Part shown: in pieces, positions 1 through 46,724 of the stretch | Numbering within the stretch: the first letter of the stretch is position 1 | How the letters are laid out: the number at the start of each line of letters is the position of its first letter | Source: a virus | Taxonomy: Duplodnaviria; Heunggongvirae; Uroviricota; Caudoviricetes | Reading direction: 5' to 3' (one strand) | Length of the DNA stretch: 46,724 bases | Virus record (IMG/VR): IMGVR_UViG_2579778634_000020 | Translations under genes and position numbers: made by a program | The notes under the pieces: model-generated | Database searches by the model: none | The model's input: only the letters and a program-made list of their open reading frames with translations | Told to the model about the DNA's origin: nothing

Positions 1-7
1 CACTAAC

Positions 8-32
8 GCCCGCACATTGCTGCGGGCTTTTT
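8..32 (+). terminator. Rho-independent terminator hairpin (gcccgca..tgcgggc + TTTTT) closing a plus-strand transcript entering from the left of the window
   Basis: Seen in sequence: 7-bp GC stem with a 6-nt loop, followed by a T5 run on the plus strand. Confidence 0.6.
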
Positions 33-326
33 GATTCATTTCGCAAATGTGCTGACATTTTCCCCTCTAATCCGTACCATACACGCCACAGTTTTTTATA
101 TCAGATTTCTTATGCTGGGCGTTCCGGCATGACGCATACTCTTCTGATGCCATATAACGAATTGAGTCGCTTTTAATGTCGCAAAATCAAGAAATTAGTA
201 AGAAAGAACAATACAACCTGAACAAGTAAGGGCAAAAATCACAACCATCTGACACATAAAGATTTTATTTATTTTTCAAAACGTTAAACAATATCAGCGA
301 CTACAATAACCTACGATAACCCACTC

Positions 327-380
327 TTTTTTTGCCCCATTTTTGCCCCTTTTGCAGCGTTTTGCCCCATTTTTGCCACC
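327..380. repeat. Direct repeats of tttgccccatttttgcc (two copies at 331-347 and 361-377) in non-coding DNA downstream of the tail-fiber module
   Basis: Seen in sequence. The position suggests a prophage-end, att-arm or other protein-binding repeat; its function is unknown. Confidence 0.4.
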
Positions 381-552
381 ACAAAAAATCCTAAACCACA
401 CAAATCTAAAACCTACAAATTGCCCCCTTGGATACTTTTCAATAGAATCTGTTCCGGCTGGAAATCATTCAATACTCGCACTATCGAAAGTTATCCAGCC
501 AACCGCAGCACGTCCTGCATACGTCGTGTCTGCGGTTTTTCTTTTTCGCTTA

Positions 553-732
553 CATTGTGTCTGGTTCTTCCGGCCACTCAATATCAGGTGCAGTTGATGT
601 ATCAACACGGTTCAACAACACCCGATACTTTTTCCATGCGGCCAGTAACGCTTTCTCTTCCTCCGTTGCGATTTCCAGCTCAACAACAGTCTGAACGTAC
701 CGGGAACAGCCTCCTTCAGAGCTTGAAGGATA
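553..732 (-). pseudogene. tfa: Remnant of a tail fiber assembly (Tfa) gene: C-terminal 60 codons only, in frame directly after the stf TGA stop and lacking a start codon
   Basis: Translation ends ...[43 protein letters not shown]. This matches the conserved C-terminus of lambdoid Tfa proteins (TfaE, TfaR, lambda Tfa). There is no ATG or RBS, and the fragment begins at the stf stop codon. Confidence 0.7.
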
Positions 733-3222
733 TCAATGTTCGCTTCCTGTTAACTGCCGGACAAGTGCAACCAGTTCGCTTACCTGATTTTCCAGAGTGC
801 TGATCCGGGTGTCTGCTGTTGCCAGATTTTCACGTAGCGTTGTGTTTTCCTCTTCCAGCGCGGTAACGCGATCATCTGTTTCACGGGCGACCTGAACAAG
901 TAAACCCGTCACGGCGGCGTAGTCAACATTAAGATAGCGCGTTTCTTCGCGTAGCTCGTTGCCGTCAACGGTCGGACCTTGTAACGCTTCACCGTAATGA
1001 GTAAACGATCCCACAGCTTCCGGTAGCGCCTCCATTACCTCCTGAGCGATAACGCCAGCGTAAGGTAGTCCGTTTTCCTTAAGGGTATAAGTGTACCCGT
1101 TCATTTTGCGGATGGCTTCAGTTGCATCACCTATAACCTGAATGTTGTCCTTCAGATCACGATCAGATGATTGGTTTATCGTTTCGCATGTAATGTGACC
1201 AGACGCTTTAAGATTTTTTACATCAAGTCTGTCGTTTGCAAAATTATATGAAATTGCGGTGCTGGTGCTTCCGGCATCATCATAATCGCTTTTATGAATA
1301 AACCAGTTTCCACCATTAGCAATGAGAGTATAAGTAGGCGTGTTAGCCGGGCGATCTGTTTCATTAAATCTTATTGCTGGGTTAGCGCTCCTTATTTGTA
1401 AAGGTTTTTCAACCGTGGATTTCAGTATCGCACTATCTACAATTAAATTACCTTCTGAGTTAATGTTTAGATATTTTGAAGCACCAGTTGAACCATCGTA
1501 TGTAAACCTTATTGTTAATTGACCTGGCTCATTTGATAAAGTCTCAACATACATATCAGCACCAAGACGCACAGTGCTGTCAGTTGCTAACAGTCTTGTA
1601 TGGAGAATACCACTAGATGTGTATGTATTGGTCGAATCACTATATCTATCAAGAAATAGACTGTTAAGTTGAGGGCTATTGCTCCTGCCTAATCCAAGAT
1701 TCGTTCTGGCACCATCAATAGTTGCCGCACCAGTACCTCCGGCCGCGATCGAAAGCGGAATCCATTCGCTATTCTCTGCATCGTAATAACCCCATGTTCC
1801 TGAATCGTAGATACTAAAAAATTTGCTTGCATTTTGACAATATACGCGTGTATTACCTGTTAGTTGAGTAAGCCTGTCCACTTCATCTTTTCTTGCGTGA
1901 CGCGTCCACTGCGGGCCTATTGTCGGATTCCAGCGATAAGTATAAAGCGAGCGCGTAGCCCATCCCTGAAATACACCTGTATACGCTGGTGTTCCATCTA
2001 CCTGACTAATAAACCCCGTAAGACTGCTTTCACCGGATGCAATCGATGGAAAGCCTTTTGCATTACTCATAATGCGCATAAATCCGATATACCCTGATGG
2101 GTTGCCGGAAATATCAGGACAATCACGCGGGGCTGAGCCAAGACCGATATTATCGCCAACAATTACTTGCGCCTGGTTGCGATAATTAAGTGCGTCCGCT
2201 GCAGATTTCGCCGCGTTTGTTTCACTGGATTTAGCATTAGTTTCGCTGGCTTTAGCGTTTGTTTCGCTGCTCTTTGCTGCTGCCTCGCTATTTTTCGCGT
2301 TGGTTTCTGATTTTTTGGCTGCTGTCGCGGAGTTTGCCGATGCAGTTTGTGAGGCCGCTGCCGCCTGTGCGCTGTTATCCGCATTCGTCTCAGACGTTTT
2401 TGCGGCCTTCGCGGAATTTCCTGCCGCCGTTGCCGAGGAAGCTGCACTACTGGCACTTGATGATGCGTTCGTTTCTGATGATTTCGCTGCCTCTTTTGAG
2501 GCCGCCGCATCCCGGGCTGAGGTGGCAGCTTCTGACGCTTTCGTGGTCGCGGTGGATGCAGAAGTGGCTGCAGATTTTTGTGACGCTGCAGCATTCGTTT
2601 CTGACGTTTTCGCCGCACCGGCACTGGTAGCCGCCGCGCTTTTTGAGGACTCTGCAGCGGCAGCACTTTTTGATGCTTCAGTAGCCTTTGTTGATGCCGT
2701 TCCTGCGCTGGAAGACGCTGACTGAGCCGACGTCGCGGCCTGCCCGGCTGATGTGCTGGCTGCACGTGCTGAGCCTGCAGCATCAGTCGCATGGGTTGCC
2801 GCCTCACGGGCTGATGTGCCGGCATCGCTGGCTGACTTCTTCGCGGCTGCCGTGTTCTGTTCCACTGCGGACGCGTTACGCGCCACCTCTTCCACCATCA
2901 GTTCAAAGCGGCGCAGTGCCTCCGGACGGGCATCATCCTCCGTCATGGCACCGAGAAAATCATTCAGTGTGCCCGGCTTTGAGTCCTCATATACGGTGAT
3001 AATCCCGGCGTGTGACGGCGGGAATCCCTCCACCAACAGACTGACGCTGTACTGACCATACTCGACGTCCATTGTGTAACGCCCGGCTTCATCCGGGTTT
3101 TCTGAGGCCACTGTGTTCACCACCACCGTGGTGCTGTTGCGCCTGGCCTTTAGCTGAATGGTGCAGTTTTGTATCGGCTTACCTGCGCCATCTTTCAGTA
3201 CACCTGAAATCCGTACTGCCAT
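733..3222 (-). CDS. stf: Side tail fiber protein. The N-terminus is near-identical to lambda Stf, followed by a long Ala/Ser/Thr-rich repeat region and a C-terminal peptidase S74 intramolecular-chaperone domain.
   Basis: N-terminus MAVRISGVLKDGAGKPIQNCTIQLKARRNSTTVVVNTVASENPDEAGRY... matches lambda Stf. The C-terminal ~130 aa (DLKDNIQVIGDATEAIRKMNGYTYTL...coiled coil) resemble the endosialidase/T5 pb1 intramolecular-chaperone domain. An RBS of GGGGGG lies upstream. Confidence 0.9.
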   Translation of the reverse strand: MAVRISGVLKDGAGKPIQNCTIQLKARRNSTTVVVNTVASENPDEAGRYTMDVEYGQYSVSLLVEGFPPSHAGIITVYEDSKPGTLNDFLGAMTEDDARPEALRRFELMVEEVARNASAVEQNTAAAKKSASDAGTSAREAATHATDAAGSARAASTSAGQAATSAQSASSSAGTASTKATEASKSAAAAESSKSAAATSAGAAKTSETNAAASQKSAATSASTATTKASEAATSARDAAASKEAAKSSETNASSSASSAASSATAAGNSAKAAKTSETNADNSAQAAAASQTASANSATAAKKSETNAKNSEAAAKSSETNAKASETNAKSSETNAAKSAADALNYRNQAQVIVGDNIGLGSAPRDCPDISGNPSGYIGFMRIMSNAKGFPSIASGESSLTGFISQVDGTPAYTGVFQGWATRSLYTYRWNPTIGPQWTRHARKDEVDRLTQLTGNTRVYCQNASKFFSIYDSGTWGYYDAENSEWIPLSIAAGGTGAATIDGARTNLGLGRSNSPQLNSLFLDRYSDSTNTYTSSGILHTRLLATDSTVRLGADMYVETLSNEPGQLTIRFTYDGSTGASKYLNINSEGNLIVDSAILKSTVEKPLQIRSANPAIRFNETDRPANTPTYTLIANGGNWFIHKSDYDDAGSTSTAISYNFANDRLDVKNLKASGHITCETINQSSDRDLKDNIQVIGDATEAIRKMNGYTYTLKENGLPYAGVIAQEVMEALPEAVGSFTHYGEALQGPTVDGNELREETRYLNVDYAAVTGLLVQVARETDDRVTALEEENTTLRENLATADTRISTLENQVSELVALVRQLTGSEH
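2160..2860. repeat. Imperfect tandem nucleotide repeats encoding the (S/T)AxxAAxSxxxA low-complexity segment of Stf
   Basis: Seen in sequence: repeated gcNgcNtcNgaNgcN units. This produces the spurious overlapping ORFs on both strands (2163..2825 and 2300..2725). Confidence 0.8.
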
Positions 3223-3233
3223 ATTCCCCCCAC

Positions 3234-3259
3234 AAAAAAGCCCGCCTGAACCGGCGGGC
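3234..3259 (-). terminator. Intrinsic terminator/attenuator between lom and stf (minus-strand RNA GCCCGCC-GGUUCA-GGCGGGC-UUUUUU)
   Basis: Seen in sequence: 7-bp GC-rich stem followed by a U6 run on the minus strand. Confidence 0.65.
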
Positions 3260-3286
3260 TGTCATAACACTGTGTTACCTGGCTAA

Positions 3287-3886
3287 TCAGAATTTATAAC
3301 CGACACCAACGATGAAACTGTTGGTACGCCAGTCACCGCTGCCGGAGCCTTCATAAGCGACGTCAACGGCCACGGATTCGGTCGGGTTAAACTGCACGCC
3401 AGCTCCCCACGCCAGAGACGTGTTGCTGTGGCGACCGTCATCACTTCCGGTCAGCACATCGTGCGTTTTCCCCTTGTTGTCAGTTACGCGGATATAATCC
3501 CCGGAGAAAGTCGACACACGGCTGTAAGCCATACCCGCCATCGCATACGCGCTGAACCATTCATTCACGCGCACAGACGGCCCCGCCATCACGCTGAACC
3601 AGCGATTACGCACGGAATCCTCATGCCAGCGGGTATCGCTGTAATGCGTTTTTTGCTCATCTTCAGCGTTGGCATAACTGAATGACGTAATCAGCCCCAG
3701 CGTGTCCGTAAACTCATAACGGTATTTCACGTTAATCCCGTTCAGATTATCGCTGCCGGGAGCGTTCGTACGGGCATGAAGATACCCTGCGCTCAGTGTG
3801 GCCTGCTGCTCAGACGCCCATGCAGGCGCACCGGATACGGCCAGACAGATGGCTGCGGACAAAATGGCTGCACAAACTTTACGCAT
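3287..3886 (-). CDS. lom: Outer membrane protein Lom (Ail/Lom/PagC/OmpX family beta-barrel)
   Basis: 199 aa with a signal peptide. Near-identical to lambda Lom (MRK..AAILSAAICLAVSGAPAWAS...VGVGYKF). Confidence 0.95.
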   Translation of the reverse strand: MRKVCAAILSAAICLAVSGAPAWASEQQATLSAGYLHARTNAPGSDNLNGINVKYRYEFTDTLGLITSFSYANAEDEQKTHYSDTRWHEDSVRNRWFSVMAGPSVRVNEWFSAYAMAGMAYSRVSTFSGDYIRVTDNKGKTHDVLTGSDDGRHSNTSLAWGAGVQFNPTESVAVDVAYEGSGSGDWRTNSFIVGVGYKF

Positions 3887-3910
3887 AATTACCTCTCGCT
3901 TTTCTGCAAT

Positions 3911-3934
3911 AAAAAAGGCGCCATTTCTGGCGCC
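3911..3934 (-). terminator. Hairpin + U6 (GGCGCC-AGAAAU-GGCGCC-UUUUUU) between J and lom; putative attenuator
   Basis: Seen in sequence. Confidence 0.5.
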
Positions 3935-3953
3935 CGTATATGGGTTATAAAAT

Positions 3954-6900
3954 TCAGCTGATACTGATGCCTGCGGTGGCTTTCTTCATCACCACAACCA
4001 GCAAATCGCTGATACTTGCTGTGGGATACCAGTCATTTACCAGCCATGCTGACACCGAAAACTCCAGCGTCGTGTGACCGTGACCGGCAGGCATATCAAT
4101 AACGCCACTGTAAATCAGCGTATTATCCAGCGCGGTACGGTTATAAATTTCAGCACCGTTTTTCCGCACTATCAGACGGCATGAGGAGTAAATATCAGTA
4201 TGCTCTCTCTCATGTTTAGCGCCGCTGAATGCCACCGCCGGAATAACAATCTGCCGGTCAAACGGCTGATCGTCATAAATCCTGACGGTAATGGTCCCTG
4301 ATGGCCACCGCTCCGGTGCCCGGGAGTCCCGCGGGAAAGCCTTACCCACTGTTTTGACAATATCGCCTTCAATCTGGTTGGCTGACAGTTTCCCTTTAAT
4401 CTGACAGTTCTCATTTATCGTAACGTTGTTGAGCGTCCCGGCGTTCGCATTCACACTGCCACTGATATCCGCATTTTTAGCGGTCAGCTTTCCGTCCGGT
4501 GTCAGGGAAAAGGCCGGAGGATTGCCGCCGCTGGTAATGGTGGGGGCCGTCAGGCGCTTCAGGAACACTTCATTCATGAATATCTGATCACCCTGACCAA
4601 CAAACATCGGTTTTGTGTTGCCATTCGCAGGATTAATCATCGCAATCCTGTCTGCCGCCAGCAGCACCTGACTCTGCATGCCGTCAGGGGTGTTCTCAAT
4701 ACCGGCACCAATACCCGCGATATAAAGGCGTCCGTCCTGCATCTGCTGCAGCTTCACAGCCCACATGCTGTTCAGGTTATTATTTGTATCAACCTGAACC
4801 TTCTGTATCTGCTGAATTGCAGCACTCTGGTCTTCCAGTTTCTTATTGACGGTCTGCGTGATTTCATTGCTGACATCCGTAATGGACGTCCTGATTTCAG
4901 CCAGGTCAGGCGCAAGCTGACCGTTATCAATCTGCGTCCACAGCTCCTGAGCCAGATGGGTTTTCCCTATCTCGCCTTTGAAAAAATCCAGATAACCGGA
5001 TGCATCATCACTCGGCTGACCAACAGCCTCCACGAATGCCGATTTGCCAACGGTGTTCACACTGCGGATATAAAAGTAATAATCATGGCCCGGTTTGATA
5101 TTGATACTGGCGGCTATCCAGTACAGCGCCGTACCAAGATAGCGTGCTGTGGTTTCAACCTGCCTGATATCCGCAATCCGCTTTTCCGAGAACCAGAACT
5201 CAAACTGTACCGTCGGATCATAAACCGCAAGATGCGGCGTGGCGGTTATCTGAAAATAGCCCGGTGTCAGCTCAATCCGAGACGGCGCTGCCGGTGCGGC
5301 AATCCGGAACGATACCGATGCCGGATCGCCCTGCTGTCCCCACGCATTTACCGCCCGGACTGTCAGCCTGTAGTTCCCCAGCGCCAGTTGCGTGAAGCGG
5401 TATGTAGTTTCCGTCGTCCGGGCCGTGCTGACCAGCCGCTCACTGCCGTCATCCGCTGCCACGGTCAGGCGAAGCATAAAGCTCACCCCCTTCACCACCT
5501 TCGGCGTGTCCCAGCGCGCCAGCACCTGATATTCCCCGCTGTCTGCGGTGACTTCGGCAGTCAGGTGCTGCACCGCTGGCGGCGTGACACCATTCACCGT
5601 GCCGCTCTGGTCGCCGTCAAAGTGCGCCCCGTTATCCACGATGGCCTCTTTTTCCGGCACATGCTGCACGGCGGTGATGGCATACGTGCCGTCGTCGTTC
5701 TCACGGATACTCACGCAGCGAAACAGTCGCTGGCGCAGCGTCGGCAGCTTCAGCCCCCATACGCTGTATTCAGCAACACCGTCAGGAACACGGCTCACTT
5801 TTACCTTCACGCCGTCGGTGGCGGACTGGACCTCCACGCTGACCGGATTGCCATTTCCGTCAACCAGGCTTATCAGCGTGGTACCGGAGGATGGCAGCGT
5901 GATTTCACGGTCGAGCGTCAGCGTCCGGGTCTGGCTGTTCACCGCCAGCACGCGCCCACCGGTGCTGATACCCGCATAGTCATCATCACAGATTTCAATG
6001 ACATCGCCCGGCACATGGCGAAGCCCTTCTGCGCCCACGCTGAAGTCCACGGTCTGCGTTTCCAGCAGTTCTGTTTTAATCAGCCACAGCCCGGCGCGGT
6101 GTGCCTGCCCCCGGCTGGTACAGCCAAAGGCATCCATCTTCGTGACATTACGACCATAACGGGCAATGGCCTGCGTATCTTCAACAAGCTCTGTCGCCGT
6201 CTCCCAGCCGTTGTCCGGGTCAATCCAGTTCACCTCAACGGCATTATGGCGGACCTTCAGGGCGCTGAAACTGTAGCGGAACGGCGCGCCATCATCCGGC
6301 ATCACCACATTACTGCGGTTATAGGTCCACACCTTATCCGACGGCCGGTCCTGCACGAACGTCAGCGTCTGCCCGTTCCATACCGGCATACAGCGCATCG
6401 CCGAGCAGAAATCACTGAGCACATCCCACGCCTTACGCTGTGTGGTCAGCCAGGCATTACAGGTGATGCGCGGCTCCGTGCCGCCAAAGCCGTCCGGCAC
6501 CGACTGGTCGCAGTACTGGCCGATGACATACAGCGCCCATTTATCCACATCCGCCGCACCAAGACGTTTCCCCATGCCGTAGCGCGGGTGGGTCAGCATA
6601 TCCCACAGACACCATGCCATGTTGTTGCTGTATGCTGGCTTAAACGTTCCGTCCCAGATACCGCTGTATTGCCGCGTCTGCGGGTTATAGTTCGACGGCA
6701 CCTGCAGAATGCGCCCGCGAAGATGATAATTACGGCTCACCTGCTGGCTGCCGAACTGCTCCGAGTCCACCTGTACGCCGACCAGTGCCGTGTTCGGGTA
6801 GCACTGTTTCACATCGATGATTTCGGTGTATGACGACCAGAGCGTTTTGTTCTGCAGCTGGTCTGTGGTGCTGTCCGGCGTCATCCTGCGCATCCGGATG

Positions 6901-7433
6901 TTGAACGGGCGCGGCGGCAGGTTACCCACCACCACCGAGGCCAGATACTGCGAGGTGGTTTTGCCCTTAATGGTGATGTCTTTTTCCGTCACCCAGCCAC
7001 CGTTACGTTGTATCTGAACCAGCAGGCGGACTTCCGACGGATTCCGGTCCCCCTTTGAGGTGGTTTCCACCAGTGCCTGCACACCGAAGGTAAAGCGCAG
7101 TCGGTCGATGTTTGCCGACGTGATGGCGCGGGTGATCGGCGTGTCGTATTTCACTTCCGTACCCAGCACCGTCTCGGAGCCGGAGGATTCAAATCCCTCC
7201 GGCGGAGTCTGCTCCTGCTCACCAGCCCGGAACACCACCGTGACACCGGCGATGTTGGTATTCCCCTCACTGTCCAGCACCGGCGTACTGTTCAGCAGCA
7301 CGCTTTTTAATCCATCCACCGGACCTTCAATCGGCCCTTCACTGATGGCATCAATCACACTCAGCAACTGCGTGGATTTCAGGTTGTCCTTCGCTTCACG
7401 CGGGGTATGCCCCTTACTGCTGCCTTTACCCAT
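3954..7433 (-). CDS. J: Tail tip host-specificity protein J (central tail fiber)
   Basis: 1159 aa, collinear with and highly similar to lambda gpJ ([26 protein letters not shown]...). The C-terminal receptor-binding region diverges from lambda. Confidence 0.95.
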
Positions 7434-7493
7434 TCGTCACGCTCCATAAACGACAAAACCGCCCGCAGGCGGTTTCACATAAAACGTTTTTCA

Positions 7494-8135
7494 TCAGCGA
7501 CCAATCACCACAACCTGACCACCATCACCTTCATCTGCTGTGCTGATCTCCTGAGATACCACCCGCGACCCCACACGCATTTCACCGTACAGAACGGGCA
7601 GGACATTGCCCTGGGCAACCATATTATCCAGTGAAGAAAAATAGGTGTTCTGTTTGCCGTTATCCGTTGTCTGTGTGCGGGGGGTTTTGGGTTTAGGGGC
7701 CAGCATCTGTGCAACACCGCCAAGCGTCATACTGGCACCGAGAGAAAACAGCAGATTACTCGCCATAATTCCTACCCCCGGCATCCATATAGCAACCGCC
7801 ATAACAGCCGCCCCCAGCACAGCCTGAAACACACCGCCACTTTTGGCTCCTGCCAGACGCGGCACGATATGGATCACAGCACCATTTGCCAGCGGTTCAT
7901 TAAGACGGGCTGATAATTCCGTTTCACCTGTATCACGCCCGGCAATGCGTATCTGATACCAGCCGTCGCTCAGCTTCTGACGAAACGCCGGGATCTGCAT
8001 GGCCAGCGCCCGGATGGCTTCAGCCCCCGTTTTTACACGAAGGTCGATGCGGCGGCCAAATCGTTGTAAATCCCCGTAAAGGCAGATGCGCGCCATGCCC
8101 GGTGACGCCAGAGGGAGTGTGTGCGTCGCTGCCAT
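7494..8135 (-). CDS. I: Tail assembly protein I
   Basis: 213 aa. Same position and overlap as lambda gpI, between K and J. Confidence 0.8.
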   Translation of the reverse strand: MAATHTLPLASPGMARICLYGDLQRFGRRIDLRVKTGAEAIRALAMQIPAFRQKLSDGWYQIRIAGRDTGETELSARLNEPLANGAVIHIVPRLAGAKSGGVFQAVLGAAVMAVAIWMPGVGIMASNLLFSLGASMTLGGVAQMLAPKPKTPRTQTTDNGKQNTYFSSLDNMVAQGNVLPVLYGEMRVGSRVVSQEISTADEGDGGQVVVIGR

Positions 8136-8776
8136 TTGTCGGTATACCTCTCTCGTTTGCTCAGTTGTTCAGGAATATGGTGCAGCAGCTCGCCATCACC
8201 ACAGTAAATGGCGGCATGATTCGGCACCGATGAACCAAAACAGCACAGCAGTACATCGCCCGGCTGCGCCGCTGACAACGGCACCTGATACAGCCCCGTT
8301 GCCTCCAGATTATCCAGATAGAGATTCTGGCCGTTACGCCACCAGCCATCCTCACGATGAAAATCCGGCATCTCAATCCCCGCCAGATGATAAGCATCCC
8401 GGAACAGCGTGTAACAGTCCGTCACCCCGTGCTCAAAGCGCCGCCCGGTGAGATGCGGCACACAGCGGAACTTATGAATCGCCCCCCGGCAGACCAGCCA
8501 CCACGGCAAATCACTCTGCACCTGCAGCCGCCGGTCAGCCTCACTCAGCCAGGGCAGACCACCGGGGTGGCTGTGGACCAGCGCCACAATCTCACCCTGC
8601 ATTTCTGCCCGCAGCCAGTCCTCCGGAGCCATCCGGAAATAATCCTCCGGCTCACCGGAAATATTCACGCAGGGATAATATCTTTCTCCCTCCGGCGTTC
8701 TCACCACGAAGCCGCACGACTCCGCTGGCGCACATCGCCGGGCGTGCGCCAGAATCGCTGATTCTGTCTCTGTCAT
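8033..8776 (-). CDS. K: Tail assembly protein K (MPN/JAB + NlpC/P60 domains)
   Basis: N-terminus MTETESAILAHARRCAPAESCGFVV... matches lambda gpK, with HSHP and Cys/His motifs. Overlaps I as in lambda. Confidence 0.85.
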   Translation of the reverse strand: MTETESAILAHARRCAPAESCGFVVRTPEGERYYPCVNISGEPEDYFRMAPEDWLRAEMQGEIVALVHSHPGGLPWLSEADRRLQVQSDLPWWLVCRGAIHKFRCVPHLTGRRFEHGVTDCYTLFRDAYHLAGIEMPDFHREDGWWRNGQNLYLDNLEATGLYQVPLSAAQPGDVLLCCFGSSVPNHAAIYCGDGELLHHIPEQLSKRERYTDKWQRRTHSLWRHRAWRASAFTGIYNDLAAASTFV

Positions 8777-8781
8777 GGGAT

Positions 8782-9480
8782 TTACTGCGAAAATTTGTTA
8801 ATGGAAAGGAAGCCGCCAAAGTTGCCGACGTTATTGCGGAACTTACATCCGCTCAGGCATTTGCTGCATTTATCCTTCGTGATATCGGACGTCGGCTGGT
8901 CATATTCATCCGCGACCGCCGGACCGTGATAACCGCACTCATCGCCGCGATAGGTCCAGGTGCAGGTGTTGGCCAGCATGATACGTCCCGGAAAAACGGC
9001 ACCATCCGTTTCAGTCGGAGTAGACAGCACAAAGGCCGCGCTAACCGCGTTCAGTTCGCTGCACTGCTCGATGCGCCAGCGGCTGATCACCTCCTGCTCC
9101 GGATCGGCTTCGCTGTTTCCGTTGATGAAGTTCACCGCATCCAGAAAACGGGCGTAGACCTTACGCCGGACCACTGTTCCGCCGACCAGACTCTGTAAAT
9201 CCTCCACCATCCCGGTGACCATGCCGTGCAGGTTAGATACTTTCAGTGTTGGCCTTGCACTGGCACCTTTGCCGTTCATCTCAAATCCACTCCCCTGAAT
9301 GGGATAGGCCTGATACTGCCGACTCTGCCAGGTGACAGACTCACCTTTTTCATTCTGCTCATTGCAGAAAAAGTAGCGATCCCCGCCTACCTCTGTCAGG
9401 TCGATTTCCCAGAGCACCACGCTGGCCGACTGCTCCGCCCGAATGCATTCATTCAGTGTTTCCTGTTGTATGTCCTGCAT
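8782..9480 (-). CDS. L: Minor tail protein L
   Basis: 232 aa, the same length as lambda gpL, with a C-terminal Cys cluster. Synteny M-L-K-I-J. Confidence 0.85.
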   Translation of the reverse strand: MQDIQQETLNECIRAEQSASVVLWEIDLTEVGGDRYFFCNEQNEKGESVTWQSRQYQAYPIQGSGFEMNGKGASARPTLKVSNLHGMVTGMVEDLQSLVGGTVVRRKVYARFLDAVNFINGNSEADPEQEVISRWRIEQCSELNAVSAAFVLSTPTETDGAVFPGRIMLANTCTWTYRGDECGYHGPAVADEYDQPTSDITKDKCSKCLSGCKFRNNVGNFGGFLSINKFSQ

Positions 9481-9818
9481 CAGATCACCACTTCGTCAAA
9501 CTGACACGAAAAATCGGTATAGGTGATATGTTCTGTCGCTGACCACGTTCGACACACCACTCTGATTTTTCTGTTAATACCCGGCGGGCGCCAAAAAAAA
9601 GATTTATAGCCTTCATGCCGGGCTAAAAATTTTTCAAATGAATCACGTTCATTCGCCTCAACTTTGAAATCACAGGTGAAAACGCGCAGAGAATGATTAA
9701 GTCCATTTGGACTTCGTTGCTCATAACCATCGCCAAATCTTACAATTTTTATCGATGGTTTATTTTCTGTTTTCATTCCATCCTCTGGTAACCAGTGAAA
9801 TTCTTCCGTATTAGCCAC
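9480..9818 (-). CDS. M: Minor tail protein M
   Basis: 112 aa. Synteny between the tape measure and L; lambda gpM-like. Confidence 0.8.
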
Positions 9819-12800
9819 TTAACATTCCCCCATCACGTCGCATATTTAACAGATTGCCCTGCACCCGCTGATCAACCATCCCCATAAGTGCTTTTATTGC
9901 CTGAGGGCCAATCTCTCCATTCTGGCCGTCATTTTGAATAGTGATTTGGTATACAGGGGCATAGGTAATATCTCCGCCTCCATTACCACTTTTACTATTA
10001 ATAGCTCTGACACCAAGAGAACCATCGGAAGTTCGTGTTAATGGCATAATGGCTTCCGGTCCAGCCTCACCAAAAACACCAGCCCCTTTTGCAAAAGCAA
10101 AAAATTGCGGGGAATCATAAATACCGTTCGAATACGTGCTCAATGACGGAGACTCATAAACACCGCCCTTTGCATTCGGAATAAATTTACTAATAGCACT
10201 CCCGATAGTTCCTAAAATCCCCCCAGAAGAACTGTTACTAATGCTGTCGAAAATCCCAGTAATTGAAGCCTTTAATGCTATTCGACTAAGATCCGAAATC
10301 ACGGAAGTAGCGAAAGAACGAAAATTTGCCTTGCCTGTCGTGACAAAATCACCCAGCGCATCGGTCATCCCATCAAACATCTGAGTCGTGGTTGATTTTA
10401 TCTGCTCACTGATATCCTTAGTGTCATCCAGCCAGTTATTGAATCCCTGGGAGGCACCACTAACCCAGTCTCCTGCCTGAATATCGAGCTGCTCGTTTTT
10501 CTGTCTGACAATTTCTTTTTCCCGTTCCAGAGCATCATTCAGAGCCTGCATTTTCTCTTGAAAAACATGATCTGACATTCCACGGGATTTATCTGCATAG
10601 TCACGTTCAAGTTGCAGACGCTGATTGTTATATCCATGTTCAATCCGCAGTAATTCCTGCTGGCGTTGCTGATTTTTATCGCCAACCCCATAACCAGCAA
10701 TCTGAATATCATACCCCTGCTGACGATTATCAATCGAAGCCTGCAATGAATCACGCCATGCTGTTATTTCGGCGGATTCCTTGATTAGCCTGTTATTCTT
10801 TTCAATCGCAACATTTTTCTCCATCAACGCGGTTATTTCTTCCCGGTGTAAGAGAAGCGATTTCTGATCCTGGGTTAATTTCGATGATGGTCGTGACTCC
10901 AGGTCGGCAATCCGCTGACGCCACTTAACCAGTTCCTGTTCAGAGGAACTTAATTTAACGGTCAACTCAGCTTGTGAACTTAGTAACGCATTCTGTTGAT
11001 TCAGATGATCAATCATTCGTTGGGCTGCATCATCAGAATAACCTTTCGCCTTTGGTTGCTTTGGATCTTTATAACGCTCATTTATTTGAGCGATAAGATT
11101 ATTATATTCTTCCTTTGAATACTGATTCTTTAGCTTTTCCAGTTTTGCAAGTTCACTAGCTCTCTGCTGCTCCCGGGTCTGATATTGTTTTGAAAAGGCA
11201 TCTGCTCTCTGTCTGAGTTCAATTCCTTCCTGTTGTCGCTTGTTGTAATCGTTTATTGATGAATTTAGTACGTCCTGAGCAATTTTTTCTGCTTGAAGTA
11301 CGCCCAATTGCTGCTTTAATCGTGCCAGCCTTTTATTTTGAGCTCCGCCATCTCCAATGCCACCTAACCCGAAAACTCCGGGTCGGGTATTTTTTTCTAT
11401 TTCATCAATTTGACGGAGAACATCTGAGATTTTTTGATCAAGGGAGGCCTCACGGCCAATATCCAGCATGGAATCCCATGCCCATTTTGCGGAGTCTGCG
11501 ACAGCTTTCCATGCAGTCTCAAGATAACCAAGATTTTCTTTAATCTGGTTGGTGCGCTGGATCATTGAGGATGAGTATTCTTCTGTCGCAATGCGGGCGG
11601 CCTCCTGCTGGTTCCCTTCATCCTGTAGCGCCTTAATCTGGTTATAAGTCGCAAGTGTCAGAAAATGGTACTGATCATTAAGTTTTGATATGGCACTGAC
11701 AGGATCCTTTGCAATTTCATTGAAGTCATTAACCAGTTGTTCGGTTGATATTCCTGTTACTTCGCTCGTTTTTACTATCGCTGTCGTCACTTGCTCCAGC
11801 GAACTGCTCGCTACCTTTCCCGAACGCACAAGCTGATTTAATACTGCCGCCGCAGCACCAGTTGTCGAATCAGCCGCATTCCCGGCACGTTGAGCTATAT
11901 CGCCCAATTGCCCGCTGGTTGTCCCCAACTGATTTCCGGTAAGAATAAGAGATTTATTAAATTCGTCCTGCTCCTGAGAGCCTTTATAGTAAGCCAGTCC
12001 TAAGACCCCAACGGCTGCTGCGGCCAGGGTAAAAGGATTAATTAATCCCAGCACATAAGAACCTACACCTTTGATCGCCGGGCCAATCCCACCGAACATA
12101 TCTTTTAGCTGGCCGCCCTGCTGCATTAACACCATAAATGGCGACTGACCAGTGGACAACCCAACAACAATATCCGTCATTTGTGCAGGCAACATGCGCA
12201 TAGCAAAAGCCGTTTGTTTTGCCGACATTCCGGTTTTGCTTAATTGTGATTGGGTAACCTCAAGCTCACTCCGCATAGCACGAAGTTTTCCAGAAAGCTC
12301 CTCATACATTTCAGGAGAAAGCATCCCCTTAGCTTTTGCTTCATTGAGCTGTTTCTGTTGTTCTACCAGACGATTAAAAGCAGTTCCGACAGGATCAAGT
12401 TGAGCAATCAGACGTTGCAAAGCAACAACCTGTTCATCATGCGCTTTTGCTGCTTCTCGCTCTGCCTGAGCCTCTCCGGTAAGCTCTCGCCGTGTTTCCT
12501 GTATTTTTCGGCTATAATTCTCAAACTGAGAACCATTTATTTTCCCGGATGCAAACGCAGCATTAAGTTCATCATGCTGTTGTTCAAGATTTCTTAGCGC
12601 CGCAGCCAGAGGGTCGATCTTGTCCAGCATTCTTTGAAAGGCCTGAGCCTGCGCTTCCTGCTGGGCGGCAGCAAGTTTTCCGGCCTTCTCGGCTTCTCTC
12701 TGCGCTTGCGCAACCCCGCTCAATTCCTCTGTGGTTTCATTAAGTTTACGGACAAGAAATTCATATTCTTCTTTATCAATAAGCCCTTTATCGAAAAATT

Positions 12801-13044
12801 TCTTTAATTCAGAATAGCGTCGACCGACAGTATCAATTGCGGCACCAACTGGATCAATAGCTGCTTTTAATTTTGCGAGCGCGTTCTTCTCATCTTCTGT
12901 TGCCTTAGTCACTTTCCCTGCGCTATTTGCAGCAGTTTCCCCAGCCTGCGTCATTTTGACTAATGAGGAGGTCAGATTGTCAGCATTATTTTTCGCTCCA
13001 GTGCTATCAATAATTATTGCGAGACGCGAGGTTTGCTCTGCCAT
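9811..13044 (-). CDS. Tail tape measure protein (coiled-coil rich)
   Basis: 1077 aa with repeated coiled-coil segments. Located between the G/T chaperones and M. RBS AGGAG at 9 nt. Confidence 0.9.
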
Positions 13045-13064
13045 TTATTAAAACTCCTGACAAC

Positions 13065-13086
13065 AAAAAACCCACCGCGAAGTGGG
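13065..13086 (-). terminator. Hairpin + U6 (CCCAC-UUCGCG-GUGGG-UUUUUU) immediately upstream of the tape-measure RBS, in an unusually long 165-nt intergenic gap
   Basis: Seen in sequence. Confidence 0.4.
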
Positions 13087-13209
13087 TTTCAGGCGACATA
13101 ATAGTAGATATAGCGATTACGAGGCCACGCAATGCTTTTCTCCAGGAGCATCATCGATTTAATTAAAGACACCATCACATCTCTGTAACAGAGTGTACGT
13201 AATTAACAA

Positions 13210-13443
13210 CTACACACACTGCTCCTGAAAATACTGGTCATCCAGTGCAAAGATCACTGCTTCAAATTCATCGCGCTCAATCAATACCGGATGAGTGGCT
13301 AAATATTCATTTATCTCTGTCAGAGATAAAGGCAAAGGCACCCCAGCCATTCCAGCATAACGTCGGGCACGGGATATTACCGAATAGGCGTACAACAACT
13401 CCTTAAGCACCGGGTCTATTTCTGGTTCCGGTATCGGTGGCAA
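13210..13443 (-). CDS. T-like C-terminal extension of the tail assembly chaperone, expressed only as a G-T fusion via a -1 frameshift. It has no independent ATG; the ORF-finder start is a TTG.
   Basis: This frame is open without stops from the slippery site at 13530 down to 13213. It is the -1 frame relative to 13518..13979. Confidence 0.7.
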   Translation of the reverse strand: MPPIPEPEIDPVLKELLYAYSVISRARRYAGMAGVPLPLSLTEINEYLATHPVLIERDEFEAVIFALDDQYFQEQCV

Positions 13444-13517
13444 CCTGAGTTTTTCTCGCTTCCATCTTGCCTTTTCCCCCCTTTCTCCCCCGAACTCCGA
13501 TAACCACCGCTGGGCAG

Positions 13518-13979
13518 CTATGGCTTTTTTATCGTATCCTGCTTCTGCTGCTCTTTACCCTGGGCGATGCTGGCTGCTTCTGCAAGGATCTGCCAGTACA
13601 ACTCTGGATTCTGCTTAAGCAGCGCGATCCCTCGTTCTGCCGTATATTCCAGTGCAACCTCAACACCATTAACCAGTTCACCAACCCCTTTCCAGTCTTT
13701 CAGCAGATAACGAGCGGCATTATCAATGAGTAAATCATCAACAGAATCCACCTCGGAAACCTTTGAAATATCAAACTCCTTCGTTCCGACGTGCAAACTG
13801 GCATCCATTTTCTCAATGTGGCGACGGATTAATGCATTACGGGAGCGATACTGATCGTTATCGCTGCTTGCCACCAACAGTTTTAACCCGTCTACAGGTT
13901 TTAAGTCCTTCATTGGCGTAAACCAGCGTTCTCCACCAATGATAATTTTCTGATTAAGAATAAACATCCATAACCTCAT
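13518..13979 (-). CDS. Tail assembly chaperone (lambda gpG analogue)
   Basis: 153 aa and acidic. Located between the major tail protein and the tape measure. A slippery site sits at its 3' end. Confidence 0.75.
   Translation of the reverse strand: MRLWMFILNQKIIIGGERWFTPMKDLKPVDGLKLLVASSDNDQYRSRNALIRRHIEKMDASLHVGTKEFDISKVSEVDSVDDLLIDNAARYLLKDWKGVGELVNGVEVALEYTAERGIALLKQNPELYWQILAEAASIAQGKEQQKQDTIKKP
13524..13530 (-). promoter_or_regulatory. Programmed -1 ribosomal frameshift slippery heptamer A_AAA_AAG, two codons before the chaperone stop
   Basis: Seen in sequence: minus strand ...GAT ACG ATA AAA AAG CCA TAG. The X_XXY_YYZ heptamer is in the zero frame and the -1 frame continues open into 13210..13443. 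Analogous to lambda G/GT. Confidence 0.75.
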
Positions 13980-14027
13980 TCAATGCGTCCCCCTGTAGGG
14001 CAGTACCACAGGAGGAATAACGGAAAA

Positions 14028-14990
14028 TCAACTAATCGCCTCAGCACTGGCTTTTGCGATCACGGCAGCCGGGGAATTTTTTTTTCTGGTTATCGTAGGT
14101 GCTTCATCTGCTGCGGTAATGCTCAATTGAACCTGGATAATGTCGCTATTACCCCCATCAGGCCATTCACCTGACACCTGAACCTTCGGGAAACTGAAAG
14201 TGTATGCCCCCTCTCCATTCGAAAGCGTGAAGCTGAACGGAACTGTTTCTCCAGTCAGTGTTTTACTCCAGATTTCCCACGCGGCTTTAGACCATGAAAG
14301 CGTCACCGTACCGGACGGTGTAAAAGTAGTCGGAATATTTGCTCCTGCATAAGGCGAGCCAGTCCCGATACAACGCTGTGTCTGGAGTTTGTTATCGAAC
14401 TGAATATCAAAACTGTCGATACAAAAACCGTTACCTCCGGCAACACCATTCAGGCTTACTGCTGAAACCTCCTTAAACGAATAACGTAGCTTTCCTGCAC
14501 TATCCACAGGTTCGCCTTTGATAAAATTCGTATCATCGGCCTTTGATTCCCAGTCCAGTCCGGCAAAGGTTACGGTCGCTGTAATATCGCCGTCGTTAGG
14601 GATCTGCATTTTCCATGAGCCAACCTGCGCTCCTCTGACGACAGAGGCAATTCCGACATCGGACGCATAGGTCGCCAGAGAAAATGTTATTCGCTCATTC
14701 CCCATTGTCAGAGAATCGCCTGACCATTCCGCGCCGAAACAGGATGCAAGAAAATCATCATGTTGACCCCAGCGAAATTTGGTACCAACATCACCGCCGA
14801 CATCCACAGTGCCAGGCGTCGCCCCCTGAGCCATCCGGGAGCCACCAATCTCATTATTTTCGCCTTTATTCTGGGTGGGTTTTACTCCCCAGCTTGTGCG
14901 TTTTAATAAACTCCAGTCACCACTTGCTGGCGTAGTGCCTGCAACCGTCTCCCGGATAAATGCCGAGATAACCTTTGCACCTGAACTCAC
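14028..14990 (-). CDS. Major tail (tube) protein
   Basis: 320 aa. Lies directly upstream of the G/GT chaperones, with Ig-like C-terminal sequence features. Confidence 0.7.
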   Translation of the reverse strand: MSSGAKVISAFIRETVAGTTPASGDWSLLKRTSWGVKPTQNKGENNEIGGSRMAQGATPGTVDVGGDVGTKFRWGQHDDFLASCFGAEWSGDSLTMGNERITFSLATYASDVGIASVVRGAQVGSWKMQIPNDGDITATVTFAGLDWESKADDTNFIKGEPVDSAGKLRYSFKEVSAVSLNGVAGGNGFCIDSFDIQFDNKLQTQRCIGTGSPYAGANIPTTFTPSGTVTLSWSKAAWEIWSKTLTGETVPFSFTLSNGEGAYTFSFPKVQVSGEWPDGGNSDIIQVQLSITAADEAPTITRKKNSPAAVIAKASAEAIS

Positions 14991-15016
14991 AGGAGCCTCC
15001 TATGTCATAAATTGCG

Positions 15017-15409
15017 CTAGAGCGCGCGATATGGAATTTGAAGATTAAGCTGGAACCAGCCATTCTTTTCGCCAACGGCTATTGAGGAAACAGCCTGGTA
15101 ACTGAGACGATCGTCATCCTGAAACTCAAACAGTTCCCGCAATTTATCGGCTGTCTCAGTAATGAGTTTTGAACCAGAACCTGCGGGGACAAATAACTGA
15201 ATAATGATTATCCCCGTGCGATAAACAATCGGCCCCGCGCCAATTTCATTAACTCCAGCCTGCCCGGGAATATTACTTAACCGCGCCCAGATTAACTTAC
15301 CGGAAGGATCGAACGTTGGCGCGTTCGGATACAATACGTCTTTTCCATCAATAATCGTCTGTGCCGTCATTCTGGAAATAACCGTATTTCTGATTTCAGT
15401 AAACGTCAT
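15017..15409 (-). CDS. Tail terminator / tail completion protein (gpU-like position)
   Basis: 130 aa. Assigned by synteny only. Confidence 0.5.
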   Translation of the reverse strand: MTFTEIRNTVISRMTAQTIIDGKDVLYPNAPTFDPSGKLIWARLSNIPGQAGVNEIGAGPIVYRTGIIIIQLFVPAGSGSKLITETADKLRELFEFQDDDRLSYQAVSSIAVGEKNGWFQLNLQIPYRAL

Positions 15410-15786
15410 TTGTAAGCCTGTAAAACACCATGAAAAGCGTTGGCATACACGCCAGTTGGCGCTTGTTGTGAATGACCGTTTTCAAGAATCTCTGCATAAG
15501 GAAGGTTATTCTGGATATAAATAACTCCGTAATTTGCAGCTTTCGAAATAACCCCGATCCCACGCTGAACCGCAATCGTACCGTTCGGATCCACGTTATC
15601 AGATATACCAAAATCGGGATGCTGTAACGACACCAGGTTGTTATTTCTGAAACGTCCGGTATCAACCGGAGTAGCAATATCAATAGCAGTAAGAATCTGC
15701 ATAGCGATGTAGCGAATTTTCAGCCCCACATCTTCCTCAATCATCCCGGCAAATATTGACGGTTCTATATCCCATGCCTTTGCCAT
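15406..15786 (-). CDS. Head-tail joining / neck protein
   Basis: 126 aa. Translationally coupled within the connector gene block. Confidence 0.5.
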   Translation of the reverse strand: MAKAWDIEPSIFAGMIEEDVGLKIRYIAMQILTAIDIATPVDTGRFRNNNLVSLQHPDFGISDNVDPNGTIAVQRGIGVISKAANYGVIYIQNNLPYAEILENGHSQQAPTGVYANAFHGVLQAYK

Positions 15787-16170
15787 TTACGCTCTCCTTA
15801 ACTGGATAGAGTAAACTGATGCGGAAGGATCTACACTCGCTGTAATTACCTCGTATCGTTGTAACTGCCTTAATACAGGATCATAAATCTCAATAATATG
15901 GTCGACAGCGGGTTTATCCGTAACCTCGCATACCAGAGCGGTTAATTTAAGGTCACCATGCAAAATATTAATCCCATCAATTCTGCCCAGCTTATAACGT
16001 GTCAACACGCCTCGCCCGGTATAGATTGCGGTGGATTCGCCACCAGTTTCCGTCACAGGATCCCAGTGCCGGTGCGTAACGTAAGAACCAGAAAAATCAC
16101 TCACGGCGTCCGCTAAATCCTCATCAAAAGCAGCGGCAACCTCTGACTGAATCTCTTCACGAAGCCCCAT
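15787..16170 (-). CDS. Head-tail adaptor / head completion protein
   Basis: 127 aa. Assigned by synteny only. Confidence 0.45.
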   Translation of the reverse strand: MGLREEIQSEVAAAFDEDLADAVSDFSGSYVTHRHWDPVTETGGESTAIYTGRGVLTRYKLGRIDGINILHGDLKLTALVCEVTDKPAVDHIIEIYDPVLRQLQRYEVITASVDPSASVYSIQLRRA

Positions 16171-16565
16171 TATCCCCCCCTCACAACCCTGACTTGTGAG
16201 CGACTAAGTCCGTACGGTTTCAGCAGTGCTATCGCAAGCTGTAAATCGGGTTCAAGCAATGCAGTGCTGTTTGCTGGCAACTCAGCAAATGATTTCGATA
16301 CACTGACCCCGTCAGCCGACACGGCTTTACTGATAACAACGCCAGAATCATTTTTCTGCTGAAACAACTTACCGAATGAGGCAATTCTGGCTGCATATGC
16401 TCCCGCAAGTTTTACCTCTTCCGGAATACGGGATGGGTTAATTTTCAGGTTGAAGCCATTAAGCCAGGCATTAGCCATTAAAACAGCTTTATTTTTAGCG
16501 TTCTCACTCGTCCAGCCGTTCCCAAACGCATTATCAACGTCATCACAGGTCACGTAAGTGATCAT
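16170..16565 (-). CDS. Head-tail connector protein
   Basis: 131 aa. Start overlaps the preceding stop (ATGA). Confidence 0.45.
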   Translation of the reverse strand: MITYVTCDDVDNAFGNGWTSENAKNKAVLMANAWLNGFNLKINPSRIPEEVKLAGAYAARIASFGKLFQQKNDSGVVISKAVSADGVSVSKSFAELPANSTALLEPDLQLAIALLKPYGLSRSQVRVVRGG

Positions 16566-16568
16566 GTG

Positions 16569-16745
16569 TTACTCCTGAGTTTTCCAGCCCATAGCCTTCC
16601 AGTTGTCAACTTCATCAGGATGAACATTAGCGATAGTTGGTGCGCCGGGAAACATCTGATAATCGGTCACCATAACCACTAACTCAATTTGCGTTTTTTG
16701 TGCGGCTTCACGCTGTGCTCTTTGCTCTTTAGTTAATCCGGCCAT
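16569..16745 (-). CDS. Small structural-module protein (58 aa), not in the ORF track because it is under 60 aa
   Basis: Strong RBS GGAGG 5 nt before the ATG. MAGLTKEQRAQREAAQKTQIELVVMVTDYQMFPGAPTIANVHPDEVDNWKAMGWKTQE. Its stop is coupled to the next gene. Confidence 0.6.
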   Translation of the reverse strand: MAGLTKEQRAQREAAQKTQIELVVMVTDYQMFPGAPTIANVHPDEVDNWKAMGWKTQE

Positions 16746-16787
16746 ATGCCCTCCATTAAAAATGGGGCCGAAGCCCCGTTTGAATGT

Positions 16788-17927
16788 TTAACCAAGAATC
16801 AGACAACCATGTGCCGGCTTCACTGATGAAACACCCCATGCCAGTCCAACTTCATAGCGCACCTGGCGATACTGACGATACAGTGCAATCTGGAACGTAA
16901 TCCCTGAAATCGGGTCCGTAACATTCATTACATCATCAGCATTATCGCCACCTTCCGGCATTGCCGGAGTACGGGATGCCAGCAGAAACGCGTTGCGATC
17001 AAACGCCATATTTGCAGTAAAGGAGCCAACAACTGTGATTGCAGTATCATCGGCCAGATCCTGACGCAGTCCGGGCGCTGCAAGAGTAATCAGATTGCTG
17101 GTCGCTGCTGCCACAACATACTGATTCGGATCGCCAGCGAACGTAACAATCTGACCTGCAGAAATACTCCCCGAACCAGTATCAATGGAAATAAGAACAT
17201 CGCCTTCTTTTTTCTCGCCATTCACGAGATAACCAGTTGCAGCAACCTTTGGCGCTCGTTTTACACCTGCCGAACTGTGAATATTGAATCCCTCCAGACG
17301 CCCCAACACGCCCTCACGCAGTAGCTGTTCAGTGCCGGATTCATTCACTTTAAACAGTACAGACTGTTTTCCGCGCAAATTAGCAATGGCAGTGGAGCCA
17401 AGCACCATCTGCAGATCGGTTGTCGGTGCGCCGTTATCCTCCAGAACCTGACGAGCCAGAGCAGCATCAGAAAGATCATCTTTAACACCAAACGGCGTTG
17501 TCCCTGCGGTTCCCACGGCGCGGGAAGCACCGAAATACAACGCACCAAGATCAGCCTCAACCTCGTTTGCAAGGGCGCGAAAAGCCTGCTTGAACTGATC
17601 AGCAAGAATGGTGTTGTAAGTCCCTGAAGGGCCAAGAGCCAGTTGTTCTTCACCATTCCATTTAACCGGTGCCATTTTGGATTTAGTAATTTTCACATCA
17701 ACAGTGCCAATATTTTGATCACCGGTATTCGGAGCTGACGGCCCCGGTACGATATCTTCGGTTTTCGCCTCAGGCGCAACTGGCGCGGTTACCGTCTGAT
17801 CTTTTGCTGCGGCGTCAGCTTTTGCGTTTTTTGCTACCGCAGGGATAAAACCTACCTGCTCACGGGATACAATATCCAGGGCGGTATAAATAGTCGGGAT
17901 CAACCCGGTCAGGGTATTTCCAGCCAT
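16788..17927 (-). CDS. Major capsid protein. The likely start is MAGNTLTG; the ORF-track N-terminal extension to 18020 lacks an RBS.
   Basis: 379 aa, with RBS AAGGA upstream of the internal ATG at 17927. Located directly downstream of the scaffold. Confidence 0.8.
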   Translation of the reverse strand: MAGNTLTGLIPTIYTALDIVSREQVGFIPAVAKNAKADAAAKDQTVTAPVAPEAKTEDIVPGPSAPNTGDQNIGTVDVKITKSKMAPVKWNGEEQLALGPSGTYNTILADQFKQAFRALANEVEADLGALYFGASRAVGTAGTTPFGVKDDLSDAALARQVLEDNGAPTTDLQMVLGSTAIANLRGKQSVLFKVNESGTEQLLREGVLGRLEGFNIHSSAGVKRAPKVAATGYLVNGEKKEGDVLISIDTGSGSISAGQIVTFAGDPNQYVVAAATSNLITLAAPGLRQDLADDTAITVVGSFTANMAFDRNAFLLASRTPAMPEGGDNADDVMNVTDPISGITFQIALYRQYRQVRYEVGLAWGVSSVKPAHGCLILG

Positions 17928-18025
17928 AATTAAATATTCCTTAAAAATTTGCGTAATTGTGAATAGATGGAGTAATGAGCTATCCAGCCCTGACACCAGC
18001 TCCCATCCGGAAGCTGACAAATGTG

Positions 18026-18790
18026 TTAATCAACAATTGTGATACCGTCTTTCAATGCGTTTTGCTTACCTGCAATATCCAGTGCATCAAAAGCAGAGCG
18101 TTTCATCGTTTTCTGACCAATATCATGCTGTGTCGGACGGGAGCCGCCGCCATTGTTGCCACTGGCTTTCAGGATGTAGTCTTTCTGAGGGTAATTTTCG
18201 ACGAGGAACTCCAGCGCCTCATCAAACTGCGCCAGTTCGCCAGGCTTCGCGCGGGAATAAATTTTGTTGCCGGAAGCGTCATAAGCAACGATCTTCCCTT
18301 CTTCCACTTTGAATGCCTGCCCGAAGCGGGCTTGTAATAAATCTGCCGGGATCGCAATTTTATCGGCAATATATTTTGAACCCGCAAAACTACCGCCAAT
18401 CATAGAATCGTAAAGCTGCGTCTCCAGCATCTGAGAGCGTTGCTTTTCTTCATCTAATTGCTGCTGAAAATTTTTCGTAATTTCTGCCTTAACCTGGTCA
18501 ACCTGTCCCGCATCGAGCAGCTTTTTCTGGTCGATTTTTGACAGCATTTCCAGTGCCTCGATCGCCTTCTTCGGGTCTTCGATAGCGGCAAACTTAGCCA
18601 GTTTTTCCTCTGCAGCTTCTTTAGCCAGGCGATGATTTTTTGCCTCGCCATTAAGCTCTGTAATTTTTTTTGTCGCCAGCGGTGCATCGAAGCCAATTTC
18701 TTTACCATCGTCGTGCACATAAACTGGCAGGCCAGCAGTATCAATTTCTGCGTATTGTTTTCCGTTAATCTCGACCGTTTTCAGTTTCAT
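18026..18790 (-). CDS. Scaffolding protein (coiled-coil). Start taken at MKLKTVEINGK.
   Basis: Coiled-coil rich, lying between the head-morphogenesis and capsid genes. The ORF-track start at 18862 is a GTG inside the upstream hairpin and is unlikely to be used. Confidence 0.65.
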   Translation of the reverse strand: MKLKTVEINGKQYAEIDTAGLPVYVHDDGKEIGFDAPLATKKITELNGEAKNHRLAKEAAEEKLAKFAAIEDPKKAIEALEMLSKIDQKKLLDAGQVDQVKAEITKNFQQQLDEEKQRSQMLETQLYDSMIGGSFAGSKYIADKIAIPADLLQARFGQAFKVEEGKIVAYDASGNKIYSRAKPGELAQFDEALEFLVENYPQKDYILKASGNNGGGSRPTQHDIGQKTMKRSAFDALDIAGKQNALKDGITIVD

Positions 18791-18850
18791 ATTAGTACCT
18801 GGTTTAAGTCTTCCGACAGTTACGCTGCTCACCATCCGGATCGCAGCAAT

Positions 18851-18874
18851 AAAAAAGGCCACCCGAAGGTAGCC
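18851..18874 (-). terminator. Intra-operon hairpin with a UUCG tetraloop + U6 (GGCUACC-UUCG-GGUGGCC-UUUUUU) between the head-morphogenesis and scaffold genes
   Basis: Seen in sequence: 7-bp stem with one G-U pair. Confidence 0.5.
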
Positions 18875-18894
18875 TGTTGTAATAAATGATTTAT

Positions 18895-20010
18895 TTAAAT
18901 CCCTGCTTTTCTGAATACCTGTGCATCACGCTCACGGAGCTGCTTCAGCGTCAGCCATTCGCCTTTATCGGTGTAAAATTCATCTGGCGACATACCACCA
19001 TCCCGAATCAGCTTTGCTCGGGTTTCCCCCACAATCTGTTTTTGTCTGGTGTAAGGCTGACGCAAAAACCATTCCCTGTAGGTTGTATCTCCGGCCACCA
19101 CGCCATCCATGCTGGCCCGCTCAGCCGGGGAAATATCGCGAACATCAATACCCAGTTCCTTCGCTGATTTCAGAATGAACGTTTCCGTTGAGCGGCAGCA
19201 GAAATGAATTTTTCCCGGCCCCTGCAAATAAGGCACGCTGTGACCTACAGGTTTATTATTCAGCGTATATTTGAGGCGATCCCTGATTCGACATTGTGGC
19301 GTAGTACGATTATCAAGCGTTGATAACCATTGCTTACCCTTAATCAAATCATTATTCGCGCTGGCAAAACTCTCACGGGCAGTAGCAGCAAGATGTCCAA
19401 CCGCTGTTTTTGCAATGCTGGCCGCATTAGCCCGGCTCATCTGCAATGCACCATCCTGAAATCCCTTACTGACATGTCCCCGAATTTTTCTTGCGATCTG
19501 CTCATTGGTATCCCCCAGCAAAAAACCCTGACGCACTGTATTTGTTATGCGTCTGAGCCGATCCGCCTCAAGATCTGAGGCCCACTCACTGAGCAGTCGT
19601 CCCTGGAATGGTCGCGCCATTGCAGCGGCATAAAGTGCATCAGGAGAGATACCAACCAGAGGGTGAACATCAGCAACAAAATCAGGTAGCATAGAATCAA
19701 ACAGACTTAACTGATAACCAGCCTCATAAATTGCCAGCTCGTTCAGCTCTCCGGAGAGACGGGTAAACATGCTGTTAATAGCAGCGCGGTTAACCTCTCT
19801 GACACTCGCCAGAAGTGACTCCAGGCGCGTAACGGTAAAACTACCAGGATCGAGGCTGTCCAGTGCTACCAGCAGGCGAGCTGTAAGCTCCGCATCGCTG
19901 TCATTCAGTATTTTCACCATTCTGGCAGCCACACCAGTGCTATAGCGGGATATCCAGACTGCATGAGCAATTGATTCATCACGCAGCCGTTCATTCACGG
20001 TTTGCATCAT
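18895..20010 (-). CDS. Head morphogenesis / minor head protein (SPP1 gp7 / Mu gpF family)
   Basis: 371 aa, immediately downstream of and overlapping the portal gene. Confidence 0.65.
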   Translation of the reverse strand: MMQTVNERLRDESIAHAVWISRYSTGVAARMVKILNDSDAELTARLLVALDSLDPGSFTVTRLESLLASVREVNRAAINSMFTRLSGELNELAIYEAGYQLSLFDSMLPDFVADVHPLVGISPDALYAAAMARPFQGRLLSEWASDLEADRLRRITNTVRQGFLLGDTNEQIARKIRGHVSKGFQDGALQMSRANAASIAKTAVGHLAATARESFASANNDLIKGKQWLSTLDNRTTPQCRIRDRLKYTLNNKPVGHSVPYLQGPGKIHFCCRSTETFILKSAKELGIDVRDISPAERASMDGVVAGDTTYREWFLRQPYTRQKQIVGETRAKLIRDGGMSPDEFYTDKGEWLTLKQLRERDAQVFRKAGI

Positions 20011-21397
20011 TGATTTCCATCAGCATTACACTCTGATTTTTTAATTCATCGATCACTTCCTCTGGACGGGAATCCTGATCGATAAATTTCAACGCCTGCA
20101 ACACCCGAACCGCATCAATCTGACGTATATCACCGCCCTGACGCAATGACTGAACAGCCAGCGCGGAGGATGAGTCAAACACCTGGGCAGATACATCCAG
20201 TTCAGTGCGCACATCCACATTGCCACCGCAACTCTCTCCGATCCATTCCGCCATTATCTGGAGAATATTATCGAGGGCATCTTCGAGGGAGTTCGCCATT
20301 GTATAAAGCGGCGAGTTTTCCTGCATTCGCTCTTCATTAGTCTGATCAACAGATTTGGTGGATGTATTTTCAGCACGCAGAAGTTTAGCGCCGGCATGAC
20401 GCATCTGATTTTCCAGCTTCTCAAGTGATGTTTCGCCAGATTCTATCGCTGCGCCACTATGTTCAACATATTCGAGGCCATTTTTTGTTCTGTCCTCAAA
20501 AATCGTAGCGGTGGATGCACCAACCGTCAGTTCTTCATTCCTGTCCAGCCCGTAGGCCACCAGCAATGGAACGCGGGCAACATGAAGAATATTGTCCTGC
20601 TCGCTCTGGCTTTGCCAGTGCTTGATATTCAGCAAGCCAAGATTAAGCAATGGCGGTGTACCACGCATAAACCCTGTTTTCTTCGTATACAGTGTTACCA
20701 GAGGAATATCATCACGGCTGGTATTCCATGACTCATGAAGCGTCCAGACAGATTCGCCATTAGTACCTTCGCTGCGTCGATAAATTTCAACTCGACGGGG
20801 CATAATATGGCGGATCTGCTCCACCTTCTTCTGCCCGAAATCATCACCATCAATAATGATGACCTCTTTTATACGCAAATCAGTGAGAACAACTTTCCCT
20901 TTTTCAACTTTCGATTTCCATCCAATAACCTGGCGTGGATTCAGCATCGTAACGTACGGGCGACCACCGGCCGCGTTTTCATCGGCTTTTGTCCGAATCT
21001 CTTTCATATCCGTTCGTGGATAGTCCACCAGCGCATGTGCCACACCATACTGAAATGCGAGACTGAAAAATTGCTGCGCCCACACATCCAGTCGGCTCCC
21101 CTCCATGTCGATATTTTCTGCATATTCCCTGATTTTTTCCGGCGTTTCCTCACTCAATACTGTCGGCTCTGCAAATATGCGCCCAATATTTTGTTTGATG
21201 CTTTCTTCATACACAGGAAGTAGCGTAGCCACAGACAGGCGTTTTTTATAAGCGTCTTCATCTTCATTAGGCCATTTGGGGAGATAATTTTCCCCCTGCC
21301 TGCGCATTTCAAGCGTACCGCCCATCAATGCGTCGTTAATATCCCACGCCTCCAGCATATCGTTATAGTCGAGGTTGGGTGTTGATATATCAGCCAT
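19991..21397 (-). CDS. Portal protein
   Basis: 468 aa. Follows the terminase large subunit directly. Confidence 0.75.
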   Translation of the reverse strand: MADISTPNLDYNDMLEAWDINDALMGGTLEMRRQGENYLPKWPNEDEDAYKKRLSVATLLPVYEESIKQNIGRIFAEPTVLSEETPEKIREYAENIDMEGSRLDVWAQQFFSLAFQYGVAHALVDYPRTDMKEIRTKADENAAGGRPYVTMLNPRQVIGWKSKVEKGKVVLTDLRIKEVIIIDGDDFGQKKVEQIRHIMPRRVEIYRRSEGTNGESVWTLHESWNTSRDDIPLVTLYTKKTGFMRGTPPLLNLGLLNIKHWQSQSEQDNILHVARVPLLVAYGLDRNEELTVGASTATIFEDRTKNGLEYVEHSGAAIESGETSLEKLENQMRHAGAKLLRAENTSTKSVDQTNEERMQENSPLYTMANSLEDALDNILQIMAEWIGESCGGNVDVRTELDVSAQVFDSSSALAVQSLRQGGDIRQIDAVRVLQALKFIDQDSRPEEVIDELKNQSVMLMEINDANRE

Positions 21398-21399
21398 AA

Positions 21400-22710
21400 T
21401 TAAATCCGAAGTGATGTGACTCTTCCGGTCGGTTTGACAATAGGGAATTGCTTAACGATGAAATAACCTCCGGCATCATTCGGGTGATCATTGCCAGATT
21501 TTTTATCAGGCTCCCCCTTATCATCCCAGACCTGTTGCTCCAGAGATTCGGCATATACCGGACAACGCTTCACATTAACTTTATAGCGACGCTCACCATT
21601 GGCATTGCAGAACATTGCATTCATTGAGTTAACGCGATCTTTTACTGGCGGGTTCGAGCTGTTCACCACAACGTTAAAACCAGCCTGCTTAAGCTGGGCT
21701 ATATCCGTCGTACTTGCGTTACTTGATTTTCTGGAATCTCCGGAAGCATCTGGATAAATATAAATCTCCCTCACTTTCCGGTAATCATTCCCGTCATACA
21801 GCCAGAAGCGTTCTTTAATGATGCGGATCATATCCGGCGTATCGTAGGCATTGATGATTTCAGTTACCGCACATGGAAGCCCCAAACGCAGCACATGGAC
21901 GATCCCCGCCATCTTTCCAACGTTAAAATCCATCCCAATATAAATCGGCTCCCCTGGCTGCTCCACTTCTTCGCAATTATTCAGTTTCCGGTCAAACTGA
22001 TGGTAAACAGTACCACTTGTCAGGTTAGTAAACTGTCCTCGAAGATAGGCTTTAATCAGCTCTGGAGGGTATGATTCAAGAAGCGAAGGAATGTAATCTG
22101 CTGGCAGGTTCTTTTCATTATCGAAAGTAGATGCCTGCACCAGACCATACAGTGAGGCCAGCTCTGTTTTTTCACGCACGGCTTTAACAAACTGCTCGTA
22201 GACAAATTTGAATCCTTCCGGCGTGGTTGTAACGTCAATACCGTTGCGAAGTCCATCAATCTTATAACGCATACGCGCAATTATCTTGCGCCACGCCGTT
22301 CTGGCTTTTTCCTTCGGCAAAATGTCCAGTTCATCCACCAGCGCATTACCAATTTTGAAACCGACGATCGTTTGTGGCTTCTCCATCGATCTGCAGATAG
22401 TGGTTCCCCGATACTGGCGTCCGTAATAAAAGTGAACCTCTTTATTTCCCTCATTAATTTTTACGTTCAATCCCCAGTCAGCAGCAACTTCTTCCACTGT
22501 AGGGTAAAAAATATCGCGAATTTGGGGATACGTTGGCGCAAAATATCCCTGATTTATACCTGGATGCTCCCAAATCCCCTTGCATATGCCGCCACACCCA
22601 ACCCATGTTTTGCCCGAGCCAAAACCAGCAATATAGGCTTTAAATTTATGGGGCATTGAAAGAAATCGCGCCTGAGGCACATTAAGCGTCGGAGAGATCA
22701 TCTTCATCAC
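21400..22710 (-). CDS. Terminase large subunit (ATPase + nuclease)
   Basis: Walker A AGFGSGKT near the N-terminus; acidic nuclease motifs in the C-terminal half. 436 aa. Confidence 0.9.
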   Translation of the reverse strand: MMKMISPTLNVPQARFLSMPHKFKAYIAGFGSGKTWVGCGGICKGIWEHPGINQGYFAPTYPQIRDIFYPTVEEVAADWGLNVKINEGNKEVHFYYGRQYRGTTICRSMEKPQTIVGFKIGNALVDELDILPKEKARTAWRKIIARMRYKIDGLRNGIDVTTTPEGFKFVYEQFVKAVREKTELASLYGLVQASTFDNEKNLPADYIPSLLESYPPELIKAYLRGQFTNLTSGTVYHQFDRKLNNCEEVEQPGEPIYIGMDFNVGKMAGIVHVLRLGLPCAVTEIINAYDTPDMIRIIKERFWLYDGNDYRKVREIYIYPDASGDSRKSSNASTTDIAQLKQAGFNVVVNSSNPPVKDRVNSMNAMFCNANGERRYKVNVKRCPVYAESLEQQVWDDKGEPDKKSGNDHPNDAGGYFIVKQFPIVKPTGRVTSLRI

Positions 22711-23776
22711 TCCTTACTCTGGCATCAACCACATTAATATTGATCGCCACAGGCTGGGGATGTTCATTATCTTCCACCGTTTCGATCTCTTTGCGCAGCT
22801 TCTGGTTTTCCATTCTGCGCCGTTCAATTTCCAGTTCCTGTAGCCGTTTATCTGCACATAAAGCCCCGCCAGCAGAAAACAAACGCAACAATTCACGCCG
22901 GGCGGCAGCCTTATCCTCCAGCAGGATCTCAACGCCGAATTTTCCGAATTTTGCCCCTGCATATAATTGCCGCGCATCCCCATCAAGCAGAGTGGTATCA
23001 GCCATATAAAGCTGTCCCGTTCCCTCACCGCAGCACTTCGGGCAGTCCGGATTGGGTATGGCGTTATCAACAAAGCCGAGGCCTCCATATTCCGGTTCGG
23101 GTTTGCCATCTCTGGAAGCCTGCGCCGCTGCCTTGTCGAATTCTGCTATATCGCGCCACTGGTAGAGATGATTCTCGCCCCAGCAATAACGGCAGTTAAC
23201 ACGGCGAAATTGTGCAAGCTGATTGGGGTCGGCCAGGACAATGGCCATCAACTGACTCACCAGTAAATCCAGGTCTGCGGTATAGCGTTTCTGGTACTGA
23301 TTGCGGAAGTAGCTGATAGCGCGAAAAACCCTGGCATTTCTAAGCATACGACTGGCGTTGCTGTTAGCTGTCGCACCTTGCCCCTCATAACCGGCTAGTC
23401 GGTACGCCTCTGTCGGCTTTTTCCCCTGAGCAACAAGCATCGCAAACTTAGCCTGCTGGTCAGAAATGCCGAATTCATCGGGACAGAACGAAAATTCCTC
23501 CGCGTCGCCCTCATTCAGGCCCGCATCGAATACTGGCTTTTTTTCCTGAGATTTTTCGTTCCGCTTTTGTGCAGTCTGCGCAGATTTTTTCTGCGCACTT
23601 TTTTGCGCAGTTTTGCGCATTTCTGTCTGCGCATTTTTCGGAGGTTTTTTGATGTAACGACGGGCTGTTGCGTAATTCAGTCCCCTTGCTTCACACCATG
23701 CCACCGGAGATATACCGGAGCGGGTGTATTCAGCAATATACTCCTGCTGCAACGCCCCCCAGTCCGGTCTGCTCAT
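22682..23776 (-). CDS. Terminase small subunit (N-terminal HTH + Terminase_2-like core), unusually long (364 aa) with a C-terminal Cys-rich segment (C..C...CPKCCGEG)
   Basis: N-terminal HTH ISPVAWCEARGLNYATARRYIKK, then AYRLAGYEG...NASRMLRNARV. Overlaps the large terminase subunit. Confidence 0.7.
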   Translation of the reverse strand: MSRPDWGALQQEYIAEYTRSGISPVAWCEARGLNYATARRYIKKPPKNAQTEMRKTAQKSAQKKSAQTAQKRNEKSQEKKPVFDAGLNEGDAEEFSFCPDEFGISDQQAKFAMLVAQGKKPTEAYRLAGYEGQGATANSNASRMLRNARVFRAISYFRNQYQKRYTADLDLLVSQLMAIVLADPNQLAQFRRVNCRYCWGENHLYQWRDIAEFDKAAAQASRDGKPEPEYGGLGFVDNAIPNPDCPKCCGEGTGQLYMADTTLLDGDARQLYAGAKFGKFGVEILLEDKAAARRELLRLFSAGGALCADKRLQELEIERRRMENQKLRKEIETVEDNEHPQPVAININVVDARVRSDEDDLSDA

Positions 23777-23779
23777 CAG

Positions 23780-24031
23780 TTAGTCCTGATTTTTATCCAC
23801 CCTGAGTAGTTCGCGCAGAGCAAAGGCATCCCCTTTTCTGGCAAGCTTAAACAATGCCGCTCGTAACTCGGCTTCACCTTTCGCTCTGCCCTTACGGATG
23901 GCCGCATAAAAATCTGTCATTGCTTCCCGATTTTCTTTCAGTCGGTTCAGATCAACATCCAGAACGTCAGCGATTTGTTGTGCAGTCATCCGGCACGCTG
24001 CCAGAGACTCGACTTTCGAATACGGAATCAT
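23780..24031 (-). CDS. Small HTH DNA-binding protein (83 aa), possibly packaging-associated
   Basis: MTAQQIADVLDVDLNRLKENREAM... is an HTH-like segment; located directly upstream of terS. Confidence 0.4.
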   Translation of the reverse strand: MIPYSKVESLAACRMTAQQIADVLDVDLNRLKENREAMTDFYAAIRKGRAKGEAELRAALFKLARKGDAFALRELLRVDKNQD

Positions 24032-24920
24032 TTGTCACCCCTATTGATATGCAGGGTGTCTTCTTCCTGTATTTTTCGTGAAGGATTTTTACTGCAGCGT
24101 TGTTCCAGGTGACCTGATGGTGAATGCGTTTATGGCTGGCACCCATCAGTGAGATTTTTACGCACGACGGCGCATACATGACGGAGTAAAAACTTTTAAC
24201 GTAGGTTCCGGAATCCAGATACAGCTCGGTCATTCCGCCGCTGTTTTTCTGCGTCTGTTTCTGCCCTAACTGGACAGCACCGATCGTCATGAACAATTCA
24301 CCACAGCGACCGAGATTCGTGTACGTATTCACATCCTCGTTAATGCGCCCCATGAATGAGAACGGTCGATCAACCGAACAGATAAAGCTGTTCATTGCCT
24401 TGCGTTTCACCCACGAAGCATGGCCGCCATTGTCACCAAGAAAATCCCCGCCCTGCGACATAGCGATGGAAAGAGCAGGTATTGATTCGTAGTACGCCAG
24501 CATTTCAGAAAGGATCGCATCCAGTTTCCTTATCGGAAAATAGGCCTGGTCATAGTTGCGATCCACCCGAAACTGGAACTCGTGATAATCATCATCGAGC
24601 TGAATGAAGTATTTACACCCGACCAGTTTTGCCAGGTCGAAACAGGCATTACGGGCGTAAAAAATTGAGCGGCGGTCACCGAAATTATCGGCTTCGTCAA
24701 AACGACTGGCGATATCGGCTTTGGAAAACACCAGCACCTGTTCACCAAATTCAGCCATGTACTGATGCCGTGTCTTATCTTCATCATCAACAACGATAAA
24801 AATTTTCCCGGTATAGCCAGCACGACGCAACGTCCGGTAAGTCAGAACTTTGTCCGGTCGCCCGTGAGTCAGAATAAAGGCGCAAAAATCATCACGCATA
24901 TTCCTCCTCCTCACCACCAT
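23967..24920 (-). CDS. Hypothetical protein with a GT-A-like glycosyltransferase signature (beta-strand/DD then DDD motif)
   Basis: FILTHGRPDKV...KIFIVVDDED ... YFIQLDDDYHEF resembles the nucleotide-diphospho-sugar transferase fold. Weak inference. Confidence 0.35.
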   Translation of the reverse strand: MVVRRRNMRDDFCAFILTHGRPDKVLTYRTLRRAGYTGKIFIVVDDEDKTRHQYMAEFGEQVLVFSKADIASRFDEADNFGDRRSIFYARNACFDLAKLVGCKYFIQLDDDYHEFQFRVDRNYDQAYFPIRKLDAILSEMLAYYESIPALSIAMSQGGDFLGDNGGHASWVKRKAMNSFICSVDRPFSFMGRINEDVNTYTNLGRCGELFMTIGAVQLGQKQTQKNSGGMTELYLDSGTYVKSFYSVMYAPSCVKISLMGASHKRIHHQVTWNNAAVKILHEKYRKKTPCISIGVTNDSVFESRVSGSVPDDCTTNR

Positions 24921-25683
24921 GCATGATCTCCACCATGCGCTGCGTCATCCGGACAAATCCATTTTCAATAGCCTGCTGATAATCAATGATCACCAGCGCC
25001 GACTCCTCGAAAAAACACTGAATTTCAGCGGGGGCGTGAGCGTAATAGTCCGCAATTCTGCTGAAATTAAACACCGTGTGACGTTCTGCCGCACACAGGA
25101 GGAATTTCTCAATATCAGGCTCAAGAGACGCCGAACGTATCCGGCTGATCAGCTCCTGAGTTTTCGTATCGTCGTACAGTTCACTGATATCCGGTTTACC
25201 GCCCGACGGCTCATAAACAGGCGTATCAATTTTCGTCGTATACGGCTCCTCCTCATTTCCTGTACCGGGCAAAACATCCGTCAACAGTTCATCAATTTCT
25301 GTCGGGATGAAGCCTGTCAGGGAGACATCAAAATCAGCATTGATTAGGTCCGACAGCTCCATCCGCAACAGATCTTCATCCCAGCCAGCATTCATCGGCA
25401 GGCGATTATCTGCCAGGCGGTACGCCTTTTTCTGCTCATCCGTCAGGCCAGACAGAACAATGACCGGAACAGAATCCATTTTGAGCATTTCAGCCGCCAT
25501 AACACGACCGTGACCCGCAATAATTTCGCCCTTTTCGTCAATCAGCACCGGATTAGTCCAGCCGAATTGCTTAATACTTTCTACCAGTTGTGCCACCTGC
25601 TCAGTACTGTGCGTCCTGGCGTTGTGCGCATACGGTGACAATTCTTGTAATGGGCGATAGACTATCTTTAATTTCTCGCTCAT
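24892..25683 (-). CDS. ParB-like nuclease domain protein (ParB/Srx N-terminal domain)
   Basis: N-terminal KIVYRPLQELSPYAHNARTHSTEQVAQLVESIKQFGWTNPVLIDEKGEIIAGHGR is typical ParB-N (GxxR). C-terminus acidic. Confidence 0.7.
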   Translation of the reverse strand: MSEKLKIVYRPLQELSPYAHNARTHSTEQVAQLVESIKQFGWTNPVLIDEKGEIIAGHGRVMAAEMLKMDSVPVIVLSGLTDEQKKAYRLADNRLPMNAGWDEDLLRMELSDLINADFDVSLTGFIPTEIDELLTDVLPGTGNEEEPYTTKIDTPVYEPSGGKPDISELYDDTKTQELISRIRSASLEPDIEKFLLCAAERHTVFNFSRIADYYAHAPAEIQCFFEESALVIIDYQQAIENGFVRMTQRMVEIMHGGEEEEYA

Positions 25684-25700
25684 ACAGCCTTGCTTTATGA

Positions 25701-25734
25701 ATAAAACGCACCCCAGCAGCCAGTGCTACTGGGG
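25701..25734 (-). terminator. Hairpin (CCCCAG...CUGGGG) + U-rich tract downstream of trkG
   Basis: Seen in sequence. Confidence 0.45.
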
Positions 25735-25820
25735 ACGGAGGTATTGCTGGTAAAGTTAGGTATTGGATCAATGAGTGAGTCAACATAATATTAAACTCAC
25801 AATTATAAATCAGCCATATA

Positions 25821-27278
25821 TTAGGAGCGCCAAAAAAAACCTGAAAACAATATAATAACAGGATAAATTTCAAGGCGACCAAGAATCATAGCTATGCACA
25901 TTAAACATTTTGCAATGTCATTAAGCACTCCGAATGACGATGCAGTAGCCCCAAAACCTAATCCCATATTATTAATACATGCAGCCACTGTTGCAAATGA
26001 TGTAAGAAAATCATATCCCATACCATTTAACACCAGTATAAAAAACACCGTGAAGAGAGTATAAAGAAAAAAGAAACTCCATACAGACCTCATTACACGA
26101 TCTGTAACTATCTTCCCTCCTACATTTACACTCAACAACGCTCTGGGATGAGAAAGCTGATTTATCTCGTGTTTGCTTTGTTTGAAAAGTATAAGAAATC
26201 GAAGTGACTTAATTCCACCACAAGTTGAACCTATACATCCCCCAAAGAAACTTGACAACAGCAAAAACACTATCGTGTGCGTGGGCCAACTTGCATAATC
26301 CTGCGTAGCTAAACCATTATCAGTGAGCATGGAGCTGGCAAGAAAAAACGAATGAATAAAACTTCCATGCAAGTCATACATACCTATATGCCAGACCTGG
26401 AAAGAGGTAACAATGATCACCCCTAAGGCTATTAACAGAAAGAAACGAAGTTCAATATCTCTGATTAAAGGTTTTATCGTTTTCCTGCTAATAACAATAT
26501 ACCAAAGAGTGAAGTTGAAAGCCGATAGCAGGGAAAAAGAACCAGCCACCAGCTCAACCAAATAGTTATTAAAATATCCGATACTCTCGCTATGAGTTGA
26601 GAAACCACCAAGCGAAACTGTGGAAATCCCGTGACAAATAGCATCAAACAAAGGCATTCCTGCAAGTCTATAACAGACAATACAAGCAATACCTAATAAA
26701 GAATAAGTTATCCACAGTGTCCGTGACGTATCGGCCAGGCGGGGAGTGAGTTTGTCATCCTTAAATGGCCCCGGCATTTCTGACTGATAAAGCTTTGCAC
26801 CACCAATACCCAATAATGGCAATACAGCAACCGCCAGAACAATAACTCCTAAACCACCTATAAAATTTAACTGTGACCGATAGTACAAATATGCCCGAGG
26901 TAATGAACTAACATCATCAATTACAGTTGCTCCTGTTGTTGTTATTCCAGAAACCCCTTCAAACAGAGCATCAATGAACGTTAAATTAAGTTCTGAGTCA
27001 ATCCATAAAGGGAATGCACTAATAACAGAAAACAAAATCCAAAACATTACAATTATAATAAACCCATCACGGGTACGTAATTGAATGCCAGATTTCTTAG
27101 TTGTATACCACGCTCCGCCACCAATGCAAAAAAATATAACGAAAGTTATAAAGAAAACGAACAGGCTTTTTTCTTTATAAAACAATGCTACAACCATTGG
27201 TGGCAACATTGAAAGACTATAGAGCCAAACCAGGAACCCACACATATGAGTAACAACTCTTACATGAGATGTATTCAT
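25821..27278 (-). CDS. trkG: Trk-system K+ uptake protein TrkG (TrkH/KtrB family); prophage cargo gene. Start taken at MNTSHV.
   Basis: 485 aa polytopic membrane protein matching Rac-prophage TrkG of E. coli K-12 as I recall it. Much lower GC than the flanking phage genes. Confidence 0.9.
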   Translation of the reverse strand: MNTSHVRVVTHMCGFLVWLYSLSMLPPMVVALFYKEKSLFVFFITFVIFFCIGGGAWYTTKKSGIQLRTRDGFIIIVMFWILFSVISAFPLWIDSELNLTFIDALFEGVSGITTTGATVIDDVSSLPRAYLYYRSQLNFIGGLGVIVLAVAVLPLLGIGGAKLYQSEMPGPFKDDKLTPRLADTSRTLWITYSLLGIACIVCYRLAGMPLFDAICHGISTVSLGGFSTHSESIGYFNNYLVELVAGSFSLLSAFNFTLWYIVISRKTIKPLIRDIELRFFLLIALGVIIVTSFQVWHIGMYDLHGSFIHSFFLASSMLTDNGLATQDYASWPTHTIVFLLLSSFFGGCIGSTCGGIKSLRFLILFKQSKHEINQLSHPRALLSVNVGGKIVTDRVMRSVWSFFFLYTLFTVFFILVLNGMGYDFLTSFATVAACINNMGLGFGATASSFGVLNDIAKCLMCIAMILGRLEIYPVIILFSGFFWRS

Positions 27279-27415
27279 ATCTAAATATTCTTTCAATTAT
27301 AACCACCTTGCTGCAATATTATGATTATACTGTATAAAATTTAACTCCTCTTAGATCTTACTTCACTGTTCCTTATGAAACAATCATCAAAATGAATCAT
27401 ATTGTAGTTAAGATT

Positions 27416-27880
27416 TTACTTTAAACACTGCTCGGTTATGTATTGCTGAGCACCTTCAAGTTGGGCCTGCATCATTACCAGTCGTTCCCGCAGGGTGAAA
27501 TAATCCCGTTCAGCGGTGTCTGCCAGTCGGGGGGAGGCTGCATTATCCACGCCGGAGGCGGTGGTGGCTTCACGCACTGACTGACAGACTGCTTTGATGT
27601 GCAACCGACGACGACCAGCGGCAACATCATCACGCAGAGCATCATTTTCAGCTTTCGCATCAGCTAACTCCTTCGTGTATTTTGCATCGAGCGCAGCAAC
27701 ATCACGCTGACGCATCTGCATGTCAGTAATTGCCGCGTTCGCCAGCTTCAGTTCTCTGGCATTTTTGTCGCGCTGTTCTTTGTAGGCGATGGCGTTATCA
27801 CGGTAATGATTAACACCCCATGACAGGCAGACGACGATGCAGATAACCAGAGCGGAGATAATCGCGGTTACTCTGCTCAT
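27416..27880 (-). CDS. Rz: Spanin, inner membrane subunit Rz
   Basis: 154 aa, near-identical to lambda Rz ([31 protein letters not shown]...). Confidence 0.95.
27475..27660 (-). CDS. Rz1: Spanin, outer membrane lipoprotein Rz1, embedded in the +1 frame of Rz
   Basis: [52 protein letters not shown]... has the lipobox LVVVGC and a proline-rich segment; lambda Rz1-like. Confidence 0.9.
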
Positions 27881-28353
27881 ACCTCAATCTCTCTGACCGT
27901 TCCGCCAGCTTCTTTGAATTTTGCAATCAGACTGTCAGCCTTATGCTCGAACTGACCATAACCAGCGCCCGGCAGTGAAGCCCATATATTGCTGCAACGG
28001 TCGATAGCCTGACGGATATCACCGCGATCAATCATCGGCAAAGCGCCACGCTCTTTAATCTGCTGCAGCGCTACAGCATCCTGACTTTCTGGAGAAAAAT
28101 CTTTCAGGCCAAGTTGCTTGCGGTAGGCATCCCACCAGCGTGAAAGAAGCTGGTAACGTCCAGCGGCTGTTGATTTGAGTTTCGGATTTAGCGTGACAAG
28201 TTTGCGGGGGTGATCGGAGTAATCAGTGAACAGTTCGCCACCGACAATAACATCATAACCGTGATTTCTGGTTTTCTGCCGTCCGTTATCTGTTCCTTCT
28301 GACCATGCCACCATATCAAGGAAAGCTTTACGCTGGGAATTAAGTGTCTGCAT
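27877..28353 (-). CDS. R: Endolysin R (lytic transglycosylase, lambda R type)
   Basis: 158 aa, near-identical to lambda R ([46 protein letters not shown]...). Confidence 0.95.
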
Positions 28354-28356
28354 TAA

Positions 28357-28707
28357 TTACTCCTTATGGGCACCGAACTTGTTACCGATGACCCTCATTG
28401 CCGCACCACGAATAGCATCAACACCAATCAGCCCCACCCCACCACCAATGGCAACAGAAAGTGATTTAGGCCATCCGACATACTCAAGCGCGGATGCAAA
28501 GGTCAGCGTCAGAGCACCACAAAGCAGAATCTCAAGCGTTTTTCGTTTCCAGCCGCCGCCACCGCCAAAATAGGCAATGCGCAAACCAGCCATAATAATT
28601 GACATAACCACTGCACCCAGCGGCGTATCTCCACGCCACCAACTTTGTAAGAGTTCCAGTAAGTCAGGCCAGGAATGAGGGGCATTGTGCATTTTCATAA
28701 GCCTCAC
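28357..28707 (-). CDS. Holin (not lambda S type)
   Basis: 116 aa with multiple TM segments and a charged C-terminus, immediately upstream of R with a 4-nt gap. Confidence 0.75.
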   Translation of the reverse strand: MRLMKMHNAPHSWPDLLELLQSWWRGDTPLGAVVMSIIMAGLRIAYFGGGGGWKRKTLEILLCGALTLTFASALEYVGWPKSLSVAIGGGVGLIGVDAIRGAAMRVIGNKFGAHKE

Positions 28708-28915
28708 CTCCGAGAGTTCGGATGGTGCTAAGTGTAAGATTCAGGCTCTCAGGCTTGCTAACAAGAAGTCGAGGATGTTTCCGGAGCCTAACAACGAAAA
28801 AGCCCCGGGACATGCCGGGGCCAGATGGAGTGCCAGATTAAGCTTCTGGCGGTATATACTCGTGTTTGATATCGTTAAATCGCCAAAAGTAACAATTCAA
28901 ACAAAGAGGATTTTT

Positions 28916-29077
28916 ATGTCTGAAAAAAACAAACCACAAGGTGAAAATAAACCTCAGCACCCCGTGGCACCAAAACCAACTCCAACACAAAGTACTACAG
29001 ACTTTGCTACACGTCGTGTTTTTGTTGGAGATTCTGCCGACTCAGTCATTGAACATATAAAAAAACAGCCGAGATAA
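28916..29077 (+). CDS. Small hypothetical protein (53 aa) on the plus strand, convergent with and overlapping the 3' end of the 189-aa membrane protein gene
   Basis: RBS AGAGGA 7 nt upstream. MSEKNKPQGENKPQHPVAPKPTPTQSTTDFATRRVFVGDSADSVIEHIKKQPR. Confidence 0.4.
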   Translation: MSEKNKPQGENKPQHPVAPKPTPTQSTTDFATRRVFVGDSADSVIEHIKKQPR

Positions 29078-29615
29078 ACATCGCCGCTACCGGAGCAAGG
29101 ATGGTATACATCCTTGCTTTATCGAGACTCGTGCGGATTTTCTCATTTTCCAACAGTAACTCTCTTGCTGTATCACTCAAGTCAACAAGGCGATACCTTC
29201 GTATAAGCGGCAATAACTTATCAGGTCCTAAATATCCTGCATCAGCGAATATTTTAAAGCTCGAGGGCTCCATATCCTTATATTTTTCATGATATAGATG
29301 ATCAGGAGGGGCATTGATCAGGCCCCTAACCTTCACAGATAAACCAGTACATACCAAGTAAATGGCGCACCATGTCCATAGTAATGTAAATGTGGTAATT
29401 CCGGCGGTGAGAAAATCGAAATTAGTTTTCTGTGTCAGCAATAAAAAAGATGAACCAATTCCAACAATCTGAATGTTCAGAAGTTTGTATCCATTCTCAA
29501 CATTGGTTTTGTTAGAAAGATGAATCTCTCGTATCGTCTCTTCCCCTTGTTTTTCAAGATAATCGACGAGCTCATCATCTACTCCTAAAAAATAATCTTT
29601 AGGTAGTTCTCTCAT
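29046..29615 (-). CDS. Hypothetical membrane protein (3 predicted TM segments) in the moron slot between tR' and the holin
   Basis: 189 aa. TM candidates LLNIQIVGIGSSFLLLTQ, FTLLWTWCAIYLVCTGL and ILAPVAAMFISAVFLYV. No recognisable family. Confidence 0.55.
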   Translation of the reverse strand: MRELPKDYFLGVDDELVDYLEKQGEETIREIHLSNKTNVENGYKLLNIQIVGIGSSFLLLTQKTNFDFLTAGITTFTLLWTWCAIYLVCTGLSVKVRGLINAPPDHLYHEKYKDMEPSSFKIFADAGYLGPDKLLPLIRRYRLVDLSDTARELLLENEKIRTSLDKARMYTILAPVAAMFISAVFLYVQ

Positions 29616-29722
29616 CTCACCTCCACATCCTGTACTGAAAACAATTTTACCAGAATGTCTCGATTCTAGGTATTCCGCCAGGAATCGCGCTCCAGAAATG
29701 AAACATCAGGTTCGCCAGTACC

Positions 29723-29753
29723 AGAAACAACAAAACCCGCTCAATGGCGGGTT
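29723..29753 (-). terminator. Candidate tR' late terminator (AACCCGC-CAUUGA-GCGGGUU-UUGUUGUUUC) about 85 nt downstream of Q
   Basis: Seen in sequence. Correct position for the Q-antiterminated terminator. Confidence 0.6.
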
Positions 29754-29836
29754 CTGGTAAAGTTCATGCGCTTGGTTCGCCTCGCGATACAGCTTTGCGA
29801 AGCATACCGGAATTGAAGCAGTTTATGCGTAAAAAA
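29754..29836 (-). promoter_or_regulatory. Candidate late promoter pR' / qut region between the Q stop and tR'
   Basis: TTGATT ... TTCAAT with 17-nt spacing on the minus strand. Inferred by analogy with lambda. Confidence 0.3.
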
Positions 29837-30379
29837 TCAAGCTATTTTTTGAGCAAATGATTCTCGCATGGGAATATATAGGGCATACTCAGCAACAGCC
29901 AACCAATTAGCAATTCGCTTTTCGCATGTGCTAAAACACCACTCAGGATGTGCATCATTTAGCAATTCAGCCATTTTGCGCTTAGTCATCCCCCGTCCTT
30001 CATACCGTTGCCGGAGGACACTAATCAATCCAGGATGCTCTGCCAGCACCTCACTTATGACTCTATCAATACATAACGCCTCTGCATCAGTACAATGCGC
30101 CAGCCAGGTCTTTTGCTTGCCATTGATCATCTCTCGCAAAAACGCTTCCAGCTCAGGTTTCTCTATTCCCGCTTTTTTCATCCTGCGCAGGGCTTCATTG
30201 ACGGCTGTTTTCGTCAATTTTTTGGATGCCAGCAACTGGTTAAACATATTTCCCGTCTTACCGCCGCCAATATACGACCAGCGCCCCCACATGCGCAGTT
30301 TTCCCTGAATCCAGACACTTTCCAGCGTGGTGAGACGAAGGTGTTCCCCGCTTTTGCCTGTATTTGTTGGGTAAATCAT
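29837..30379 (-). CDS. Late antiterminator Q-family protein. Start taken at MIYPTNTGK, with RBS AAGGAAGG; the ORF-track extension to 30499 is likely not translated.
   Basis: Position upstream of pR'/tR' and the lysis genes. Its ATG overlaps the stop of the upstream gene (ATGA). Phage antitermination Q-like sequence. Confidence 0.6.
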   Translation of the reverse strand: MIYPTNTGKSGEHLRLTTLESVWIQGKLRMWGRWSYIGGGKTGNMFNQLLASKKLTKTAVNEALRRMKKAGIEKPELEAFLREMINGKQKTWLAHCTDAEALCIDRVISEVLAEHPGLISVLRQRYEGRGMTKRKMAELLNDAHPEWCFSTCEKRIANWLAVAEYALYIPMRESFAQKIA

Positions 30380-30666
30380 AAATAACCTTCCTTTCTCCAG
30401 ATTTCTTGTGTGCGAAAAACACCTTCTGCATGCATCAGGCGTAATTCTTCTTTGGTGTAATCGCTGGTTTTTACCCGCCCGTCGATTAAATCGTGGCATG
30501 AGCTACAGGCAATCGCTGCCTGCATATCGTGTGGTTTTGTCGCTGTTCCGCACGTCCCCGCCAGCCTGTAATGCGCCAGCACAGATGTTTCGGGATTGTG
30601 ATTGCAGTAGCCAGGAATTCTGACGGTGCACATCTGCCCCCGCGCCGCTTTACGTAAATCCACCAT
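30376..30666 (-). CDS. DUF1364/YbcO-like Cys4 zinc-binding nin-region protein (putative nuclease)
   Basis: 96 aa with C..C....C..C pattern (CNHNPETSVLAH...CGTATKP...CSSCHDLIDGR). Same length and motif arrangement as DLP12 YbcO. Confidence 0.5.
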   Translation of the reverse strand: MVDLRKAARGQMCTVRIPGYCNHNPETSVLAHYRLAGTCGTATKPHDMQAAIACSSCHDLIDGRVKTSDYTKEELRLMHAEGVFRTQEIWRKEGYL

Positions 30667-31265
30667 TACGCAAACTCCAGCAGCTGCGCGGCCACATTTT
30701 CGACTTGTTCCGGAGAGGAAAATTTACGGAACAGAATCCAGTTCCACAGCACATTCAGAACAGATTTATAAACCTGCTGAAACTCGGTTTCGTCCATATT
30801 CGCAAAAGCGATAGATTTTGCCCGACGCCCGCGGCTACCGTCCTGATAAAAATGTTCGGTGTAAAATCCAGCCTGAATGGTTACCCACTCGCGAAAAGCC
30901 TCAAACGACTTTAGCAATGCCGTATCCCGGGTTCTGCGTGTCGCAACTGTATTCAGATATTGCTCTGCGGCATCACTCAGGGCTGGCGTGTGTTCCCGAC
31001 CAACTGATTCGCACAGGTAATCAACGAAACCAGACAGCAGTTCTCGTTCGCGAGGCGTGATCGCCCCACCGACCGGAGTCCAGTAATCGAATCCCAGTTG
31101 CAGGAGTTTGAAAAAACGCTTGTGGAATGCGTAGTTACGCACACGCTTAAAGTCTGCGTGTATCCACTCGCCTATTTTGATTTGATGCAGAAAATCACAA
31201 CTCTCCGGCGTCGCCGGGAGAAGTAATCCGGAAGAGGTTTGTTTGACCAGTTGTATATGCGCCAT
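30666..31265 (-). CDS. Hypothetical nin-region protein (199 aa)
   Basis: ORF with stop/start coupling to the downstream gene. No confident family assignment. Confidence 0.5.
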   Translation of the reverse strand: MAHIQLVKQTSSGLLLPATPESCDFLHQIKIGEWIHADFKRVRNYAFHKRFFKLLQLGFDYWTPVGGAITPRERELLSGFVDYLCESVGREHTPALSDAAEQYLNTVATRRTRDTALLKSFEAFREWVTIQAGFYTEHFYQDGSRGRRAKSIAFANMDETEFQQVYKSVLNVLWNWILFRKFSSPEQVENVAAQLLEFA

Positions 31266-31537
31266 TTCTTAATCTCTCGATGGCGCAGCGCAGCAGATGC
31301 CAGTTGTTCAGGCTGACGTATGAAGTATAAATAAACTGGCTCCAGTGTAAAGCCCCACCTTAATGGAATAAAAACCAAACAACAGATTGCTGGGATACAA
31401 ACAACGCTTATTATTAAAAGCGGTTAAACAAATTAAATTTTAATGTTATGCAAATCTGCCAGATCACCATAATATCTCATTTGAAAACCGCTGAAATAAC
31501 AACCCTATTAGGGTTAATCATATTAAGGTGAGTAAAT

Positions 31538-31624
31538 ATGGAAAACAACAAATCTGCACATTACGTTCCTTTTTTATCTGTAATACTTTTTGTTTTATGC
31601 TGTGCGTGGGCATTATTTTTATAA
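31538..31624 (+). CDS. 28-aa hydrophobic peptide (MENNKSAHYVPFLSVILFVLCCAWALFL); candidate type I toxin-like small membrane protein
   Basis: RBS AAGGTGAG 7 nt upstream of the ATG. A single TM helix. Sits in a 766-bp AT-rich non-coding island. Confidence 0.4.
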   Translation: MENNKSAHYVPFLSVILFVLCCAWALFL

Positions 31625-31730
31625 AAATATTCACAGATAAAATATACCCGCCAAAGTTGGTTAAGTGCGGGTGCGTTGAGGATGCCTGACTCATCAGAGG
31701 TGGCGAGGGATTTCTCCCTCGCCTGGTCTC

Positions 31731-31883
31731 TCACTCCTCAGGTTCGTAAGCTGTGAAGACAGCGACCTCCGTCTGACCGGTTCGGATTTGTACCTCGCAG
31801 AAGTCTTTCCTTGTTACCAGTGCCATCACAACGACGGTAATACAGATGACAATCAGGGCGGTTAACATCGTCTTTTGCTGCAT
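31731..31883 (-). CDS. hok: Hok/Gef-family type I toxin (50 aa)
   Basis: MQQKTMLTALIVICITVVVMALVTRKDFCEVQIRTGQTEVAVFTAYEPEE closely matches Hok/Gef/RelF toxins (conserved LVTRKxLCEVRIRTGQTEVAVFTAYEPEE). Confidence 0.85.
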   Translation of the reverse strand: MQQKTMLTALIVICITVVVMALVTRKDFCEVQIRTGQTEVAVFTAYEPEE

Positions 31884-32000
31884 CACAGCCTACTTACCCT
31901 TACCTTTCGTTCAAGCGGTAAGGTCACTTTTTCTGTTGTGTGCTAACCAACAAACCTCTTTTATCTGCATTAAAAATCGTTATCATGTCATCCTCAACCT
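31884..32000. promoter_or_regulatory. hok leader region expected to carry the mok overlapping frame and the antisense Sok RNA gene
   Basis: By analogy with the hok/sok loci. The minus-strand upstream sequence contains a GTG-initiated frame ending at TGATG overlapping the hok start. Confidence 0.35.
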
Positions 32001-32031
32001 GTTAATAGCCTATTATGGACTTTAGTAAACA

Positions 32032-33861
32032 ATGAGCACTTCCGCATACAAGAGCAAAATTCGAACACTCCAGTGCGCGTTAAAAAACGGTGAATTTGAA
32101 CCATTCATACAACATATCCGTTTTCCATACTTTAAAAATATAGAGCAGAATGCAAGGATCGATTTTCAGTTCCCTATAACGGCTTTAGTAGGAAAAAATG
32201 GAACTAATAAAAGTTCTGTTATCAAAGCGCTATTTGGTTGCCCACATGGTAAAAATATAACTCGTTATTGGTTCACAACTGAAACAGATGAGTTTCCTGA
32301 CCTAAAACTTGCTGATGGCAGTTCTCTTAAACCTAGATATATATATGGATATAAAAATGCTGATGGCCGTTTAGTTGAAATACTCCAAGCACGTATCAAT
32401 GCTACCAAGAAAACAATCGATTATTGGGAAACAAGTCGACCATCTGTTGGTGATAACATGGAGAGTATTTCGGATGATCTGGGTGCTAATAGTAATGCAA
32501 CCAGATGGAAAAAAATCAAGAAGGGATTGGTTTTCCTAGATTTCAGATCGGAAATAAGTGCATTTGATAGATGTATGTATCACTCTGATTTTAAATTAAG
32601 AAAGAAGAAGAGTGGTGTATTAATTACAAAGCAAGACTATATCAGAAGCAAATCTAAATATATAAAGAAAGCTTTTGATGAAAAGCTAAGTAATTTAAGA
32701 CTCTGGGGGGCGGAAACCATTGTTAAAAATATAACCTTGGCGCCAGAACTAGTTGAGCACGTCTCATTTATATTAGGGAAAAAATATAAAGTCATTAAAT
32801 TTCTTGAGCATCGGTTATTTGGAACCAGAGGAGGAACCGCTTTACTTTCAACTGATAAGTTGAACTATACAGAAGCGTTTGCTGGAAGTGGTGAATTTGC
32901 AATAGTTTCACTAATACTCAATATTTATTCGGCCAAACCTAATTCATTAATTCTTCTTGACGAACCAGAAGTTTCACTTCACCCTGGTGCACAAAAAAGG
33001 ATGATGGATGTTCTGTACTCTATTGTTGAGCAGAAAAAACATCAAGTGGTAATATCAACCCATTCTCCTGTTATTGTGAACACTCTTCCCAAAGATGCCA
33101 TTAAATTATTTGTTTTTGATGAAGAGAGTGAAACAGCTAAAATAGTTCAAAATATAGCACCGGATGAAGCTTTTATAGAGCTAGGGCATGATATTAACAA
33201 GAAAACAATAATTGTAGAAGATAAATTAGCTAAAGCAATTATAGATAAAGCGATTAAAAATGATGAAAGATTAAGCTTATCATTTAGTGTAAGTTATATA
33301 CCAGGTGGTTCGGAGACCATTTTAAGCAAGCATCTTCCCAGTTACGCTGTGGTAGAACGCAATGATATTTTGTTTTTACTTGATGGTGATAAAAACAAAA
33401 AAATAAAACCAGTAAGAATTAGTGAAATTGCTGATGCTGATTTAGTTAATACAATGTGCAAATATTATGGTTGCGAGTTAATTATCAATGCCAGTGGTAG
33501 TAATGGCAAAAAAAATGAACAAGAATCTAATAGACTCAAAAGGCAAGTGCTTGAGTATGCATTCAATAAAGTGCAGTATTTACCATTTGATACTCCCGAA
33601 CAATTACTCATTGAAAAGGCAATTACGCCAAGTGAAAAAGAAATAATTGATTCACAGACCTGGAGTTCTAATGATCCAGAACTGTATAAGAATCAAATAA
33701 GATTATTAGCGCAACACCTGTATGATAAAGAAGAAGTAAATGCAGAGGAAATTTTTTGCCTCCAACAAATGATGACCGCAAGACTTAAAAATGAATTGCC
33801 TGAATTTATAAAAATAAGAAAAATAATTACTCAGGCTCTTGACCGTGGTATCATTAGGTAG
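32032..33861 (+). CDS. OLD-family nuclease-like protein: N-terminal ABC/AAA_21-type ATPase + C-terminal Toprim domain
   Basis: Walker A VGKNGTNKSS; Walker B/D-loop LILLDEPEVSLHP; H-loop VVISTHSP; C-terminal Toprim-like IIVEDKLAK (conserved Glu) and FLLDGDKN (DxD). 609 aa, close to P2 Old (586 aa). About 33% GC versus roughly 50% in the flanks. Confidence 0.75.
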   Translation: MSTSAYKSKIRTLQCALKNGEFEPFIQHIRFPYFKNIEQNARIDFQFPITALVGKNGTNKSSVIKALFGCPHGKNITRYWFTTETDEFPDLKLADGSSLKPRYIYGYKNADGRLVEILQARINATKKTIDYWETSRPSVGDNMESISDDLGANSNATRWKKIKKGLVFLDFRSEISAFDRCMYHSDFKLRKKKSGVLITKQDYIRSKSKYIKKAFDEKLSNLRLWGAETIVKNITLAPELVEHVSFILGKKYKVIKFLEHRLFGTRGGTALLSTDKLNYTEAFAGSGEFAIVSLILNIYSAKPNSLILLDEPEVSLHPGAQKRMMDVLYSIVEQKKHQVVISTHSPVIVNTLPKDAIKLFVFDEESETAKIVQNIAPDEAFIELGHDINKKTIIVEDKLAKAIIDKAIKNDERLSLSFSVSYIPGGSETILSKHLPSYAVVERNDILFLLDGDKNKKIKPVRISEIADADLVNTMCKYYGCELIINASGSNGKKNEQESNRLKRQVLEYAFNKVQYLPFDTPEQLLIEKAITPSEKEIIDSQTWSSNDPELYKNQIRLLAQHLYDKEEVNAEEIFCLQQMMTARLKNELPEFIKIRKIITQALDRGIIR

Positions 33862-34925
33862 TGATTCTGGATGCAGAGGGAAAAATGAAAAAAATCAAAG
33901 TGTTTGACTTCTTTTCCGGTTGTGGTGGAACCAGCCAAGGTTTCCATCAAGCTGGAATGGATATTGTTTTTGGCCTCGATTTCGACGTTGATGCAGCCAG
34001 TTCATTTCGTGCAAATTTCCCGCAGGCTGCTTTTATTAACTCGGACATTAGGTTAATCGACAACAATGCCATAAACAAGTTAGTAAAAAAACATCGTAAT
34101 GATTACATTCTTTTTTCAGGATGTGCGCCTTGTCAACCGTACTCTAAGCAAAACTCAAATAAGAAAAATGATGATCCACGATTAGATCTATTAAAGGAAT
34201 TCAGTCGCTTTGTAGAGCATTATATGCCTGATTTTATTTTTGTTGAAAACGTGCCAGGAATGCAAAAGTTTAACAAAAATGAAGGAACATTCATGATGTT
34301 TTTAGAAATGCTTTCATCAAAGGGATATAGTGTAGATTATAAAGTAATGCCAGCTGCGTGGTACGGTGTACCACAGACGCGAGAAAGATTAGTGCTCATT
34401 GCATCCAAGGATTTTTATGTCGCATTGCCTTCTCCTACACATGGGGTTGGAAATACTCCCTATTCAACAGTAAAGGACTGGATCGCTAATTTACCGAAGA
34501 TAGAAGCAGGAGAAAAGCATAATAGTATTCCTGATCATGAAGCTGCACGCTTATCAGAGCTTAATTTACGTAGAATAAAATGCACTCCTGAAGGTGGAAG
34601 TCGAGAATTTTGGCCAGATGAATTGATTTTAGAATGCCATCGTAACCATAAAGGGCATACAGACGTATATGGACGTTTGAGTTGGGACAAACCAGCCAGC
34701 GGACTAACAACTCGTTGTATTAGCTATTCAAATGGACGTTTTGGACATCCAACACAAAATCGAGCAATATCGGTTCGTGAAGCAGCGTGTCTACAAACAT
34801 TTCCTTTGGATTATAAATTTATTGGTTCTTTGCAATCTCGGGCTCGTCAAATAGGAAATGCGGTCCCTCCGAAGATGTCTGAAACGATTGGAAAACATTT
34901 GCTTAATATAATCAAAGCCTCCTAG
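33861..34925 (+). CDS. DNA (cytosine-5)-methyltransferase. The ORF-track start is a GTG overlapping the upstream TAG; the probable start is ATG 33885 (MKKIKVFDFFSGCGG) with RBS AGGGA.
   Basis: Motif I FFSGCGG, motif IV GCAPCQPYS (catalytic Cys), motif VI ENVPGM, motif X QIGNAVPP. Confidence 0.9.
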   Translation: MILDAEGKMKKIKVFDFFSGCGGTSQGFHQAGMDIVFGLDFDVDAASSFRANFPQAAFINSDIRLIDNNAINKLVKKHRNDYILFSGCAPCQPYSKQNSNKKNDDPRLDLLKEFSRFVEHYMPDFIFVENVPGMQKFNKNEGTFMMFLEMLSSKGYSVDYKVMPAAWYGVPQTRERLVLIASKDFYVALPSPTHGVGNTPYSTVKDWIANLPKIEAGEKHNSIPDHEAARLSELNLRRIKCTPEGGSREFWPDELILECHRNHKGHTDVYGRLSWDKPASGLTTRCISYSNGRFGHPTQNRAISVREAACLQTFPLDYKFIGSLQSRARQIGNAVPPKMSETIGKHLLNIIKAS

Positions 34926-34958
34926 GAGGCTTTATTTTATTGTTATCCCCCCTAGTAG

Positions 34959-35390
34959 TTAATCGTGCTCACCAGACAACCTCCTGAAATTACTCTGGTA
35001 AAATGCCAGTACACGCTGCATAACTTCGCTTTTCCGGCACTCGCGACAGATTATATTCAGGCGCCTGTCGTAGCGGCGTATTTCTCCGTCTGGTAATGAC
35101 CAGATAAGGTCAGGATCAACCACAACCGTTTTTTTCACCTTTGCCCTGGATAGTTTTTTGCGGGCGTTTTGCCAGTCCTTACGAGCCTGCTCAGACGGGA
35201 ATAATCCGTAGCCTGAATTGTAAACATCACCACTGGCGACCAGTTCTCTGGCGAGAGTGCTTATGTAATACCTTGATGCACCGGTTTTAGCCTCCAGAGC
35301 CCGTAACGTCTCGCGACCGCTCAGACGTACAAGTTCAACAACCTGCCCTTTAATTTTTTCCCGCTCTTCTGGTGTAAATACTTTTGCCAT
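34959..35390 (-). CDS. Hypothetical protein (143 aa from MAKVFTPEE; strong RBS GGAGG), nin/replication-proximal
   Basis: The ORF-track start is a TTG. The internal ATG at 35390 has GGAGG 6 nt upstream. Confidence 0.55.
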   Translation of the reverse strand: MAKVFTPEEREKIKGQVVELVRLSGRETLRALEAKTGASRYYISTLARELVASGDVYNSGYGLFPSEQARKDWQNARKKLSRAKVKKTVVVDPDLIWSLPDGEIRRYDRRLNIICRECRKSEVMQRVLAFYQSNFRRLSGEHD

Positions 35391-35405
35391 AGGTGCCTCC
35401 GGCAA

Positions 35406-36167
35406 TCACTTTTCCGACACAATACGACTGGAGGAATCGAAAATCTGTCGAACAATATCCCGGTGCTTGTTCAGCTCCCGCAGCGCGGCGCAGACTCGCT
35501 CCCACTTCTGGACATGATTTTTCGCCCGACGCAGTTCACGGTTTGCCATATGCAGCGATGGTAAAATCAGGTTATCCGCTTGCGTTTCAGTAAACGATGG
35601 CAACGACTGCACAATGTCCGCCACAGTTTCTGTTTTAATATCTTCCTGTGTTGCAGCTTCCTGTACTGGTAACGCAACACCGGCTAGCTGAGGAAAGGCT
35701 TTACCATCTGTTTCCGCTACCGATGCAGCTTTCGGCTCTGCTGGTAAATTACCGCCCGGCATGCAGTAACGAAATTTACCGTTCTGATTAACGCGAATCA
35801 GACGAGCTTTGCTGATTGCCATTGCCAGCGTTGAAGCCACTTTGCGGGATGTGGTACCGAACACCGTAGCCAGTTCATCCGCAGTTAGTGGACCACGTTG
35901 TTCAATCGTCGCAGTTAAATCGCTCTCTGAAATTTTCGCGACTGTTGCCGTGGTAGTTTCTTCCGGCAGTTCTGCCGGCGCTGGCTGTTCCTGCTGAACG
36001 TTGTTATCAGCCACACGCCAGGTGTACGCGCTTTTATCAACGAAACCAGCCTTTTTCAGTTCCCATAGTTCGTTCAGCACTTCTTCACGGCTGATATCAA
36101 GTCGCGCAGCAAGTTCTATGGATGTGGCTTTTCCCATTGCTTTCAGTGCGTCAAAAACAGTCTCCAT
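35406..36167 (-). CDS. Hypothetical protein with an N-terminal winged-helix-like DNA-binding segment (start [21 protein letters not shown])
   Basis: [43 protein letters not shown] is MarR/wHTH-like. The middle is acidic/Thr-rich. Confidence 0.5.
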
Positions 36168-36189
36168 TAAATTTTTCTCCCGGTAAAAA

Positions 36190-36936
36190 TTACTTCGCAA
36201 TTCCTGGCTGGACGACATTCGGACGCCAGCTCTCCCAGTTAAAATTCACCCATCGCCCGCCGTTCATGGTCATGCGATCCATAATCCTCTCGCCGAGCAA
36301 TGTTTTCATGGCCTCATAATTCAGGTTTGTCAGCATCCCCACGCTGCGCATCGACGCTGTCCGGCGATCAACAATCTGGTGCAGCACCACCTGCTCGTTT
36401 TTTGTCTCGCGCTGAATGCCAATTTCATCAAGAACCAGCAGATCCACTTGGCACAGTTCCCGCAAAAATTTTTCGCCTGATTGCCCGTCGTCATAGCTGG
36501 CGTGTAGGGCACTCATGACATCAGCCACGGTAACCACAATCACTGTCTGGCCATCTTTCAGCAGGCGATTCCCGATAGCTGCCGCTAAGTGGTTCTTCCC
36601 GGTACCAGGTTTTCCGCTGAACGCAAAATTTGTACACCCGGTCATCAGTTCATCAGCGATGGATTTCGCCTGACTCAACGCGTATCGCTGCCCTTCGTTC
36701 TGCACCTGGTAATTCGAAAACGAGCATTTGCGGTGCAATGGCTGGATGCCAGAGCGATTCAGAATTTTTTCCACCCGCAACTGACGATTCTGACGGTTGA
36801 TCTCCTCACAACGTTTCTGGCCTTCGGAAAGTTGCCACTCGCGCCACTCCGCTACCGTCTTGAATGGCGCGGTTACATGCGACGGGGCCAGTCTGCGGAT
36901 ACGTTCAAGAACGTCGCCTGTCGCAATATTTTTCAT
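36190..36936 (-). CDS. ydaV: Replication protein, DnaC-like helicase loader (Rac YdaV)
   Basis: 248 aa with Walker [16 protein letters not shown] and Walker [10 protein letters not shown]. Confidence 0.9.
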
Positions 36937-36942
36937 GGTCAG

Positions 36943-37731
36943 TTACCCCCTGAAGCCTGGCGGGATCGCACTATCCGGTAACGAGACGGTGTTAACCTGT
37001 CGGAGTAACGTCTCAGGTCGAACACCTTTCGGCGCGAACAAGCCCTGGTATTCGTTGGCGATGCTGTGTCGAATCACCTGCTCAGGTGAAAAACCCTGCT
37101 GGCGGAATTTTTCCAGCTCCCGTATCGCCCCGTTAGCGCCCTGCTCCGTTCGAATCGGTTTTCGCAATGCCTGCCTGAACTGAACCCACTCATGCCAGAG
37201 TGTTTCCGGCAACCAGTCAGGCAGCTCGATAGCCTCCGGTTCGAATTTTTTAGACGCTCGTTTTTGGCGAGGGGGATTTAGGGGGAGATAAGTATTTATA
37301 TCTTCCTCTTTCTCTTCCTCTGGTAACGCTTTTTGATCCGTTTTTGTAACGCTGGCAGCGTTACCTTTTCGTTTCAGTTCTCGTATTTTTGTTACTCTCT
37401 CGTTTGTAACCGCCCGTTTTTTAGAGCTTTTCCCGTTATGGCGCTCAAAGTTAGGAAGCGACAACACACCATTAGTTTCGACCAGCCATCCAACCTGAAT
37501 TAACGCATCAGCAAAACCAGCCATAAAAGTGATGCGATCTATTGCACTTTTTGTAACGCCGCGAGCGTTACACTCTGCGTTACCGTCTATCATTTGTTGA
37601 TCCGCCCATGCCCAGAAGCGAATGACTTTCCCTAATGCGGCATCTGGATCAATATTCAGAATCTCAGCAAGCCTGAATATTTCCGGCTTATCCGGCGTAA
37701 TAACTTCGAGCTTTATCCAGTTTGAAGCCAT
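36943..37731 (-). CDS. ydaU: Replication initiation protein (Rac YdaU, lambda O-like N-terminus)
   Basis: 262 aa directly upstream of the DnaC-like gene. Sequence similar to Rac YdaU. Confidence 0.7.
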   Translation of the reverse strand: MASNWIKLEVITPDKPEIFRLAEILNIDPDAALGKVIRFWAWADQQMIDGNAECNARGVTKSAIDRITFMAGFADALIQVGWLVETNGVLSLPNFERHNGKSSKKRAVTNERVTKIRELKRKGNAASVTKTDQKALPEEEKEEDINTYLPLNPPRQKRASKKFEPEAIELPDWLPETLWHEWVQFRQALRKPIRTEQGANGAIRELEKFRQQGFSPEQVIRHSIANEYQGLFAPKGVRPETLLRQVNTVSLPDSAIPPGFRG

Positions 37732-37808
37732 TTGTTTTCACCTTGTAACGCTCGCAGCGTTACATTTAACTGATACCGAACAAAACAGTTCGGTACGATT
37801 AATTTCAA

Positions 37809-38231
37809 TCAATGCACTACGACAGAATCGCTAGGAGAACCGCCGCCGCTGAAATGTGCTTTACGGTAAACGGCCTGGACTGCATCATCATGCGCATCAA
37901 TTGCCGTACTCAGTGCATCCTGTGCCGCCAGTAATGCACGGCGTTCCAGGGTATCGAAGATGCAGAGTCGGTGACGCAGCTCGCGAGGAAGAATTGCCAG
38001 AACCGCAGGGATCAGTTTCTGAATTTTTTCCCTTTGCGCATTCGTTTCACCTTTCAACCAACGATGATAGATATTCTGCTGATTGTTCCAGTCCTTGCCT
38101 GGTACCAGGGGCAATTCGCCGCCCCCCTGGCGCAGATATTCTTCAGTAATTGCGTTAGCGACCCACGCCTGCCCTTTTTCGGCTGCCAGGGCTAACAACA
38201 CTGATTCGATGTGCTCATGCTTGATTTTCAT
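37809..38231 (-). CDS. ydaT: YdaT (CII-like regulatory protein / toxin of the Rac immunity region)
   Basis: 140 aa, the same length as K-12 YdaT. Position downstream of ydaS. Confidence 0.8.
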   Translation of the reverse strand: MKIKHEHIESVLLALAAEKGQAWVANAITEEYLRQGGGELPLVPGKDWNNQQNIYHRWLKGETNAQREKIQKLIPAVLAILPRELRHRLCIFDTLERRALLAAQDALSTAIDAHDDAVQAVYRKAHFSGGGSPSDSVVVH

Positions 38232-38482
38232 GAATCAACTCCCATCAGCTTTTTCGTAGTAGTTTTATTTCTGCCAATAGTTAAAATTGCATCGGCAGAA
38301 AATAATCCGTTTGATGCATGAGCGATTTTTTCAGCGTAATTTGTTTCGCCGGTATATTCTGTGCGAGGCAATTTTCCGTTATCCATCCATTTGTAGATTG
38401 CTCTTTGGCTGACACCACAAACGTCGGCCACAACAGAAACGCGAACAGTTTTGATTACATCTTCAAGTGTTTTCTGGTTCAT
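38228..38482 (-). CDS. ydaS: YdaS, Cro-like HTH regulator (start MNQKTLEDV, RBS GAGGGTG)
   Basis: HTH VCGVSQRAIYKWMDNGKLP. Divergent from racR. Confidence 0.85.
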   Translation of the reverse strand: MNQKTLEDVIKTVRVSVVADVCGVSQRAIYKWMDNGKLPRTEYTGETNYAEKIAHASNGLFSADAILTIGRNKTTTKKLMGVDS

Positions 38483-38561
38483 ATCACCCTCACAATGTGA
38501 ACTTTGAGTACATGCTATAACAGAACTGACAGTACATTCAAGAGCGAATATCATTGAACTT
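38483..38561. promoter_or_regulatory. racR-ydaS divergent promoter/operator region
   Basis: 79-bp intergenic region between divergently transcribed repressor and cro-like genes. Confidence 0.6.
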
Positions 38562-38981
38562 ATGGTTCATGAAGATAAAGCGCGTAAAGAGTTCGCCAGT
38601 AGGCTTGCGCTAGCCTGTGAAAACGCTGGTTATGAACAACATGGAAGGCAGGCAGAAATTGCCCGTCGAATGAAATTAACACCAAAAGCGGTTAGCAAAT
38701 GGTTTAATGGTGAAACAATTCCTCGCCGAGAGAAATTAAGGGAATTAGCAACACTCATTGGAACAACACCAACCTATCTTTTGGGAGAGGATACAGAAGA
38801 AAGTGGACAGATACGTTTCTATCAGGAGTTAAATCCAAGACAAAAAATCATCATTGACCTTCTGGACGAGCTCCCTGACAGTGAGACAGATGAACTTTTA
38901 AAAACTCTTGAGGAGAAAAAACAGAAGTACAATGCAATTTACGAAGAGTTAGCACGAAAGAAAAAACAAAAAGCCTCTTAA
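38562..38981 (+). CDS. racR: Prophage repressor RacR-like (XRE-family HTH)
   Basis: 139 aa with N-terminal HTH (QAEIARRMKLTPKAVSKWFNGE). CI-position, divergent from ydaS. Confidence 0.75.
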   Translation: MVHEDKARKEFASRLALACENAGYEQHGRQAEIARRMKLTPKAVSKWFNGETIPRREKLRELATLIGTTPTYLLGEDTEESGQIRFYQELNPRQKIIIDLLDELPDSETDELLKTLEEKKQKYNAIYEELARKKKQKAS

Positions 38982-39268
38982 ACCAGCATAAATCCGGTAG
39001 CGTCCCCCTCCGGGTTTGTGCTTCACTTTATCCCGTCTCATTTTTTTATACATAAAATGTACTTAAAGTACTTTACAATGATGAACACAAAGTACATTAT
39101 ATACCTACCAACCCACCCCGCCCCACAGAACGCCGGGCAATACTTCGAGTTACCAGGCAGTGGTCAGGGGTTAAGTAGCCAGCCCGAGGCGTATGAACAT
39201 GACGGCGGGATTCAAATTTTGCAGTGCAGCAGTTAGTTCCGCCACCCGGCGTTAAGGGGATAGATAAG

Positions 39269-39403
39269 ATGGTGCATTACGAAGTAGTTCAGTATTTGAT
39301 GGATTGTTGCGGTATCACTTACAACCAGGCTGTGCAGGCTTTACGCAGCAACGACTGGGATCTCTGGCAGGCAGAAGTCGCTATACGTAGCAACAAGATG
39401 TGA
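39269..39403 (+). CDS. ydaG: Rac prophage small protein YdaG (44 aa)
   Basis: RBS AAGGGGA. MVHYEVVQYLMDCCGITYNQAVQALRSNDWDLWQAEVAIRSNKM. Confidence 0.7.
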   Translation: MVHYEVVQYLMDCCGITYNQAVQALRSNDWDLWQAEVAIRSNKM

Positions 39404-39413
39404 GATTCGCAAA

Positions 39414-39569
39414 ATGCAAAAAATCGACCTCGGCAACAACGAATCCCTGGTGTGCGGCGTGTTCCCCAACCAGGATGGAACGTTCACTGCCATGACGTAT
39501 ACCAAAAGCAAAACATTTAAAACCGAAACTGGTGCGCGCCGATGGTTGGAGAAGCACACAGTAAGCTAA
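39414..39569 (+). CDS. ydaF: Rac prophage small protein YdaF (51 aa)
   Basis: MQKIDLGNNESLVCGVFPNQDGTFTAMTYTKSKTFKTETGARRWLEKHTVS. Its end overlaps the sieB 3' end convergently. Confidence 0.7.
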   Translation: MQKIDLGNNESLVCGVFPNQDGTFTAMTYTKSKTFKTETGARRWLEKHTVS

Positions 39570-40054
39570 CGATTAAAACGTCTACTCCTGCTGTTCCAGA
39601 ATAACTTCATAAAATGGGAGTATTTTTCGGTGACGAGATAATAAGAACAGTTTGCGCTATCACTCTGATGTTGAATGATGCCCTTCCGTTCTAATTTTTT
39701 CATAACCGGGTTACGGCAAGGAGAAGTGATAATAAGATTTCCTGTTTTAAGGAAATCTTTAAATACAGCGATTTCTTTCTCAGATAAACGAAGCAATACT
39801 CGTTGCTCTGGTAGTAATGAATAATGCTTTTGAATATGTGCTCGCAATCTTGAGAAGGAAATGGCGACCACGAAAGAAAAGGCAAAAACGATAATCTGAA
39901 AGAGCCAAGGTATTTCAGTATAAGCATTGAATGCGACAGTAAACTCTTTCGGTATCAGCCAGAGAGTGAGACCAAAAATGATAATCGTATACATAAGTCT
40001 TTCGAGTGGCTCGTTAGCAAAAAGTTTCAACAATGGAGTAAATACATCCAACAT
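39566..40054 (-). CDS. sieB: Superinfection exclusion protein SieB (162 aa from MLDVFTPLLK). The ORF-track N-terminal extension to 40177 is not part of the gene.
   Basis: Essentially identical to K-12 Rac SieB as recalled. TM segments present. Confidence 0.9.
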   Translation of the reverse strand: MLDVFTPLLKLFANEPLERLMYTIIIFGLTLWLIPKEFTVAFNAYTEIPWLFQIIVFAFSFVVAISFSRLRAHIQKHYSLLPEQRVLLRLSEKEIAVFKDFLKTGNLIITSPCRNPVMKKLERKGIIQHQSDSANCSYYLVTEKYSHFMKLFWNSRSRRFNR

Positions 40055-40495
40055 ATCAATAACTCTCAACTGTAAGGGTATTGAAATGTTAACACAAGCT
40101 CTCGCTGTAGGGGTATAGCCGAGACCACCGAAGCCCGGAGGTGGTGAAATAAAACCGGGCACAACACGAAGGCGCATTTCCGATATCCATAAAGAGTCGG
40201 TCTTGTCTGTTAAATTTAAATGGTGGGAGTGCGCCTCCGGTTGTAAATAACGACATTGCTGTGTGTAGTCCTGGCGGCATCAGTTTTTTTCTTGAAGTTC
40301 GGCTGATGTCCGCCCTTTTTAAAGTGAATTTTGTGATGCGGTGAATGCGGCTAAGCGCACGTGGCACAGTTAAAAGTCATGTTAGTCCTTATTGGTTTGG
40401 GTGGGAAAGCCGACTGTAATTGTTAACTGGTTGCAGTCACCTGGAGGCACCAGGCACCGCATCAACAAAGTTCATTTGTAAAAATGGAGATAATT

Positions 40496-40717
40496 ATGAT
40501 TGCACATCACTTCGGAACTGATGAAATACCACGTCAGTGTGTGACTCCTGGCGATTATGTTCTTCATGAAGGCCGGACATATATTGCCTCGGCAAACAAT
40601 ATTAAAAAGCGAAAACTATATATTCGTAACCTGACCACAAAAACATGCATTACTGACCGCATGATTAAAGTCTTCCTCGGTCGTGATGGTTTACCTGTAA
40701 AGGCGGAGTCATGGTGA
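40496..40717 (+). CDS. kilR: Cell-division inhibitor KilR (FtsZ inhibitor)
   Basis: 73 aa [35 protein letters not shown]... matches Rac KilR. Confidence 0.9.
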
Positions 40718-40887
40718 TGACTAAGAAAATAAAATGTGCTTACCACCTTTGCAAAAAAGACGTTGAAGAAAGCAAAGCTATTGAAAGAATGCTTCACTTC
40801 ATGCACGGGATTTTATCAAAAGACGAACCGAGAAAATATTGCAGTGAAGCTTGTGCCGAAAAAGACCAGATGGCACATGAACTTTAA
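40717..40887 (+). CDS. ydaE: YdaE (56 aa, Cys-rich zinc-binding), overlapping the kilR stop
   Basis: [56 protein letters not shown]. Confidence 0.7.
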   Translation: MTKKIKCAYHLCKKDVEESKAIERMLHFMHGILSKDEPRKYCSEACAEKDQMAHEL

Positions 40888-40961
40888 TTAATTGACTATT
40901 CGAAACTGAATTTATGCCAGAAATGGCAGGTATTCGCTCAACCTTAATTAAGGAGAAAAAC

Positions 40962-41237
40962 ATGATTACCAATTATGAAGCCACTGTTGTAACTACCGAT
41001 GACATTGTTCACGAGGTGAATCTGGAAGGAAAGCGCATTGGCTACGTAATTAAAACAGAAAATAAAGAAACCCCATTCACTGTGGTTGATATCGATGGTC
41101 CATCAGGCAACGTAAAAACACTTGATGAAGGTGTCAAAAAAATGTGCCTGGTGCATATCGGAAAGAATCTGCCCACAGAAAAAAAAGCCGAATTTCTGGC
41201 AACTCTAATTGCAATGAAATTAAAAGGTGAAATCTGA
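40962..41237 (+). CDS. racC: RacC (91 aa; start MITNYE)
   Basis: Matches Rac RacC. Immediately upstream of recE. Confidence 0.85.
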   Translation: MITNYEATVVTTDDIVHEVNLEGKRIGYVIKTENKETPFTVVDIDGPSGNVKTLDEGVKKMCLVHIGKNLPTEKKAEFLATLIAMKLKGEI

Positions 41238-41338
41238 AAGAAATAGCCTGCGTATGGCGCAGGCTATGAACAGTGTGTATCCGGCAAGATCATTCACTGA
41301 ACAAAACGAATTTTAATCTGAGTTGAGGTTAAAAAACA

Positions 41339-43939
41339 ATGAGCACAAAACCACTCTTCCTGTTACGGAAAGCGAAAAAATCATCCGGTGAACCTGACGT
41401 CGTCCTGTGGGCAAGCAACGATTTTGAATCGACCTGTGCCACTCTGGACTACCTGATCGTTAAGTCAGGTAAAAAACTGAGCAGCTATTTTAAAGCTGTT
41501 GCCACGAATTTTCCTGTCGTTAATGACCTGCCCGCTGAAGGTGAGATCGATTTTACCTGGAGTGAACGCTATCAACTCAGCAAAGACTCCATGACATGGG
41601 AACTAAAACCGGGAGCAGCACCAGACAACGCTCACTATCAAGGCAATACCAACGTCAACGGCGAAGACATGACTGAGATTGAGGAGAATATGCTACTCCC
41701 AATTTCTGGCCAGGAACTGCCCATTCGTTGGCTTGCTCAACACGGCAGCGAAAAACCGGTAACGCACGTTTCACGCGACGGACTCCAGGCATTACACATT
41801 GCTCGGGCTGAAGAACTACCGGCTGTTACTGCCCTGGCTGTTTCCCACAAAACCAGCCTGCTCGACCCGCTGGAAATTCGCGAACTCCACAAACTGGTTC
41901 GTGACACTGACAAAGTTTTCCCTAATCCTGGTAATTCAAACCTGGGACTGATAACTGCTTTTTTCGAAGCATACCTGAACGCTGACTACACCGATCGAGG
42001 ACTGCTGACAAAAGAGTGGATGAAGGGTAATCGTGTTTCACACATCACTCGCACGGCTTCCGGTGCTAATGCTGGCGGCGGAAACCTCACCGATCGCGGC
42101 GAAGGTTTCGTACACGATCTGACGTCACTGGCGCGCGACGTAGCCACTGGCGTACTGGCCCGTTCAATGGATCTGGACATCTATAACCTTCATCCGGCAC
42201 ACGCTAAACGCATTGAGGAAATTATCGCTGAAAATAAACCGCCCTTTTCTGTTTTCCGCGACAAATTCATCACCATGCCTGGCGGGCTGGATTATTCCCG
42301 CGCCATCGTGGTTGCGTCCGTAAAAGAAGCACCAATTGGGATCGAGGTCATCCCCGCGCACGTCACTGAATATCTGAACAAAGTACTGACTGAAACCGAT
42401 CATGCCAACCCTGATCCGGAAATCGTGGATATTGCCTGCGGTCGCTCCTCTGCCCCGATGCCGCAGCGAGTAACAGAAGAAGGAAAACAGGATGATGAAG
42501 AAAAACCGCAACCATCTGGAACAACGGCAGTTGAACAGGGAGAGGCTGAAACAATGGAACCGGACGCAACTGAACATCATCAGGACACGCAGCCGCTGGA
42601 TGCTCAGTCACAGGTAAATTCTGTTGATGCGAAATATCAGGAACTGCGGGCAGAACTCCATGAAGCCCGGAAAAACATTCCATCAAAAAATCCTGTCGAT
42701 GCCGATAAATTGCTTGCTGCATCACGTGGTGAATTTGTTGACGGAATTAGCGACCCGAACGATCCGAAATGGGTAAAGGGGATCCAGACTCGCGATTGTG
42801 TGTACCAGAACCAGCCAGAAACGGAAAAAACCAGCCCGGATATGAATCAACCTGAGCCAGTAGTGCAACAGGAACCGGAAATAGCCTGCAATGCCTGCGG
42901 CCAGACTGGCGGGGATAACTGCCCTGACTGTGGTGCGGTGATGGGCGACGCAACATACCAGGAAACATTCGATGAAGAGAGTCAGGTTGAAGCTAAGGAA
43001 AATGATCCGGAGGAAATGGAAGGCGCTGAACATCCGCACAATGAGAATGCTGGCAGCGATCCGCATCGCGATTGCAGTGATGAAACTGGCGAAGTCGCAG
43101 ATCCCGTAATCGTAGAAGACATAGAGCCAGGTATTTATTACGGAATTTCGAATGAGAATTACCACGCGGGTCCCGGTGTCAGTAAGTCTCAGCTCGATGA
43201 CATTGCTGATACTCCGGCACTGTATTTGTGGCGTAAAAATGCCCCCGTGGACACCACAAAGACAAAAACGCTCGATTTAGGAACCGCTTTCCACTGCCGG
43301 GTACTTGAGCCGGAAGAATTCAGTAACCGCTTTATCGTAGCACCTGAATTTAACCGCCGGACAAACTCCGGAAAAGAAGAAGAGAAAGCGTTTCTGAGGG
43401 AATGCGCAAGCACAGGAAAAACGGTTATCACTGCCGAAGAAGGCCGGAAAATTGAACTCATGTATCAGAGCGTTATGGCTTTGCCGCTGGGGCAATGGCT
43501 TGTTAAAAGCGCCGGACACGCTGAATCATCAATTTACTGGGAAGATCCTGAAACAGCAATTTTGTGTCGGTGCCGTCCGGACAAAATTATCCCTGAATTT
43601 CACTGGATCATGGACGTGAAAACTACGGCGGATATTCAACGATTCAAAACCGCTTATTACGACTACCGCTATCACGTTCAGGATGCATTCTACAGTGACG
43701 GTTATGAAGCACAGTTTGGAGTGCAGCCAACTTTCGTTTTTCTGGTTGCCAGCACAACTATTGAATGCGGACGTTATCCGGTTGAAATTTTCATGATGGG
43801 CGAAGAAGCAAAACTGGCAGGTCAGCTGGAATATCACCGCAATCTGCGAACCCTGGCTGACTGCCTCAATACCGATGAATGGCCAGCTATTAAGACGTTA
43901 TCAGTGCCCCGCTGGGCTAAGGAATATGCAAATGACTAA
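41339..43939 (+). CDS. recE: Exodeoxyribonuclease VIII RecE (full-length 866 aa)
   Basis: 866 aa with an acidic low-complexity middle and a C-terminal nuclease domain (...[15 protein letters not shown]...). Stop overlaps the recT start. Confidence 0.95.
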
Positions 43940-44741
43940 GCAACCACCAATCGCAAAAGCCGATCTGCAAAAAACTCAGGGAAACCGTGCACCAGCAGCA
44001 ATTAAAAATAACGACGTGATTAGTTTTATTAACCAGCCATCAATGAAAGAGCAACTGGCAGCAGCTCTTCCACGCCATATGACGGCTGAACGTATGATCC
44101 GTATCGCCACCACAGAAATTCGTAAAGTTCCGGCGTTAGGAAACTGTGACACTATGAGTTTTGTCAGTGCAATCGTACAGTGTTCACAGCTCGGACTTGA
44201 GCCCGGTAGCGCCCTCGGTCATGCATATTTACTGCCTTTTGGTAATAAAAACGAAAAGAGCGGTAAAAAAAACGTTCAGCTAATCATTGGCTATCGCGGC
44301 ATGATTGATCTGGCTCGCCGTTCAGGTCAAATCGCCAGCTTGTCAGCCCGTGTTGTCCGTGAAGGTGACGAGTTTAATTTCGAATTTGGCCTTGATGAAA
44401 AGTTAATACACCGCCCAGGAGAAAACGAAGATGCCCCTGTTACCCACGTCTATGCTGTCGCAAGACTGAAAGACGGAGGTACTCAGTTTGAAGTTATGAC
44501 GCGCAAACAGATTGAGCTGGTGCGCAGCCAGAGTAAAGCTGGTAATAACGGGCCGTGGGTAACTCACTGGGAAGAAATGGCAAAGAAAACGGCTATTCGT
44601 CGCCTGTTCAAATATCTGCCCGTATCAATTGAGATCCAGCGTGCAGTATCAATGGATGAAAAGGAACCACTGACAATCGATCCTGCAGATTCCTCTGTAT
44701 TAACCGGGGAATACAGTGTAATCGATAATTCAGAGGAATAA
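43932..44741 (+). CDS. recT: Recombinase RecT (ssDNA annealing protein)
   Basis: 269 aa from [17 protein letters not shown]...; matches RecT. Confidence 0.95.
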
Positions 44742-44796
44742 TTCAGCCTGGCGGTGTAATGCACCGCCAACTTGAAATATTTTTATGAGAAAAATT

Positions 44797-44991
44797 ATGA
44801 GATATGACAATGTTAAACCATGTCCATTTTGTGGTTGTCCATCAGTAACGGTGAAAGACATTTCAGGATATTACCGGGCAAAATGCAACGGATGCGAATC
44901 CCGAACTGGCTATGGTGGAAGTGAAAAAGAAGCGCTCGAAAGATGGAATAAACGAACCACTGAAAATATTAATGGAGGCGTTCATGTATAA
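44797..44991 (+). CDS. ralR: RalR (Lar) restriction-alleviation protein / type I TA toxin (64 aa from MRYDNVKP)
   Basis: MRYDNVKPCPFCGCPSVTVKDISGYYRAKCNGCESRTGYGGSEKEALERWNKR... matches RalR. Confidence 0.9.
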   Translation: MRYDNVKPCPFCGCPSVTVKDISGYYRAKCNGCESRTGYGGSEKEALERWNKRTTENINGGVHV

Positions 44992-45172
44992 AATTACCGC
45001 TACAATTGAAAAGGAAGGTGGCACTCCTACTAACTGGACAAGATATTCAAAATCTAAACTAACGAAATCAGAATGCGAAAAAATGCTCTCAGGTAAAAAA
45101 GAAGCAGGCGTTTCCAGAGAGCAGAAAGTAAAACTGATAAATTTTAATTGCGAGAAACTTCAGTCCTCGTGA
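44972..45172 (+). CDS. ydaC: YdaC (DUF1187) small protein
   Basis: ...MYKITATIEKEGGTPTNWTRYSKSKLTKSECEKMLSGKKEAGVSREQKVKLINFN... The start codon is uncertain (44972 or 44984); the ORF-track start at 44912 overlaps ralR. Confidence 0.6.
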   Translation: MEAFMYKITATIEKEGGTPTNWTRYSKSKLTKSECEKMLSGKKEAGVSREQKVKLINFNCEKLQSS

Positions 45173-45271
45173 ATTGCATTGTATTCAAATTAAAACTTCA
45201 TAGCTGATTATTAATAATCAACATCAGGCGTCAATTTCAGTCTAACATTGGCGCCTGCCAGAGGTGATGCG

Positions 45272-45487
45272 ATGGCACAAGTAATCTTTAATGAAGAGTG
45301 GATGGTTGAATACGGCCTGATGCTTCGCACTGGTCTGGGGGCCAGACAAATTGAAGCATACCGCCAGAACTGTTGGGTGGAGGGCTTCCACTTCAAACGA
45401 GTATCTCCTTTAGGTAAGCCAGACAGCAAACGAGGGATTATCTGGTACAACTATCCAAAGATAAATCAGTTTATCAAAGACTCATGA
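45272..45487 (+). CDS. xisR: Excisionase (Rac XisR/YdaQ, 71 aa from [10 protein letters not shown])
   Basis: Matches YdaQ. Lies directly upstream of int with a 1-nt gap. Confidence 0.85.
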
Positions 45488-45488
45488 T

Positions 45489-46724
45489 ATGTCTAAATTA
45501 CCAACAGGTGTCGAGATTAGAGGTAGAAACATTCGCATCTGGTTCATGTTTCGAGGAAAACGATGTCGGGAAACATTAAAAGGCTGGGAGATTACAAACA
45601 GTAATATTAAAAAAGCCGGAAATTTAAGAGCGCTGATAGTTCATGAAATAAACTCCGGTGAATTTGAGTATTTAAGACGTTTTCCCCAGTCCAGCACTGG
45701 GGCAAAAATGGTGACAACGAGAGTCATAAAAACGTTCGGGGAGCTTTGTGATATCTGGACAAAAATTAAAGAGACAGAGTTAACAACAAACACAATGAAG
45801 AAAACGAAATCACAATTAAAAACACTCAGAATAATAATTTGTGAAAGTACCCCGATATCATATATTCGTTATAGCGATATCTTAAACTACCGGAATGAAC
45901 TGCTGCATGGAGAAACGCTTTACCTGGATAATCCAAGATCCAACAAAAAAGGAAGAACCGTGCGCACAGTTGATAACTATATCGCCCTGCTCTGTTCGCT
46001 GTTACGTTTTGCGTATCAGTCGGGATTTATATCAACCAAACCATTTGAAGGAGTAAAAAAATTACAGCGAAACAGAATAAAGCCTGACCCGTTATCTAAA
46101 ACAGAATTCAATGCATTAATGGAAAGTGAAAAAGGACAGAGCCAAAACTTGTGGAAATTTGCCGTTTACTCCGGGCTTCGTCACGGGGAACTGGCAGCTC
46201 TGGCGTGGGAGGATGTGGATTTCGAGAAGGGAATTGTGAATGTCAGAAGAAACCTGACGATACTTGATATGTTCGGTCCCCCAAAAACAAATGCCGGGAT
46301 CCGGACGGTAACATTACTACAGCCAGCTCTTGAAGCACTGAAGGAGCAATACAAACTGACCGGGCATCATCGCAAAAGCGAAATCACTTTTTATCATCGG
46401 GAGTACGGCAGAACCGAAAAGCAAAAACTGCATTTTGTTTTCATGCCCAGGATGTGTAACGGAAAACAGAAACCTTATTACTCGGTAAGCAGTTTGGGTG
46501 CGAGATGGAATGCAGCAGTAAAACGTGCTGGTATTCGCCGCCGTAATCCGTACCATACGCGACATACTTTTGCCTGCTGGCTGTTGACGGCAGGAGCGAA
46601 CCCGGCATTTATAGCCAGCCAGATGGGGCATGAAACTGCGCAGATGGTGTATGAAATTTACGGTATGTGGATTGATGACATGAACGACGAACAGGTAGCC
46701 ATGTTGAATGCGCGGTTATCATAG
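45489..46724 (+). CDS. intR: Tyrosine integrase IntR (phage integrase family). Its 3' end points to the prophage boundary just beyond the window.
   Basis: 411 aa, the same length as Rac IntR. C-terminal catalytic motifs R...HxxR...Y (NPYHTRHTFACWLLTAGANPAFIASQMGHETAQMVYEIY). Confidence 0.95.
   Translation: MSKLPTGVEIRGRNIRIWFMFRGKRCRETLKGWEITNSNIKKAGNLRALIVHEINSGEFEYLRRFPQSSTGAKMVTTRVIKTFGELCDIWTKIKETELTTNTMKKTKSQLKTLRIIICESTPISYIRYSDILNYRNELLHGETLYLDNPRSNKKGRTVRTVDNYIALLCSLLRFAYQSGFISTKPFEGVKKLQRNRIKPDPLSKTEFNALMESEKGQSQNLWKFAVYSGLRHGELAALAWEDVDFEKGIVNVRRNLTILDMFGPPKTNAGIRTVTLLQPALEALKEQYKLTGHHRKSEITFYHREYGRTEKQKLHFVFMPRMCNGKQKPYYSVSSLGARWNAAVKRAGIRRRNPYHTRHTFACWLLTAGANPAFIASQMGHETAQMVYEIYGMWIDDMNDEQVAMLNARLS

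Follow-up and report, generated by a model that had tools for sequence, protein, structure and literature searches.

Rac-like phages inserted at ttcA are abundant in E. coli, and their activity is known from experiment. KingRac, described by Frazao et al. (2019) from a mouse-gut E. coli, is an active Rac-like prophage of 46,834 bp at ttcA that was annotated as complete, makes tailed particles and responds weakly to mitomycin (PMC6731689; data in SRA BioProject PRJNA549246). In the mouse gut it lysogenises K-12 and replaces the resident Rac (PMC6731689; PMC12251178). Intact phages of this kind displace K-12 Rac and are a likely vehicle for transfer of the flanking chromosome, by transduction as inferred by the authors. 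Sp10 of O157 Sakai, also Rac-like, excises spontaneously, is packaged and lysogenises K-12; its repressor has no peptidase domain, a feature associated there with excision that was spontaneous and not driven by mitomycin (PMC2669165). Spontaneous excision and transfer to K-12 are described for CP-933R (EDL933) as well (PMC2669165; PMC4632033). Liu et al. reported that Sp10 and CP-933R are 99.0% identical to K-12 Rac over their leftmost 8 kb, and the biology of the Rac att sites is treated in the same paper (PMC4632033); the remainder of the two prophages may differ from K-12 Rac.

Here we analysed a stretch of 46,724 nucleotides, referred to as the window (Table 1). With a probability of about 90%, it represents a single lambdoid temperate prophage of the Rac lineage, inserted in ttcA and structurally complete. 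The window begins directly past the uspF stop and ends with the intR stop; the element, inserted in the 5' end of ttcA, spans about 46.6 kb from one att core to the other. Positions 1-182 are host DNA outside the prophage, with an intrinsic-terminator-like hairpin at about 5-33 in the uspF 3' flank; the match in FDAARGOS_1058 starts directly past the uspF stop. A 43-bp imperfect att core was located directly at 183-225 (93% identity to the K-12 ttcA 5' end by blastn), and this region was also compared with the intR-ttcA junction of a collinear genome, L001. The left boundary therefore lies within positions 1-550, where the initial annotation had placed it. The second att site would lie past the window edge, also as predicted; in the collinear genome some 59 bases separate its start from the intR stop, and it is expected at about 46783-46825. 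Besides the TTGCCCC(A/T)TT cluster in the window, L001 has two further copies in the interval from the intR stop to the ttcA start, and these repeats are probably arm-type binding sites of IntR in attP. The IntR-type tyrosine recombinase would integrate the phage into the first ttcA codons, with a phage-supplied replacement of the ttcA 5' end just past the window and the original 5' end left stranded at 176-228.

Table 1. Features of the window ("K-12" marks protein identity to K-12 by tblastn; "family" marks a family match)
Feature	Position	Strand	Basis or remark
Host DNA: uspF 3' flank and original ttcA upstream region	1-175	+	near-identical to K-12 downstream of uspF
Displaced original ttcA 5' end	176-228	+	K-12 ttcC equivalent, MSQNQEISKKEQYNLNK*
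TTGCCCC(A/T)TT repeat cluster	230-429		inverted copy 230-239; direct copies at 332, 343, 362, 420
Tail-fibre assembly gene remnant, last 45 codons	562-696	-	76% to TfaR
Stf side tail fibre, 829 aa	733-3222	-	Pfam prophage tail-fibre N-terminal domain; C-terminal S74 intramolecular chaperone domain (residues 686-737)
Lom	3287-3886	-	full-length Pfam match
J	3954-7433	-	full-length Pfam match
I	7494-8135	-	full-length Pfam match
K	8033-8776	-	full-length Pfam match
L	8782-9480	-	full-length Pfam match
M	9480-9818	-	full-length Pfam match; tail tip block 3287-9818
Tape measure, 1077 aa	9811-13044	-	Pfam; first 312 codons = K-12 ynaA
GT chaperone	13210-13877	-	predicted -1 frameshift into 13210-13443
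Tail assembly chaperone G (YdaY)	13518-13877	-	phrog_313 tail assembly chaperone; weak Phage_TAC_18 match
Tail tube (Phage_tube_2)	14028-14990	-	family
Tail terminator	15017-15409	-	family
Neck1/tail completion	15406-15786	-	family
Head closure Hc1	15787-16170	-	family
Head-tail adaptor Ad1	16170-16565	-	family
58-aa protein	16569-16745	-	connector/tube block 14028-16745
P22-type major capsid protein	16788-17927	-	matches P22 coat family
Scaffold-like DUF6651	18026-18790	-	family
MuF-like minor head protein	18895-20010	-	family
DUF4055 portal	19991-21397	-	family
TerL (Terminase_6N/6C), T4-type	21400-22701	-	family
TerS (Terminase_2)	22682-23776	-	family
69-aa protein	23780-23989	-	packaging block 21400-23989
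TAGT/GREB1-related glycosyltransferase	23967-24899	-	overlaps ParB_N-like gene
ParB_N-like protein	24892-25683	-	first 86 codons = K-12 ynaK
trkG potassium transporter moron	25821-27278	-	100% K-12 TrkG
Rz	27416-27880	-	lysis cassette
Rz1/RzoR, embedded in Rz	27478-27660	-	lysis cassette
Lambda R-like endolysin	27877-28353	-	lysis cassette
Holin S	28357-28698	-	RefSeq name; lysis cassette 27416-28698
Late-regulation and nin-like block	28801-31265	-	family
Strong terminator-like hairpin	28822-28801	-	late-regulation block
189-aa protein	29046-29615	-	late-regulation block
Q-like DUF1133 antiterminator	29837-30499	-	family
YbcO	30376-30666	-	family
DUF1367	30666-31265	-	family
Variable cargo slot, 34-39% GC	31626-34957	+	limits from comparison with vB_EcoS-666R9
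hok	31731-31886	-	family; cargo slot
OLD-family ABC ATPase-TOPRIM nuclease (predicted)	32032-33861	+	family, residues, fold
C5 cytosine methyltransferase	33885-34925	+	family
DUF977 protein	34959-35405	-	family; replication block 34959-38231
Full-length YdaW/DUF1627	35406-36218	-	family; K-12 ydaW is chimeric
YdaV, DnaC-like loader	36190-36936	-	99.6% K-12
YdaU-family initiator, non-K-12 N-terminus	36943-37731	-	whole protein matches replication-initiator family phrog_2509
YdaT	37809-38231	-	94.3% K-12
Immunity region, non-K-12 allele	38228-38981		divergent Cro-like and repressor genes
Cro-like HTH gene	38228-38482	-	family; unrelated to YdaS
DicA-like repressor, 139 aa, without peptidase domain	38562-38981	+	family
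ydaG	39269-39403		100% K-12; early-left accessory block 39224-41237
ydaF	39414-39569		100% K-12
sieB	39566-40054	-	100% K-12
kilR	40496-40717		98.6% K-12
ydaE	40717-40887		100% K-12
racC	40962-41237		98.9% K-12
RecE	41339-43939	+	99.0% K-12; recombination module 41339-44741
RecT	43932-44741	+	98.5% K-12
ralR toxin	44797-44991	+	95.3% K-12
rcbA (ydaC)	44984-45193	+	98.6% K-12 RcbA; premature stop
RalA antitoxin sRNA	44990-45168	-	Rfam, 218 bits
XisR excisionase	45272-45487	+	100% K-12 XisR
IntR tyrosine integrase, 411 aa, intact	45489-46724	+	98.8% K-12 IntR

Gene content and ORF integrity were established directly by inspection of the ORFs in the window, a test of completeness that is blind to missense and regulatory defects. 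Among the 55 genes, 54 are uninterrupted; those for head, tail, packaging, lysis, replication and integration have the lengths of their RefSeq homologues, and the immunity and late antitermination genes are likewise uninterrupted. Pfam and phrog family matches cover all structural, lysis, replication and integration genes. The single exception is rcbA, whose nonsense codon (codon 63, window 45170-45172) shows some decay; this gene, listed as ydaC in the initial annotation, is present but interrupted. A search for frameshifts or premature stops in the structural genes found none, so that terminase, portal, capsid, connectors, tube, tape measure, M, L, K, I, J, Lom and Stf are intact ORFs as had been claimed. 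The proposed G/GT chaperone pair is corroborated by a slippery heptamer, A_AAA_AAG, at 13530-13524, two codons ahead of the ydaY stop, with the -1 frame open into a 77-codon ORF (13210-13443). A prophage with this gene content would be expected to excise, package and lysogenise.

The gene order follows the lambdoid plan: int-xis, RecET with the accessory genes ralR/RalA, kilR and sieB, the divergent repressor and Cro-like genes, YdaT, YdaU/YdaV replication, the cargo slot, and nin-like genes with a Q-like antiterminator; then holin, endolysin and Rz/Rz1, the trkG moron, a ParB-TAGT pair, TerS and TerL; and finally portal, MuF, scaffold, P22-type capsid, connectors, tube, G/GT, tape measure, M-L-K-I-J, Lom and Stf. 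The ParB_N-like/TAGT pair was also seen upstream of three other terminase types; this ParB-like protein and TAGT glycosyltransferase accompany terminases of many kinds, and no role is known for them. Residues 680-932 of a 1091-aa allele are missing from Stf; an N15-like plasmid-prophage has the identical junction (100%), and at least 23 contigs encode exactly this protein. The tail-fibre assembly gene is reduced to a remnant, and a homologous remnant is annotated as a pseudogene; this point against an intact prophage is softened because Stf has its own S74 chaperone domain.

As the reference for comparison, the cryptic prophage Rac of E. coli K-12 MG1655 (NC_000913.3, 1411899-1434958) was used. 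K-12 Rac is collinear with the window at 92-99.9% nucleotide identity (blastn), and the blocks are uneven, with 98.9-99.9% in some, 92-94% in others, and 99.8-99.9% in the structural-remnant and trkG blocks. The alignment recommended in the initial annotation thus gave collinear blocks with exact deletion junctions, and the K-12 remnants line up with intact genes, as expected for a complete relative of Rac. The deletions of K-12 were mapped directly to window positions 3645-12109 (8.5 kb), 13870-25429 (11.6 kb) and 27861-35717 (7.9 kb), and each chimeric K-12 ORF (ynaA-lomR, ynaK-ydaY, ydaW-rzpR) corresponds to one deletion junction. The earlier statement that K-12 lost everything from trkG to the tail-fibre end needs correction: K-12 keeps ynaK (the ParB N-terminus), ydaY (G), part of T, 312 tape-measure codons and lomR, and its loss includes the Q and lysis region, removed by the third deletion on the opposite flank of trkG. 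Common to both elements are the ttcA site with an att core in its 5' end, the displaced ttcC fragment, and intR, xisR, rcbA, ralR/RalA, recET, racC, ydaE, kilR, sieB, ydaF, ydaG, ydaT, ydaV and trkG at 94-100% protein identity. K-12 Rac differs by an IS5 in lomR, by another right end (stfR tip, tfaR, pinR, ynaE, ynaM), by racR/ydaS immunity and by another YdaU N-terminus, whereas the window has the nonsense codon in rcbA.

The K-12 gene set recognised beforehand was largely recovered, but RacR and YdaS gave no tblastn match in the window at E<=1e-3, and 38238-39105 gave no nucleotide match to K-12 (blastn). The RacR-YdaS/YdaT immunity region of the K-12 Rac type is absent, though YdaT is present at 94%, and the repressor and Cro-like genes found in the window are divergent with an 80-bp intergenic region between them. 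Likewise, ydaU had been listed among the K-12 genes, but only its C-terminal 124 residues (162-285) match, at 81% (tblastn), and its N-terminus is not that of K-12. No perfect LexA box was found in the window, and because the repressor has no peptidase domain either, classic mitomycin induction of the prophage may be weak or absent. With no self-cleavage domain in the repressor, excision, packaging and lysogenisation would probably occur spontaneously and not through strong induction by the SOS response.

Judged from the alignment, K-12 Rac is a decayed sibling of the window prophage. Of the earlier wording "ancestor or relative", the second term holds, and the first is an overstatement: because the immunity region, YdaU N-terminus, Stf tip and cargo differ, the window prophage is better described as a mosaic sibling. 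Three simple deletions and an IS5 insertion would turn the window architecture into K-12 Rac, and another immunity allele and right end would complete the differences. The window can therefore serve as an IS-free template for the base-by-base origin of K-12 Rac (three deletions, one IS5 and module swaps), in which the odd K-12 "genes" ydaW, ynaK, ydaY and ynaA are explained as deletion chimeras or as pieces of the ParB, G chaperone and tape-measure genes. Its value lies mainly in reference use for annotation and teaching and not in new biology; the proposed use, to show what K-12 Rac lost, is real, but the literature has already made it.

At least 80% of positions 1-24000 (the structural half) was found in 676 of 5426 complete E. 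coli genomes, and at least 80% of 24001-46724 in 158 of them, with a median of 4 matching places per genome for each half. No complete genome in this collection is at least 99% identical across the whole element; the best identity is 97.2% for the first half and 99.3% for the second. The contiguous architecture that was to be sought in other E. coli genomes occurs in many of them and in GenBank phage records. Among the latter, vB_EcoS-666R9 is collinear with window positions 7874-31625 and 34958-46724 at 98.3-98.7% identity; this prophage record and those of vB_EcoS-673R7 and -613R10 (ON470614 and others) are computational predictions with a truncated tail tip, and carry other genes in the cargo slot, not hok, the OLD-like nuclease and Dcm. 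Escherichia phage Rac-SA53 (KU052037) has the early arm in common at about 91% identity, with only 34% of the early half covered.

It is hardly credible that the completeness is an assembly artefact joining pieces of two or more lambdoid prophages. Long repeats are common among such prophages, as the several matching places per genome illustrate; however, the contiguous order is repeated in hundreds of closed genomes, for example LT838200 (2545953-2598862), where both halves lie back to back in one record, and the window is collinear with L001, L002 and L005 except for known indels. Somewhat less remote, although still improbable, is an unrelated lambdoid phage that recombined at the common ttcA site and in this way gained the early-left arm of Rac. 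The block-wise variation in identity to K-12 would fit such an origin, as would the replacement of the immunity region, YdaU N-terminus, Stf tip and cargo and the sharing of the Stf tip with an N15-like plasmid-prophage. Against it, ynaK, ydaY, the T part and ynaA of K-12 are 99.8-99.9% identical to the window with their order kept; the K-12 ancestor therefore had this head and tail module, not the early arm alone, and every chimeric K-12 ORF is accounted for by one deletion junction in the window architecture.

An unlikely reading, but the one of these that deserves most attention, is that the prophage is "grounded", with ORFs kept and the lytic cycle blocked by regulatory or missense defects, and domesticated for its cargo (trkG, sieB, ralR/RalA, hok and the nuclease-methylase pair). 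The nonsense mutation in rcbA and the lack of a repressor peptidase domain and LexA box point this way; so does a close copy in GDSC2BY4G, otherwise collinear, which has an IS3 in the Q-like gene and an internal stop in intR and shows that the lineage decays in place. Furthermore, no particles could be seen from K-12 lysogenised by Sp10 (PMC2669165). However, every essential class of gene is unbroken in the window and has the canonical length, the programmed frameshift site is kept, and KingRac, equal in size and site, makes particles and spreads in vivo (PMC6731689).

The cargo slot of this complete Rac-lineage prophage holds a gene pair that is more interesting than the main finding. The ATPase part of the 32032-33861 product matches Pfam AAA_21 and AAA_15, and among 12 homologues the invariant residues are K60 and D310/E311 (Walker A, B), H344 (H-loop) and, for TOPRIM, E396/D397 and D451-x-D453. 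The top Foldseek matches, over the full length, are Ts OLD (6P74) and GajA. The protein thus has the N-terminal ABC ATPase with Walker A/B and the C-terminal TOPRIM with conserved Glu and DxD of the OLD family. Its best PADLOC profile is HEC-04 (1.7e-34), with only residues 232-459 aligned. The nuclease-methyltransferase pair was seen in 4 of 4 neighbourhoods examined. Of 65 full-length homologues taken from different species, 52 have a C5 methyltransferase homologue within 3 kb, upstream or downstream, and the pairing is kept from Enterobacteria to Actinobacteria, Bacteroidota, Firmicutes and Cyanobacteria. This linkage of a nuclease gene to a DNA methyltransferase gene, in unrelated genomes and in variable order, is that of restriction-modification systems. 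In complete E. coli genomes the cargo is rare (32 of 5426). PADLOC v2 has no dedicated model for the pair, and no description was found in the searchable literature; REBASE or surveys of ABC ATPases may catalogue it. As a tentative proposal, 32032-34925 may encode a widespread, unnamed ATP-dependent restriction-modification-like system, in which the OLD-family protein would cut and the C5 methyltransferase would protect self DNA, defending the lysogen and stabilising the prophage. If confirmed, an OLD-family nuclease habitually found with a C5 methyltransferase would be a new enzyme class in restriction-modification. P2 Old, Thermus scotoductus OLD and Gabija GajA have the same order of ABC ATPase then TOPRIM, and solved OLD/GajA structures are less than 15% identical to the window protein. 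In contrast to Class 1 OLD, GajA, PARIS and HEC-04, the window family usually adjoins a C5 methyltransferase; such pairing is not part of the description of HEC-04, which, like IbfA, is a single-protein defence shown by experiment.

Compared with the classical phages, the window prophage is a mosaic in which a lambda-like tail tip is joined to a head and packaging module of non-lambda and probably headful type. M, L, K, I, J, Lom, the Stf N-terminus, tape-measure domains, holin S, Rz and the G/GT frameshift logic resemble those of lambda, whereas the DUF4055 portal, MuF, T4-type TerL, Phage_tube_2 tube and YdaU/YdaV replication are not lambda-like, and RecET is present instead of Red. P22 has its coat family in common with the window capsid. 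Because the terminase and head families are P22/MuF/T4-terminase-like and not lambda-like, they suggest headful (pac) packaging. [quoted passage not shown] KingRac is likened to the window by insertion site and size only (46,834 bp against about 46.6 kb), not by sequence.

Alignment of the window with the E. coli K-12 MG1655 genome (NC_000913.3) by blastn gave a series of collinear blocks, and the proteins of K-12 were located in the window by tblastn. The arrangement of these blocks indicates that K-12 differs from the present element by three deletions. In addition, the K-12 Rac carries an IS5 in lomR and has a different right end. The three deletion junctions share no more than 1-2 bases of microhomology, and therefore no deletion mechanism is claimed. 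The statement in the initial annotation that K-12 lost everything between trkG and the tail-fibre end is inexact, because remnants (ynaK, ydaY and ynaA) were kept and a late-control and lysis block beyond trkG was lost too. According to the tblastn matches, K-12 YnaK corresponds to the N-terminal 86 residues of a 263-aa ParB-like protein, residues 1-312 of K-12 YnaA are the N-terminus of the tape measure, and K-12 YdaW is a chimera, with residues 1-151 matching 36167-35715 and residues 150-186 matching 27861-27751.

Features of the window and their counterparts in the K-12 Rac region
Window position	Feature	K-12 counterpart or content	Identity
1-175	Host DNA	Downstream of uspF	nearly identical
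1-395	Collinear block	uspF flank, ttcC, prophage end	94.7%
176-228	Displaced original ttcA 5' end, encoding MSQNQEISKKEQYNLNK*	ttcC	
183-225	Imperfect att core	Present ttcA 5' end	93%
230-239	TTGCCCC(A/T)TT, one inverted copy		
332-429	TTGCCCC(A/T)TT, four direct copies		
572-695	Collinear block	tfaR 3' end	84%
733-3222	Stf, 829 aa		
2381-3476	Collinear block	stfR N-terminus and lomR	92.3%
3471-3644	Collinear block	lomR	97.7%
3645-12109	Deleted in K-12 (8,465 bp)	J, I, K, L, M, two thirds of tape measure	
12110-13869	Collinear block	ynaA to ydaY	99.9%
13210-13443	77-codon ORF, -1 frame from ydaY		
13530-13524	A_AAA_AAG heptamer		
13870-25429	Deleted in K-12 (11,560 bp)	Tube through terminase, TAGT, C-terminal part of ParB	
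18895-20010	MuF-like minor head protein		
23967-24899	TAGT/GREB1-related glycosyltransferase, minus strand		
24892-25683	ParB_N-like gene, minus strand		
25430-27860	Collinear block	ynaK, trkG, rzpR/rzoR	99.8%
27861-35717	Deleted in K-12 (7,857 bp)	Endolysin, holin, Q and nin-like genes, cargo, DUF977, YdaW C-terminus	
31626-34957	Variable cargo slot		
32032-33861	Predicted OLD-family nuclease, 609 aa		
33885-34925	C5 cytosine methyltransferase		
35718-37316	Collinear block	ydaW, ydaV, part of ydaU	94.4%
37811-38237	Collinear block	ydaT	92.5%
38228-38981	Immunity region		
39106-46724	Collinear block	ydaG to intR	98.9%
45170-45172	Premature stop, rcbA codon 63		

The initial description of a complete Rac-type prophage with full structural modules is essentially right, with specific errors, and its interpretation is supported. 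Among the 55 translated genes, 54 are uninterrupted, their annotated homologues from two RefSeq genomes have the same lengths, and the families found fit such an element. Several accessory genes had been listed as at K-12 sequence. For RacR and YdaS this was not borne out, since tblastn gave no homologue and 38238-39105 has no nucleotide match; for YdaU the match is confined to the last 124 residues, at 81%. The gene rcbA (ydaC) is present but carries a premature stop (R63* relative to K-12), just past the 5' terminus of the antisense sRNA RalA, the only RNA found in the window by Rfam at gathering thresholds. The genes pinR, ynaE and ynaM are absent from the window, and tfaR is a 45-codon remnant.

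Family searches identified a tail tip of Stf (tail-fibre N-terminal domain and S74 chaperone), Lom, J (six J-specific domains), I, K, L and M; a shaft of tape measure, tail tube and tail terminator; the connectors Neck1, head closure Hc1 and head-tail adaptor Ad1; a head of P22-type coat, DUF6651 scaffold-like protein, MuF-like protein and DUF4055 portal; and packaging proteins T4-type TerL and Terminase_2 TerS. Lambda-like features are confined to the tail tip and lysis genes; the head and packaging module is not of this type. YdaY is a G-type tail assembly chaperone (phrog_313); the A_AAA_AAG heptamer lies two codons ahead of its stop, and the -1 frame is open beyond it, so the G/GT arrangement is preserved. 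Family searches and tblastn also gave the lysis genes Rz/Rz1 and holin. The endolysin had no match in Pfam or NCBIfam and was assigned by translation; it is presumably lambda R-like, and its homologue is named a GH24 protein in RefSeq. Late control is represented by a Q-like DUF1133 protein, whose gene is separated from the holin by a strong terminator-like hairpin; for replication there is an initiator of the YdaU family together with the DnaC-like YdaV. The homologue of the MuF-like protein is labelled 'NAD+--asparagine ADP-ribosyltransferase' in GenBank phage records, and Pfam sees the MuF domain alone (residues 154-275). The terminase families suggest headful packaging, a mode that would be consistent with the flanking-chromosome transduction ascribed to KingRac, a Rac-like phage of mouse-gut E. 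coli (PMC12251178).

The window is 46,724 nucleotides long; it starts one base past the stop codon of uspF and ends on that of intR, and in matching complete genomes the region sits between uspF/ompN and ttcA/dbpA, the Rac locus. The segment aligned with the present K-12 ttcA 5' end also aligns with the intR-ttcA junction of a collinear sibling prophage in strain GDSC2BY4G (NZ_CP136025.1); it is the imperfect att core already reported for Rac (PMC4632033). By the collinear genome, the partner core is expected about 59 bases past the window end, giving a core-to-core length of about 46.6 kb. The initial annotation was right in placing one boundary within 1-550 and the other immediately past the window edge. 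The TTGCCCC(A/T)TT repeats are shared with the K-12 Rac as far as position 395, and two further copies lie between the intR stop and ttcA of the sibling (26990-27015), so that they flank the att core on both sides; these are probably arm-type IntR sites. A tRNA scan of the window found no tRNA, which rules out integration at a tRNA site. Other Rac-type prophages have sitABCD, an operon for iron/manganese transport, as cargo at their far right end, where it is flanked by the att arm repeats and by the remnant of tfa; in NZ_CP065970.1 it occupies 1120-4569 in place of window 382-456, and the window is without it.

In the immunity region, the place of RacR/YdaS is taken by a DicA-like HTH repressor of 139 aa that lacks a peptidase domain, together with an unrelated Cro-like gene, and the phage is probably heteroimmune to the K-12 Rac. 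The 80-bp intergenic region contains AGTACAT repeats, which may be operators. A LexA-controlled antirepressor was considered and dropped, because a scan of the window found no perfect LexA box. Sp10, the Rac-like prophage of O157 Sakai, likewise has a repressor that lacks a peptidase domain, and it was not induced by mitomycin; it nevertheless excises spontaneously, is packaged and transfers to K-12, integrating at the Rac attR (PMC2669165). KingRac, a 46,834-bp Rac-related prophage at ttcA, is weakly mitomycin-inducible, forms tailed particles and displaces the K-12 Rac in the mouse gut (PMC6731689). Given the behaviour of these two phages, the repressor type and the lack of a perfect LexA box, the present element would be expected to show low activity, for the most part spontaneous.

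The halves of the window were compared by Megablast with 5,426 complete E. coli genomes, counting those with at least 80% of a half in one place. Positions 1-24000 were found in 676 genomes (best identity 97.2%) and positions 24001-46724 in 158 (best identity 99.3%), and the same contiguous arrangement occurs many times. The same architecture is seen in the GenBank phage records vB_EcoS-666R9, -673R7 and -613R10, which are in-silico prophage predictions from clinical isolates, and more distantly in Rac-SA53. The element is ordinary and already described in literature and databases. The sibling in NZ_CP136025.1 (99% identical) has an IS3 within its Q-like DUF1133 gene (8837-10640) and an internal stop in intR (25751-26986), and illustrates the type of in-place decay from which the K-12 Rac arose.

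Two other readings of single genes were weighed. The Stf lacks residues 680-932 of the 1091-aa allele in FDAARGOS_1058, as a damaged in-frame deletion would; this is ruled out, because a 401-base query across the junction finds an unbroken match of 100% identity in the Stf of a linear, N15-like plasmid-prophage that has a protelomerase (NZ_LT906558, 49190-52159), and at least 23 contigs encode the exact 829-aa Stf, within prophages that occupy several integration sites. These matches point to recent exchange of tail-fibre modules. The overlapping ParB_N-like and TAGT genes lie directly upstream of the terminase genes; in three distant phage contigs, this overlapping pair stands ahead of terminase genes of three other families. 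The TAGT-like protein had no match in a PDB sequence search. By analogy with TET/TAGT phage DNA hypermodification, Dcm, the C5 methyltransferase of the cargo slot, might be its partner; this was rejected, since the window has no TET/JBP gene, and the TAGT gene belongs to the structural half found in at least 676 complete genomes and has more than 8,000 homologues, against 32 genomes with Dcm.

The nuclease-methylase cargo is the sole part that might repay more work. The cargo slot, delimited by comparison with vB_EcoS-666R9, has a GC content of 34-39% and contains hok, the gene of a 609-aa protein and, directly after the latter, a C5 cytosine methyltransferase gene. The 609-aa protein matches the ABC-ATPase families AAA_21 and AAA_15, and its top PADLOC matches are HEC-04 and ATPase-Toprim_I-B; PADLOC v2 has no dedicated model for the pair. 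Walker A and B, the H-loop and the TOPRIM acidic residues E396/D397 and D451/D453 are invariant among 12 homologues, and in a Foldseek search with the AlphaFold model (mean pLDDT 77.6) the best matches over the full length were Thermus scotoductus OLD and Gabija GajA. Together, these features identify it by architecture as a predicted OLD-family nuclease. The exact pair occurs in 32 of the 5,426 complete E. coli genomes. A C5 methylase lies directly downstream in all four inspected neighbourhoods of 38-67%-identical nuclease homologues, and a C5-methylase homologue lies within 3 kb of 52 of 65 full-length homologues (65 species, many phyla), in some cases downstream and in others upstream. The pairing itself is ancient, and its recurrence with variable gene order resembles the pattern of restriction-modification systems. 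In contrast to HEC-04 and IbfA, the nearest characterised relatives, which act alone, this nuclease family is usually paired with a C5 methylase.

Follow-up and report, generated by a model that had tools for sequence, protein, structure and literature searches.

The window analyzed here is a stretch of 46,724 nucleotides from a virus of the class Caudoviricetes (IMG/VR record IMGVR_UViG_2579778634_000020). Its minus strand carries a side tail fiber gene, stf (733..3222), which is defined by the open reading frame list and Pfam as 829 codons followed by a TGA at 735..733. In the late operon, stf comes after J (7433..3954) and lom (3886..3287), both of which are on the same strand. Residues 1-134 of the protein (2821..3222, minus strand) form a lambda-type attachment domain, with matches to Pfam family PF08400 (phage_tail_N, E = 1.8e-70) and to the N-terminus of the lambda tail fiber (PDB 9e7m, E = 2.4e-49). 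These matches bear out a preliminary description of this DNA, which had called the Stf N-terminus lambda-like. Together, the phage_tail_N domain and the position after J and lom identify the fiber as a lambda-type Stf. NCBIfam profiles returned no match, either for Stf or for the short stub of coding sequence that follows it.

The attachment domain is followed by an alanine- and serine-rich stalk of "SETNA" repeats, recognized from the translation (approximately residues 135-355; 2158..2820, minus strand). From the end of lom to about codon 280, the stf DNA is 86% identical to that of lambda, and the homology of the stalk to lambdoid stf genes stops at differing points, near window position 2381 for lambda and 2249 for phage Ayreon. 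The distal receptor-binding region (approximately residues 356-685; 1168..2157, minus strand) was delimited from the composition profile and the boundaries of the matches. This part of the gene is AT-rich (GC fraction of 0.37-0.39 over 1101-1700), and its positions 1183..1876 are absent from the match to phage mEp460. It belongs to receptor-binding cluster R3, along with the corresponding regions of NDM1 and PhiR70_1, and the window Stf is 91% identical to PhiR70_1 Stf over its full length.

The C-terminal 144 residues of Stf (686-829; 736..1167, minus strand) are a Peptidase_S74 intramolecular chaperone that is predicted to end in a long coiled coil. Residues 686-737 match Pfam family PF13884 over profile positions 1-57 of 58 with 54.3 bits (E = 1.6e-14), well above the Pfam cutoff of 22 bits, and the Ser/Lys motif of the family is present as S686-D-R-D-L-K691. 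The S74 domain that had been proposed at this end of the fiber is thus confirmed. Ser686 (codon 1167..1165) is the predicted scissile residue and Lys691 (codon 1152..1150) its partner, with the same spacing as Ser1264 and Lys1269 of T5 pb1 (PMC4690869). The SDRDLK motif aligns with "SSDRRIKKDI" of the 6F45 fiber, and its positions (86-91 of the alignment) are at least 90% conserved among 36 homologues. Autoproteolytic release of the chaperone at Ser686 is therefore predicted from the sequence.

An AF2 monomer model of this part of the fiber has a mean pLDDT of 67.8, with values of 77-98 in the chaperone, and places strands at model residues 137-166 ahead of a helix at 168-225. The fold typical of the family has a mixed alpha/beta part with a hairpin "tentacle" and then a long helix that assembles into a trimeric coiled coil. 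The only significant fold matches of the model in the PDB are the six chains of 3GW6, the K1F chaperone (E = 2-7e-4, probability of approximately 1.0), with TM-scores of only 0.25-0.29; these values are low because the domain, which is extended and trimeric, was modeled as a monomer. Like the window Stf, K1F endosialidase (3GW6) and T5 pb1 (4UW8) end in a domain of approximately 135-145 residues that opens with a Ser-x4-Lys motif; a long helix or coiled coil, predicted in the case of the window, comes after it. The comparison with these two proteins made earlier is valid for the chaperone domain and does not extend to the receptor-binding part. The passenger in the window is a lambda-type side tail fiber, whereas those of K1F and T5 are a tailspike and the T5 bullet domain, respectively.

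Immediately after the TGA of stf, exactly 60 sense codons continue in the same frame (732..553) and end with a TAA at 552..550. As had been described, these codons are open and have no start: the first canonical start in this frame is a GTG at codon 38, with no ATG, GTG, or TTG before it. The range of 553-732 initially given for the remnant holds all 60 codons and omits the stop. All 60 had been assigned to the C-terminus of the tail fiber assembly protein, Tfa. This assignment holds for codons 13-60, whereas the first 36 nucleotides (732..697) are not recognizably tfa. Therefore, we delimit the tfa 3′ stub as 550..696 on the minus strand, which comprises 48 codons (696..553) corresponding to residues 147-194 of lambda Tfa plus the TAA.

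The resemblance of the remnant to Tfa, on which the earlier interpretation hinged, is clear. The Pfam profile Caudo_TAP, 131 positions long, aligns over its positions 86-130 with residues 13-57 of the 60 (77.1 bits, E = 1.7e-21; cutoff of 22.1 bits). By tblastn, the stub is 78% identical to lambda Tfa residues 147-191 (E = 7e-18), and it also matches Mu Tfa (PDB 5YVQ_B, residues 133-175 of 175) with an E value of 2.5e-7. Tfa proteins have a variable N-terminal fiber-binding domain and a conserved C-terminal helical domain for trimerization (PMC9608196). The stub corresponds to the conserved helical domain of lambda Tfa (147-191) and Mu U (133-175), and it lacks their fiber-binding N-terminal three quarters, the start codon, and a ribosome-binding context. 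Although homologous to Tfa, it is not a functional tfa gene, which would be a full-length open reading frame of approximately 175-195 codons with a start and the N-terminal domain. RefSeq labels the equivalent stretch "tail fiber assembly protein, incomplete, missing N-terminus", and the 60 codons should be annotated as a pseudogene fragment and not as a protein. No other Tfa homologue was found in the window, and tblastn searches of the viable phages mEp460, Ayreon, and PhiR70_1 with the stub peptide returned one place in each, the stub itself. A scan for terminators and promoters gave nothing above chance in or just after the stub.

Contrary to what was first thought, the stf stop and the stub are not adjacent, since a 36-nt spacer (697..732, minus strand) intervenes. 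The spacer was defined by alignments and contains the motif GAAGGAGG. The junction lies somewhere within it. The length of 36 nt is the same in all 54 copies examined. There are two spacer haplotypes, which track the upstream receptor-binding type, and the two polymorphisms are both non-synonymous in the stf frame (S/P and R/W). No intact Tfa was found to match the spacer in any frame. A search of 5.8 billion proteins for an intact Tfa allele with "VQTVVELE" gave only fragments among its best 120 matches (42-86 amino acids, most annotated "partial"), and "GTTCAGACTGT" was found away from the junction only in an unrelated gene. The stub's first 18 nt also carry six fixed differences, which, like the spacer, the explanation proposed below does not account for. 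We also considered whether tfa homology runs through the spacer in another frame, where the frame-2 peptide loosely resembles Tfa "AEETKNSLMQVASEHIAP". Such an extension is a candidate at most: the frame-corrected peptide adds only 1.5 bits to the Caudo_TAP score (78.9 vs 77.4), and no intact Tfa matches there.

The frame that the stub shares with stf had been taken as meaningful. However, it derives from one ancestral event and is thus a coincidence with a prior of 1 in 3. For the same reason it lends little to the idea that ribosomes read through the stf UGA or initiate internally and so express the stub to supply the trimerization helix of Tfa, a proposal that we find scarcely credible. What invites it, besides the frame, is that the 60 codons are open in nearly all copies, that GAAGGAGG in the spacer resembles a Shine-Dalgarno sequence, and that stand-alone open reading frames of approximately 85-90 amino acids, mainly the Tfa C-terminal domain, occur elsewhere (P0058 and L073). 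However, no ATG, GTG, or TTG follows GAAGGAGG before codon 38, both spacer polymorphisms would change the amino acid, and the independent classes of stub described below have no common relation to an upstream reading frame. A readthrough tail would moreover sit on the chaperone fragment, which is predicted to be released after cleavage at Ser686. Furthermore, Poole et al. (1995) are said to have found UGA followed by U to be a comparatively efficient terminator, which counts against readthrough.

The preliminary description had presented the junction as a local footprint, but it proved to be widespread. The exact 39-nt junction is present in 50 IMG/VR contigs, in 803 of 5,426 complete E. coli genomes (with approximately 1,400 copies in the 803), and in phages mEp460, Ayreon, and PhiR70_1. 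An exact-match search of 185,579 species-representative genomes gave none, and so provided no sign that the junction occurs outside E. coli strains. These three phages, and the E. coli prophages in which RefSeq pairs an "S74 family peptidase" with a partial "tail fiber assembly protein", have the same 39-nt junction, 36-nt spacer, S74 tail, and tfa stub as the window. PhiR70_1 also shares its receptor-binding region, whereas mEp460 and Ayreon carry other receptor-binding domains upstream of the chaperone. This distribution points to a single old junction that was inherited by descent and spread by recombination. When 50,697 phage records were searched by sensitive blastn with positions 690-860 for a donor, an stf 3′ end without a stub, only four records (three phages) matched, and all have the stub. 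No stub-less donor of the S74 tip was thus found at the DNA level, and how and in which direction the founding event took place is therefore an inference. The arrangement is already known, as RefSeq annotates the partial tfa pseudogene, and the finding is correct but ordinary. Its pieces and mechanism are established, so it opens no new question.

Fragments of tfa are also found beside other cassettes. Three loci (L168, L068, and L070) have a tfa stub that starts at ATEEE and lies after a separate 346-aa S74 fiber gene and a 97-aa open reading frame, and in two others (L063 and WEM25) the stub is fused to a fragment of the pin invertase. The breakpoints of these stubs in tfa, at approximately codons 131, 156, and 165 compared to 147 in the window, differ and thus mark independent events. 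Like the window stub, those of other lambdoid prophages are C-terminal fragments beside replaced fiber cassettes, as are the tfa pseudogenes of the K-12 cryptic prophages.

The stub with the window's junction is highly variable, with more than 35 peptide variants, and among the IMG/VR loci the one junction joins at least three main receptor-binding clusters to 13 downstream contexts. The end of the stub tracks the downstream side and its middle blocks are shuffled, whereas the spacer haplotype tracks the upstream side. The Hudson-Kaplan minimum is seven events in 159 nt of this region versus two in the adjacent 150 nt of stf. The stub DNA is approximately 86-91% identical to lambda and other intact tfa alleles, and no other stretch of tfa is as well conserved across the alleles as this 3′ end. 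With a shared joint, differing modules on both sides, and breakpoints inside it, the stub behaves as a mosaic joint for homologous recombination, and its alleles seem to be nested among intact tfa alleles. Four-gamete incompatibilities have recurrent mutation as an alternative source.

If the stub were instead a purely neutral scar, it would not help cassettes to move, and relaxed constraint, not recombination, would account for its diversity. Informative polymorphic sites are approximately 4.5 times as frequent in the stub as in the adjacent stf end (33 vs 7), which relaxed constraint would produce as well. However, the variants are coherent blocks that match known tfa endings (PAVPVME, PTNPVRE, PALP, and others) and vary in step with what lies downstream. 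Of the 56 minor alleles, 30 also occur in intact or further tfa copies within a limited sample that leaves out L018, and blocks that seemed private to the stub were found in partial Tfa entries elsewhere. That the stub has no start codon and that the L018 copy is frameshifted is as expected of a scar, but random decay should have left stops and frameshifts in more than this one of approximately 50 copies, since the frame is open in every other complete copy. An S74 cassette without any stub (L170) also fits neutrality, and the stub is therefore not required. On balance, we regard a purely neutral scar as unlikely. We attribute the open frame to repeated copying from functional alleles, although the same pattern would be expected if a translated product were under purifying selection.

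The window itself looks like a product of such recombination. Positions 1..549 take in the prophage's right end, where it meets the chromosome, as judged by 99.6-99.8% identity to E. coli WEM25 and ET358. The matches to these two genomes, in which uspF is directly adjacent, extend over approximately positions 1..639 with 99.7-99.8% identity, and the order uspF-ompN-nifJ that comes next in relatives marks the Rac prophage site. Among complete E. coli genomes, only three records cover at least 80% of window positions 1-760: WEM25 and ET358, which have the stub alone, and rl0044, which has an intact stf-tfa pair. None of the three has the S74 junction. The window cassette differs from those of mEp460, Ayreon, and PhiR70_1 in that it sits on the right end of a Rac-site prophage beside uspF, and its downstream context (D13) is a singleton among the IMG/VR loci. 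Mismatch maps place the switch inside the stub. Positions 799..616 are identical to PhiR70_1, and positions 636..400 are identical to WEM25, across its Rac-site stub and the flank beside it, so the window stub looks chimeric, with a putative crossover interval at 616..636 (minus strand).

There is an experimental precedent for such an exchange, and the prophage in the window encodes RecE and RecT. Of the recombinants between lambda and Rac, one third had their right-hand crossover in a region of tfa with 95% identity (PMC3945230). In the lambda x Rac/Qin exchanges of De Paepe et al. 2014 (PMC3945230), too, a lambdoid phage recombined by homology with a defective prophage resident in the infected cell, with right crossovers in conserved tfa and with the involvement of the Rac site and a RecET-type module. 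However, both of their partners had a full stf-tfa pair, whereas one partner in the window case would have had only the 144-nt stub as its homology arm.

We therefore consider it likely that the locus is a fossil of a tail fiber tip exchange in a Rac-family lambdoid prophage and that its stub is still recombining. The exchange would have taken place in some ancestor among the lambdoid phages, where a fiber tip ending in a Peptidase_S74 chaperone took the place of most of tfa and the distal part of stf. This replacement presumably removed the first ~146 codons of tfa, for the variable, fiber-binding domain, and left the last 48 behind the 36-nt spacer. The new fiber would rely on its own last 144 residues to fold into a trimer, and these residues would then cut themselves off at Ser686, with Lys691 as the base. 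Such a self-chaperoning fiber should not need a separate Tfa. Stf is dispensable for plaque formation by lambda, so the viability of phages with this arrangement is no proof that their fibers assemble without Tfa.

The stub would since have persisted as a non-coding pseudogene fragment within the 3′ untranslated region of the late mRNA. Because the 3′ end is the most conserved part of tfa, it would keep recombining with intact tfa genes and other stubs of co-resident or infecting lambdoid phages, and it would in effect serve as the right-hand arm of homology by which S74-type fiber cassettes move between phage backbones. In the window, a crossover within 636..616 probably linked a PhiR70_1-type cassette with the right end of a prophage already resident at the Rac site. 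The original proposal of a module-replacement scar survives in that the Stf is lambda-type and S74-tipped, the last quarter of tfa is left, and the window has no other Tfa. It does not survive in its junction at the stop codon, its local event, or its use of the frame as evidence.

The locus is a well-sampled case of host-range module movement among temperate phages. A self-chaperoning tip seems to have made an assembly chaperone redundant, and the conserved tail of the dead gene became a crossover zone that links one cassette to many backbones. For phage engineering, this suggests that lambda Stf can be fitted with S74-type tips in the absence of tfa and that the stub marks a natural graft boundary. 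A further idea is that the conserved 3′ end of tfa has been retained as a "portable homology arm" selected at the level of cassette mobility, such that lineages keeping a stub can be swapped between backbones by the relaxed recombination of RecET- or Red-type systems. We think this improbable. The cassettes that would keep a tfa stub in this way are of several unrelated kinds, and those seen here are the fused S74 fiber, the separate S74 fiber gene, and the invertase-linked segments.

A weaker variant holds that the stub may carry a cis-acting RNA of the IS009 type. With cmscan, window positions 793..593 (minus strand) match the whole of Rfam model RF02111 (IS009) with 81.6 bits (E = 4e-18), which could indicate that the region is a small-RNA gene and not a pseudogene. 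However, this score falls below the gathering threshold of 117, and the consensus of the model simply spells out the 3′ coding part of intact tfa genes, with only the tfa-homologous half aligning well. Thus, a small-RNA gene is very improbable here, and the observation that Rfam IS009 matches fall on tfa coding sequence should aid their interpretation. The model also contains few base pairs, two of which are non-standard in the window.

The window is a near-complete prophage of the Rac family. It encodes its own RecE (Exonuc_VIII, 866 aa) and RecT, as well as YdaT-like and HTH repressor-like proteins, SieB, a TrkH/TrkG-like transporter, and an integrase with an Arm-DNA-bind_2 domain that is cut by the window end. 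Rac-family gene regions lie at 41339-46724 (+), 37809-38981, 39566-40177, and 25821-27296, and relatives of this prophage are flanked by uspF, ompN, and nifJ. Unlike in K-12 Rac, the set of head and tail genes is complete. The last genes of a lambdoid late operon lie on the minus strand, where J (7433..3954) is followed by lom (3886..3287) and then by the side tail fiber gene stf, an open reading frame of 829 codons (3222..733). Between lom and the start of stf lies a strong terminator-like hairpin on the same strand (3239-3260; 8 pairs, 7 of them GC, followed by a T run). A counterpart of this hairpin is annotated as a terminator in phages mEp460 and Ayreon, and the hairpin is also the origin of a chance-level match to the Rfam family Trp_leader.

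The stf gene begins with a lambda-type attachment domain, followed by a repeat stalk rich in Ala and Ser, a distal region that is AT-rich by composition profile (GC 0.37-0.39), and a C-terminal domain. The Pfam domain phage_tail_N covers residues 1-134 (E=1.8e-70), and residues 1-94 are near-identical to the lambda tail fiber N-terminus as solved in PDB 9e7m (E=2.4e-49). The match to lambda at the DNA level (86% identity) extends from the lom end to approximately codon 280, whereas identity to Ayreon reaches approximately codon 325, identity to mEp460 reaches approximately codon 449, and the match to PhiR70_1 (91%) spans the entire gene. Because these identities end at different points, stf is a nested mosaic. 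The C-terminal domain, from window position 1183 downwards, is again common to mEp460 and Ayreon. For the homologous gene of E. coli NDM1 (L001 1082-3568), RefSeq gives an N-terminal pseudogene marked “partial” and, as a second entry, a “tail fiber domain-containing protein.” This split is probably an annotation artefact, since the DNA reads as a single uninterrupted ORF of 828 codons.

The preliminary description assigned the Stf C-terminus to the intramolecular chaperones of the Peptidase_S74 (S74) type, and this assignment can be accepted at the sequence level. The Pfam domain matches residues 686-737 (54.3 bits; curated cutoff, 22). It opens with S686-D-R-D-L-K691, which has the Ser-x4-Lys spacing found in T5 pb1 between the scissile serine (Ser1264) and the activating lysine (Lys1269; PMC4690869). 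This motif aligns with “SSDRRIKKDI” of the PDB 6F45 fiber chain, and its residues are at least 90% conserved among 36 homologues. An AlphaFold2 model of the C-terminal 229 Stf residues (mean pLDDT 67.8; 77-98 in the chaperone part) predicts a beta-hairpin and, after it, a helix of 58 residues. Its only significant PDB matches are six chains of 3GW6, the intramolecular chaperone of K1F endosialidase (E 2-7e-4, probability ~1.0). TM-scores are low (0.25-0.29), as expected when a monomer model is compared with an extended trimeric domain. Thus, the fold comparison is supportive but short of decisive.

Downstream of the stf stop codon (TGA, 735..733, minus strand), the frame remains open for exactly 60 codons (732..553) until a TAA (552..550), and no ATG, GTG, or TTG occurs in it before codon 38. 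As had been proposed, these codons match the conserved C-terminus of Tfa, the separate tail fiber assembly chaperone. Residues 13-57 of the conceptual peptide correspond to positions 86-130 of the 131-position Pfam family Caudo_TAP (E=1.7e-21), to the C-terminal 43 residues of Mu Tfa (PDB 5YVQ_B, E=2.5e-7), and to residues 147-191 of lambda Tfa (78% identity). A tblastn search with lambda Tfa found no further homologue in the 46.7-kb window. The remnant does not, however, begin directly at the stop codon. DNA homology to the intact tfa genes of lambda, PhiR26_1, and one E. coli prophage begins at position 695, all tblastn alignments to intact Tfa begin at “VQ” (codon 13-14) with none in the spacer, and the 36 nt after the stop (732..697) match tfa in no frame. 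We therefore distinguish this spacer from the tfa stub proper (550..696, minus strand). A frame-2 peptide across the stf stop (697-760, minus strand) loosely resembles Tfa “AEETKNSLMQVASEHIAP” and may or may not derive from a longer, frameshifted tfa remnant; splicing it onto the stub to give a frame-corrected peptide raises the Pfam score by only 1.5 bits. Six differences from intact alleles fall in the stub's first 18 nt and are fixed in 49/49 copies. Because of these differences and of the spacer without a tfa match, the founding breakpoint lies inside or at the edge of the spacer, which is the finest placing possible.

The same region might instead be read as a small RNA of Rfam family IS009 (RF02111), whose model matches positions 593-793 (minus strand) with 81.6 bits (E=4e-18). 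This score is below the gathering threshold of 117, and the model consensus amounts to tfa coding sequence from the 3′ regions of intact genes. Therefore, IS009 matches in E. coli mostly mark tfa genes and stubs.

The junction, made up of the stf 3′ end, the spacer, and the stub, is of a well-understood kind; it is an old allele that is widespread and has already been annotated. Its three parts occur together in mEp460, Ayreon, and PhiR70_1. The exact 39-nt junction pattern is found in 50 IMG/VR contigs and is absent from 185,579 species-representative genomes, and a 241-nt probe across the junction detects it in 803 of 5,426 complete E. coli genomes. RefSeq labels the pair as an S74-family or tail-fiber protein followed by a [quoted passage not shown] and the exact 60-residue translation is already listed as a partial Tfa (P0004) in protein databases. 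Since the spacer is 36 nt long in all 54 copies examined, comparison of the copies indicates one founding event, and the shared reading frame is therefore a single 1-in-3 outcome rather than a repeated observation. The initial observation is confirmed. The proposal of a module-replacement scar holds in substance, but it went too far on three points: where the junction lies, how local the event was, and what the frame means.

Single descent also accounts for the shared frame without translation of the stub by readthrough or internal initiation, which we consider unlikely. No start codon follows the GAAGGAGG motif, spacer polymorphisms are non-synonymous in the stub frame, and a readthrough tail would be on the chaperone fragment, which is predicted to be discarded.

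The stub itself is a recombination zone. Among 55 loci there are more than 35 stub peptide variants, whose endings (PEEPDTM, PAVPVME, PTNPVRE, PALP, PVAPIG, and VNPVWPPPSKR) are those of different tfa alleles. Three main receptor-binding clusters lie upstream of the chaperone domain and 13 contexts lie downstream of the stub. The spacer haplotype tracks the upstream cluster and the stub ending tracks the downstream cluster, with the middle blocks shuffled between them. The Hudson-Kaplan minimum is seven recombination events in the spacer and stub (159 nt) versus two in the adjacent 150 nt of stf. Purely neutral decay could be invoked for this diversity, but it leaves unexplained both the block-wise, context-linked allele pattern and the near absence of frameshifts (1 in ~50 copies).

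The window shows this pattern as well: positions 799 to 616 are identical to PhiR70_1, and positions 636 to 400 match the Rac-site stub of E. coli WEM25 exactly, with 99.6-99.8% identity onward to position 1. The two identities place a switch within 636..616, with the caveat that the WEM25 stub starts at 639 and this allele is not traceable further left. Recombination in the stub agrees with experiments in which lambda swapped stf-tfa DNA with Rac and one-third of right-hand crossovers fell in a tfa region of 95% identity (PMC3945230). It also agrees with the known architecture of Tfa, in which the N-terminal fiber-binding domain is variable and the C-terminal helical domain is conserved (PMC9608196); the stub keeps exactly the latter. 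The junction is a clear and quantifiable case, if of modest value, of a pseudogene fragment in which crossovers exchange host-range cassettes. A contribution of selection for cassette mobility to keeping the stub seems quite improbable.

Truncation of tfa is a general phenomenon. Other truncated copies were collected by scanning IMG/VR with the conserved core of the tfa 3′ end, which gave at least 120 loci. The 151 core copies classified, comprising all those in the IMG/VR loci gathered and including the 50 loci fetched for the junction, divide into 67 intact-like copies, 38 S74 junctions, 43 copies truncated in other ways, and 3 interrupted by a contig end. For the core scan alone, we estimate that among the matches listed roughly 55% are intact, about 10% are S74 junctions, and about 35% are otherwise truncated. 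Several of the other truncations break near “SEHIAP.” Two unrelated S74 arrangements have each lost the N-terminal part of tfa, which fits the view that a built-in chaperone makes Tfa dispensable. A stub is not required, since one S74 cassette (L170, with a separate S74 gene) lacks any. Part of the apparent universality of stubs reflects ascertainment, since the search used the stub's own core.

At three loci (L168, 362-4504; L068; and L070), a stub beginning at ATEEE follows a different fiber cassette. Here an Stf of 688-785 aa is followed by a small ORF, then by a separate S74 fiber gene (346 aa, L168) or a 234-aa ORF (L068), and finally by a membrane-like 97-aa ORF. In L063 and WEM25, the stub is fused to a pin-invertase fragment, with the fusion at EAWK among the L063/L004 3764-4090 entries. 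Stand-alone short ORFs that have a start codon and comprise mainly the conserved C-terminal Tfa domain occur in Providencia (P0058, 85 aa) and at L073 (~90 aa, with an ATG). These candidate “mini-Tfa” ORFs are comparable to PHROG 2341 (88 positions) and PHROG 3792 (78 positions).

Just downstream of the stub, positions 458-535 share ~90% identity with a short lambda segment from the b region and form another small mosaic patch. In lambda, this segment sits between ea47 and ea31 and partly overlaps a small annotated ORF (L006 4237-4315). Elsewhere in the prophage, a TET-associated glycosyltransferase (TAGT, E=6.5e-35) adjoins a ParB_N-domain protein beside the terminase genes (23967-25683, minus strand), and a gene for a C-5 cytosine DNA methylase comes immediately after that for a 609-aa AAA_21/AAA_15 ATPase (32032-34925, plus strand). 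Both regions are possible DNA-modification or defense cargo.

Follow-up and report, generated by a model that had tools for sequence, protein, structure and literature searches.

A ParB-like protein and a TAGT-family glycosyltransferase encoded near the terminase genes of a Rac-like E. coli prophage form a conserved pair that may glycosylate phage DNA

Introduction

In the 'ParB-Tls loci' (Iyer, Zhang, Burroughs & Aravind 2013, NAR 41:7635, as relayed in PMC6536676, PMC4738411 and PMC8256090), DNA-modifying genes lie between a gene for a ParB-like protein and the terminase, and the enzyme may carry the ParB domain as a fusion; as relayed there, this is a computational concept, for which methyltransferases supply most of the examples. 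Activation of a phage DNA dioxygenase by ParB has been shown experimentally for the pair 5mYOX176/ParB176 (O'Toole et al., 2026, PMC13229309). ParB176 is encoded beside the enzyme, is needed for its action on double-stranded DNA and is of a kind often found near terminases; it consists of a nucleotide-binding domain, approximately 20 aa of helices, approximately 50 aa of unstructured sequence and a C-terminal domain, with no DNA-binding domain (PMC13229309). The same study associated ParB-dependent dioxygenases with amidotransferases, kinases and amino-acid transferases; glycosyltransferases went with dioxygenases of the ParB-independent class. Fusions of ParB domains to DNA methyltransferases are enriched in prophages, where they are usually located upstream of the terminase (PMC12704722).

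Glycosyltransferases of the TAGT/JGT/GREB1 family (PF20691) include the trypanosome base-J glucosyltransferase, 5mYOX-associated phage GT-A enzymes and the TAGT of phage T6. Characterised relatives act on DNA: JGT on 5hmU, the phage GT-A enzymes on 5hmC and T6 TAGT, which has been assigned to the addition of the second glucose, on glucosyl-hmC. In every characterised enzyme of this family that acts on DNA, the acceptor is a hydroxyl group, either of a modified base or of the sugar that this base carries. The active-site pattern R...DDD...ED[Y/F] has been described for JGT-like phage DNA GT-A enzymes (Pyle et al., preprint).

Here we describe a locus of an intact Rac-like E. coli prophage, contained in a stretch of 46,724 nucleotides (the window), in which a ParB-like gene, ynaK, is followed by a gene for a modifying-type enzyme of the TAGT family and then by the terminase. 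The order by which ParB-Tls loci are recognised, a modifying gene between ParB-like and terL genes, is the order found here. In comparison with ParB-Tls loci as they are represented in the sources above, the locus differs in that its enzyme is a glycosyltransferase without an acceptor source, and in that the conserved link is made by a non-ParB C-terminal domain that also exists without the ParB domain. The premise of the original prediction, that ParB-like genes beside packaging genes mark DNA-modification cassettes, is supported by the ParB-Tls concept as so relayed and by the ParB-activated dioxygenase. YnaK is predicted to have the same layout as ParB176, including the absence of a DNA-binding domain, and its gene overlaps that of the enzyme; however, its neighbour is a GT-A glycosyltransferase rather than a dioxygenase of the 2OG/Fe(II) type, and the prophage encodes no recognised dioxygenase.

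Results

Organization and conservation of the locus

Both of the open reading frames originally noted are present on the minus strand (24892..25683, 263 aa, and 23967..24920, 317 aa), in the gene order ynaK, TAGT, a gene for an 83-aa protein, terS and terL (Table 1). They are not chance open reading frames, since dN/dS is 0.06-0.16 in both and 1619 of the 5426 complete genomes of E. coli contain sequence of the locus (867 at a coverage of at least 80%). ETEC H10407 and NCTC9082 are examples of the many E. coli strains that have the system. Ratios of 0.11-0.16 for ynaK, 0.06-0.13 for TAGT and 0.08-0.20 for the 83-aa gene, in an analysis in which synonymous divergence was saturated in distant pairs, reveal purifying selection throughout (0.06-0.20). 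The Rac prophage of K-12 has no TAGT gene and retains ynaK as an 87-aa fragment, and many truncated variants occur in E. coli. The window itself encodes a full set of head, tail, lysis and replication genes. The original view that neither gene has an assigned function is correct with respect to experiment; at the family level RefSeq names exist for both, 'ynaK: ParB/Srx family N-terminal domain-containing protein' and 'GREB1-related protein'.

Table 1. Coordinates of features of the ynaK-TAGT locus in the window.
Feature	Position	Strand	Basis or remark
Intrinsic terminator of the trkG moron	25711..25734	-	10-bp stem, 7 G-C pairs, T-run; directly upstream of ynaK
ynaK, full length, 263 aa	24892..25683	-	Pfam ParB_N; phrog_620, full length, 1.3e-90; RefSeq name ynaK
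ParB/Srx (ParB-CTPase fold) N-terminal domain, residues 1-135	25279..25683	-	Aligned to Spo0J 1vz0 residues 23-112
TAGT-partner region, approximately residues 146-250	24934..25248	-	Linker motif and helical C-terminal domain
Linear motif Y-T-T-K-I-D-T-P-V-Y-E-P-S, residues 148-160	25204..25242	-	Disordered linker
ynaK/TAGT coupling junction	24892..24912	-	Shine-Dalgarno GGAGGAGGA, then ATGCGTGA; sequence read directly
TAGT-family GT-A glycosyltransferase, 310 aa from Met8 (likely start)	23967..24899	-	PF20691, 6.5e-35; phrog_842, 9e-104
DDD, D102-D104 (Met8 numbering), in the LDDDY metal/nucleotide-sugar motif	24588..24596	-	Invariant in alignment A1
83-aa protein, basic (pI 9.3), between TAGT and terS	23780..24031	-	phrog_309, 8e-23
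Small terminase subunit, terS	22682..23776	-	Pfam Terminase_2; phrog_51, 1e-75; RefSeq annotation
Large terminase subunit, terL, after terS	21400..22710	-	

The start of TAGT is likely to be Met8 at 24899, giving a protein of 310 aa, because the Shine-Dalgarno sequence GGAGGAGGA precedes it and because all homologues, and the PGAP annotation, begin there; an alternative upstream ATG at 24920 yields the 317-aa form of the original prediction. From Met8, the start codon of TAGT overlaps the stop codon of ynaK within 8 nt, ATGCGTGA. Translational coupling, which had been proposed for the two genes, is retained, with the overlap corrected from 29 nt to 8 nt. Overlapping or abutting junctions between the partner and TAGT genes are also present in unrelated phages.

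The pair does not lie immediately upstream of terS, as had been thought, since the 83-aa gene intervenes; it falls inside the interval originally assigned to the two genes and had gone unmentioned. Its product resembles the helix-turn-helix part of some small terminase subunits. In the E. coli lineage the tail of TAGT overlaps this gene by 65 nt; the gene is present at 59-70% identity in divergent enterobacterial-type loci, without the TAGT overlap there. As the 83-aa gene is conserved only within this clade, it is perhaps packaging-related, and it may be part of the packaging genes rather than of the module.

No sigma-70-like or other promoter-like site was detected between the trkG terminator and ynaK, and a DUF1133/antiterminator-Q homologue is encoded at 29837..30499. 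Since the terminator precedes ynaK with no promoter-like site between the two, ynaK and TAGT probably depend on antiterminated late transcription through it; from these sequence features alone, expression of the pair appears to be late.

TAGT is a GT-A glycosyltransferase with intact catalytic motifs

The TAGT protein matches PF20691 over profile positions 4-205 of 205 (121.4 bits against a cut-off of 27.5), which places the nucleotide-sugar transferase originally predicted from its motifs in the TAGT/JGT family. Structure prediction, the check that had been suggested for the GT-A fold, was carried out and agrees. The AlphaFold2 model has a pTM of 0.70, with high pLDDT for residues 1-150 and a poor C-terminal half. 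Foldseek searches of the PDB with this model returned only GT-A/nucleotidyl-transferase folds (probability 1.0, E approximately 2e-4, TM 0.3-0.4), among them SpsA, ColGalT1, SunS/ThuS and glycogenin, and searches of viral models returned TAGT proteins (E 3e-18, TM 0.61-0.68).

An alignment of 16 homologues (A1), extending down to 62% identity, contains 80 invariant columns. Both acidic motifs of the original prediction, DD (VVDDED) and DDD (LDDDY), were found; R14, D102-D103-D104 and E188-D189 are invariant. The protein thus shares with the TAGT/JGT/GREB1 enzymes not only the family and the GT-A fold but also the R...DDD...ED pattern. It differs from them in that the residue after E188-D189 is Val rather than Tyr or Phe (an invariant tyrosine, Y193, occurs four residues on), and in that a small partner, obligatory in the prophage clade, is not described for them. 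A lineage-specific tail makes up the C-terminal 27 or so residues, and the pI is 8.0-8.6. PHROG 842 carries the name of the T-even enzyme, and the label 'beta-glucosyl-HMC-alpha-glucosyltransferase' is misleading for this gene; the T-even enzymes are too distant to be recovered by tblastn at 1e-5.

YnaK contains a ParB/Srx domain but is not a partition protein

In YnaK, a disordered linker joins the ParB/Srx N-terminal domain to a helical domain at the C terminus. The protein is acidic (pI 4.5) and TAGT basic, which is counted in favour of the module proposed below. The N-terminal domain, recognised in the original prediction, is borne out by the ParB_N match (PF02195; 29.3 bits against a gathering score of 26.3, E 8.7e-7), by phrog_620 and by phmmer alignments to the Spo0J/ParB N-terminal domains of 1vz0, 4umk and 6sdk. 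In the AlphaFold2 model, residues 1-135 (helices 103-134 included) form beta-alpha elements with pLDDT 72-92, residues 136-170 are disordered and residues 171-255 are helical, the C-terminal domain being predicted with low confidence.

The phosphate-binding Box II motif is GERRxR, and its conserved arginine is needed for NTP binding. In YnaK this motif reads G57-H-G-R60-V-M-A-A, with one of the three arginines present; G57, G59 and R60 are invariant among 30 close homologues, whereas Thr takes the place of this arginine in the partners from Nocardia and Porphyromonas phages. YnaK shares with the partition proteins (Spo0J, ParB-parS-ParA) the N-terminal fold with a GxxR Box II, but it lacks the parS-binding helix-turn-helix, a ParA partner and the canonical dimerisation domain, and is strongly acidic. 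We considered assignment to partition ParB (TIGR00180), but the match is confined to the N-terminal domain and scores 38 bits against a threshold of 58. In accordance with this, the AlphaFold2 model of YnaK shows no helix-turn-helix and no parA is annotated in the prophage. The labels 'partitioning protein' and 'chromosome partitioning protein' in phage records are misnomers.

In profile comparisons, the YnaK N-terminal domain is closest to the ParB domains of phage proteins in which ParB and a DNA methyltransferase are fused (phrog_498, 9e-51; PADLOC MTase_II PDLC03229, 1.7e-38). Unlike these, YnaK lacks a methyltransferase domain and instead combines its ParB domain with the TAGT-partner domain; the enzyme would therefore be recruited non-covalently. 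Among the PADLOC defence models, the only match of YnaK is to the ParB portion of a methyltransferase model, and neither TAGT nor the 83-aa protein has a match.

The C-terminal half of YnaK is the constant companion of TAGT

The arrangement of partner followed by TAGT was seen in every related locus examined (approximately 110). The partner lies immediately upstream of TAGT in all 85 close and all 14 distant viral loci, in six of six cultured-phage lineages and in the three loci that were found from the C-terminal domain. Carriers of the pair include phages of Lactobacillus, Nocardia, Porphyromonas and Vibrio, as well as the archaeal virus HHTV-2. In 9 of the 11 lineages with a full-length partner, the pair directly precedes terminase genes, which belong to unrelated families; the order ParB gene, TAGT, terminase recurs in Lactobacillus, Nocardia, Porphyromonas and metagenomic phages, and in phage c5 the pair adjoins cos and the terminase. 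The Vibrio version and several metagenomic versions are not adjacent to the terminase.

The ParB domain is missing in many lineages, where the pair of C-terminal domain and TAGT persists. The partner region is often free-standing, as a protein of approximately 132 aa: the 120 best profile matches to it are all proteins of 125-147 aa without a Pfam domain, stand-alone homologues align solely to profile positions 141-251, and a stand-alone partner was directly upstream of TAGT in all three loci examined. No Pfam or PDB relative of this region was found. The constant companion of TAGT is thus the non-ParB C-terminal half of YnaK and not its ParB domain, a functional link that the original prediction had missed.

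The partner region contains a linear motif of the general form Y-T-x-K-I-x-x-P-x-Y-E-P, in which Tyr157-Glu158 is invariant and the other fixed positions are invariant or nearly so, including in the Lactobacillus, Nocardia, Vibrio, Porphyromonas and haloarchaeal virus versions (alignments A2 and A3). It lies in a part of the AlphaFold2 model with pLDDT below 50, and is a candidate TAGT docking peptide or a candidate sugar acceptor.

Searches for a source of hydroxylated bases

The usual acceptor of enzymes of this family is a 5-hydroxymethyl-pyrimidine, and enzymes that make it were absent from the sequences searched. The prophage genome differs from those of other TAGT/JGT systems in having no TET/JBP enzyme, no C5-methyltransferase/TET pair and no dCMP/dUMP hydroxymethylase; a near-identical prophage has neither a TET/JBP dioxygenase nor a hydroxymethylase in its RefSeq annotation, and a Pfam scan of the remaining unassigned open reading frames of the window detected no oxidase or hydroxymethylase. 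In the complete 31.8-kb genome of phage c5, searches for a TET/JBP dioxygenase, a thymidylate-synthase-type hydroxymethylase or any other enzyme known to supply a hydroxylated base gave nothing, and the same enzymes were not found among precomputed Pfam hits in the flanks (approximately 6-10 kb) of nine metagenomic loci. No enzyme that makes a hydroxylated base was seen among the sampled neighbours of the pair. Sugar-tailoring enzymes are fused to some relatives or encoded close to them, an arrangement known from DNA-glycan gene clusters; one locus has an additional GT_PLOD-type (collagen-type) glycosyltransferase, and HNH genes are nearby in several.

Discussion

We tentatively favour the view that ynaK and TAGT constitute a ParB-assisted, packaging-linked DNA glycosyltransferase module of the ParB-Tls type. 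The two proteins would form a late-expressed glycosylation module in which TAGT, a basic, metal-dependent GT-A enzyme using a nucleotide-sugar donor, is the catalyst and YnaK its obligatory partner. We infer that the C-terminal half of YnaK, comprising the motif peptide and the small helical domain, binds or activates TAGT. The ParB/Srx domain would be an optional add-on that holds or gates the enzyme on double-stranded phage DNA near packaging, a role suggested by analogy with the ParB-dependent phage thymine dioxygenases and the ParB-methyltransferase fusions. The product would be sugar-modified phage DNA, which may confer protection from host nucleases or control packaging. The active-site residues, the DNA-acting relatives, the invariable pairing, the ParB176-like layout, the terminase-side position, the purifying selection and the sugar-tailoring enzymes found with some relatives all speak for this reading.

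DNA as the acceptor is suggested by conservation. TAGT is the most conserved of the neighbouring proteins (73-83% identity, against 37-49% for terS) across phages whose virion proteins are unrelated, and therefore its acceptor would be one common to all, such as DNA; since TAGT is highly conserved across phages with unrelated structural and terminase proteins, a virion protein is the least likely acceptor. Against DNA, no known source of a hydroxylated base was found in the window, in phage c5 or in the flanks of the nine metagenomic loci. In addition, the partner lacks a DNA-binding domain and is strongly acidic, many lineages do without its ParB domain, and the Box II arginine has been lost in the Nocardia and Porphyromonas versions. 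A bolder proposal, which we consider rather unlikely, is that the pair attaches sugar to ordinary phage DNA without hydroxymethyl groups, at about the time when it is packaged, on an exocyclic amine of a canonical base, a host-methylated base or the backbone, with the partner as obligatory cofactor and ParB as an optional clamp. We know of no glycosyltransferase that glycosylates an unmodified DNA base.

It is also conceivable, if doubtful, that TAGT transfers its sugar to a protein hydroxyl, most plausibly on an invariant Tyr or Thr of the partner's own motif. In that case the partner would serve, like glycogenin, as substrate or primer instead of as activator, and in some phages extra glycosyltransferases would extend the glycan. 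The C-terminal half of the partner is the sole non-DNA molecule that co-varies with TAGT in all lineages, and its motif places an invariant Tyr-Glu and near-invariant Tyr, Thr/Ser and Pro in a disordered linker. Moreover, the 150 best cluster representatives include no natural fusion of partner and TAGT, one locus adds the GT_PLOD-type enzyme, a hydroxylated DNA base is not available in the window or in phage c5, GREB1, of the same family, has been reported to O-GlcNAcylate ER-alpha, and clustered glycosyltransferase and O-methyltransferase genes have been proposed for virion glycosylation in Cluster O mycobacteriophages. SunS/ThuS, glycogenin and ColGalT1/LH3, GT-A enzymes that act on peptides or on themselves, are among the structural matches, though these are generic to the fold. 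On the other hand, a glycosylated acidic ParB-like protein has no obvious use, the closest relatives of its ParB domain are attached to DNA methyltransferases, and the terminase-side position fits DNA-modification loci. TAGT is also basic, as expected of a nucleic-acid enzyme, and the unrelated virion and terminase proteins of the carriers cannot be a shared acceptor.

The remaining explanations seem less probable. TAGT might act conventionally on 5hmU, 5hmC or another oxidised base made by an unrecognised enzyme, be it a very divergent dioxygenase, a host activity or an enzyme acting on the DNA of a co-infecting phage. Such a hydroxyl is what all characterised DNA-acting relatives need, and according to the 5mYOX survey the divergent dioxygenases of thousands of contigs have no TET/JBP Pfam annotation; unannotated proteins of approximately 250 aa just upstream of the partner in some distant loci could be of this kind, but they occur in a single lineage, and the E. 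coli, Lactobacillus, Nocardia and Porphyromonas versions lack them. Neither the window nor phage c5 has an annotated gene or Pfam match for an oxidase or hydroxymethylase, and to our knowledge E. coli DNA contains no hydroxymethyl bases. Action on incoming phage DNA is further opposed by transcription: as apparent late genes behind a terminator, ynaK and TAGT are probably not expressed in the lysogen. We regard this route as improbable, and more so a purely accessory function in packaging, in which a ParB-like nuclease or partition-type factor aids the terminase, as HNH proteins aid cos cleavage, and TAGT merely co-travels, acting on an unrelated small molecule or the cell envelope. Older annotations ('ParB-like nuclease', 'partition protein'), the adjacent cos and terminase of phage c5 and the HNH genes near several loci are in its favour. 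However, the two genes are translationally coupled, it is the ParB domain that many lineages lack and the C-terminal domain-TAGT pair that is kept, and the Vibrio and several metagenomic versions lie away from the terminase; nor were parA, a parS-type helix-turn-helix or a ParA-binding region found, or a membrane segment or signal for envelope work in the TAGT sequence, as judged by eye. Least of all do we favour decaying cargo of a defective prophage, now without function: the state of the locus in K-12 and the truncated E. coli variants are as such decay would predict, but the dN/dS of 0.06-0.16 (with the saturation noted above), the 80 invariant TAGT columns with their catalytic motifs, the retention of the pair from Proteobacteria to haloarchaeal viruses and the complete phage gene set of the window make it highly improbable.

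Overall, a large and deeply conserved subset of phage JGT/TAGT-like enzymes forms a fixed pair with a small, uncharacterised partner domain, which in many cases is joined to a ParB domain and encoded ahead of the terminase. According to surveys, the majority of phage JGT/TAGT-like glycosyltransferases (in one survey about 65% of glycosyltransferase contigs) have no nearby dioxygenase or hydroxymethylase. If the acceptor is DNA, the principle that ParB activates a DNA-modifying enzyme would extend from oxidation to glycosylation, perhaps with a new DNA modification; if it is the partner protein, the pair would represent a new phage protein-glycosylation system. Glycosylation of unmodified DNA would amount to a new chemical class of DNA modification, ranging from phages of Proteobacteria to those of haloarchaea. 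If true, such a modification would be present in roughly one-sixth to one-third of sequenced E. coli strains, overlooked because K-12 has deleted the TAGT gene, an absence that makes K-12 a clean background for expression.

Organization and expression of the ynaK–TAGT locus

The window corresponds to an intact E. coli prophage of the Rac-like lambdoid type, with a minus-strand gene order of lysis genes, trkG, ynaK, a 317-aa ORF encoding the glycosyltransferase TAGT, an 83-aa ORF, terS, terL and portal. The 2.2 kb around the pair is 99.5–100% identical to chromosomal segments in many strains, with matches in 1619 of 5426 complete genomes (at least 80% query coverage in 867) and in ten induced-phage records as well. 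Both ORFs of the original prediction are real. The length of 317 aa holds for the second ORF and probably not for its protein, which most likely starts at Met8; this codon is preceded by the ribosome-binding site GGAGGAGGA and is the start used by all homologues and by PGAP. The ATG of Met8 and the ynaK stop codon overlap within ATGCGTGA, and we infer that the two genes are translationally coupled. The pair had been placed immediately upstream of terS, which is incorrect since the conserved 83-aa gene intervenes, and the statement that neither gene has an assigned function needs qualification, as RefSeq carries family-level names for both proteins: ‘ParB/Srx family N-terminal domain-containing protein (ynaK)’ and, in recent annotations, ‘GREB1-related protein’.

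Coordinates of features in the window and in the loci compared
Feature	Locus	Coordinates	Strand	Description	dN/dS
ynaK	window	24892..25683	-	263 aa	0.11–0.16
TAGT ORF	window	23967..24920	-	317 aa as full ORF; 310 aa from Met8 (24899)	0.06–0.13
TAGT tail	window	23967..24031	-	frame beyond stop position of relatives	
83-aa ORF	window	23780..24031	-	conserved, between TAGT and terS	0.08–0.20
terS	window	22682..23776	-		0.09–0.18
Intrinsic terminator	window	25734..25711	-	ends trkG moron	
trkG	window	25821..27296	-	moron, GC 0.39	
189-aa ORF	window	29046..29615	-		
153-aa ORF	window	13518..13979	-	between tail tube and tape-measure genes	
Two-gene moron	window	32032..34925	+	GC 0.34–0.39	
Moron gene 2	window	33861..34925	+	354-aa C5 cytosine DNA methyltransferase	
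Rac ynaK–ydaY region	L107 (K-12 MG1655 Rac)	1425377..1425980		includes 87-aa remnant of ynaK joined to ydaY	
~250-aa family	L089	4836..5594			
~250-aa family	L090	7784..8548			
~250-aa family	L093	4325..5077			
~250-aa family	L099	4763..5521			
~250-aa family	L111	4295..5020			
Extra glycosyltransferases	L111	8065..11895		multi-enzyme glycan cluster	
Extra glycosyltransferases	L110	10686..11318		multi-enzyme glycan cluster	
Extra glycosyltransferases	L089	9133..10128		multi-enzyme glycan cluster	
SNF2-helicase/N6_N4 DNA methyltransferase fusion	L109	6148..8334		728 aa	

In the E. coli lineage, the TAGT frame extends approximately 27 codons beyond the stop position of relatives; this tail overlaps the 83-aa gene by 65 nt and its sequence is not conserved. 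In relatives at 74–94% identity (L057, L060 and L081 were compared), TAGT ends 18–28 nt before the 83-aa gene.

A strong intrinsic terminator ends the trkG moron directly 5′ of ynaK. Because no promoter-like site was found between this terminator and ynaK, and because a homologue of antiterminator Q is encoded upstream, ynaK and TAGT are probably late genes that are co-transcribed with the lysis and packaging genes via antiterminated read-through. The trkG moron is self-contained, having its own terminator, and lies between the lysis genes and ynaK; pair-carrying phages outside Enterobacteria have no such insert. The dN/dS ratios in the table were computed against relatives at 79–96% protein identity. 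Synonymous divergence has reached saturation in more distant pairs, yet TAGT identity is still 73–83%.

In the Rac prophage of K-12 MG1655, a deletion running from inside ynaK to ydaY has removed TAGT, the terminase genes and the head genes, which may be why the pair has gone unstudied in K-12. Other truncations occur in many E. coli strains, where what is left of ynaK or TAGT is joined to Lom, tail-fibre or transposase sequence.

Elsewhere in the window, the 189-aa and 153-aa ORFs have no Pfam or PADLOC match; the site of the latter is occupied by a ‘YdaY family’ protein in the annotation of a relative. The window contains no tRNA genes; in a related prophage, genes for tRNA-Gly and tRNA-Thr lie upstream of its holin. 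The low-GC moron lies on the opposite strand to its neighbours and consists of two genes joined by overlapping stop and start codons. Its first gene encodes a 609-aa AAA_21/AAA_15 ATPase (PADLOC HEC-04, 1.7e-34; ATPase-Toprim_I-B, 2.8e-26) that also resembles AriA, PtuA, Old and GajA; the product of the second is a C5 cytosine methyltransferase (Pfam, 5e-61; PADLOC MTase_II, 1.4e-96; DruM, 5e-92). This moron is a candidate prophage-borne defence cassette, pairing an OLD/Toprim-type ATPase with a protective methylase, and in another strain the slot is filled by different cargo.

TAGT belongs to the TET-associated glycosyltransferases

The prediction of a GT-A-like enzyme was right, and a precise family can be assigned. 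The protein matches Pfam PF20691 (TET-associated glycosyltransferases) at 121 bits against a cut-off of 27.5, and also phrog_842. In its AlphaFold2 (AF2) model (pTM 0.70) the first 150 residues are confident and the C-terminal half is poor; matches of the model in the PDB are to GT-A-fold enzymes only, and models of viral TAGT proteins were matched at E 3e-18. A sequence search of the PDB found no relative among solved structures. Among 16 homologues with identities as low as 62%, many positions of the C-terminal half do not vary, and neither do R14, D102–D104 and E188–D189. The latter residues correspond to the R...DDD...ED[Y/F] pattern reported in JGT-like GT-A enzymes of phages that add sugar to 5hmC in DNA (Pyle et al. 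preprint). By sequence, fold and motifs, TAGT is a member of this family; the family's contextual hallmark, an association with TET/JBP enzymes or a hydroxymethylase, was not found in the loci searched. The label ‘beta-glucosyl-HMC-alpha-glucosyltransferase’ found in phage records is misleading. A PADLOC search with TAGT gave no match, and a reading of the gene as part of a defence system was dropped on this ground.

Homologues form at least 7,900 clusters at 90% identity, and at 50% identity there are 1,329 representatives with E ≤1e-3 and 497 with E ≤1e-30; a single-sequence scan of viral contigs with a 40%-identity representative gave no match. Relatives are fused to SAM-dependent methyltransferases, to a Sulfotransfer_2 domain (of the carbohydrate sulfotransferase type), to a second TAGT-like domain, or to an N-terminal domain of approximately 180 aa with a Walker-A motif, GxxxxGKS, recognized by eye in a region with no Pfam match (fusion proteins P0248, P0251, P0286, P0267, P0268, P0287, P0271, P0308 and P0318). 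The domains involved suggest methylated, sulfated, phosphorylated or extended glycans. In some loci, TAGT is also clustered with further glycosyltransferases and a methyltransferase. Together, the fusions and clusters with tailoring enzymes point to a product that is a glycan open to elaboration, similar to the elaborated glycans of known DNA-glycan gene clusters. In locus L109, from a metagenomic phage, the TAGT gene is directly followed by a SNF2-helicase/DNA methyltransferase fusion and so stands in a DNA-modification neighbourhood.

The C-terminal region of YnaK is the constant partner of TAGT

A YnaK homologue lies directly 5′ of TAGT in every locus examined, with overlapping or abutting start and stop codons. 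This adjacency was found in 85 close and 14 distant viral loci, in three metagenomic lineages at 63–65% identity with HK97-type terminases, in Lactobacillus phages phi jlb1 and c5, Nocardia phage NTR1, Vibrio phage pv27 and the haloarchaeal virus HHTV-2, and also in a Porphyromonas phage (28% identity). In phage c5, the cos site is followed in turn by the ParB-like gene, TAGT, two small ORFs and terL. HHTV-2 (Haloarcula hispanica tailed virus 2, locus L102, genes 21–22) has a full-length ParB-containing partner, an 11-nt overlap between the two genes, a TAGT 43% identical to the E. coli protein and some 3 kb between the pair and the large terminase gene downstream. Since this virus carries the pair, the module crosses the divide between bacteria and archaea.

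The ParB/Srx N-terminal domain originally assigned to YnaK was borne out: it passes the Pfam ParB_N threshold and aligns to Spo0J/ParB crystal structures, with G57-H-G-R60 at the GERR position. Residues 1–135 are modelled by AF2 as this domain, with the ParB-CTPase fold (pLDDT 72–92), residues 136–170 as a disordered linker and residues 171–255 as a low-confidence helical domain. The closest profile relatives of the ParB domain are those fused to phage DNA methyltransferases (phrog_498, E 9e-51; PADLOC MTase_II, E 1.7e-38). In contrast to partition ParB proteins, YnaK has no helix-turn-helix and no ParA, and retains one of the three Box II arginines. It is therefore not a partition ParB, and the label ‘chromosome partitioning protein’ in phage records is misleading.

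The upstream partner is only approximately 132 aa long in the Vibrio phages and in 11 of the 14 distant viral loci. These short partners align solely to YnaK profile positions 141–251 and have no ParB domain. A profile of the linker motif plus C-terminal domain retrieved 2,223 proteins, the best 120 of which are all 125–147 aa long and devoid of any Pfam domain; all three stand-alone partners looked up adjoin TAGT directly on its upstream side. The motif Y-[TS]-x-K-[IV]-x-x-P-x-Y-E-P is kept in all partner versions compared, its Tyr-Glu being invariant. Hence the constant companion of TAGT, as judged from these alignments, is the linker motif with the C-terminal domain and not the ParB domain. 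No significant remote homologue of this region was found in Pfam or among PDB sequences, and we know of no earlier description of it. Partners are acidic (pI 4.5–5.5) and most TAGT versions basic (pI 8.0–9.3); no natural partner–TAGT fusion was seen among the 150 best cluster representatives.

Full-length ParB-containing partners tend to lie directly against terminase genes (9 of 11 lineages), and none of five stand-alone partners does so, these being 5–6 kb off or elsewhere; both numbers are small. Phages with stand-alone partners often have GT-B-like Glyco_trans_1_4, Glycos_transf_2, GT_PLOD and Gly_transf_sug genes between TAGT and the terminase, and a Methyltransf_24 gene is also among their glycan clusters.

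No supplier of a hydroxymethylated base was found with the pair

Characterized relatives place sugar on a hydroxyl group, JGT on 5hmU and phage GT-A enzymes on 5hmC, and the T6 TAGT has been assigned the second glucose on glucosyl-hmC. No TET/JBP dioxygenase or hydroxymethylase was found in the window (RefSeq annotation of a near-identical prophage, and Pfam on unassigned ORFs), in the complete 31.8-kb genome of phage c5, in nine metagenomic loci (precomputed Pfam, 6–10 kb flanks) or among 10 neighbours in distant loci (Pfam scan). In line with this, a published survey found no 5mYOX (5-methylpyrimidine dioxygenase) or ThyS neighbour in approximately 65% of phage glycosyltransferase contigs and left these unexplained.

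Two candidates were considered and rejected. The C5 cytosine methyltransferase was dropped as substrate supplier because it lies in a variable moron absent from other pair carriers, and because 5mC would still need oxidation. The other was a family of approximately 250-aa proteins encoded directly upstream of the stand-alone partner gene (overlapping it in L089), considered as a possible cryptic ParB domain or dioxygenase; it is confined to one phage lineage and has no Pfam match, its sole match being phrog_26016, of unknown function, with an hhalign probability of 0.1% against the ParB domain. This family may represent the end of a replication module.

Discussion

We tentatively favour a reading, somewhat short of an even chance, in which a partner-activated TAGT glycosylates the phage genome late in infection. 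The C-terminal half of the partner would bind and activate TAGT, and the ParB domain, where present, would act on dsDNA by gating or prolonging the residence of the enzyme there. DNA is favoured because the ParB domain belongs to a type found in covalent fusion with phage DNA methyltransferases. Our reserve reflects the fact that, to our knowledge, no glycosylation of an unmodified base has been described. DNA is also favoured by the predicted layout of YnaK, which is that of ParB176 (nucleotide-binding domain, short helices, unstructured linker, C-terminal domain and no DNA-binding domain), a protein required by the phage thymine dioxygenase 5mYOX176 on dsDNA (O'Toole et al., 2026; PMC13229309). 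YnaK thus resembles the 5mYOX ParB activators in architecture, whereas its partner enzyme is of a different class. The order of ParB-like gene, modifying enzyme and terminase is also that of the ‘ParB-Tls locus’ of Iyer et al. (2013), as summarized in papers citing that work. In the literature searched there was no account of a ParB- or partner-dependent glycosyltransferase, or of the partner C-terminal domain; Iyer et al. (2013) may list the pair.

Among phages with unrelated virion proteins and terminases (Terminase_2, Terminase_4, GpA, TerL_ATPase and Terminase_3/6), no gene of the region is as well conserved as TAGT, so its acceptor should be common to all carriers. On this comparison, the candidates would be DNA and the co-conserved partner, and virion proteins are disfavoured. 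As the main rival reading, it is conceivable, if rather unlikely, that TAGT glycosylates an invariant tyrosine or threonine in the disordered motif of its own partner; GREB1 sets a precedent for a protein-directed family member, and such a reaction would be akin to that of glycogenin. That hydroxymethyl bases, the acceptors of characterized relatives, come from an unrecognized source seems improbable; the annotation and Pfam searches of the window, phage c5 and flanking genes found no enzyme for it. A packaging accessory role unrelated to TAGT is, in our estimation, very unlikely. Decay of the pair can be given hardly any weight, being contradicted by the dN/dS values of 0.06–0.16 in ynaK and TAGT.

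The pair is widespread, from bacterial to archaeal viruses, is present in many E. coli strains and is directly testable. Under genome glycosylation, the surprising element, if true, would be sugar transfer without a hydroxymethyl base, a putative activity deduced from the absence of supplier genes rather than from demonstrated catalysis.

Follow-up and report, generated by a model that had tools for sequence, protein, structure and literature searches.

A compact and previously uncharacterised cassette of two convergent genes lies between the Q-type antiterminator gene and the holin gene of a Rac-like E. coli prophage. One gene encodes a predicted inner-membrane protein of 189 amino acids (M189), and the other, on the opposite strand, encodes a protein of 53 amino acids (S53). 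We tentatively read this mobile two-gene cassette as a module for exclusion or abortive infection that resembles a toxin-antitoxin system and whose balance would reverse upon late transcription, and we give this reading a probability of about 0.35. In lambdoid phages, the slot between Q and the holin gene is the home of medically important cargo (Shiga toxin) and of regulatory small RNAs. If the cassette defined here is a defence, toxin-antitoxin, or lysis-control module, it would represent a new protein family in phage-host conflict systems and also a clear case of convergent-transcription control within a moron. Its regulatory design is unusual and testable, as late transcription should invert the ratio of the two products, and even with a modest function of the proteins, the portable promoter-hairpin-terminator module would account for near-invariant non-coding DNA in mosaic phages. 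The following features were located in the window, the whole stretch of 46,724 nucleotides that was analysed.

30379-29837, minus strand: gene for the Q-type antiterminator (DUF1133/PF06530), upstream neighbour of the cassette
29873..29902, minus strand: candidate late promoter pR' (TTGGCT-18-TATATT), a consensus match only, inside the 3' end of the Q gene
29731..29756, minus strand: tR'-like intrinsic terminator from a terminator scan, 10-bp stem followed by a T run, between the Q and M189 genes
29644..29659, minus strand: promoter-like element of M189, GACATTCTGGTAAAAT, with -10 TAAAAT at 29649-29644, TG at 29652-29651, and a predicted start at ~29637
29046..29615, minus strand: M189 gene (ORF), 189 aa, ATG start; predicted inner-membrane protein, pI 5.65
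28916..29077, plus strand: S53 gene, 53 aa, ATG start, convergent with M189; the 3' ends overlap by 32 nt (29046-29077)
28866..28897, plus strand: ultra-conserved 32-nt block upstream of S53, with an extended -10-like sequence, TGATATCGT, at 28867-28875 and a predicted start at ~28882
28859..28908, minus (M189-sense) strand: hairpin A, imperfect, ~50 nt, from folding and compensatory changes
28832..28850, minus (M189-sense) strand: hairpin B (GCCAGA-loop-UCUGGC), from a window fold, present in most loci
28796..28822, minus strand: intrinsic terminator from a terminator scan, 8-bp G+C-rich stem followed by a T run, at the holin-side border of the cassette
28698-28357, minus strand: lambda-type holin gene (PF05106), downstream neighbour of the cassette

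The presence of RalA elsewhere in the window confirmed that the prophage is Rac-like. It is defective, with its structural genes gone; beyond the holin gene, on the downstream side of the cassette, lie the lysozyme, Rz/Rz1, and trkG genes, and behind trkG come a truncated gene for tail-fibre assembly and, next, sitBCD. The prophage carries further conflict cargo, namely Hok, RalR/RalA, and an OLD-like nuclease with a methylase. The candidate pR' falls within a segment common to other prophages with a DUF1133-type Q and is context outside the cassette proper. Other prophages that share this type of Q lose their homology to the present one at approximately 29721-29732, that is, at the tR'-like hairpin (29756-29731), which fits tR' and marks the Q-side border of a cargo slot. 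The same terminator sequence is also present in L107, where it stands ahead of different cargo. In approximately 1,700 genomes, the flanking Q-gene or holin sequence has a match but the cassette is missing, and both cassette-free E. coli prophages that were inspected (2/2) have other cargo behind the same Q module. Thus, the proposal of the initial annotation that a cargo slot follows Q/tR' and precedes the holin gene was borne out. The coordinates and strands that it gave for the two ORFs and their convergent 3' overlap were likewise correct.

Among complete E. coli genomes, M189 was found in 224 of 5426 and the S53 region in 227 of 5426 (~4%); together with the flank-matching genomes that lack the cassette, these counts reveal the presence/absence polymorphism that had been suggested as a check on the slot. 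The cassette, ~870 bp in size, belongs to temperate enterobacterial phages and ranges from Escherichia to Yersinia, Proteus-group bacteria, and Pantoea. It is preceded by three or four Q families, including PF06530/DUF1133, PF03589, and PF06323, and followed by four holin families, and the M189 stop codon lies 145-460 nt from the holin gene in most loci, whatever the holin family. The cassette had been tied to the Q-holin slot, which proved too narrow a view: it also occurs in a tail-gene slot and in an early-gene region, away from lysis genes, and has promoter-like elements of its own. M189 is always oriented as the operon of its host phage, and at one locus (L087) a 58%-identical allele lies within identical flanks. 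As is expected of a moron, the cassette is present or absent among otherwise homologous phages at the border of a conserved module. The M189-S53 unit is mobile and probably an autonomous cargo cassette, not simply cargo of the late operon, and its overall architecture is well supported.

The two genes travel together. Of 47 distinct variants, 46 had S53 convergent with M189, and in all 46 M189-S53 pairs the 3' ends overlapped, by 20-35 nt. The pair is also retained in a distant AT-rich relative, in which S53 lies beside a distant M189 homologue, and both of the sampled S53 relatives (2/2) adjoin an M189 gene. Furthermore, the pairwise identities of M189 and S53 correlate (r = 0.82). Across the sequences compared, the convergent arrangement is far above chance and the pairing is near-obligate. 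A Salmonella branch (a cluster of 88 sequences) has an intact 192-aa M189 homologue and no S53; therefore, S53 is not universally required for tolerating M189.

The S53 gene has a Shine-Dalgarno sequence, AAAGAGGA, located 5-7 nt ahead of its ATG, in agreement with the ribosome-binding site that had been noted earlier. Codon positions 1, 2, and 3 account for 31%, 24%, and 45% of the differences between variants, and this pattern, together with the conserved convergent placement, indicates that S53 is a real coding gene, as had been assumed; indels between variants are in frame. Comparison of the variants clearly points to both M189 and S53 as real genes, both under purifying selection. The 71-aa version of S53 in RefSeq, which starts at GTG 28862, was rejected; its 18 upstream codons are conserved as DNA and out of frame in Trabulsiella, and this frame break upstream of the ATG places the S53 start at ATG 28916. 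The protein is hydrophilic, basic, and rich in proline and glutamine (pI 9.69, GRAVY -1.23), lacks a hydrophobic segment, and carries the conserved motif DF(A/S/T)xxRxxVGDSA(D/E) as well as a basic tail. A single-sequence AlphaFold model of S53 was mostly coil with one helix at residues 41-49 (pLDDT 67), and we predict from it a largely disordered cytoplasmic protein. Relatives of S53 obtained by profile search were 47-66 aa only and came from the same taxa.

M189 was predicted to begin with an acidic helix in the cytoplasm, followed by a TM1-TM2 hairpin, a helical cytoplasmic stretch, and TM3 at the C-terminus. In the AlphaFold model (pLDDT 83), helices span residues 14-62, 68-92, and 134-188. 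The Kyte-Doolittle means of TM2 and TM3 were 1.65 and 2.01, respectively, and that of TM1 (residues ~44-62), calculated by hand, was ~1.4; as TM1 is just moderately hydrophobic, the three-TM reading is derived from the AlphaFold model. With the TM count resting on this model, the earlier description of M189 as a membrane protein with three TM segments was upheld. Eighteen Lys and Arg residues lie on the side of the N-terminus and residues 94-167 versus one on the opposite side, and the protein is predicted to be embedded in the inner membrane with both soluble parts in the cytoplasm and almost nil exposed to the periplasm. The conserved residues are mostly located in the cytoplasmic N-terminal helix and TM1. 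The family comprises ~100 clusters across Enterobacterales, with identities down to 42% and a length of nearly always 189 aa; a profile search covering 1.8 billion representatives enlarged it (102 representatives of 160-200 aa) and returned no annotated relatives. The initial annotation had considered that the 189-aa ORF might be absent or disrupted in most relatives, but it was intact in most carriers. Inactivated copies recur, and independent inactivations with S53 intact comprise a frameshift in Escherichia, a nonsense codon in Klebsiella, and frameshifts in Leclercia. M189 is broken more often than S53 by about as much as one would expect from the 3.5-fold difference in gene length.

We searched for known relatives of both proteins. 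Pfam, NCBIfam, and PADLOC gave zero matches for M189 or S53, whereas both belong to PHROG families of unknown function (11870 and 14506); the earlier statement that M189 is of no recognisable family is therefore valid for the former three databases and not for PHROGs. PADLOC v2 also assigned no family to the Salmonella homologue. Foldseek against PDB and BFVD returned nothing below E = 0.3, a profile search against PDB sequences gave no meaningful match, and Rfam, at gathering and permissive thresholds, had no match inside the slot. These homology and structure searches, which had been proposed as a check, identified no known family or fold for either protein, and in the searched databases neither showed likeness in sequence or fold to a toxin, antitoxin, holin, exclusion, or defence protein. 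No publication on the M189 or S53 proteins came up when the literature was searched with accessions, PHROG ids, and topics, and WP_001208722 and WP_224482377 are not listed in the DefensePredictor supplements. Two distant M189 members matched 8xMP (PF24838) at E = 0.02-0.1, which is sub-threshold and was not taken as evidence, and DUF4131 and DUF6249 were discarded as M189 relatives with weak, inconsistent matches below threshold. With regard to established classes, M189 and S53 are neither co-transcribed as an operon nor members of a known superfamily, as type II toxin-antitoxin pairs are, and S53, with its GRAVY of -1.23, is not the small hydrophobic toxin of type I systems. M189 has no holin Pfam match (its neighbour matches PF05106), and its linkage to lysis genes is not obligatory.

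Conserved non-coding elements precede both genes. Among 44 non-redundant loci, nearly all keep the sequence CATTCaGGTAAAAT ~35 nt ahead of the M189 ATG; the loci begin to resemble one another just upstream of this promoter-like element, and in the distant homologue L099 the corresponding position is occupied by GGTATAAT. The block upstream of S53 is near-invariant across genera whose proteins are just ~50% identical, and the most conserved DNA of the whole cassette is found around the S53 start. Within TGnTAT(C/T)GT of this block, n is variable, whereas TG and TAT..GT are invariant. Both genes appear to be preceded by putative promoters of their own. Other explanations of the conserved DNA at S53 were discarded: a sigma-70 promoter with TAACAA as its -10 never has T as the last base, a sigma-54 promoter at CTGGCAC has the wrong spacing, and an RNA hairpin is likelier than a palindromic operator because the arms co-vary and G.U pairs occur on one strand.

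Sequences complementary to the Shine-Dalgarno sequence and the -10 region of S53 lie within the arms of this hairpin (hairpin A), whose conserved apical loop, CUUUUGGCGAUU, contains UUGG. Hairpin A folds in 27 of 27 unique variants (-9 to -20 kcal/mol); the M189-sense strand gives a mean of -12.0 kcal/mol versus -8.7 kcal/mol for the opposite strand and is the stabler one in 34 of 39 sequences. G.U pairs numbered 73 versus 22. When pairing and covariation were computed on anchored, ungapped segments, 79% of cells paired versus 26-52% with slid partners, and the covariation score was 0.172 versus 0.122 ± 0.011. Fold z-scores were modest (mean -1.5), and the compared sequences are mutually related. 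Hairpin B has compensatory variants in Morganella (GCCAGT/ACTGGC) and Trabulsiella (GCCGCC/GGCGGC) and U.G pairs in L075 and L078. The terminator at 28796..28822, between the S53 promoter-like block and the holin gene, is conserved in position with compensatory changes, and tRNA genes replace it in some Klebsiella-type loci. This second minus-strand terminator (28822-28801) had been absent from the initial annotation. Hairpins A and B and the terminator form three consecutive hairpins that end in a U tract (-38 kcal/mol). An unrelated counter-oriented ORF of 92 aa in a different E. coli prophage is served by this same combination of block, hairpins, and terminator; thus, the antisense element is general and offers no evidence for a specific relationship between M189 and S53. 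A blastn search with 28790-28915 as the query (11-nt words) hit 272 genomes only, and those inspected were all cassette-type loci. No conserved promoter for a separate RNA of the 3' region was found on the M189-sense strand.

From this anatomy, we propose the following mechanism. M189 would be read along the surrounding phage operon and S53 from the opposite strand, each with its own promoter-like element. The M189 transcript would cross the S53 gene, its ribosome-binding site, and its promoter in antisense and end at the terminator before the holin gene, which would stop M189-sense RNA unless RNA polymerase is Q-modified. The 3' region of the transcript would form the conserved hairpin, whose loop and arms match the 5' end of the S53 mRNA in antisense. 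A lysogen would express the two genes weakly. Upon induction, Q-modified polymerase starting from pR' would pass tR' and the cassette and raise M189, and late transcription would silence S53 through promoter occlusion and antisense pairing, so that the M189:S53 ratio flips. S53 may be a labile inhibitor of M189, and M189 may perturb the inner membrane; the pair would then resemble a toxin-antitoxin module in its action, keep out other phages or abort their infections, and be released in the late phase of its own phage. The transcription starts, the antisense silencing, the interaction between M189 and S53, and the biological function are what we infer here. Antisense regulation had been suggested on the basis of the convergent overlap, and it is a reasonable reading, since the overlap and the antisense-strand hairpin over the S53 translation start and promoter are both conserved; the silencing itself is the conjectural part. 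Against a toxin-antitoxin reading, convergent transcription predicts mutually exclusive expression of the two genes, whereas a classical antitoxin needs co-expression. A broader proposal, which is possible and rather doubtful, is that M189 and S53 constitute a new widespread two-component membrane family of phages (for abortive infection, exclusion, or lysis control), in which a disordered protein of ~50 aa restrains a three-helix effector, the balance is set by convergent transcription and structured antisense RNA instead of operon autoregulation, and the promoter-hairpin-terminator unit is a portable switch for counter-oriented genes reused by lambdoid phages.

Several known systems resemble the cassette in part. 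Morons such as lambda bor and lom, HK97 gp15, and stx of Stx phages are also genes inserted between conserved phage genes, present or absent among relatives, with a promoter-like element and a terminator, in the Q-holin or a tail slot; unlike them, M189-S53 consists of two convergent overlapping genes with an antisense-strand hairpin, and no characterised moron product is similar. Membrane-effector pairs of the toxin-antitoxin or abortive-infection type include lambda RexA/RexB and the type I system hok/sok. The cassette shares with these a prophage-borne membrane protein with a small partner, predicted antisense complementarity over a translation start, and recurrent inactivation of the large member (M189) with the small one (S53) kept, but M189-S53 is not an operon, S53 is not hydrophobic, and M189 has no similarity to RexB, Hok, or PADLOC families. 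Excludon-type and convergent-promoter switches, as in Listeria excludons and pR/pL of coliphage 186, have a long antisense transcript over an opposing neighbour and its promoter, for which reciprocal expression is predicted; the likeness of the cassette to them is judged from anatomy only. Tai/Ati of phage phi80 comprises a prophage defence gene and a counter-acting gene with Q-controlled late expression (Nat Commun 2024, PMC11364771). By analogy, the balance of both systems may differ between lysogeny and lytic growth. Tai, however, has tail assembly as its target and is no membrane protein (PMC11364771), the gene order, orientation, and sequences are unrelated to those of M189-S53, and a defence role of our cassette is a proposal.

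Placed directly upstream of the holin gene in most loci, whichever holin family follows, M189 might instead be a lysis-timing accessory that acts late with the holin, on membrane potential or holin triggering, with a lysogen-only S53 neutralising leaky M189; the cassette would then serve the phage's own lytic cycle and not defence. M189 would be co-transcribed with the late genes under Q antitermination while S53 would switch off, as this idea demands. We nevertheless consider it unlikely: the tail-gene and early-gene locations are far from lysis genes, M189 has its own promoter-like element, a terminator separates the cassette from the holin gene, most phages with the same holin lack the cassette, and no holin or antiholin similarity was detected. 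Superinfection exclusion by M189 alone is similarly improbable. HK97 gp15, a moron product from the tail-gene region, and T4 Imm are membrane-type blocks of genome entry, and M189 could likewise block incoming genomes, while S53 would be a passenger that is unrelated or has a regulatory task only. Such a role would suit a predicted inner-membrane protein that has its own promoter-like element and occupies classic moron sites, the tail-gene region among them, and the Salmonella branch with M189 and no S53 fits as well. However, the near-obligate pairing and co-divergence argue for a joint function, most of the conserved residues lie in the cytoplasmic helix and TM1 with little of the protein in the periplasm, where an entry block might be expected, and M189 has no similarity to known exclusion proteins.

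The remaining alternatives shift the activity away from M189, and we give each of them little credence. S53 could be an active toxic or host-modulating peptide that is restrained, in the way of type I systems, by the hairpin RNA antisense to it in cis; M189 would then serve it as a partner in the membrane, as a target, or as an immunity protein. Conservation of the cassette DNA is highest around the S53 start, the antisense hairpin with its UUGG loop covers the Shine-Dalgarno sequence and 5' end in a manner resembling the antisense control of hok and further small toxin genes, and Hok and RalR/RalA reside in the same prophage. Yet S53 is a hydrophilic protein without the hydrophobic helix that typical type I toxins have, the same control module serves the unrelated 92-aa ORF elsewhere, and S53 stays intact where M189 is broken, the opposite of what a harmful S53 would lead one to expect. 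About equally improbable is a trans-acting small RNA that comes from the 3' UTR, consists of the two hairpins A and B and the terminator, and targets host or phage mRNAs, with the proteins secondary. The model for this is PasA, an 84-nt small RNA that arises by processing at the 3' end of a longer transcript and adjoins a holin-lysozyme operon (bioRxiv 10.64898/2026.05.13.724894). Like PasA/PasC of other E. coli prophages, the cassette has a predicted structured RNA that ends in an intrinsic terminator directly upstream of the holin-lysozyme operon; its three hairpins are strand-specific and co-varying, and the module is portable, being common to cassettes with different proteins. Unlike PasA/PasC, however, the structured region is antisense to the start of a protein-coding gene, and no similarity between the two was detected, as judged indirectly from the 3' element matching cassette-bearing genomes only and having no Rfam family. 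No similar sequence was found outside cassette-bearing genomes, the strand has no conserved promoter, and both proteins are under purifying selection and so cannot be secondary. Finally, the defective state of the prophage and the inactivated M189 copies could be taken to mean that S53 is an annotation artefact and M189 decaying junk. The comparative data effectively refute this, as the ORFs, their lengths, and their motifs are kept across many genera and in inducible or complete phages, such as the cassette-bearing vB_EcoS-6xx phages, and S53 shows its codon-position bias and in-frame indels.

In the window annotation, the late region of this Rac-like lambdoid prophage runs on the minus strand. 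The slot, which is the cargo region between Q/tR' and the holin, contains exactly what the initial annotation had described, a 189-aa ORF and an opposed 53-aa ORF with overlapping 3' ends; the overlap is 32 nt. We call the predicted inner-membrane protein M189 and the convergent small protein S53, and refer to both genes with their promoter-like elements, hairpins and terminator as the cassette.

Features of the late region and slot (window coordinates)
31265-30666, minus strand: DUF1367 gene, the first listed gene of the late region
30666-30376, minus strand: DUF1364 gene, between the DUF1367 gene and Q
30379-29837, minus strand: Q-type antiterminator (DUF1133 and PF06530), adjoining the slot
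29756-29731, minus strand: terminator-like hairpin after Q (terminator scan)
29659-29644, minus strand: M189 promoter-like element GACATTCTGGTAAAAT, the window version of conserved GGTAAAAT, with the M189 start about 35 nt downstream
29615-29046, minus strand: M189 ORF, 189 aa
28916-29077, plus strand: S53 ORF, 53 aa, with AAAGAGGA ahead of the ATG
28908-28859, minus (M189-sense) strand: hairpin A, imperfect, about 50 nt, with the 32-nt block as its core
28866-28897, plus strand: 32-nt block TGATATCGTTAAATCGCCAAAAGTAAC, upstream of S53
28850-28832, minus strand: hairpin B, after hairpin A and before the terminator, with compensatory variants
28822-28801, minus strand: second terminator-like hairpin, before the holin (terminator scan)
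28698-28357, minus strand: lambda-type holin (PF05106), followed by lysozyme, Rz/Rz1 and trkG

Many E. coli prophages share this Q type, and similarity to them ends at about 29721-29732, just beyond the first terminator; thus, this terminator is part of the Q/pR'/tR' module and the cargo begins after it. Behind the same Q, one prophage carries tRNA-Met with DUF6645, DUF1378 and DUF826 genes, and another (L102 205-2515, E. coli VTB96816v) carries two genes for "TolA C-terminal domain" proteins split by an IS3 element. Between tR' and the M189 promoter-like element, a short inverted repeat, ATTCC-GCCA-GGAAT (29673-29690, minus strand), was seen in the E. coli allele only. The cassette agrees with a phage moron in its presence/absence polymorphism and its terminator, and in its promoter by sequence conservation only. 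Of 5426 complete E. coli genomes, 224 carry M189 and 227 the S53 region.

We compared 113 loci drawn from genomes, phages and viral contigs. In 46 of 47 distinct full-length M189 variants, a convergent small ORF (47-68 aa) shares 20-35 nt with the 3' end of M189, and a distant AT-rich homologue (186 aa) likewise faces a convergent partner, 47 aa long, with the S53 sequence pattern. Searches with an S53 profile matched small proteins only, in the same taxa, and both relatives whose context was examined adjoined an M189 gene. Furthermore, pairwise identities of M189 and S53 were correlated (r = 0.82). The sole exception was a Salmonella branch with a 192-aa M189 homologue and no S53; in L017 (4590-5636, plus strand), a co-directional 348-aa ORF, uncalled in the source annotation and without a match in Pfam or PADLOC, starts 11 nt after it. 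Differences in S53 were distributed over codon positions 1, 2 and 3 as 31%, 24% and 45%, and its indels were in frame. Judged from these sequences, M189 and S53 are real genes forming one unit. The longer S53 start in RefSeq was rejected in favour of the 53-aa form: DNA conservation extends over the 18 codons that precede ATG 28916, but one genus has them out of frame.

The M189 family comprises about 100 sequence clusters from Escherichia, Klebsiella, Citrobacter, Morganella, Providencia, Proteus, Serratia, Yersinia, Pantoea and Sodalis, and when 1.8 billion representatives were searched with a profile, 102 relatives of 160-200 aa emerged. Nearly all clusters keep a length of 189 aa at identities down to 42%, with 25 invariant positions and conservation peaking in the acidic N-terminal helix and TM1 (IVGIGSSF). 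In an AlphaFold model (pLDDT 83), M189 consists largely of long helices, three in number (14-62, 68-92 and 134-188), which would form a single bundle with one half embedded in the membrane and the other lying outside it. Lys and Arg number 18 on the side of the N-terminus and residues 94-167 versus 1 on the opposite side, so that both soluble parts are assigned to the cytoplasm. Family and fold searches with M189 gave no informative match. S53 is basic (pI 9.69) and hydrophilic, with the pattern MSxxNKPxGExKPQ, a Pro/Gln-rich stretch, DF(A/S/T)xxRxxVGDSA(D/E) and a basic tail; it is predicted to be mostly disordered with a single short C-terminal helix. M189 has been inactivated independently in four settings (L105/L106 2501-2887; L103 2501-2863; L007 4001-4569; L104): in Escherichia the frame shifts by 1 nt near codon 102, a K. 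pneumoniae prophage that is widespread has a nonsense mutation at codon 121, and the Leclercia copies are frameshifted. S53 is intact beside these copies except in L104, where it is also frameshifted in an A7 run (codons 3-5).

The cassette is mobile. It is preceded by Q genes of PF06530/DUF1133, PF03589 or PF06323, or by ORF6N, Rha or KilA-N genes, and followed by holins of four Pfam families; it also occurs in a tail-gene region (major tail, DUF6246, KilA-N or Rha, M189, S53, one more gene, tape measure) and, in the distant AT-rich relative, in an early region after a Sipho_Gp157 gene. M189 always has the orientation of the surrounding operon and S53 always the opposite one. L087 carries a second allele, just 58% identical at the protein level, within identical flanks, and similarity switches inside the conserved non-coding block. 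In the tail-gene location (K. pneumoniae and E. coli; L103 and L111-L113), the gene ahead of the cassette is always of the KilA-N or Rha/ORF11CD3 type, and at some Q-holin loci it is an ORF6N gene; these anti-repressor-like genes may travel together with it. Klebsiella-type loci (L051 3820-4127; L055 3820-4053) have 3-4 tRNA genes (Met, Phe, Thr, Gly) between cassette and holin, at the position of the window's terminator.

Similarity between cassettes starts about 12 nt upstream of the conserved M189 promoter-like element, and a conserved CA lies downstream of this element at the appropriate spacing. The 32-nt block is near-invariant between genera with protein identities of about 50%, and variation in its extended -10-like TGnTAT(C/T)GT is limited to the "n". 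Hairpin A folded in all 27 unique variants (-9 to -20 kcal/mol), with modest z-scores (mean -1.5) and mutually related sequences in the comparison. Of 39 sequences, 34 gave a more stable fold for the M189-sense strand than for its complement (means -12.0 versus -8.7 kcal/mol), with 73 G.U pairs on the M189-sense strand versus 22 on the other. In an ungapped alignment, 79% of cells were paired versus 26-52% with slid partners; four pairs had double-sided changes, and the covariation score exceeded all 500 shuffles. Its 5' arm, complementary to the S53 Shine-Dalgarno region, co-varies with sequence upstream of the -10. As an S53 mRNA initiated at this promoter would lack that upstream sequence, it must be the M189-sense RNA in which pairing is selected. 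In L107 (2500-3125, E. coli FDAARGOS_1289; equivalent to 28790-28906 of the window), the holin of the window again follows its terminator, hairpin B and the 32-nt block, which here drive an unrelated counter-oriented 92-aa ORF (MASFTVRVELVG...); this ORF converges on a 76-aa late-strand ORF (MKFYELSS...) with a 15-nt overlap. Neither ORF matched Pfam or PADLOC; the 76-aa gene also occurs upstream of M189 in L087. Since the same block, hairpins and terminator serve a different ORF in another E. coli prophage, the control module is portable.

From this anatomy, M189 transcripts would cross S53 and its promoter in antisense and Q-modified polymerase would pass both terminators, so that induction is predicted to raise M189 and lower S53. 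Because of the strict pairing, the autonomy and mobility, the allelic replacement in identical flanks and the repeated loss of M189 with S53 kept, we infer that the pair is most likely a toxin-antitoxin-like membrane effector and inhibitor acting in exclusion or abortive infection. Against this, the asymmetry of M189 and S53 loss is about that expected from their difference in gene length, and convergent transcription favours mutually exclusive expression rather than co-expression. M189 is also kept without S53 in Salmonella; exclusion by M189 alone is a less likely rival. The control module also serves other cargo and so gives no support to a specific M189-S53 link. Less likely still, S53 could be an active small protein under antisense control, or the 3' UTR could release a trans-acting sRNA by analogy with PasA/PasC, which adjoin holin genes in other prophages (bioRxiv 10.64898/2026.05.13.724894). 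Another rival, a lysis-timing accessory, is also less probable than an effector-inhibitor pair. The cassette falls short of criteria tested for type II and type I toxin-antitoxin systems, for holins and for the known defence families, and literature searches found no description of M189, S53 or the RNA element. The cassette is well defined, widespread and directly testable.

Elsewhere in the window, the sole Rfam match at the gathering threshold was RalA (44990-45168, minus strand; 218 bits), the antitoxin sRNA of the Rac RalR/RalA type I system, which confirms the relationship to Rac. A Hok/Gef family toxin gene (31731-31886, minus strand) lies between the DUF1367 gene and a nuclease gene, so that, apart from the cassette, the prophage carries two or more known type I toxin systems. 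The prophage is defective; annotation of the identical RefSeq locus contains no head or tail genes, and the region past Rz/Rz1 (22708-27296) holds trkG, a truncated tail-fibre assembly gene and chromosomal sitBCD genes. The nuclease, an OLD-like ATPase-Toprim protein (32032-33861, plus strand), matched PADLOC HEC-04 (E = 1.7e-34) as well as AriA, PtuA and GajA-type models. It adjoins a C5 cytosine methyltransferase (33885-34925, plus strand; MTase_II, E = 1e-96), with which it likely forms a defence cargo pair in the early region.

What the first reader, a model, noticed from the sequence alone, without database searches (positions are those of the whole stretch)
31266..32031. 766-bp AT-rich non-coding island carrying a hok-like toxin and a second small hydrophobic peptide gene, immediately upstream of the OLD-MTase module
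This island is unannotated by the ORF track because its genes are under 60 aa. On the minus strand at 31731..31883 it encodes a clear Hok/Gef-family toxin (conserved TRKxxCEVxIRTGQTEVAVFTAYEPEE). On the plus strand at 31538..31624 it encodes a 28-aa single-TM peptide with a good RBS. A type I toxin-antitoxin locus next to a defence module could act as an addiction or stabilisation element for the island, or as a second abortive-infection layer. The mok/sok regulatory RNAs should lie in 31884..32000.
Basis: partly seen in the sequence, partly recalled or inferred. Interest (0 to 1): 0.6.

Follow-up and report, generated by a model that had tools for sequence, protein, structure and literature searches.

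The report
Sok-less hok remnant plus unannotated peptide
The gap holds a real Hok toxin gene that has lost its Sok/Mok control region, so it is an orphan remnant and not a toxin-antitoxin pair, plus a conserved 28-codon membrane-peptide gene that no database annotates.

Summary
The window is a Rac-like lambdoid prophage of E. coli. Both ORFs exist at the stated coordinates.

The hok ORF (31731..31886, minus) is a clear Hok/Gef member and RefSeq already annotates it. The predicted mok/sok elements are absent. Homology to complete prophage hok/sok loci runs only from 31646 to about 31912-31930. The Rfam sok/leader model scores 100-120 bits in five control loci and nothing here. Stop codons block both possible mok frames, and the sok -10 element is destroyed. 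The AT-rich sequence 31913-32031 travels only with the divergent OLD-like ATPase/Dcm methylase unit (32 of 5426 E. coli genomes). More distant copies of that unit have no hok.

The locus is therefore a 5'-eroded orphan hok, like K-12 hokD/relF, at the edge of a cargo-exchange hotspot. It is not a type I TA.

One unexplained point remains. A 10-nt stretch of the new leader is perfectly complementary to the retained fbi element.

The 28-codon ORF (31538..31624, plus) is the more novel part. It occurs in 1178 of 5426 genomes and was intact in all 142 copies examined. dN/dS is 0.17-0.52 and the Shine-Dalgarno sequence is conserved. It is absent from every protein and family library searched.

The parts
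31324..31351 (-). Promoter-like site TTTACA-16-TATACT, about 55 nt upstream of the DUF1367/NinB-like gene. It is part of a block (31266-31352) that is nearly invariant across all lineages.
   Evidence: One search gives 10/12 matches. The PWM score is 11.8 in every lineage, including L009 where the downstream gene differs; the background 90th percentile is 9.5.
31405..31422 (-). Terminator-like hairpin CGCTT-N8-AAGCG followed by TTGTTTGT. In the most divergent lineage it is kept through two G.U wobbles, which work only in the minus-strand RNA.
   Evidence: plus direct reading of the aligned sequences.
31525..31532 (+). Shine-Dalgarno sequence AAGGTGAG of the small ORF, 5 nt before the ATG.
   Evidence: It is conserved as TAAGGTG or TAAAGTG in 142 loci.
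31538..31624 (+). 28-codon ORF MENNKSAHYVPFLSVILFVLCCAWALFL. It has a polar N-terminus and a 19-residue hydrophobic tail. It is a candidate small membrane protein gene and is unannotated.
   Evidence: It occurs in 1178/5426 genomes and is 87 nt in 142/142 copies. There are 13 protein variants and dN/dS is 0.17-0.52. It is absent from 15 billion predicted proteins.
31646..31672 (-). hok terminator hairpin (ACCCGC...GCGGGT). It is weakened relative to the canonical AACCCGCTTCGGCGGGTTTTT. It is also the junction with the small-ORF module.
   Evidence: The same junction is present in the complete hok/sok loci L009 and L010.
31669..31684 (-). Retained fbi (fold-back inhibition) element of the hok mRNA 3' end. 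The canonical part CCUCAACGCACCC lies at 31669-31681. The stretch CAUCCUCAAC at 31675-31684 is complementary to 31989-31998.
31731..31886 (-). hok ORF, 51 codons from the GTG that aligns with the canonical ATG (50 codons from the ATG at 31883). It is intact. Cys31 and the UACG Tyr codon, the A-to-I editing site in other hok genes, are retained.
   Evidence: The editing site is described (bioRxiv 10.1101/2025.08.07.668861).
31887..31930 (-). Remnant of the hok translation-initiation region and leader. The SD is weakened (AAGGAG to AAGGGT). There is an in-frame TAG at 31890-31892 and a -1-frame TAA at 31894-31896. The sok -35 is TTACCT (31900-31905), and the sok -10 is changed from TAACCT to TCACTT (31924-31929).
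   Evidence: The TIR variant is found only in OLD-linked copies.
31913..32031 (.). AT-rich sequence with no homologue in any other hok locus. It replaces the hok promoter, tac, ucb, Sok target, mok start and the sok gene, and it is linked exclusively to the OLD-MTase unit.
31989..31998 (-). 10-nt stretch GUUGAGGAUG in hok-sense RNA, perfectly complementary to the fbi region. It may be a tac-like element or it may be coincidence.
32032..34925 (+). Divergent two-gene unit: an OLD-like ABC ATPase/nuclease (32032..33861) and a Dcm-type C5 methyltransferase (33861..34925). GC content is low.
   Evidence: (best PADLOC match HEC-04, also ATPase-Toprim).
34914..34939 (.). Strong symmetric terminator hairpin AAAGCCTCCTAGGAGGCTTT followed by ATTTTA. 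It closes the OLD-MTase unit and would also block minus-strand read-through towards hok.
   Evidence: read directly from the sequence.

Best explanation
The gap is a junction of three independently assorting modules at a cargo-exchange hotspot. The hotspot lies between the replication genes and the ninB/Q-like genes of Rac-type lambdoid prophages.

Module 1 (31266 to about 31645) is phage backbone. It carries a conserved promoter-like element for the NinB-like operon on the minus strand. On the plus strand it carries a genuine but unannotated 28-codon gene for a single-pass membrane peptide.

Module 2 (about 31646 to 31912-31930) is the body of a hokW/hokD-type hok gene: a mutated ribosome-binding site, the ORF, the 3' UTR with fbi, and the terminator.

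Module 3 (from about 31913) is a low-GC OLD-like ATPase + Dcm methylase unit. Its arrival deleted the 5' two-thirds of the hok leader, including the hok promoter, tac, ucb, the mok start, the Sok target and the sok gene.

Inferred consequence: there is no antitoxin and no mok to couple translation. The SD is weakened, the start is GTG, and stops sit immediately upstream. The hok gene is therefore most likely transcriptionally and translationally silent. It would be an orphan remnant like K-12 hokD/relF, and its main present role would be as a patch of homology through which the OLD-MTase cargo moves between prophages. It is not a toxin-antitoxin or addiction module.

Shown: the anatomy, the absence of the regulatory elements, the linkage patterns and the conservation of the small ORF. 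Inferred: the silence of hok and expression of the peptide.

The confidence of 0.6 is for the whole account, including the inferred silence. The structural part alone (hok truncated, no sok or mok) I put at about 0.9.
For: Loss of the leader:
- Alignment with the complete loci L002, L003, L009, L010 and L011 shows identity through the ORF, 3' UTR and fbi, and loss of homology upstream of about 31912-31930.
- BLAST hits from phages, plasmids and 190 other E. coli hok loci all stop at 31907-31912.
- Rfam RF01794 scores 101.5-119.9 bits immediately upstream of hok in five control loci. It gives no hit in the window at E<=10 and none in K-12 hokD.
- A promoter PWM recovers the hok promoter (11.5) and the sok promoter (9.8) in L009. 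It finds nothing above 7.8 in the window leader, where the background median is 7.1.
- Stop codons lie in both upstream frames, and the TIR variant occurs only in OLD-linked copies.
- In R1, premature stops in mok abolish Hok translation (PMC9841398).

Linkage to the OLD-MTase unit:
- The leader and OLD 5' end occur in only 32 of 5426 genomes, always together with hok, and in 12 IMG/VR contigs with two different left flanks.
- OLD-MTase at 63-69% amino-acid identity has no hok nearby.
- GC falls from 49% to about 36% at about 31900.

Erosion series next to the small ORF:
- 71 loci have hok with the sok leader.
- 15 have hok with the OLD leader.
- At least 5 keep only the 77-nt 3' UTR.
- 15 keep only the terminator hairpin (followed by the Ite system).
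- About 20 have nothing.

Small ORF.
Against: - The hok ORF is intact in every OLD-linked copy examined (window, L001, L013, L014 and 12 viral contigs). These copies give 6 protein variants with no frameshift or stop. dN/dS against canonical alleles is 0.5-0.75, below 1 (few substitutions).
- The new leader contains a 10-nt perfect complement to the fbi element. The predicted fold of 32000..31643 closes 5' end to 3' end, as a full-length hok mRNA does (z = -6.8). Leader-body interaction energy has z about -5 against shuffles and against natural sequence.
- The promoter scan also fails to find a promoter for the OLD gene, which must have one. Its negative result for hok is therefore weak.
- No expression data were available.
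Confidence: 0.6

Rival explanations
1. The hok gene is a working, Sok-independent toxin cassette with a compact new leader. A weak promoter next to the OLD start gives an mRNA whose 5' end (GUUGAGGAUG) pairs with the retained fbi element. This locks the mRNA in a closed, untranslatable form. Slow 3' processing, or a stress or phage trigger, opens it. On this view cis-folding replaces the antitoxin.
For: There is a 10-nt perfect complement at exactly the fbi element. The MFE fold closes 5' to 3' with z = -6.8. Interaction energy is -24.9 kcal/mol against -6.6 +/- 3.5 for shuffles, with 0/200 as low, and 0/150 natural segments as low. The K-12 hokD upstream sequence shows no such effect (z = -0.27). 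The core UUGAGG is the same as in the canonical tac. The ORF is intact in all copies. My own estimate of the chance of a 10-mer complement falling within the roughly 20-nt fbi region is about 0.003.
Against: The signal disappears when the 10-mer is left out (z = -0.13), so it rests on one short match noticed after the fact. The chance of a 10-mer match anywhere in the hok transcript is about 0.04. The candidate promoters score 5-7.8, at background level. There is no sequence variation among carriers to test covariation. In R1, Hok translation needs mok, which is dead here. Without a tac/ucb switch there is no known route to the open form.
Confidence: 0.13
2. hok is kept silent by a long cis-antisense transcript. 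Plus-strand transcription starts at the small-ORF promoter or in the hok region and reads through the weak hairpin at 31646-31672. It crosses the whole hok gene in antisense and continues into OLD-MTase. The OLD mRNA 5' region would then act as the antitoxin.
For: On the plus strand the hairpin 31646-31672 is not followed by a U-tract. No separate OLD promoter is recognisable in 31913-32031. The next strong plus-strand terminator is at 34914-34939.
Against: There is no direct evidence of such a transcript. In Ite-type loci the small ORF has its own proper terminator, so it behaves as a stand-alone unit. O103-type carriers lack the small-ORF module but keep hok-OLD. The divergent OLD-MTase units have their own AT-rich upstream regions.
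Confidence: 0.1
3. One reading: a canonical hok/mok/sok type I toxin-antitoxin locus with regulators in 31884..32000, stabilising the island or adding an abortive-infection layer.
For: The Hok ORF and the fbi/terminator are canonical. Complete hokW-sokW loci of this same subfamily are functional TAs in lambdoid prophages (PMC8621323).
Against: There is no Sok/leader match, while five positive controls score 100-120 bits. The mok frames are closed, the sok -10 is destroyed and the leader is non-homologous.
Confidence: 0.02
4. The 28-codon ORF is the toxin of a new type I toxin-antitoxin pair. Its antitoxin would be a divergent minus-strand sRNA that starts near the ORF start (TTGTTT-17-TAATAT, PWM 9.9), ends at the hairpin 31405-31422 and overlaps the peptide mRNA 5' UTR.
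For: The peptide is small and hydrophobic, in the size range of TisB, ShoB and ZorO (comparison from my own knowledge). There are minus-strand promoter-like sites across the start codon. There is a minus-strand hairpin with a U-tract, kept through G.U wobbles in the divergent lineage. The block 31395-31455 is highly conserved.
Against: The minus-strand promoter is not conserved in the L006/L012 lineage. Its -35 is forced by the M-E-N codons. The hairpin fits equally well as a tR2-like terminator of the phage early-right operon. There are no toxicity data.
Confidence: 0.12
5. The 28-codon ORF is not a gene. The conserved sequence is regulatory DNA or RNA of the phage backbone, and the open frame is incidental.
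For: Only 16 distinct nucleotide sequences exist. 19% of random 18-substitution derivatives would keep the frame. Variable sites by codon position are 6:7:12, a modest bias. The sequence is never annotated or predicted.
Against: dN/dS is below 0.55 in all ten lineage comparisons. The SD and its spacing are conserved while the sequence just upstream diverges and carries indels. In the divergent lineage, homology ends right after the stop codon. The hydrophobic character is kept through the replacements. The ORF is 87 nt, which is below the 90-nt minimum of Prodigal (my own knowledge), and this explains its absence from databases.
Confidence: 0.2

Closest known systems
hokD (relF) of the E. coli K-12 Qin prophage
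   Same: It belongs to the same Hok subfamily, with about 93% nucleotide identity over the ORF and 3' UTR. It keeps the ORF, fbi and terminator and lacks the Sok/leader element. Neither locus matches Rfam RF01794.
   Different: hokD is truncated further upstream, about 60-70 nt before the start. It keeps the canonical SD and ATG. It sits downstream of relBE on the same strand, so it is co-transcribed (relBEF operon, from my own knowledge). Here the breakpoint is about 25-45 nt before the start and the TIR is mutated. The upstream neighbour is a divergent OLD-like gene, so no same-strand operon feeds it.
hokW-sokW of Sakai prophage 5 and other lambdoid prophage hok/sok loci (L002, L003, L009, L010)
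   Same: The position in the prophage is the same (between the replication genes and the nin/Q genes), and the ORF, 3' UTR and fbi are nearly identical. L009 and L010 even share the junction with the small-ORF module. HokW is toxic and is neutralised by sokW (PMC8621323).
   Different: Those loci have the full 170-nt leader, with promoter, tac, mok (in frame with hok in L003, L009 and L010) and sok. The window has none of these.
R1 plasmid hok/mok/sok (parB)
   Same: The toxin family and the fbi logic of the 3' end are shared.
   Different: There is no Sok, no mok, no ucb/dcb switch and no recognisable promoter. Post-segregational killing therefore cannot operate by the R1 mechanism (mechanism as summarised in PMC9841398).
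Small hydrophobic type I toxins and small membrane proteins of E. coli (TisB, ShoB, ZorO, DinQ and others)
   Same: The 28-aa peptide is similar in size and has a polar head with a single hydrophobic helix. It is encoded in an AT-rich intergenic region with a strong SD.
   Different: There is no detectable sequence similarity to any family in Pfam, NCBIfam, PHROGs or PADLOC. No antitoxin RNA has been shown, and toxicity is unknown.
Phage 'morons' and prophage defence hotspots
   Same: The OLD-like ATPase + Dcm unit has low GC, lies on the opposite strand to the phage operon and has its own terminator. The same slot holds IteA/IteS, DUF1971, TehB-like, KilA-N or other genes in related prophages.
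   Different: No promoter was recognised for it. Its defence function was not tested here (best PADLOC match HEC-04).

Membership tests
Hok/Gef toxin protein family (Pfam PF01848) | A protein of about 50 aa that matches the family profile above the curated cut-off | tested here: met
   76 bits against a gathering score of 22, covering profile positions 2-42 of 42. PHROG 251 'MokW-like host killing' at 1.8e-28. RefSeq names it Hok/Gef family protein.
Hok/Gef toxin protein family (Pfam PF01848) | An N-terminal transmembrane helix and a C-terminal domain with the conserved Cys and the Tyr/Cys site used for the disulfide | tested here: met
   The sequence reads ...LIVICITVVVMALV... TRKDFCEV...FTAYEPEE. 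Cys31 is present and the Tyr codon lies in a UACG context.
Hok/Gef toxin protein family (Pfam PF01848) | Kills or lyses cells when expressed | not testable with these tools
   42 of 45 diverse Hok homologues were toxic in the survey read. This allele (K2M, A6T, I9T, L16I, T21M, L29F, R33Q against canonical) has not been tested.
hok/mok/sok type I toxin-antitoxin locus | A Sok antisense RNA gene with its promoter, overlapping the hok leader | tested here: not met
   RF01794 gives no hit at E<=10, against 101.5-119.9 bits in five control loci. The sok -10 is changed from TAACCT to TCACTT and the transcribed region is replaced. The best plus-strand PWM score is 6.3, against 9.8 for sok in L009.
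hok/mok/sok type I toxin-antitoxin locus | A mok reading frame with its own SD that starts upstream of hok and overlaps it, to which hok translation is coupled | tested here: not met
   The mok start region is absent. An in-frame TAG lies at 31890-31892 and a -1-frame TAA at 31894-31896. No minus-strand ORF of 20 aa or more overlaps the hok start.
hok/mok/sok type I toxin-antitoxin locus | Pairing of tac (5' end) with fbi (3' end) that closes the full-length mRNA | tested here: inconclusive
   fbi is retained at 31669-31684. The canonical tac GGGUGCUUGAGG is absent. A different 10-nt complement lies at 31989-31998. It is significant only if the fbi region is taken as the prior target.
hok/mok/sok type I toxin-antitoxin locus | Its own constitutive hok promoter about 170 nt upstream of the start | tested here: not met
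   The position that corresponds to the canonical promoter lies inside the OLD ORF. The best minus-strand candidates score 5.0-7.8, against 11.5 in L009 and a background median of 7.1. None is reported.
Orphan 5'-truncated hok (hokD/relF type) | The hok ORF, 3' UTR and fbi are retained while the Sok/mok leader is lost | tested here: met
Orphan 5'-truncated hok (hokD/relF type) | Transcribed as the distal gene of an upstream same-strand operon (relBEF) | tested here: not met
   The upstream neighbour is divergent (OLD, plus strand). The nearest same-strand gene ends at 34959, beyond a strong terminator at 34914-34939.
Type I toxin (for the 28-codon ORF) | A small hydrophobic membrane peptide | tested here: met
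   The peptide is 28 aa with a 19-residue hydrophobic C-terminal stretch, conserved across 13 variants.
Type I toxin (for the 28-codon ORF) | A cognate antisense or divergent sRNA that pairs with the toxin mRNA | tested here: inconclusive
   Only consensus-level candidates were found, and the promoter is not conserved in one lineage. There is no Rfam match.
Type I toxin (for the 28-codon ORF) | Toxicity on overexpression | not testable with these tools
   This needs inducible expression.
OLD-family ATPase-nuclease defence unit (context) | An ABC-type ATPase with an OLD/Toprim-like region | tested here: met
   Pfam AAA_21 and AAA_15. PADLOC HEC-04 at 1.7e-34, ATPase-Toprim_I-B at 2.8e-26 and Old at 1.7e-16. 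RefSeq calls it 'ATP-dependent nuclease'. The anti-phage function was not tested.

The most novel reading that the evidence does not exclude
Two readings that the evidence does not exclude would be new.

(a) The eroded hok has been re-wired into an antitoxin-free, self-locking toxin cassette. A new 5' element (31989-31998) would pair with the old fbi. The cassette would share a 148-bp control region with a divergent OLD-like nuclease/methylase unit and would act as its suicide effector or stabiliser.

(b) The 28-codon gene, present in about a fifth of E. coli genomes and in no database, is a new prophage-encoded membrane peptide. It could be a type I toxin or an exclusion or lysis modulator that marks the border of a lambdoid cargo hotspot.

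The probability given is that at least one of these holds in a functional sense beyond 'the peptide is merely translated'.
Probability: 0.2. Interest if true: 0.6.

Novelty: new member of a known kind. Interest (0 to 1): 0.3.

Why it matters
- For annotation: a 'Hok/Gef family protein' call does not imply a toxin-antitoxin system. This copy lacks Sok and mok. Large surveys count Hok coding sequences without checking the regulatory RNA (stated in bioRxiv 10.1101/2025.08.07.668861), so they will include such orphans.
- For phage biology: the locus shows how cargo swapping at the replication/nin boundary of lambdoid prophages erodes a neighbouring hok/sok locus step by step. It also shows how the surviving hok body can serve as shared homology that moves a defence-like unit between prophages.
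- For small-protein discovery: a 28-codon gene candidate is present in 22% of complete E. coli genomes but absent from K-12. This shows what length cut-offs in gene callers still hide.

Tried and rejected
- Rfam at gathering and at E<=10 over the region found no sok and only noise.
- I tested whether the new leader is an inverted, internally deleted copy of hok. Local alignment gives only the 10-mer (41/1000 shuffles as good), and chaining with free long gaps gives 77/1000. The idea was rejected as unsupported.
- I tested whether the leader is co-adapted to the hok ORF beyond the 10-mer. With the 10-mer removed, z = -0.13 to -1.6. Rejected.
- I tested whether the OLD upstream region is homologous among the divergent OLD-MTase units, which would have assigned the 10-mer to the OLD module. 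The alignment is 54% identical in AT-rich sequence and is uninformative.
- The Pantoea, L037 and L038 OLD loci were searched for hok or the small ORF. Neither was found.
- dN/dS of hok against canonical alleles has too few substitutions to decide between relaxed and maintained selection.
tblastn in phages and plasmids found only E. coli prophage copies.
- A literature search for the peptide strings found nothing, and a search for IteA/IteS hotspot papers found nothing useful.
- A lipoprotein reading of the peptide was considered. LFAGC occurs in one lineage, and there is a weak PHROG 'Rz-like spanin' hit at E = 0.009. It was rejected because the window allele has LCC with no small residue at position -1.
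- L018 matched the 19-nt leader pattern but shows no other similarity to the window, so it is a chance match.
Full report
**Context.** The 766-bp gap is 100% identical to prophage DNA in several complete E. coli genomes. In NZ_CP045277 it lies in a Rac-type lambdoid prophage. The local gene order is racR-ydaS-ydaT-ydaU-ydaV-DUF1627-DUF977 on one side. Then come a Dcm methyltransferase, an 'ATP-dependent nuclease', a 'Hok/Gef family protein' and DUF1367-DUF1364-DUF1133, followed by the lysis genes. PHROGs calls the last three NinB/Orf-like, HNH and Q-like. The gap therefore sits at the boundary between the replication genes and the nin/Q genes.

**Check of the observation.** Both ORFs are present as described.
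- The minus-strand ORF 31731..31886 matches Pfam HOK_GEF at 76 bits against a cut-off of 22. It is already in RefSeq and in the large protein collection, on 187 contigs.
- The plus-strand ORF 31538..31624 has a good SD.
- The gap is not uniformly AT-rich. GC is 33% at 31300-31600, 49% across hok, and 30-40% from about 31900 through the ATPase and methylase.

**The hok regulatory region is missing.** I aligned the locus with complete prophage hok loci:
- Escherichia phage Rac MN652886 (L002), where mok and hok are annotated;
- phage Evi (L003, 'MokW');
- three chromosomal loci (L009, L010, L011).

The ORF, the 3' UTR hairpin, the fbi sequence CCUCAACGCACCC and the terminator align at about 90-93%. 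Upstream of about 25-45 nt before the start codon, the window has unrelated sequence. The canonical loci there have GGGTGCTTGAGG (tac), the Sok target, GAGG-ATG (mok) and the promoters.

Independent BLAST searches agree. Hits from phages, plasmids and 190 other E. coli hok loci all end at window 31907-31912.

As a positive control, Rfam RF01794, which models the 157 nt upstream of hok, scores 101.5-119.9 bits in all five complete loci. It finds nothing in the window, even at E<=10, and nothing in K-12 hokD.

A simple promoter PWM recovers the hok promoter (TTGGCG-17-TAGAAT, 11.5) and the sok promoter (TTGCCT-17-TAACCT, 9.8) in L009. In the window leader it finds nothing above 7.8 on either strand, and the median best score of random 300-nt chunks is 7.1.

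In the surviving stretch the canonical CAAGGAGAAGCAGGCTATGAAG has become TAAGGGTAAGTAGGCTGTGATG.
- The SD is weakened.
- The start is GTG.
- CAG has become an in-frame TAG.
- GAA has become a TAA in the other possible mok frame.
- The sok -10 TAACCT reads TCACTT.

In R1, premature stops in mok abolish Hok translation (PMC9841398).

**Where the replacement sequence comes from.**
- Sequence 31905-32130 occurs in only 32 of 5426 E. coli genomes, always next to hok on one side and the ATPase on the other. It also occurs in 12 IMG/VR contigs.
- The mutated TIR occurs only in these copies.
- Two kinds of left flank exist. One is the small-ORF module, as here. The other is a different sequence that begins at 31646, as in O103 strain RM8385. 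There the hok body has been converted to a canonical allele from about codon 6 onward. This pattern is what recombination within hok would produce, so the hok body appears to act as shared homology.
- ATPase-methylase pairs at 63-69% protein identity in Pantoea and in two viral contigs have no hok and unrelated upstream DNA. Hok is therefore not a component of that system.
- The unit ends in a strong symmetric terminator at 34914-34939. This terminator would also stop minus-strand read-through from the early operon towards hok.

**An erosion series.** I examined 131 loci that contain the small ORF and have at least 700 nt downstream (contexts):
- 71 have hok with the canonical leader.
- 15 have hok with the OLD-type leader.
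- At least 5 retain only the last 77 nt of the hok transcript.
- 15 retain only the terminator hairpin, followed by the IteA/IteS system.
- About 20 have no trace of hok.

The 5' side of hok faces a slot whose content changes between prophages, and hok has been cut back to different extents. The window is one stage of this series. K-12 hokD/relF is an analogous orphan with a breakpoint about 60-70 nt upstream.

**What argues for residual function.**
- The ORF is intact in all OLD-linked copies, with six protein variants. dN/dS against canonical alleles is 0.5-0.75, but it rests on only 11-15 substitutions.
- More strikingly, 31989-31998 (GUUGAGGAUG in hok sense) is perfectly complementary to 31675-31684, which lies inside the fbi element.
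- The predicted fold of 32000..31643 pairs the two and closes the molecule (-130 kcal/mol, z = -6.8).
- Leader-body interaction energy is far beyond shuffled or natural controls (z about -5). The canonical L002 leader gives z = -3.1 and the hokD upstream sequence z = -0.3.
- Removing the 10-mer abolishes the effect. At the DNA level a 10-mer match anywhere in the transcript is not rare (41/1000). There is no sequence variation among carriers to test covariation.

I record this as unexplained and give the 'self-locking toxin' reading about 0.13.

**The small ORF.**
- Region 31380-31640 is present in 1178 of 5426 complete E. coli genomes, in identity bands from 100% down to 72%, and is never annotated.
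- In 142 copies from chromosomes and viral contigs the ORF is always 87 nt. There are 13 protein variants and 16 nucleotide variants, and the SD is conserved.
- dN/dS is 0.17-0.52 in all ten comparisons between five lineages.
- In the most divergent lineage the upstream 80 nt carries indels and is about 50-60% identical, while the ORF has none. Homology ends right after the stop codon.
- The replacements keep the MENN head, the PFLS(V/I)ILF core and the WA(L/V)FL end.
- The evidence has limits. The variants are few, and 19% of random derivatives would keep the frame.
- The peptide matches no family in Pfam, NCBIfam, PHROGs or PADLOC. Its three main variants are absent from a collection of 15 billion predicted proteins, and the strings appear in no paper searched.
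- It is absent from the K-12 Qin hokD region that I examined.
- Its function is unknown. The most likely reading is a prophage-encoded single-pass membrane peptide expressed from its own promoter in the conserved block 31395-31475. A type I toxin role is possible but unsupported.

**Verdict.** The hok gene is real but already known. The toxin-antitoxin interpretation fails on its defining features. The best-supported account is a Sok-less, mok-less hok remnant at a prophage cargo hotspot. It lies beside an independent, conserved and unannotated small-peptide gene. Interest is modest.

Noticed in passing
window 44990-45168 (minus): There is a full-length match to Rfam RalA, the RalR antitoxin sRNA (218 bits against a cut-off of 170). 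The prophage therefore does carry a complete type I toxin-antitoxin pair, near its integrase end and far from the hok remnant.
   Followed up: no
window 31266-31352 (minus); same block in L004, L006, L008-L012: This block is nearly invariant and contains TTTACA-16-TATACT (PWM 11.8). It stays the same even where the downstream gene differs (DUF1367 in most loci, a 92-aa hypothetical in L009/L010). It is probably the promoter and 5' UTR that drive the nin/Q-like operon independently of the early operon.
   Followed up: partly
L002 2191-2271 (minus), the 3' UTR of a canonical prophage hok: The hok 3' UTR (hairpin, fbi and terminator, about 80 nt) matches the Rfam isrK model (Salmonella Gifsy-1 sRNA) over its full length at 33 bits, below the cut-off of 50. 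Several E. coli loci keep exactly this 77-nt remnant next to the nin region. IsrK may therefore descend from a hok 3' end. The window copy does not match.
   Followed up: partly
window 32004-32016: A perfect 13-bp palindrome TAATAG-C-CTATTA lies 16 nt upstream of the OLD-like ATPase start. It overlaps -10-like hexamers on both strands and could be an operator or a pair of divergent -10 elements.
   Followed up: no
L003, L009, L010 (hok loci): In these hokW-type loci the upstream ATG is in the same frame as hok. 'Mok' is then an N-terminally extended Hok of 70 aa and not an overlapping out-of-frame product as in L002.
   Followed up: no
window 34914-34939: A symmetric GC hairpin flanked by an A-tract and a T-tract overlaps the methylase stop codon. 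It looks like a bidirectional terminator, sitting 20 nt from the stop of the convergent DUF977 gene.
   Followed up: no
L004, L007, L008 (IteA/IteS); L011 (DUF1971 + degenerate hok + KilA-N); L012 (TehB-like + IS1): The slot to the right of the small ORF holds different cargo in different prophages, including the annotated anti-phage IteA/IteS pair. This is a defence or moron hotspot of Rac-type prophages.
   Followed up: partly
window 25821-27296 (minus): The prophage carries trkG (a Trk potassium transporter), as in Rac of K-12, between the lysis genes and the terminase region (annotation of the identical locus).
   Followed up: no
window 31846-32025 (plus): A 59-codon hydrophobic ORF runs antisense to the hok start and across the new leader, ending 7 nt before the ATPase start. 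It has no family match and exists only in the 32 OLD-linked genomes. It is probably spurious.
   Followed up: no
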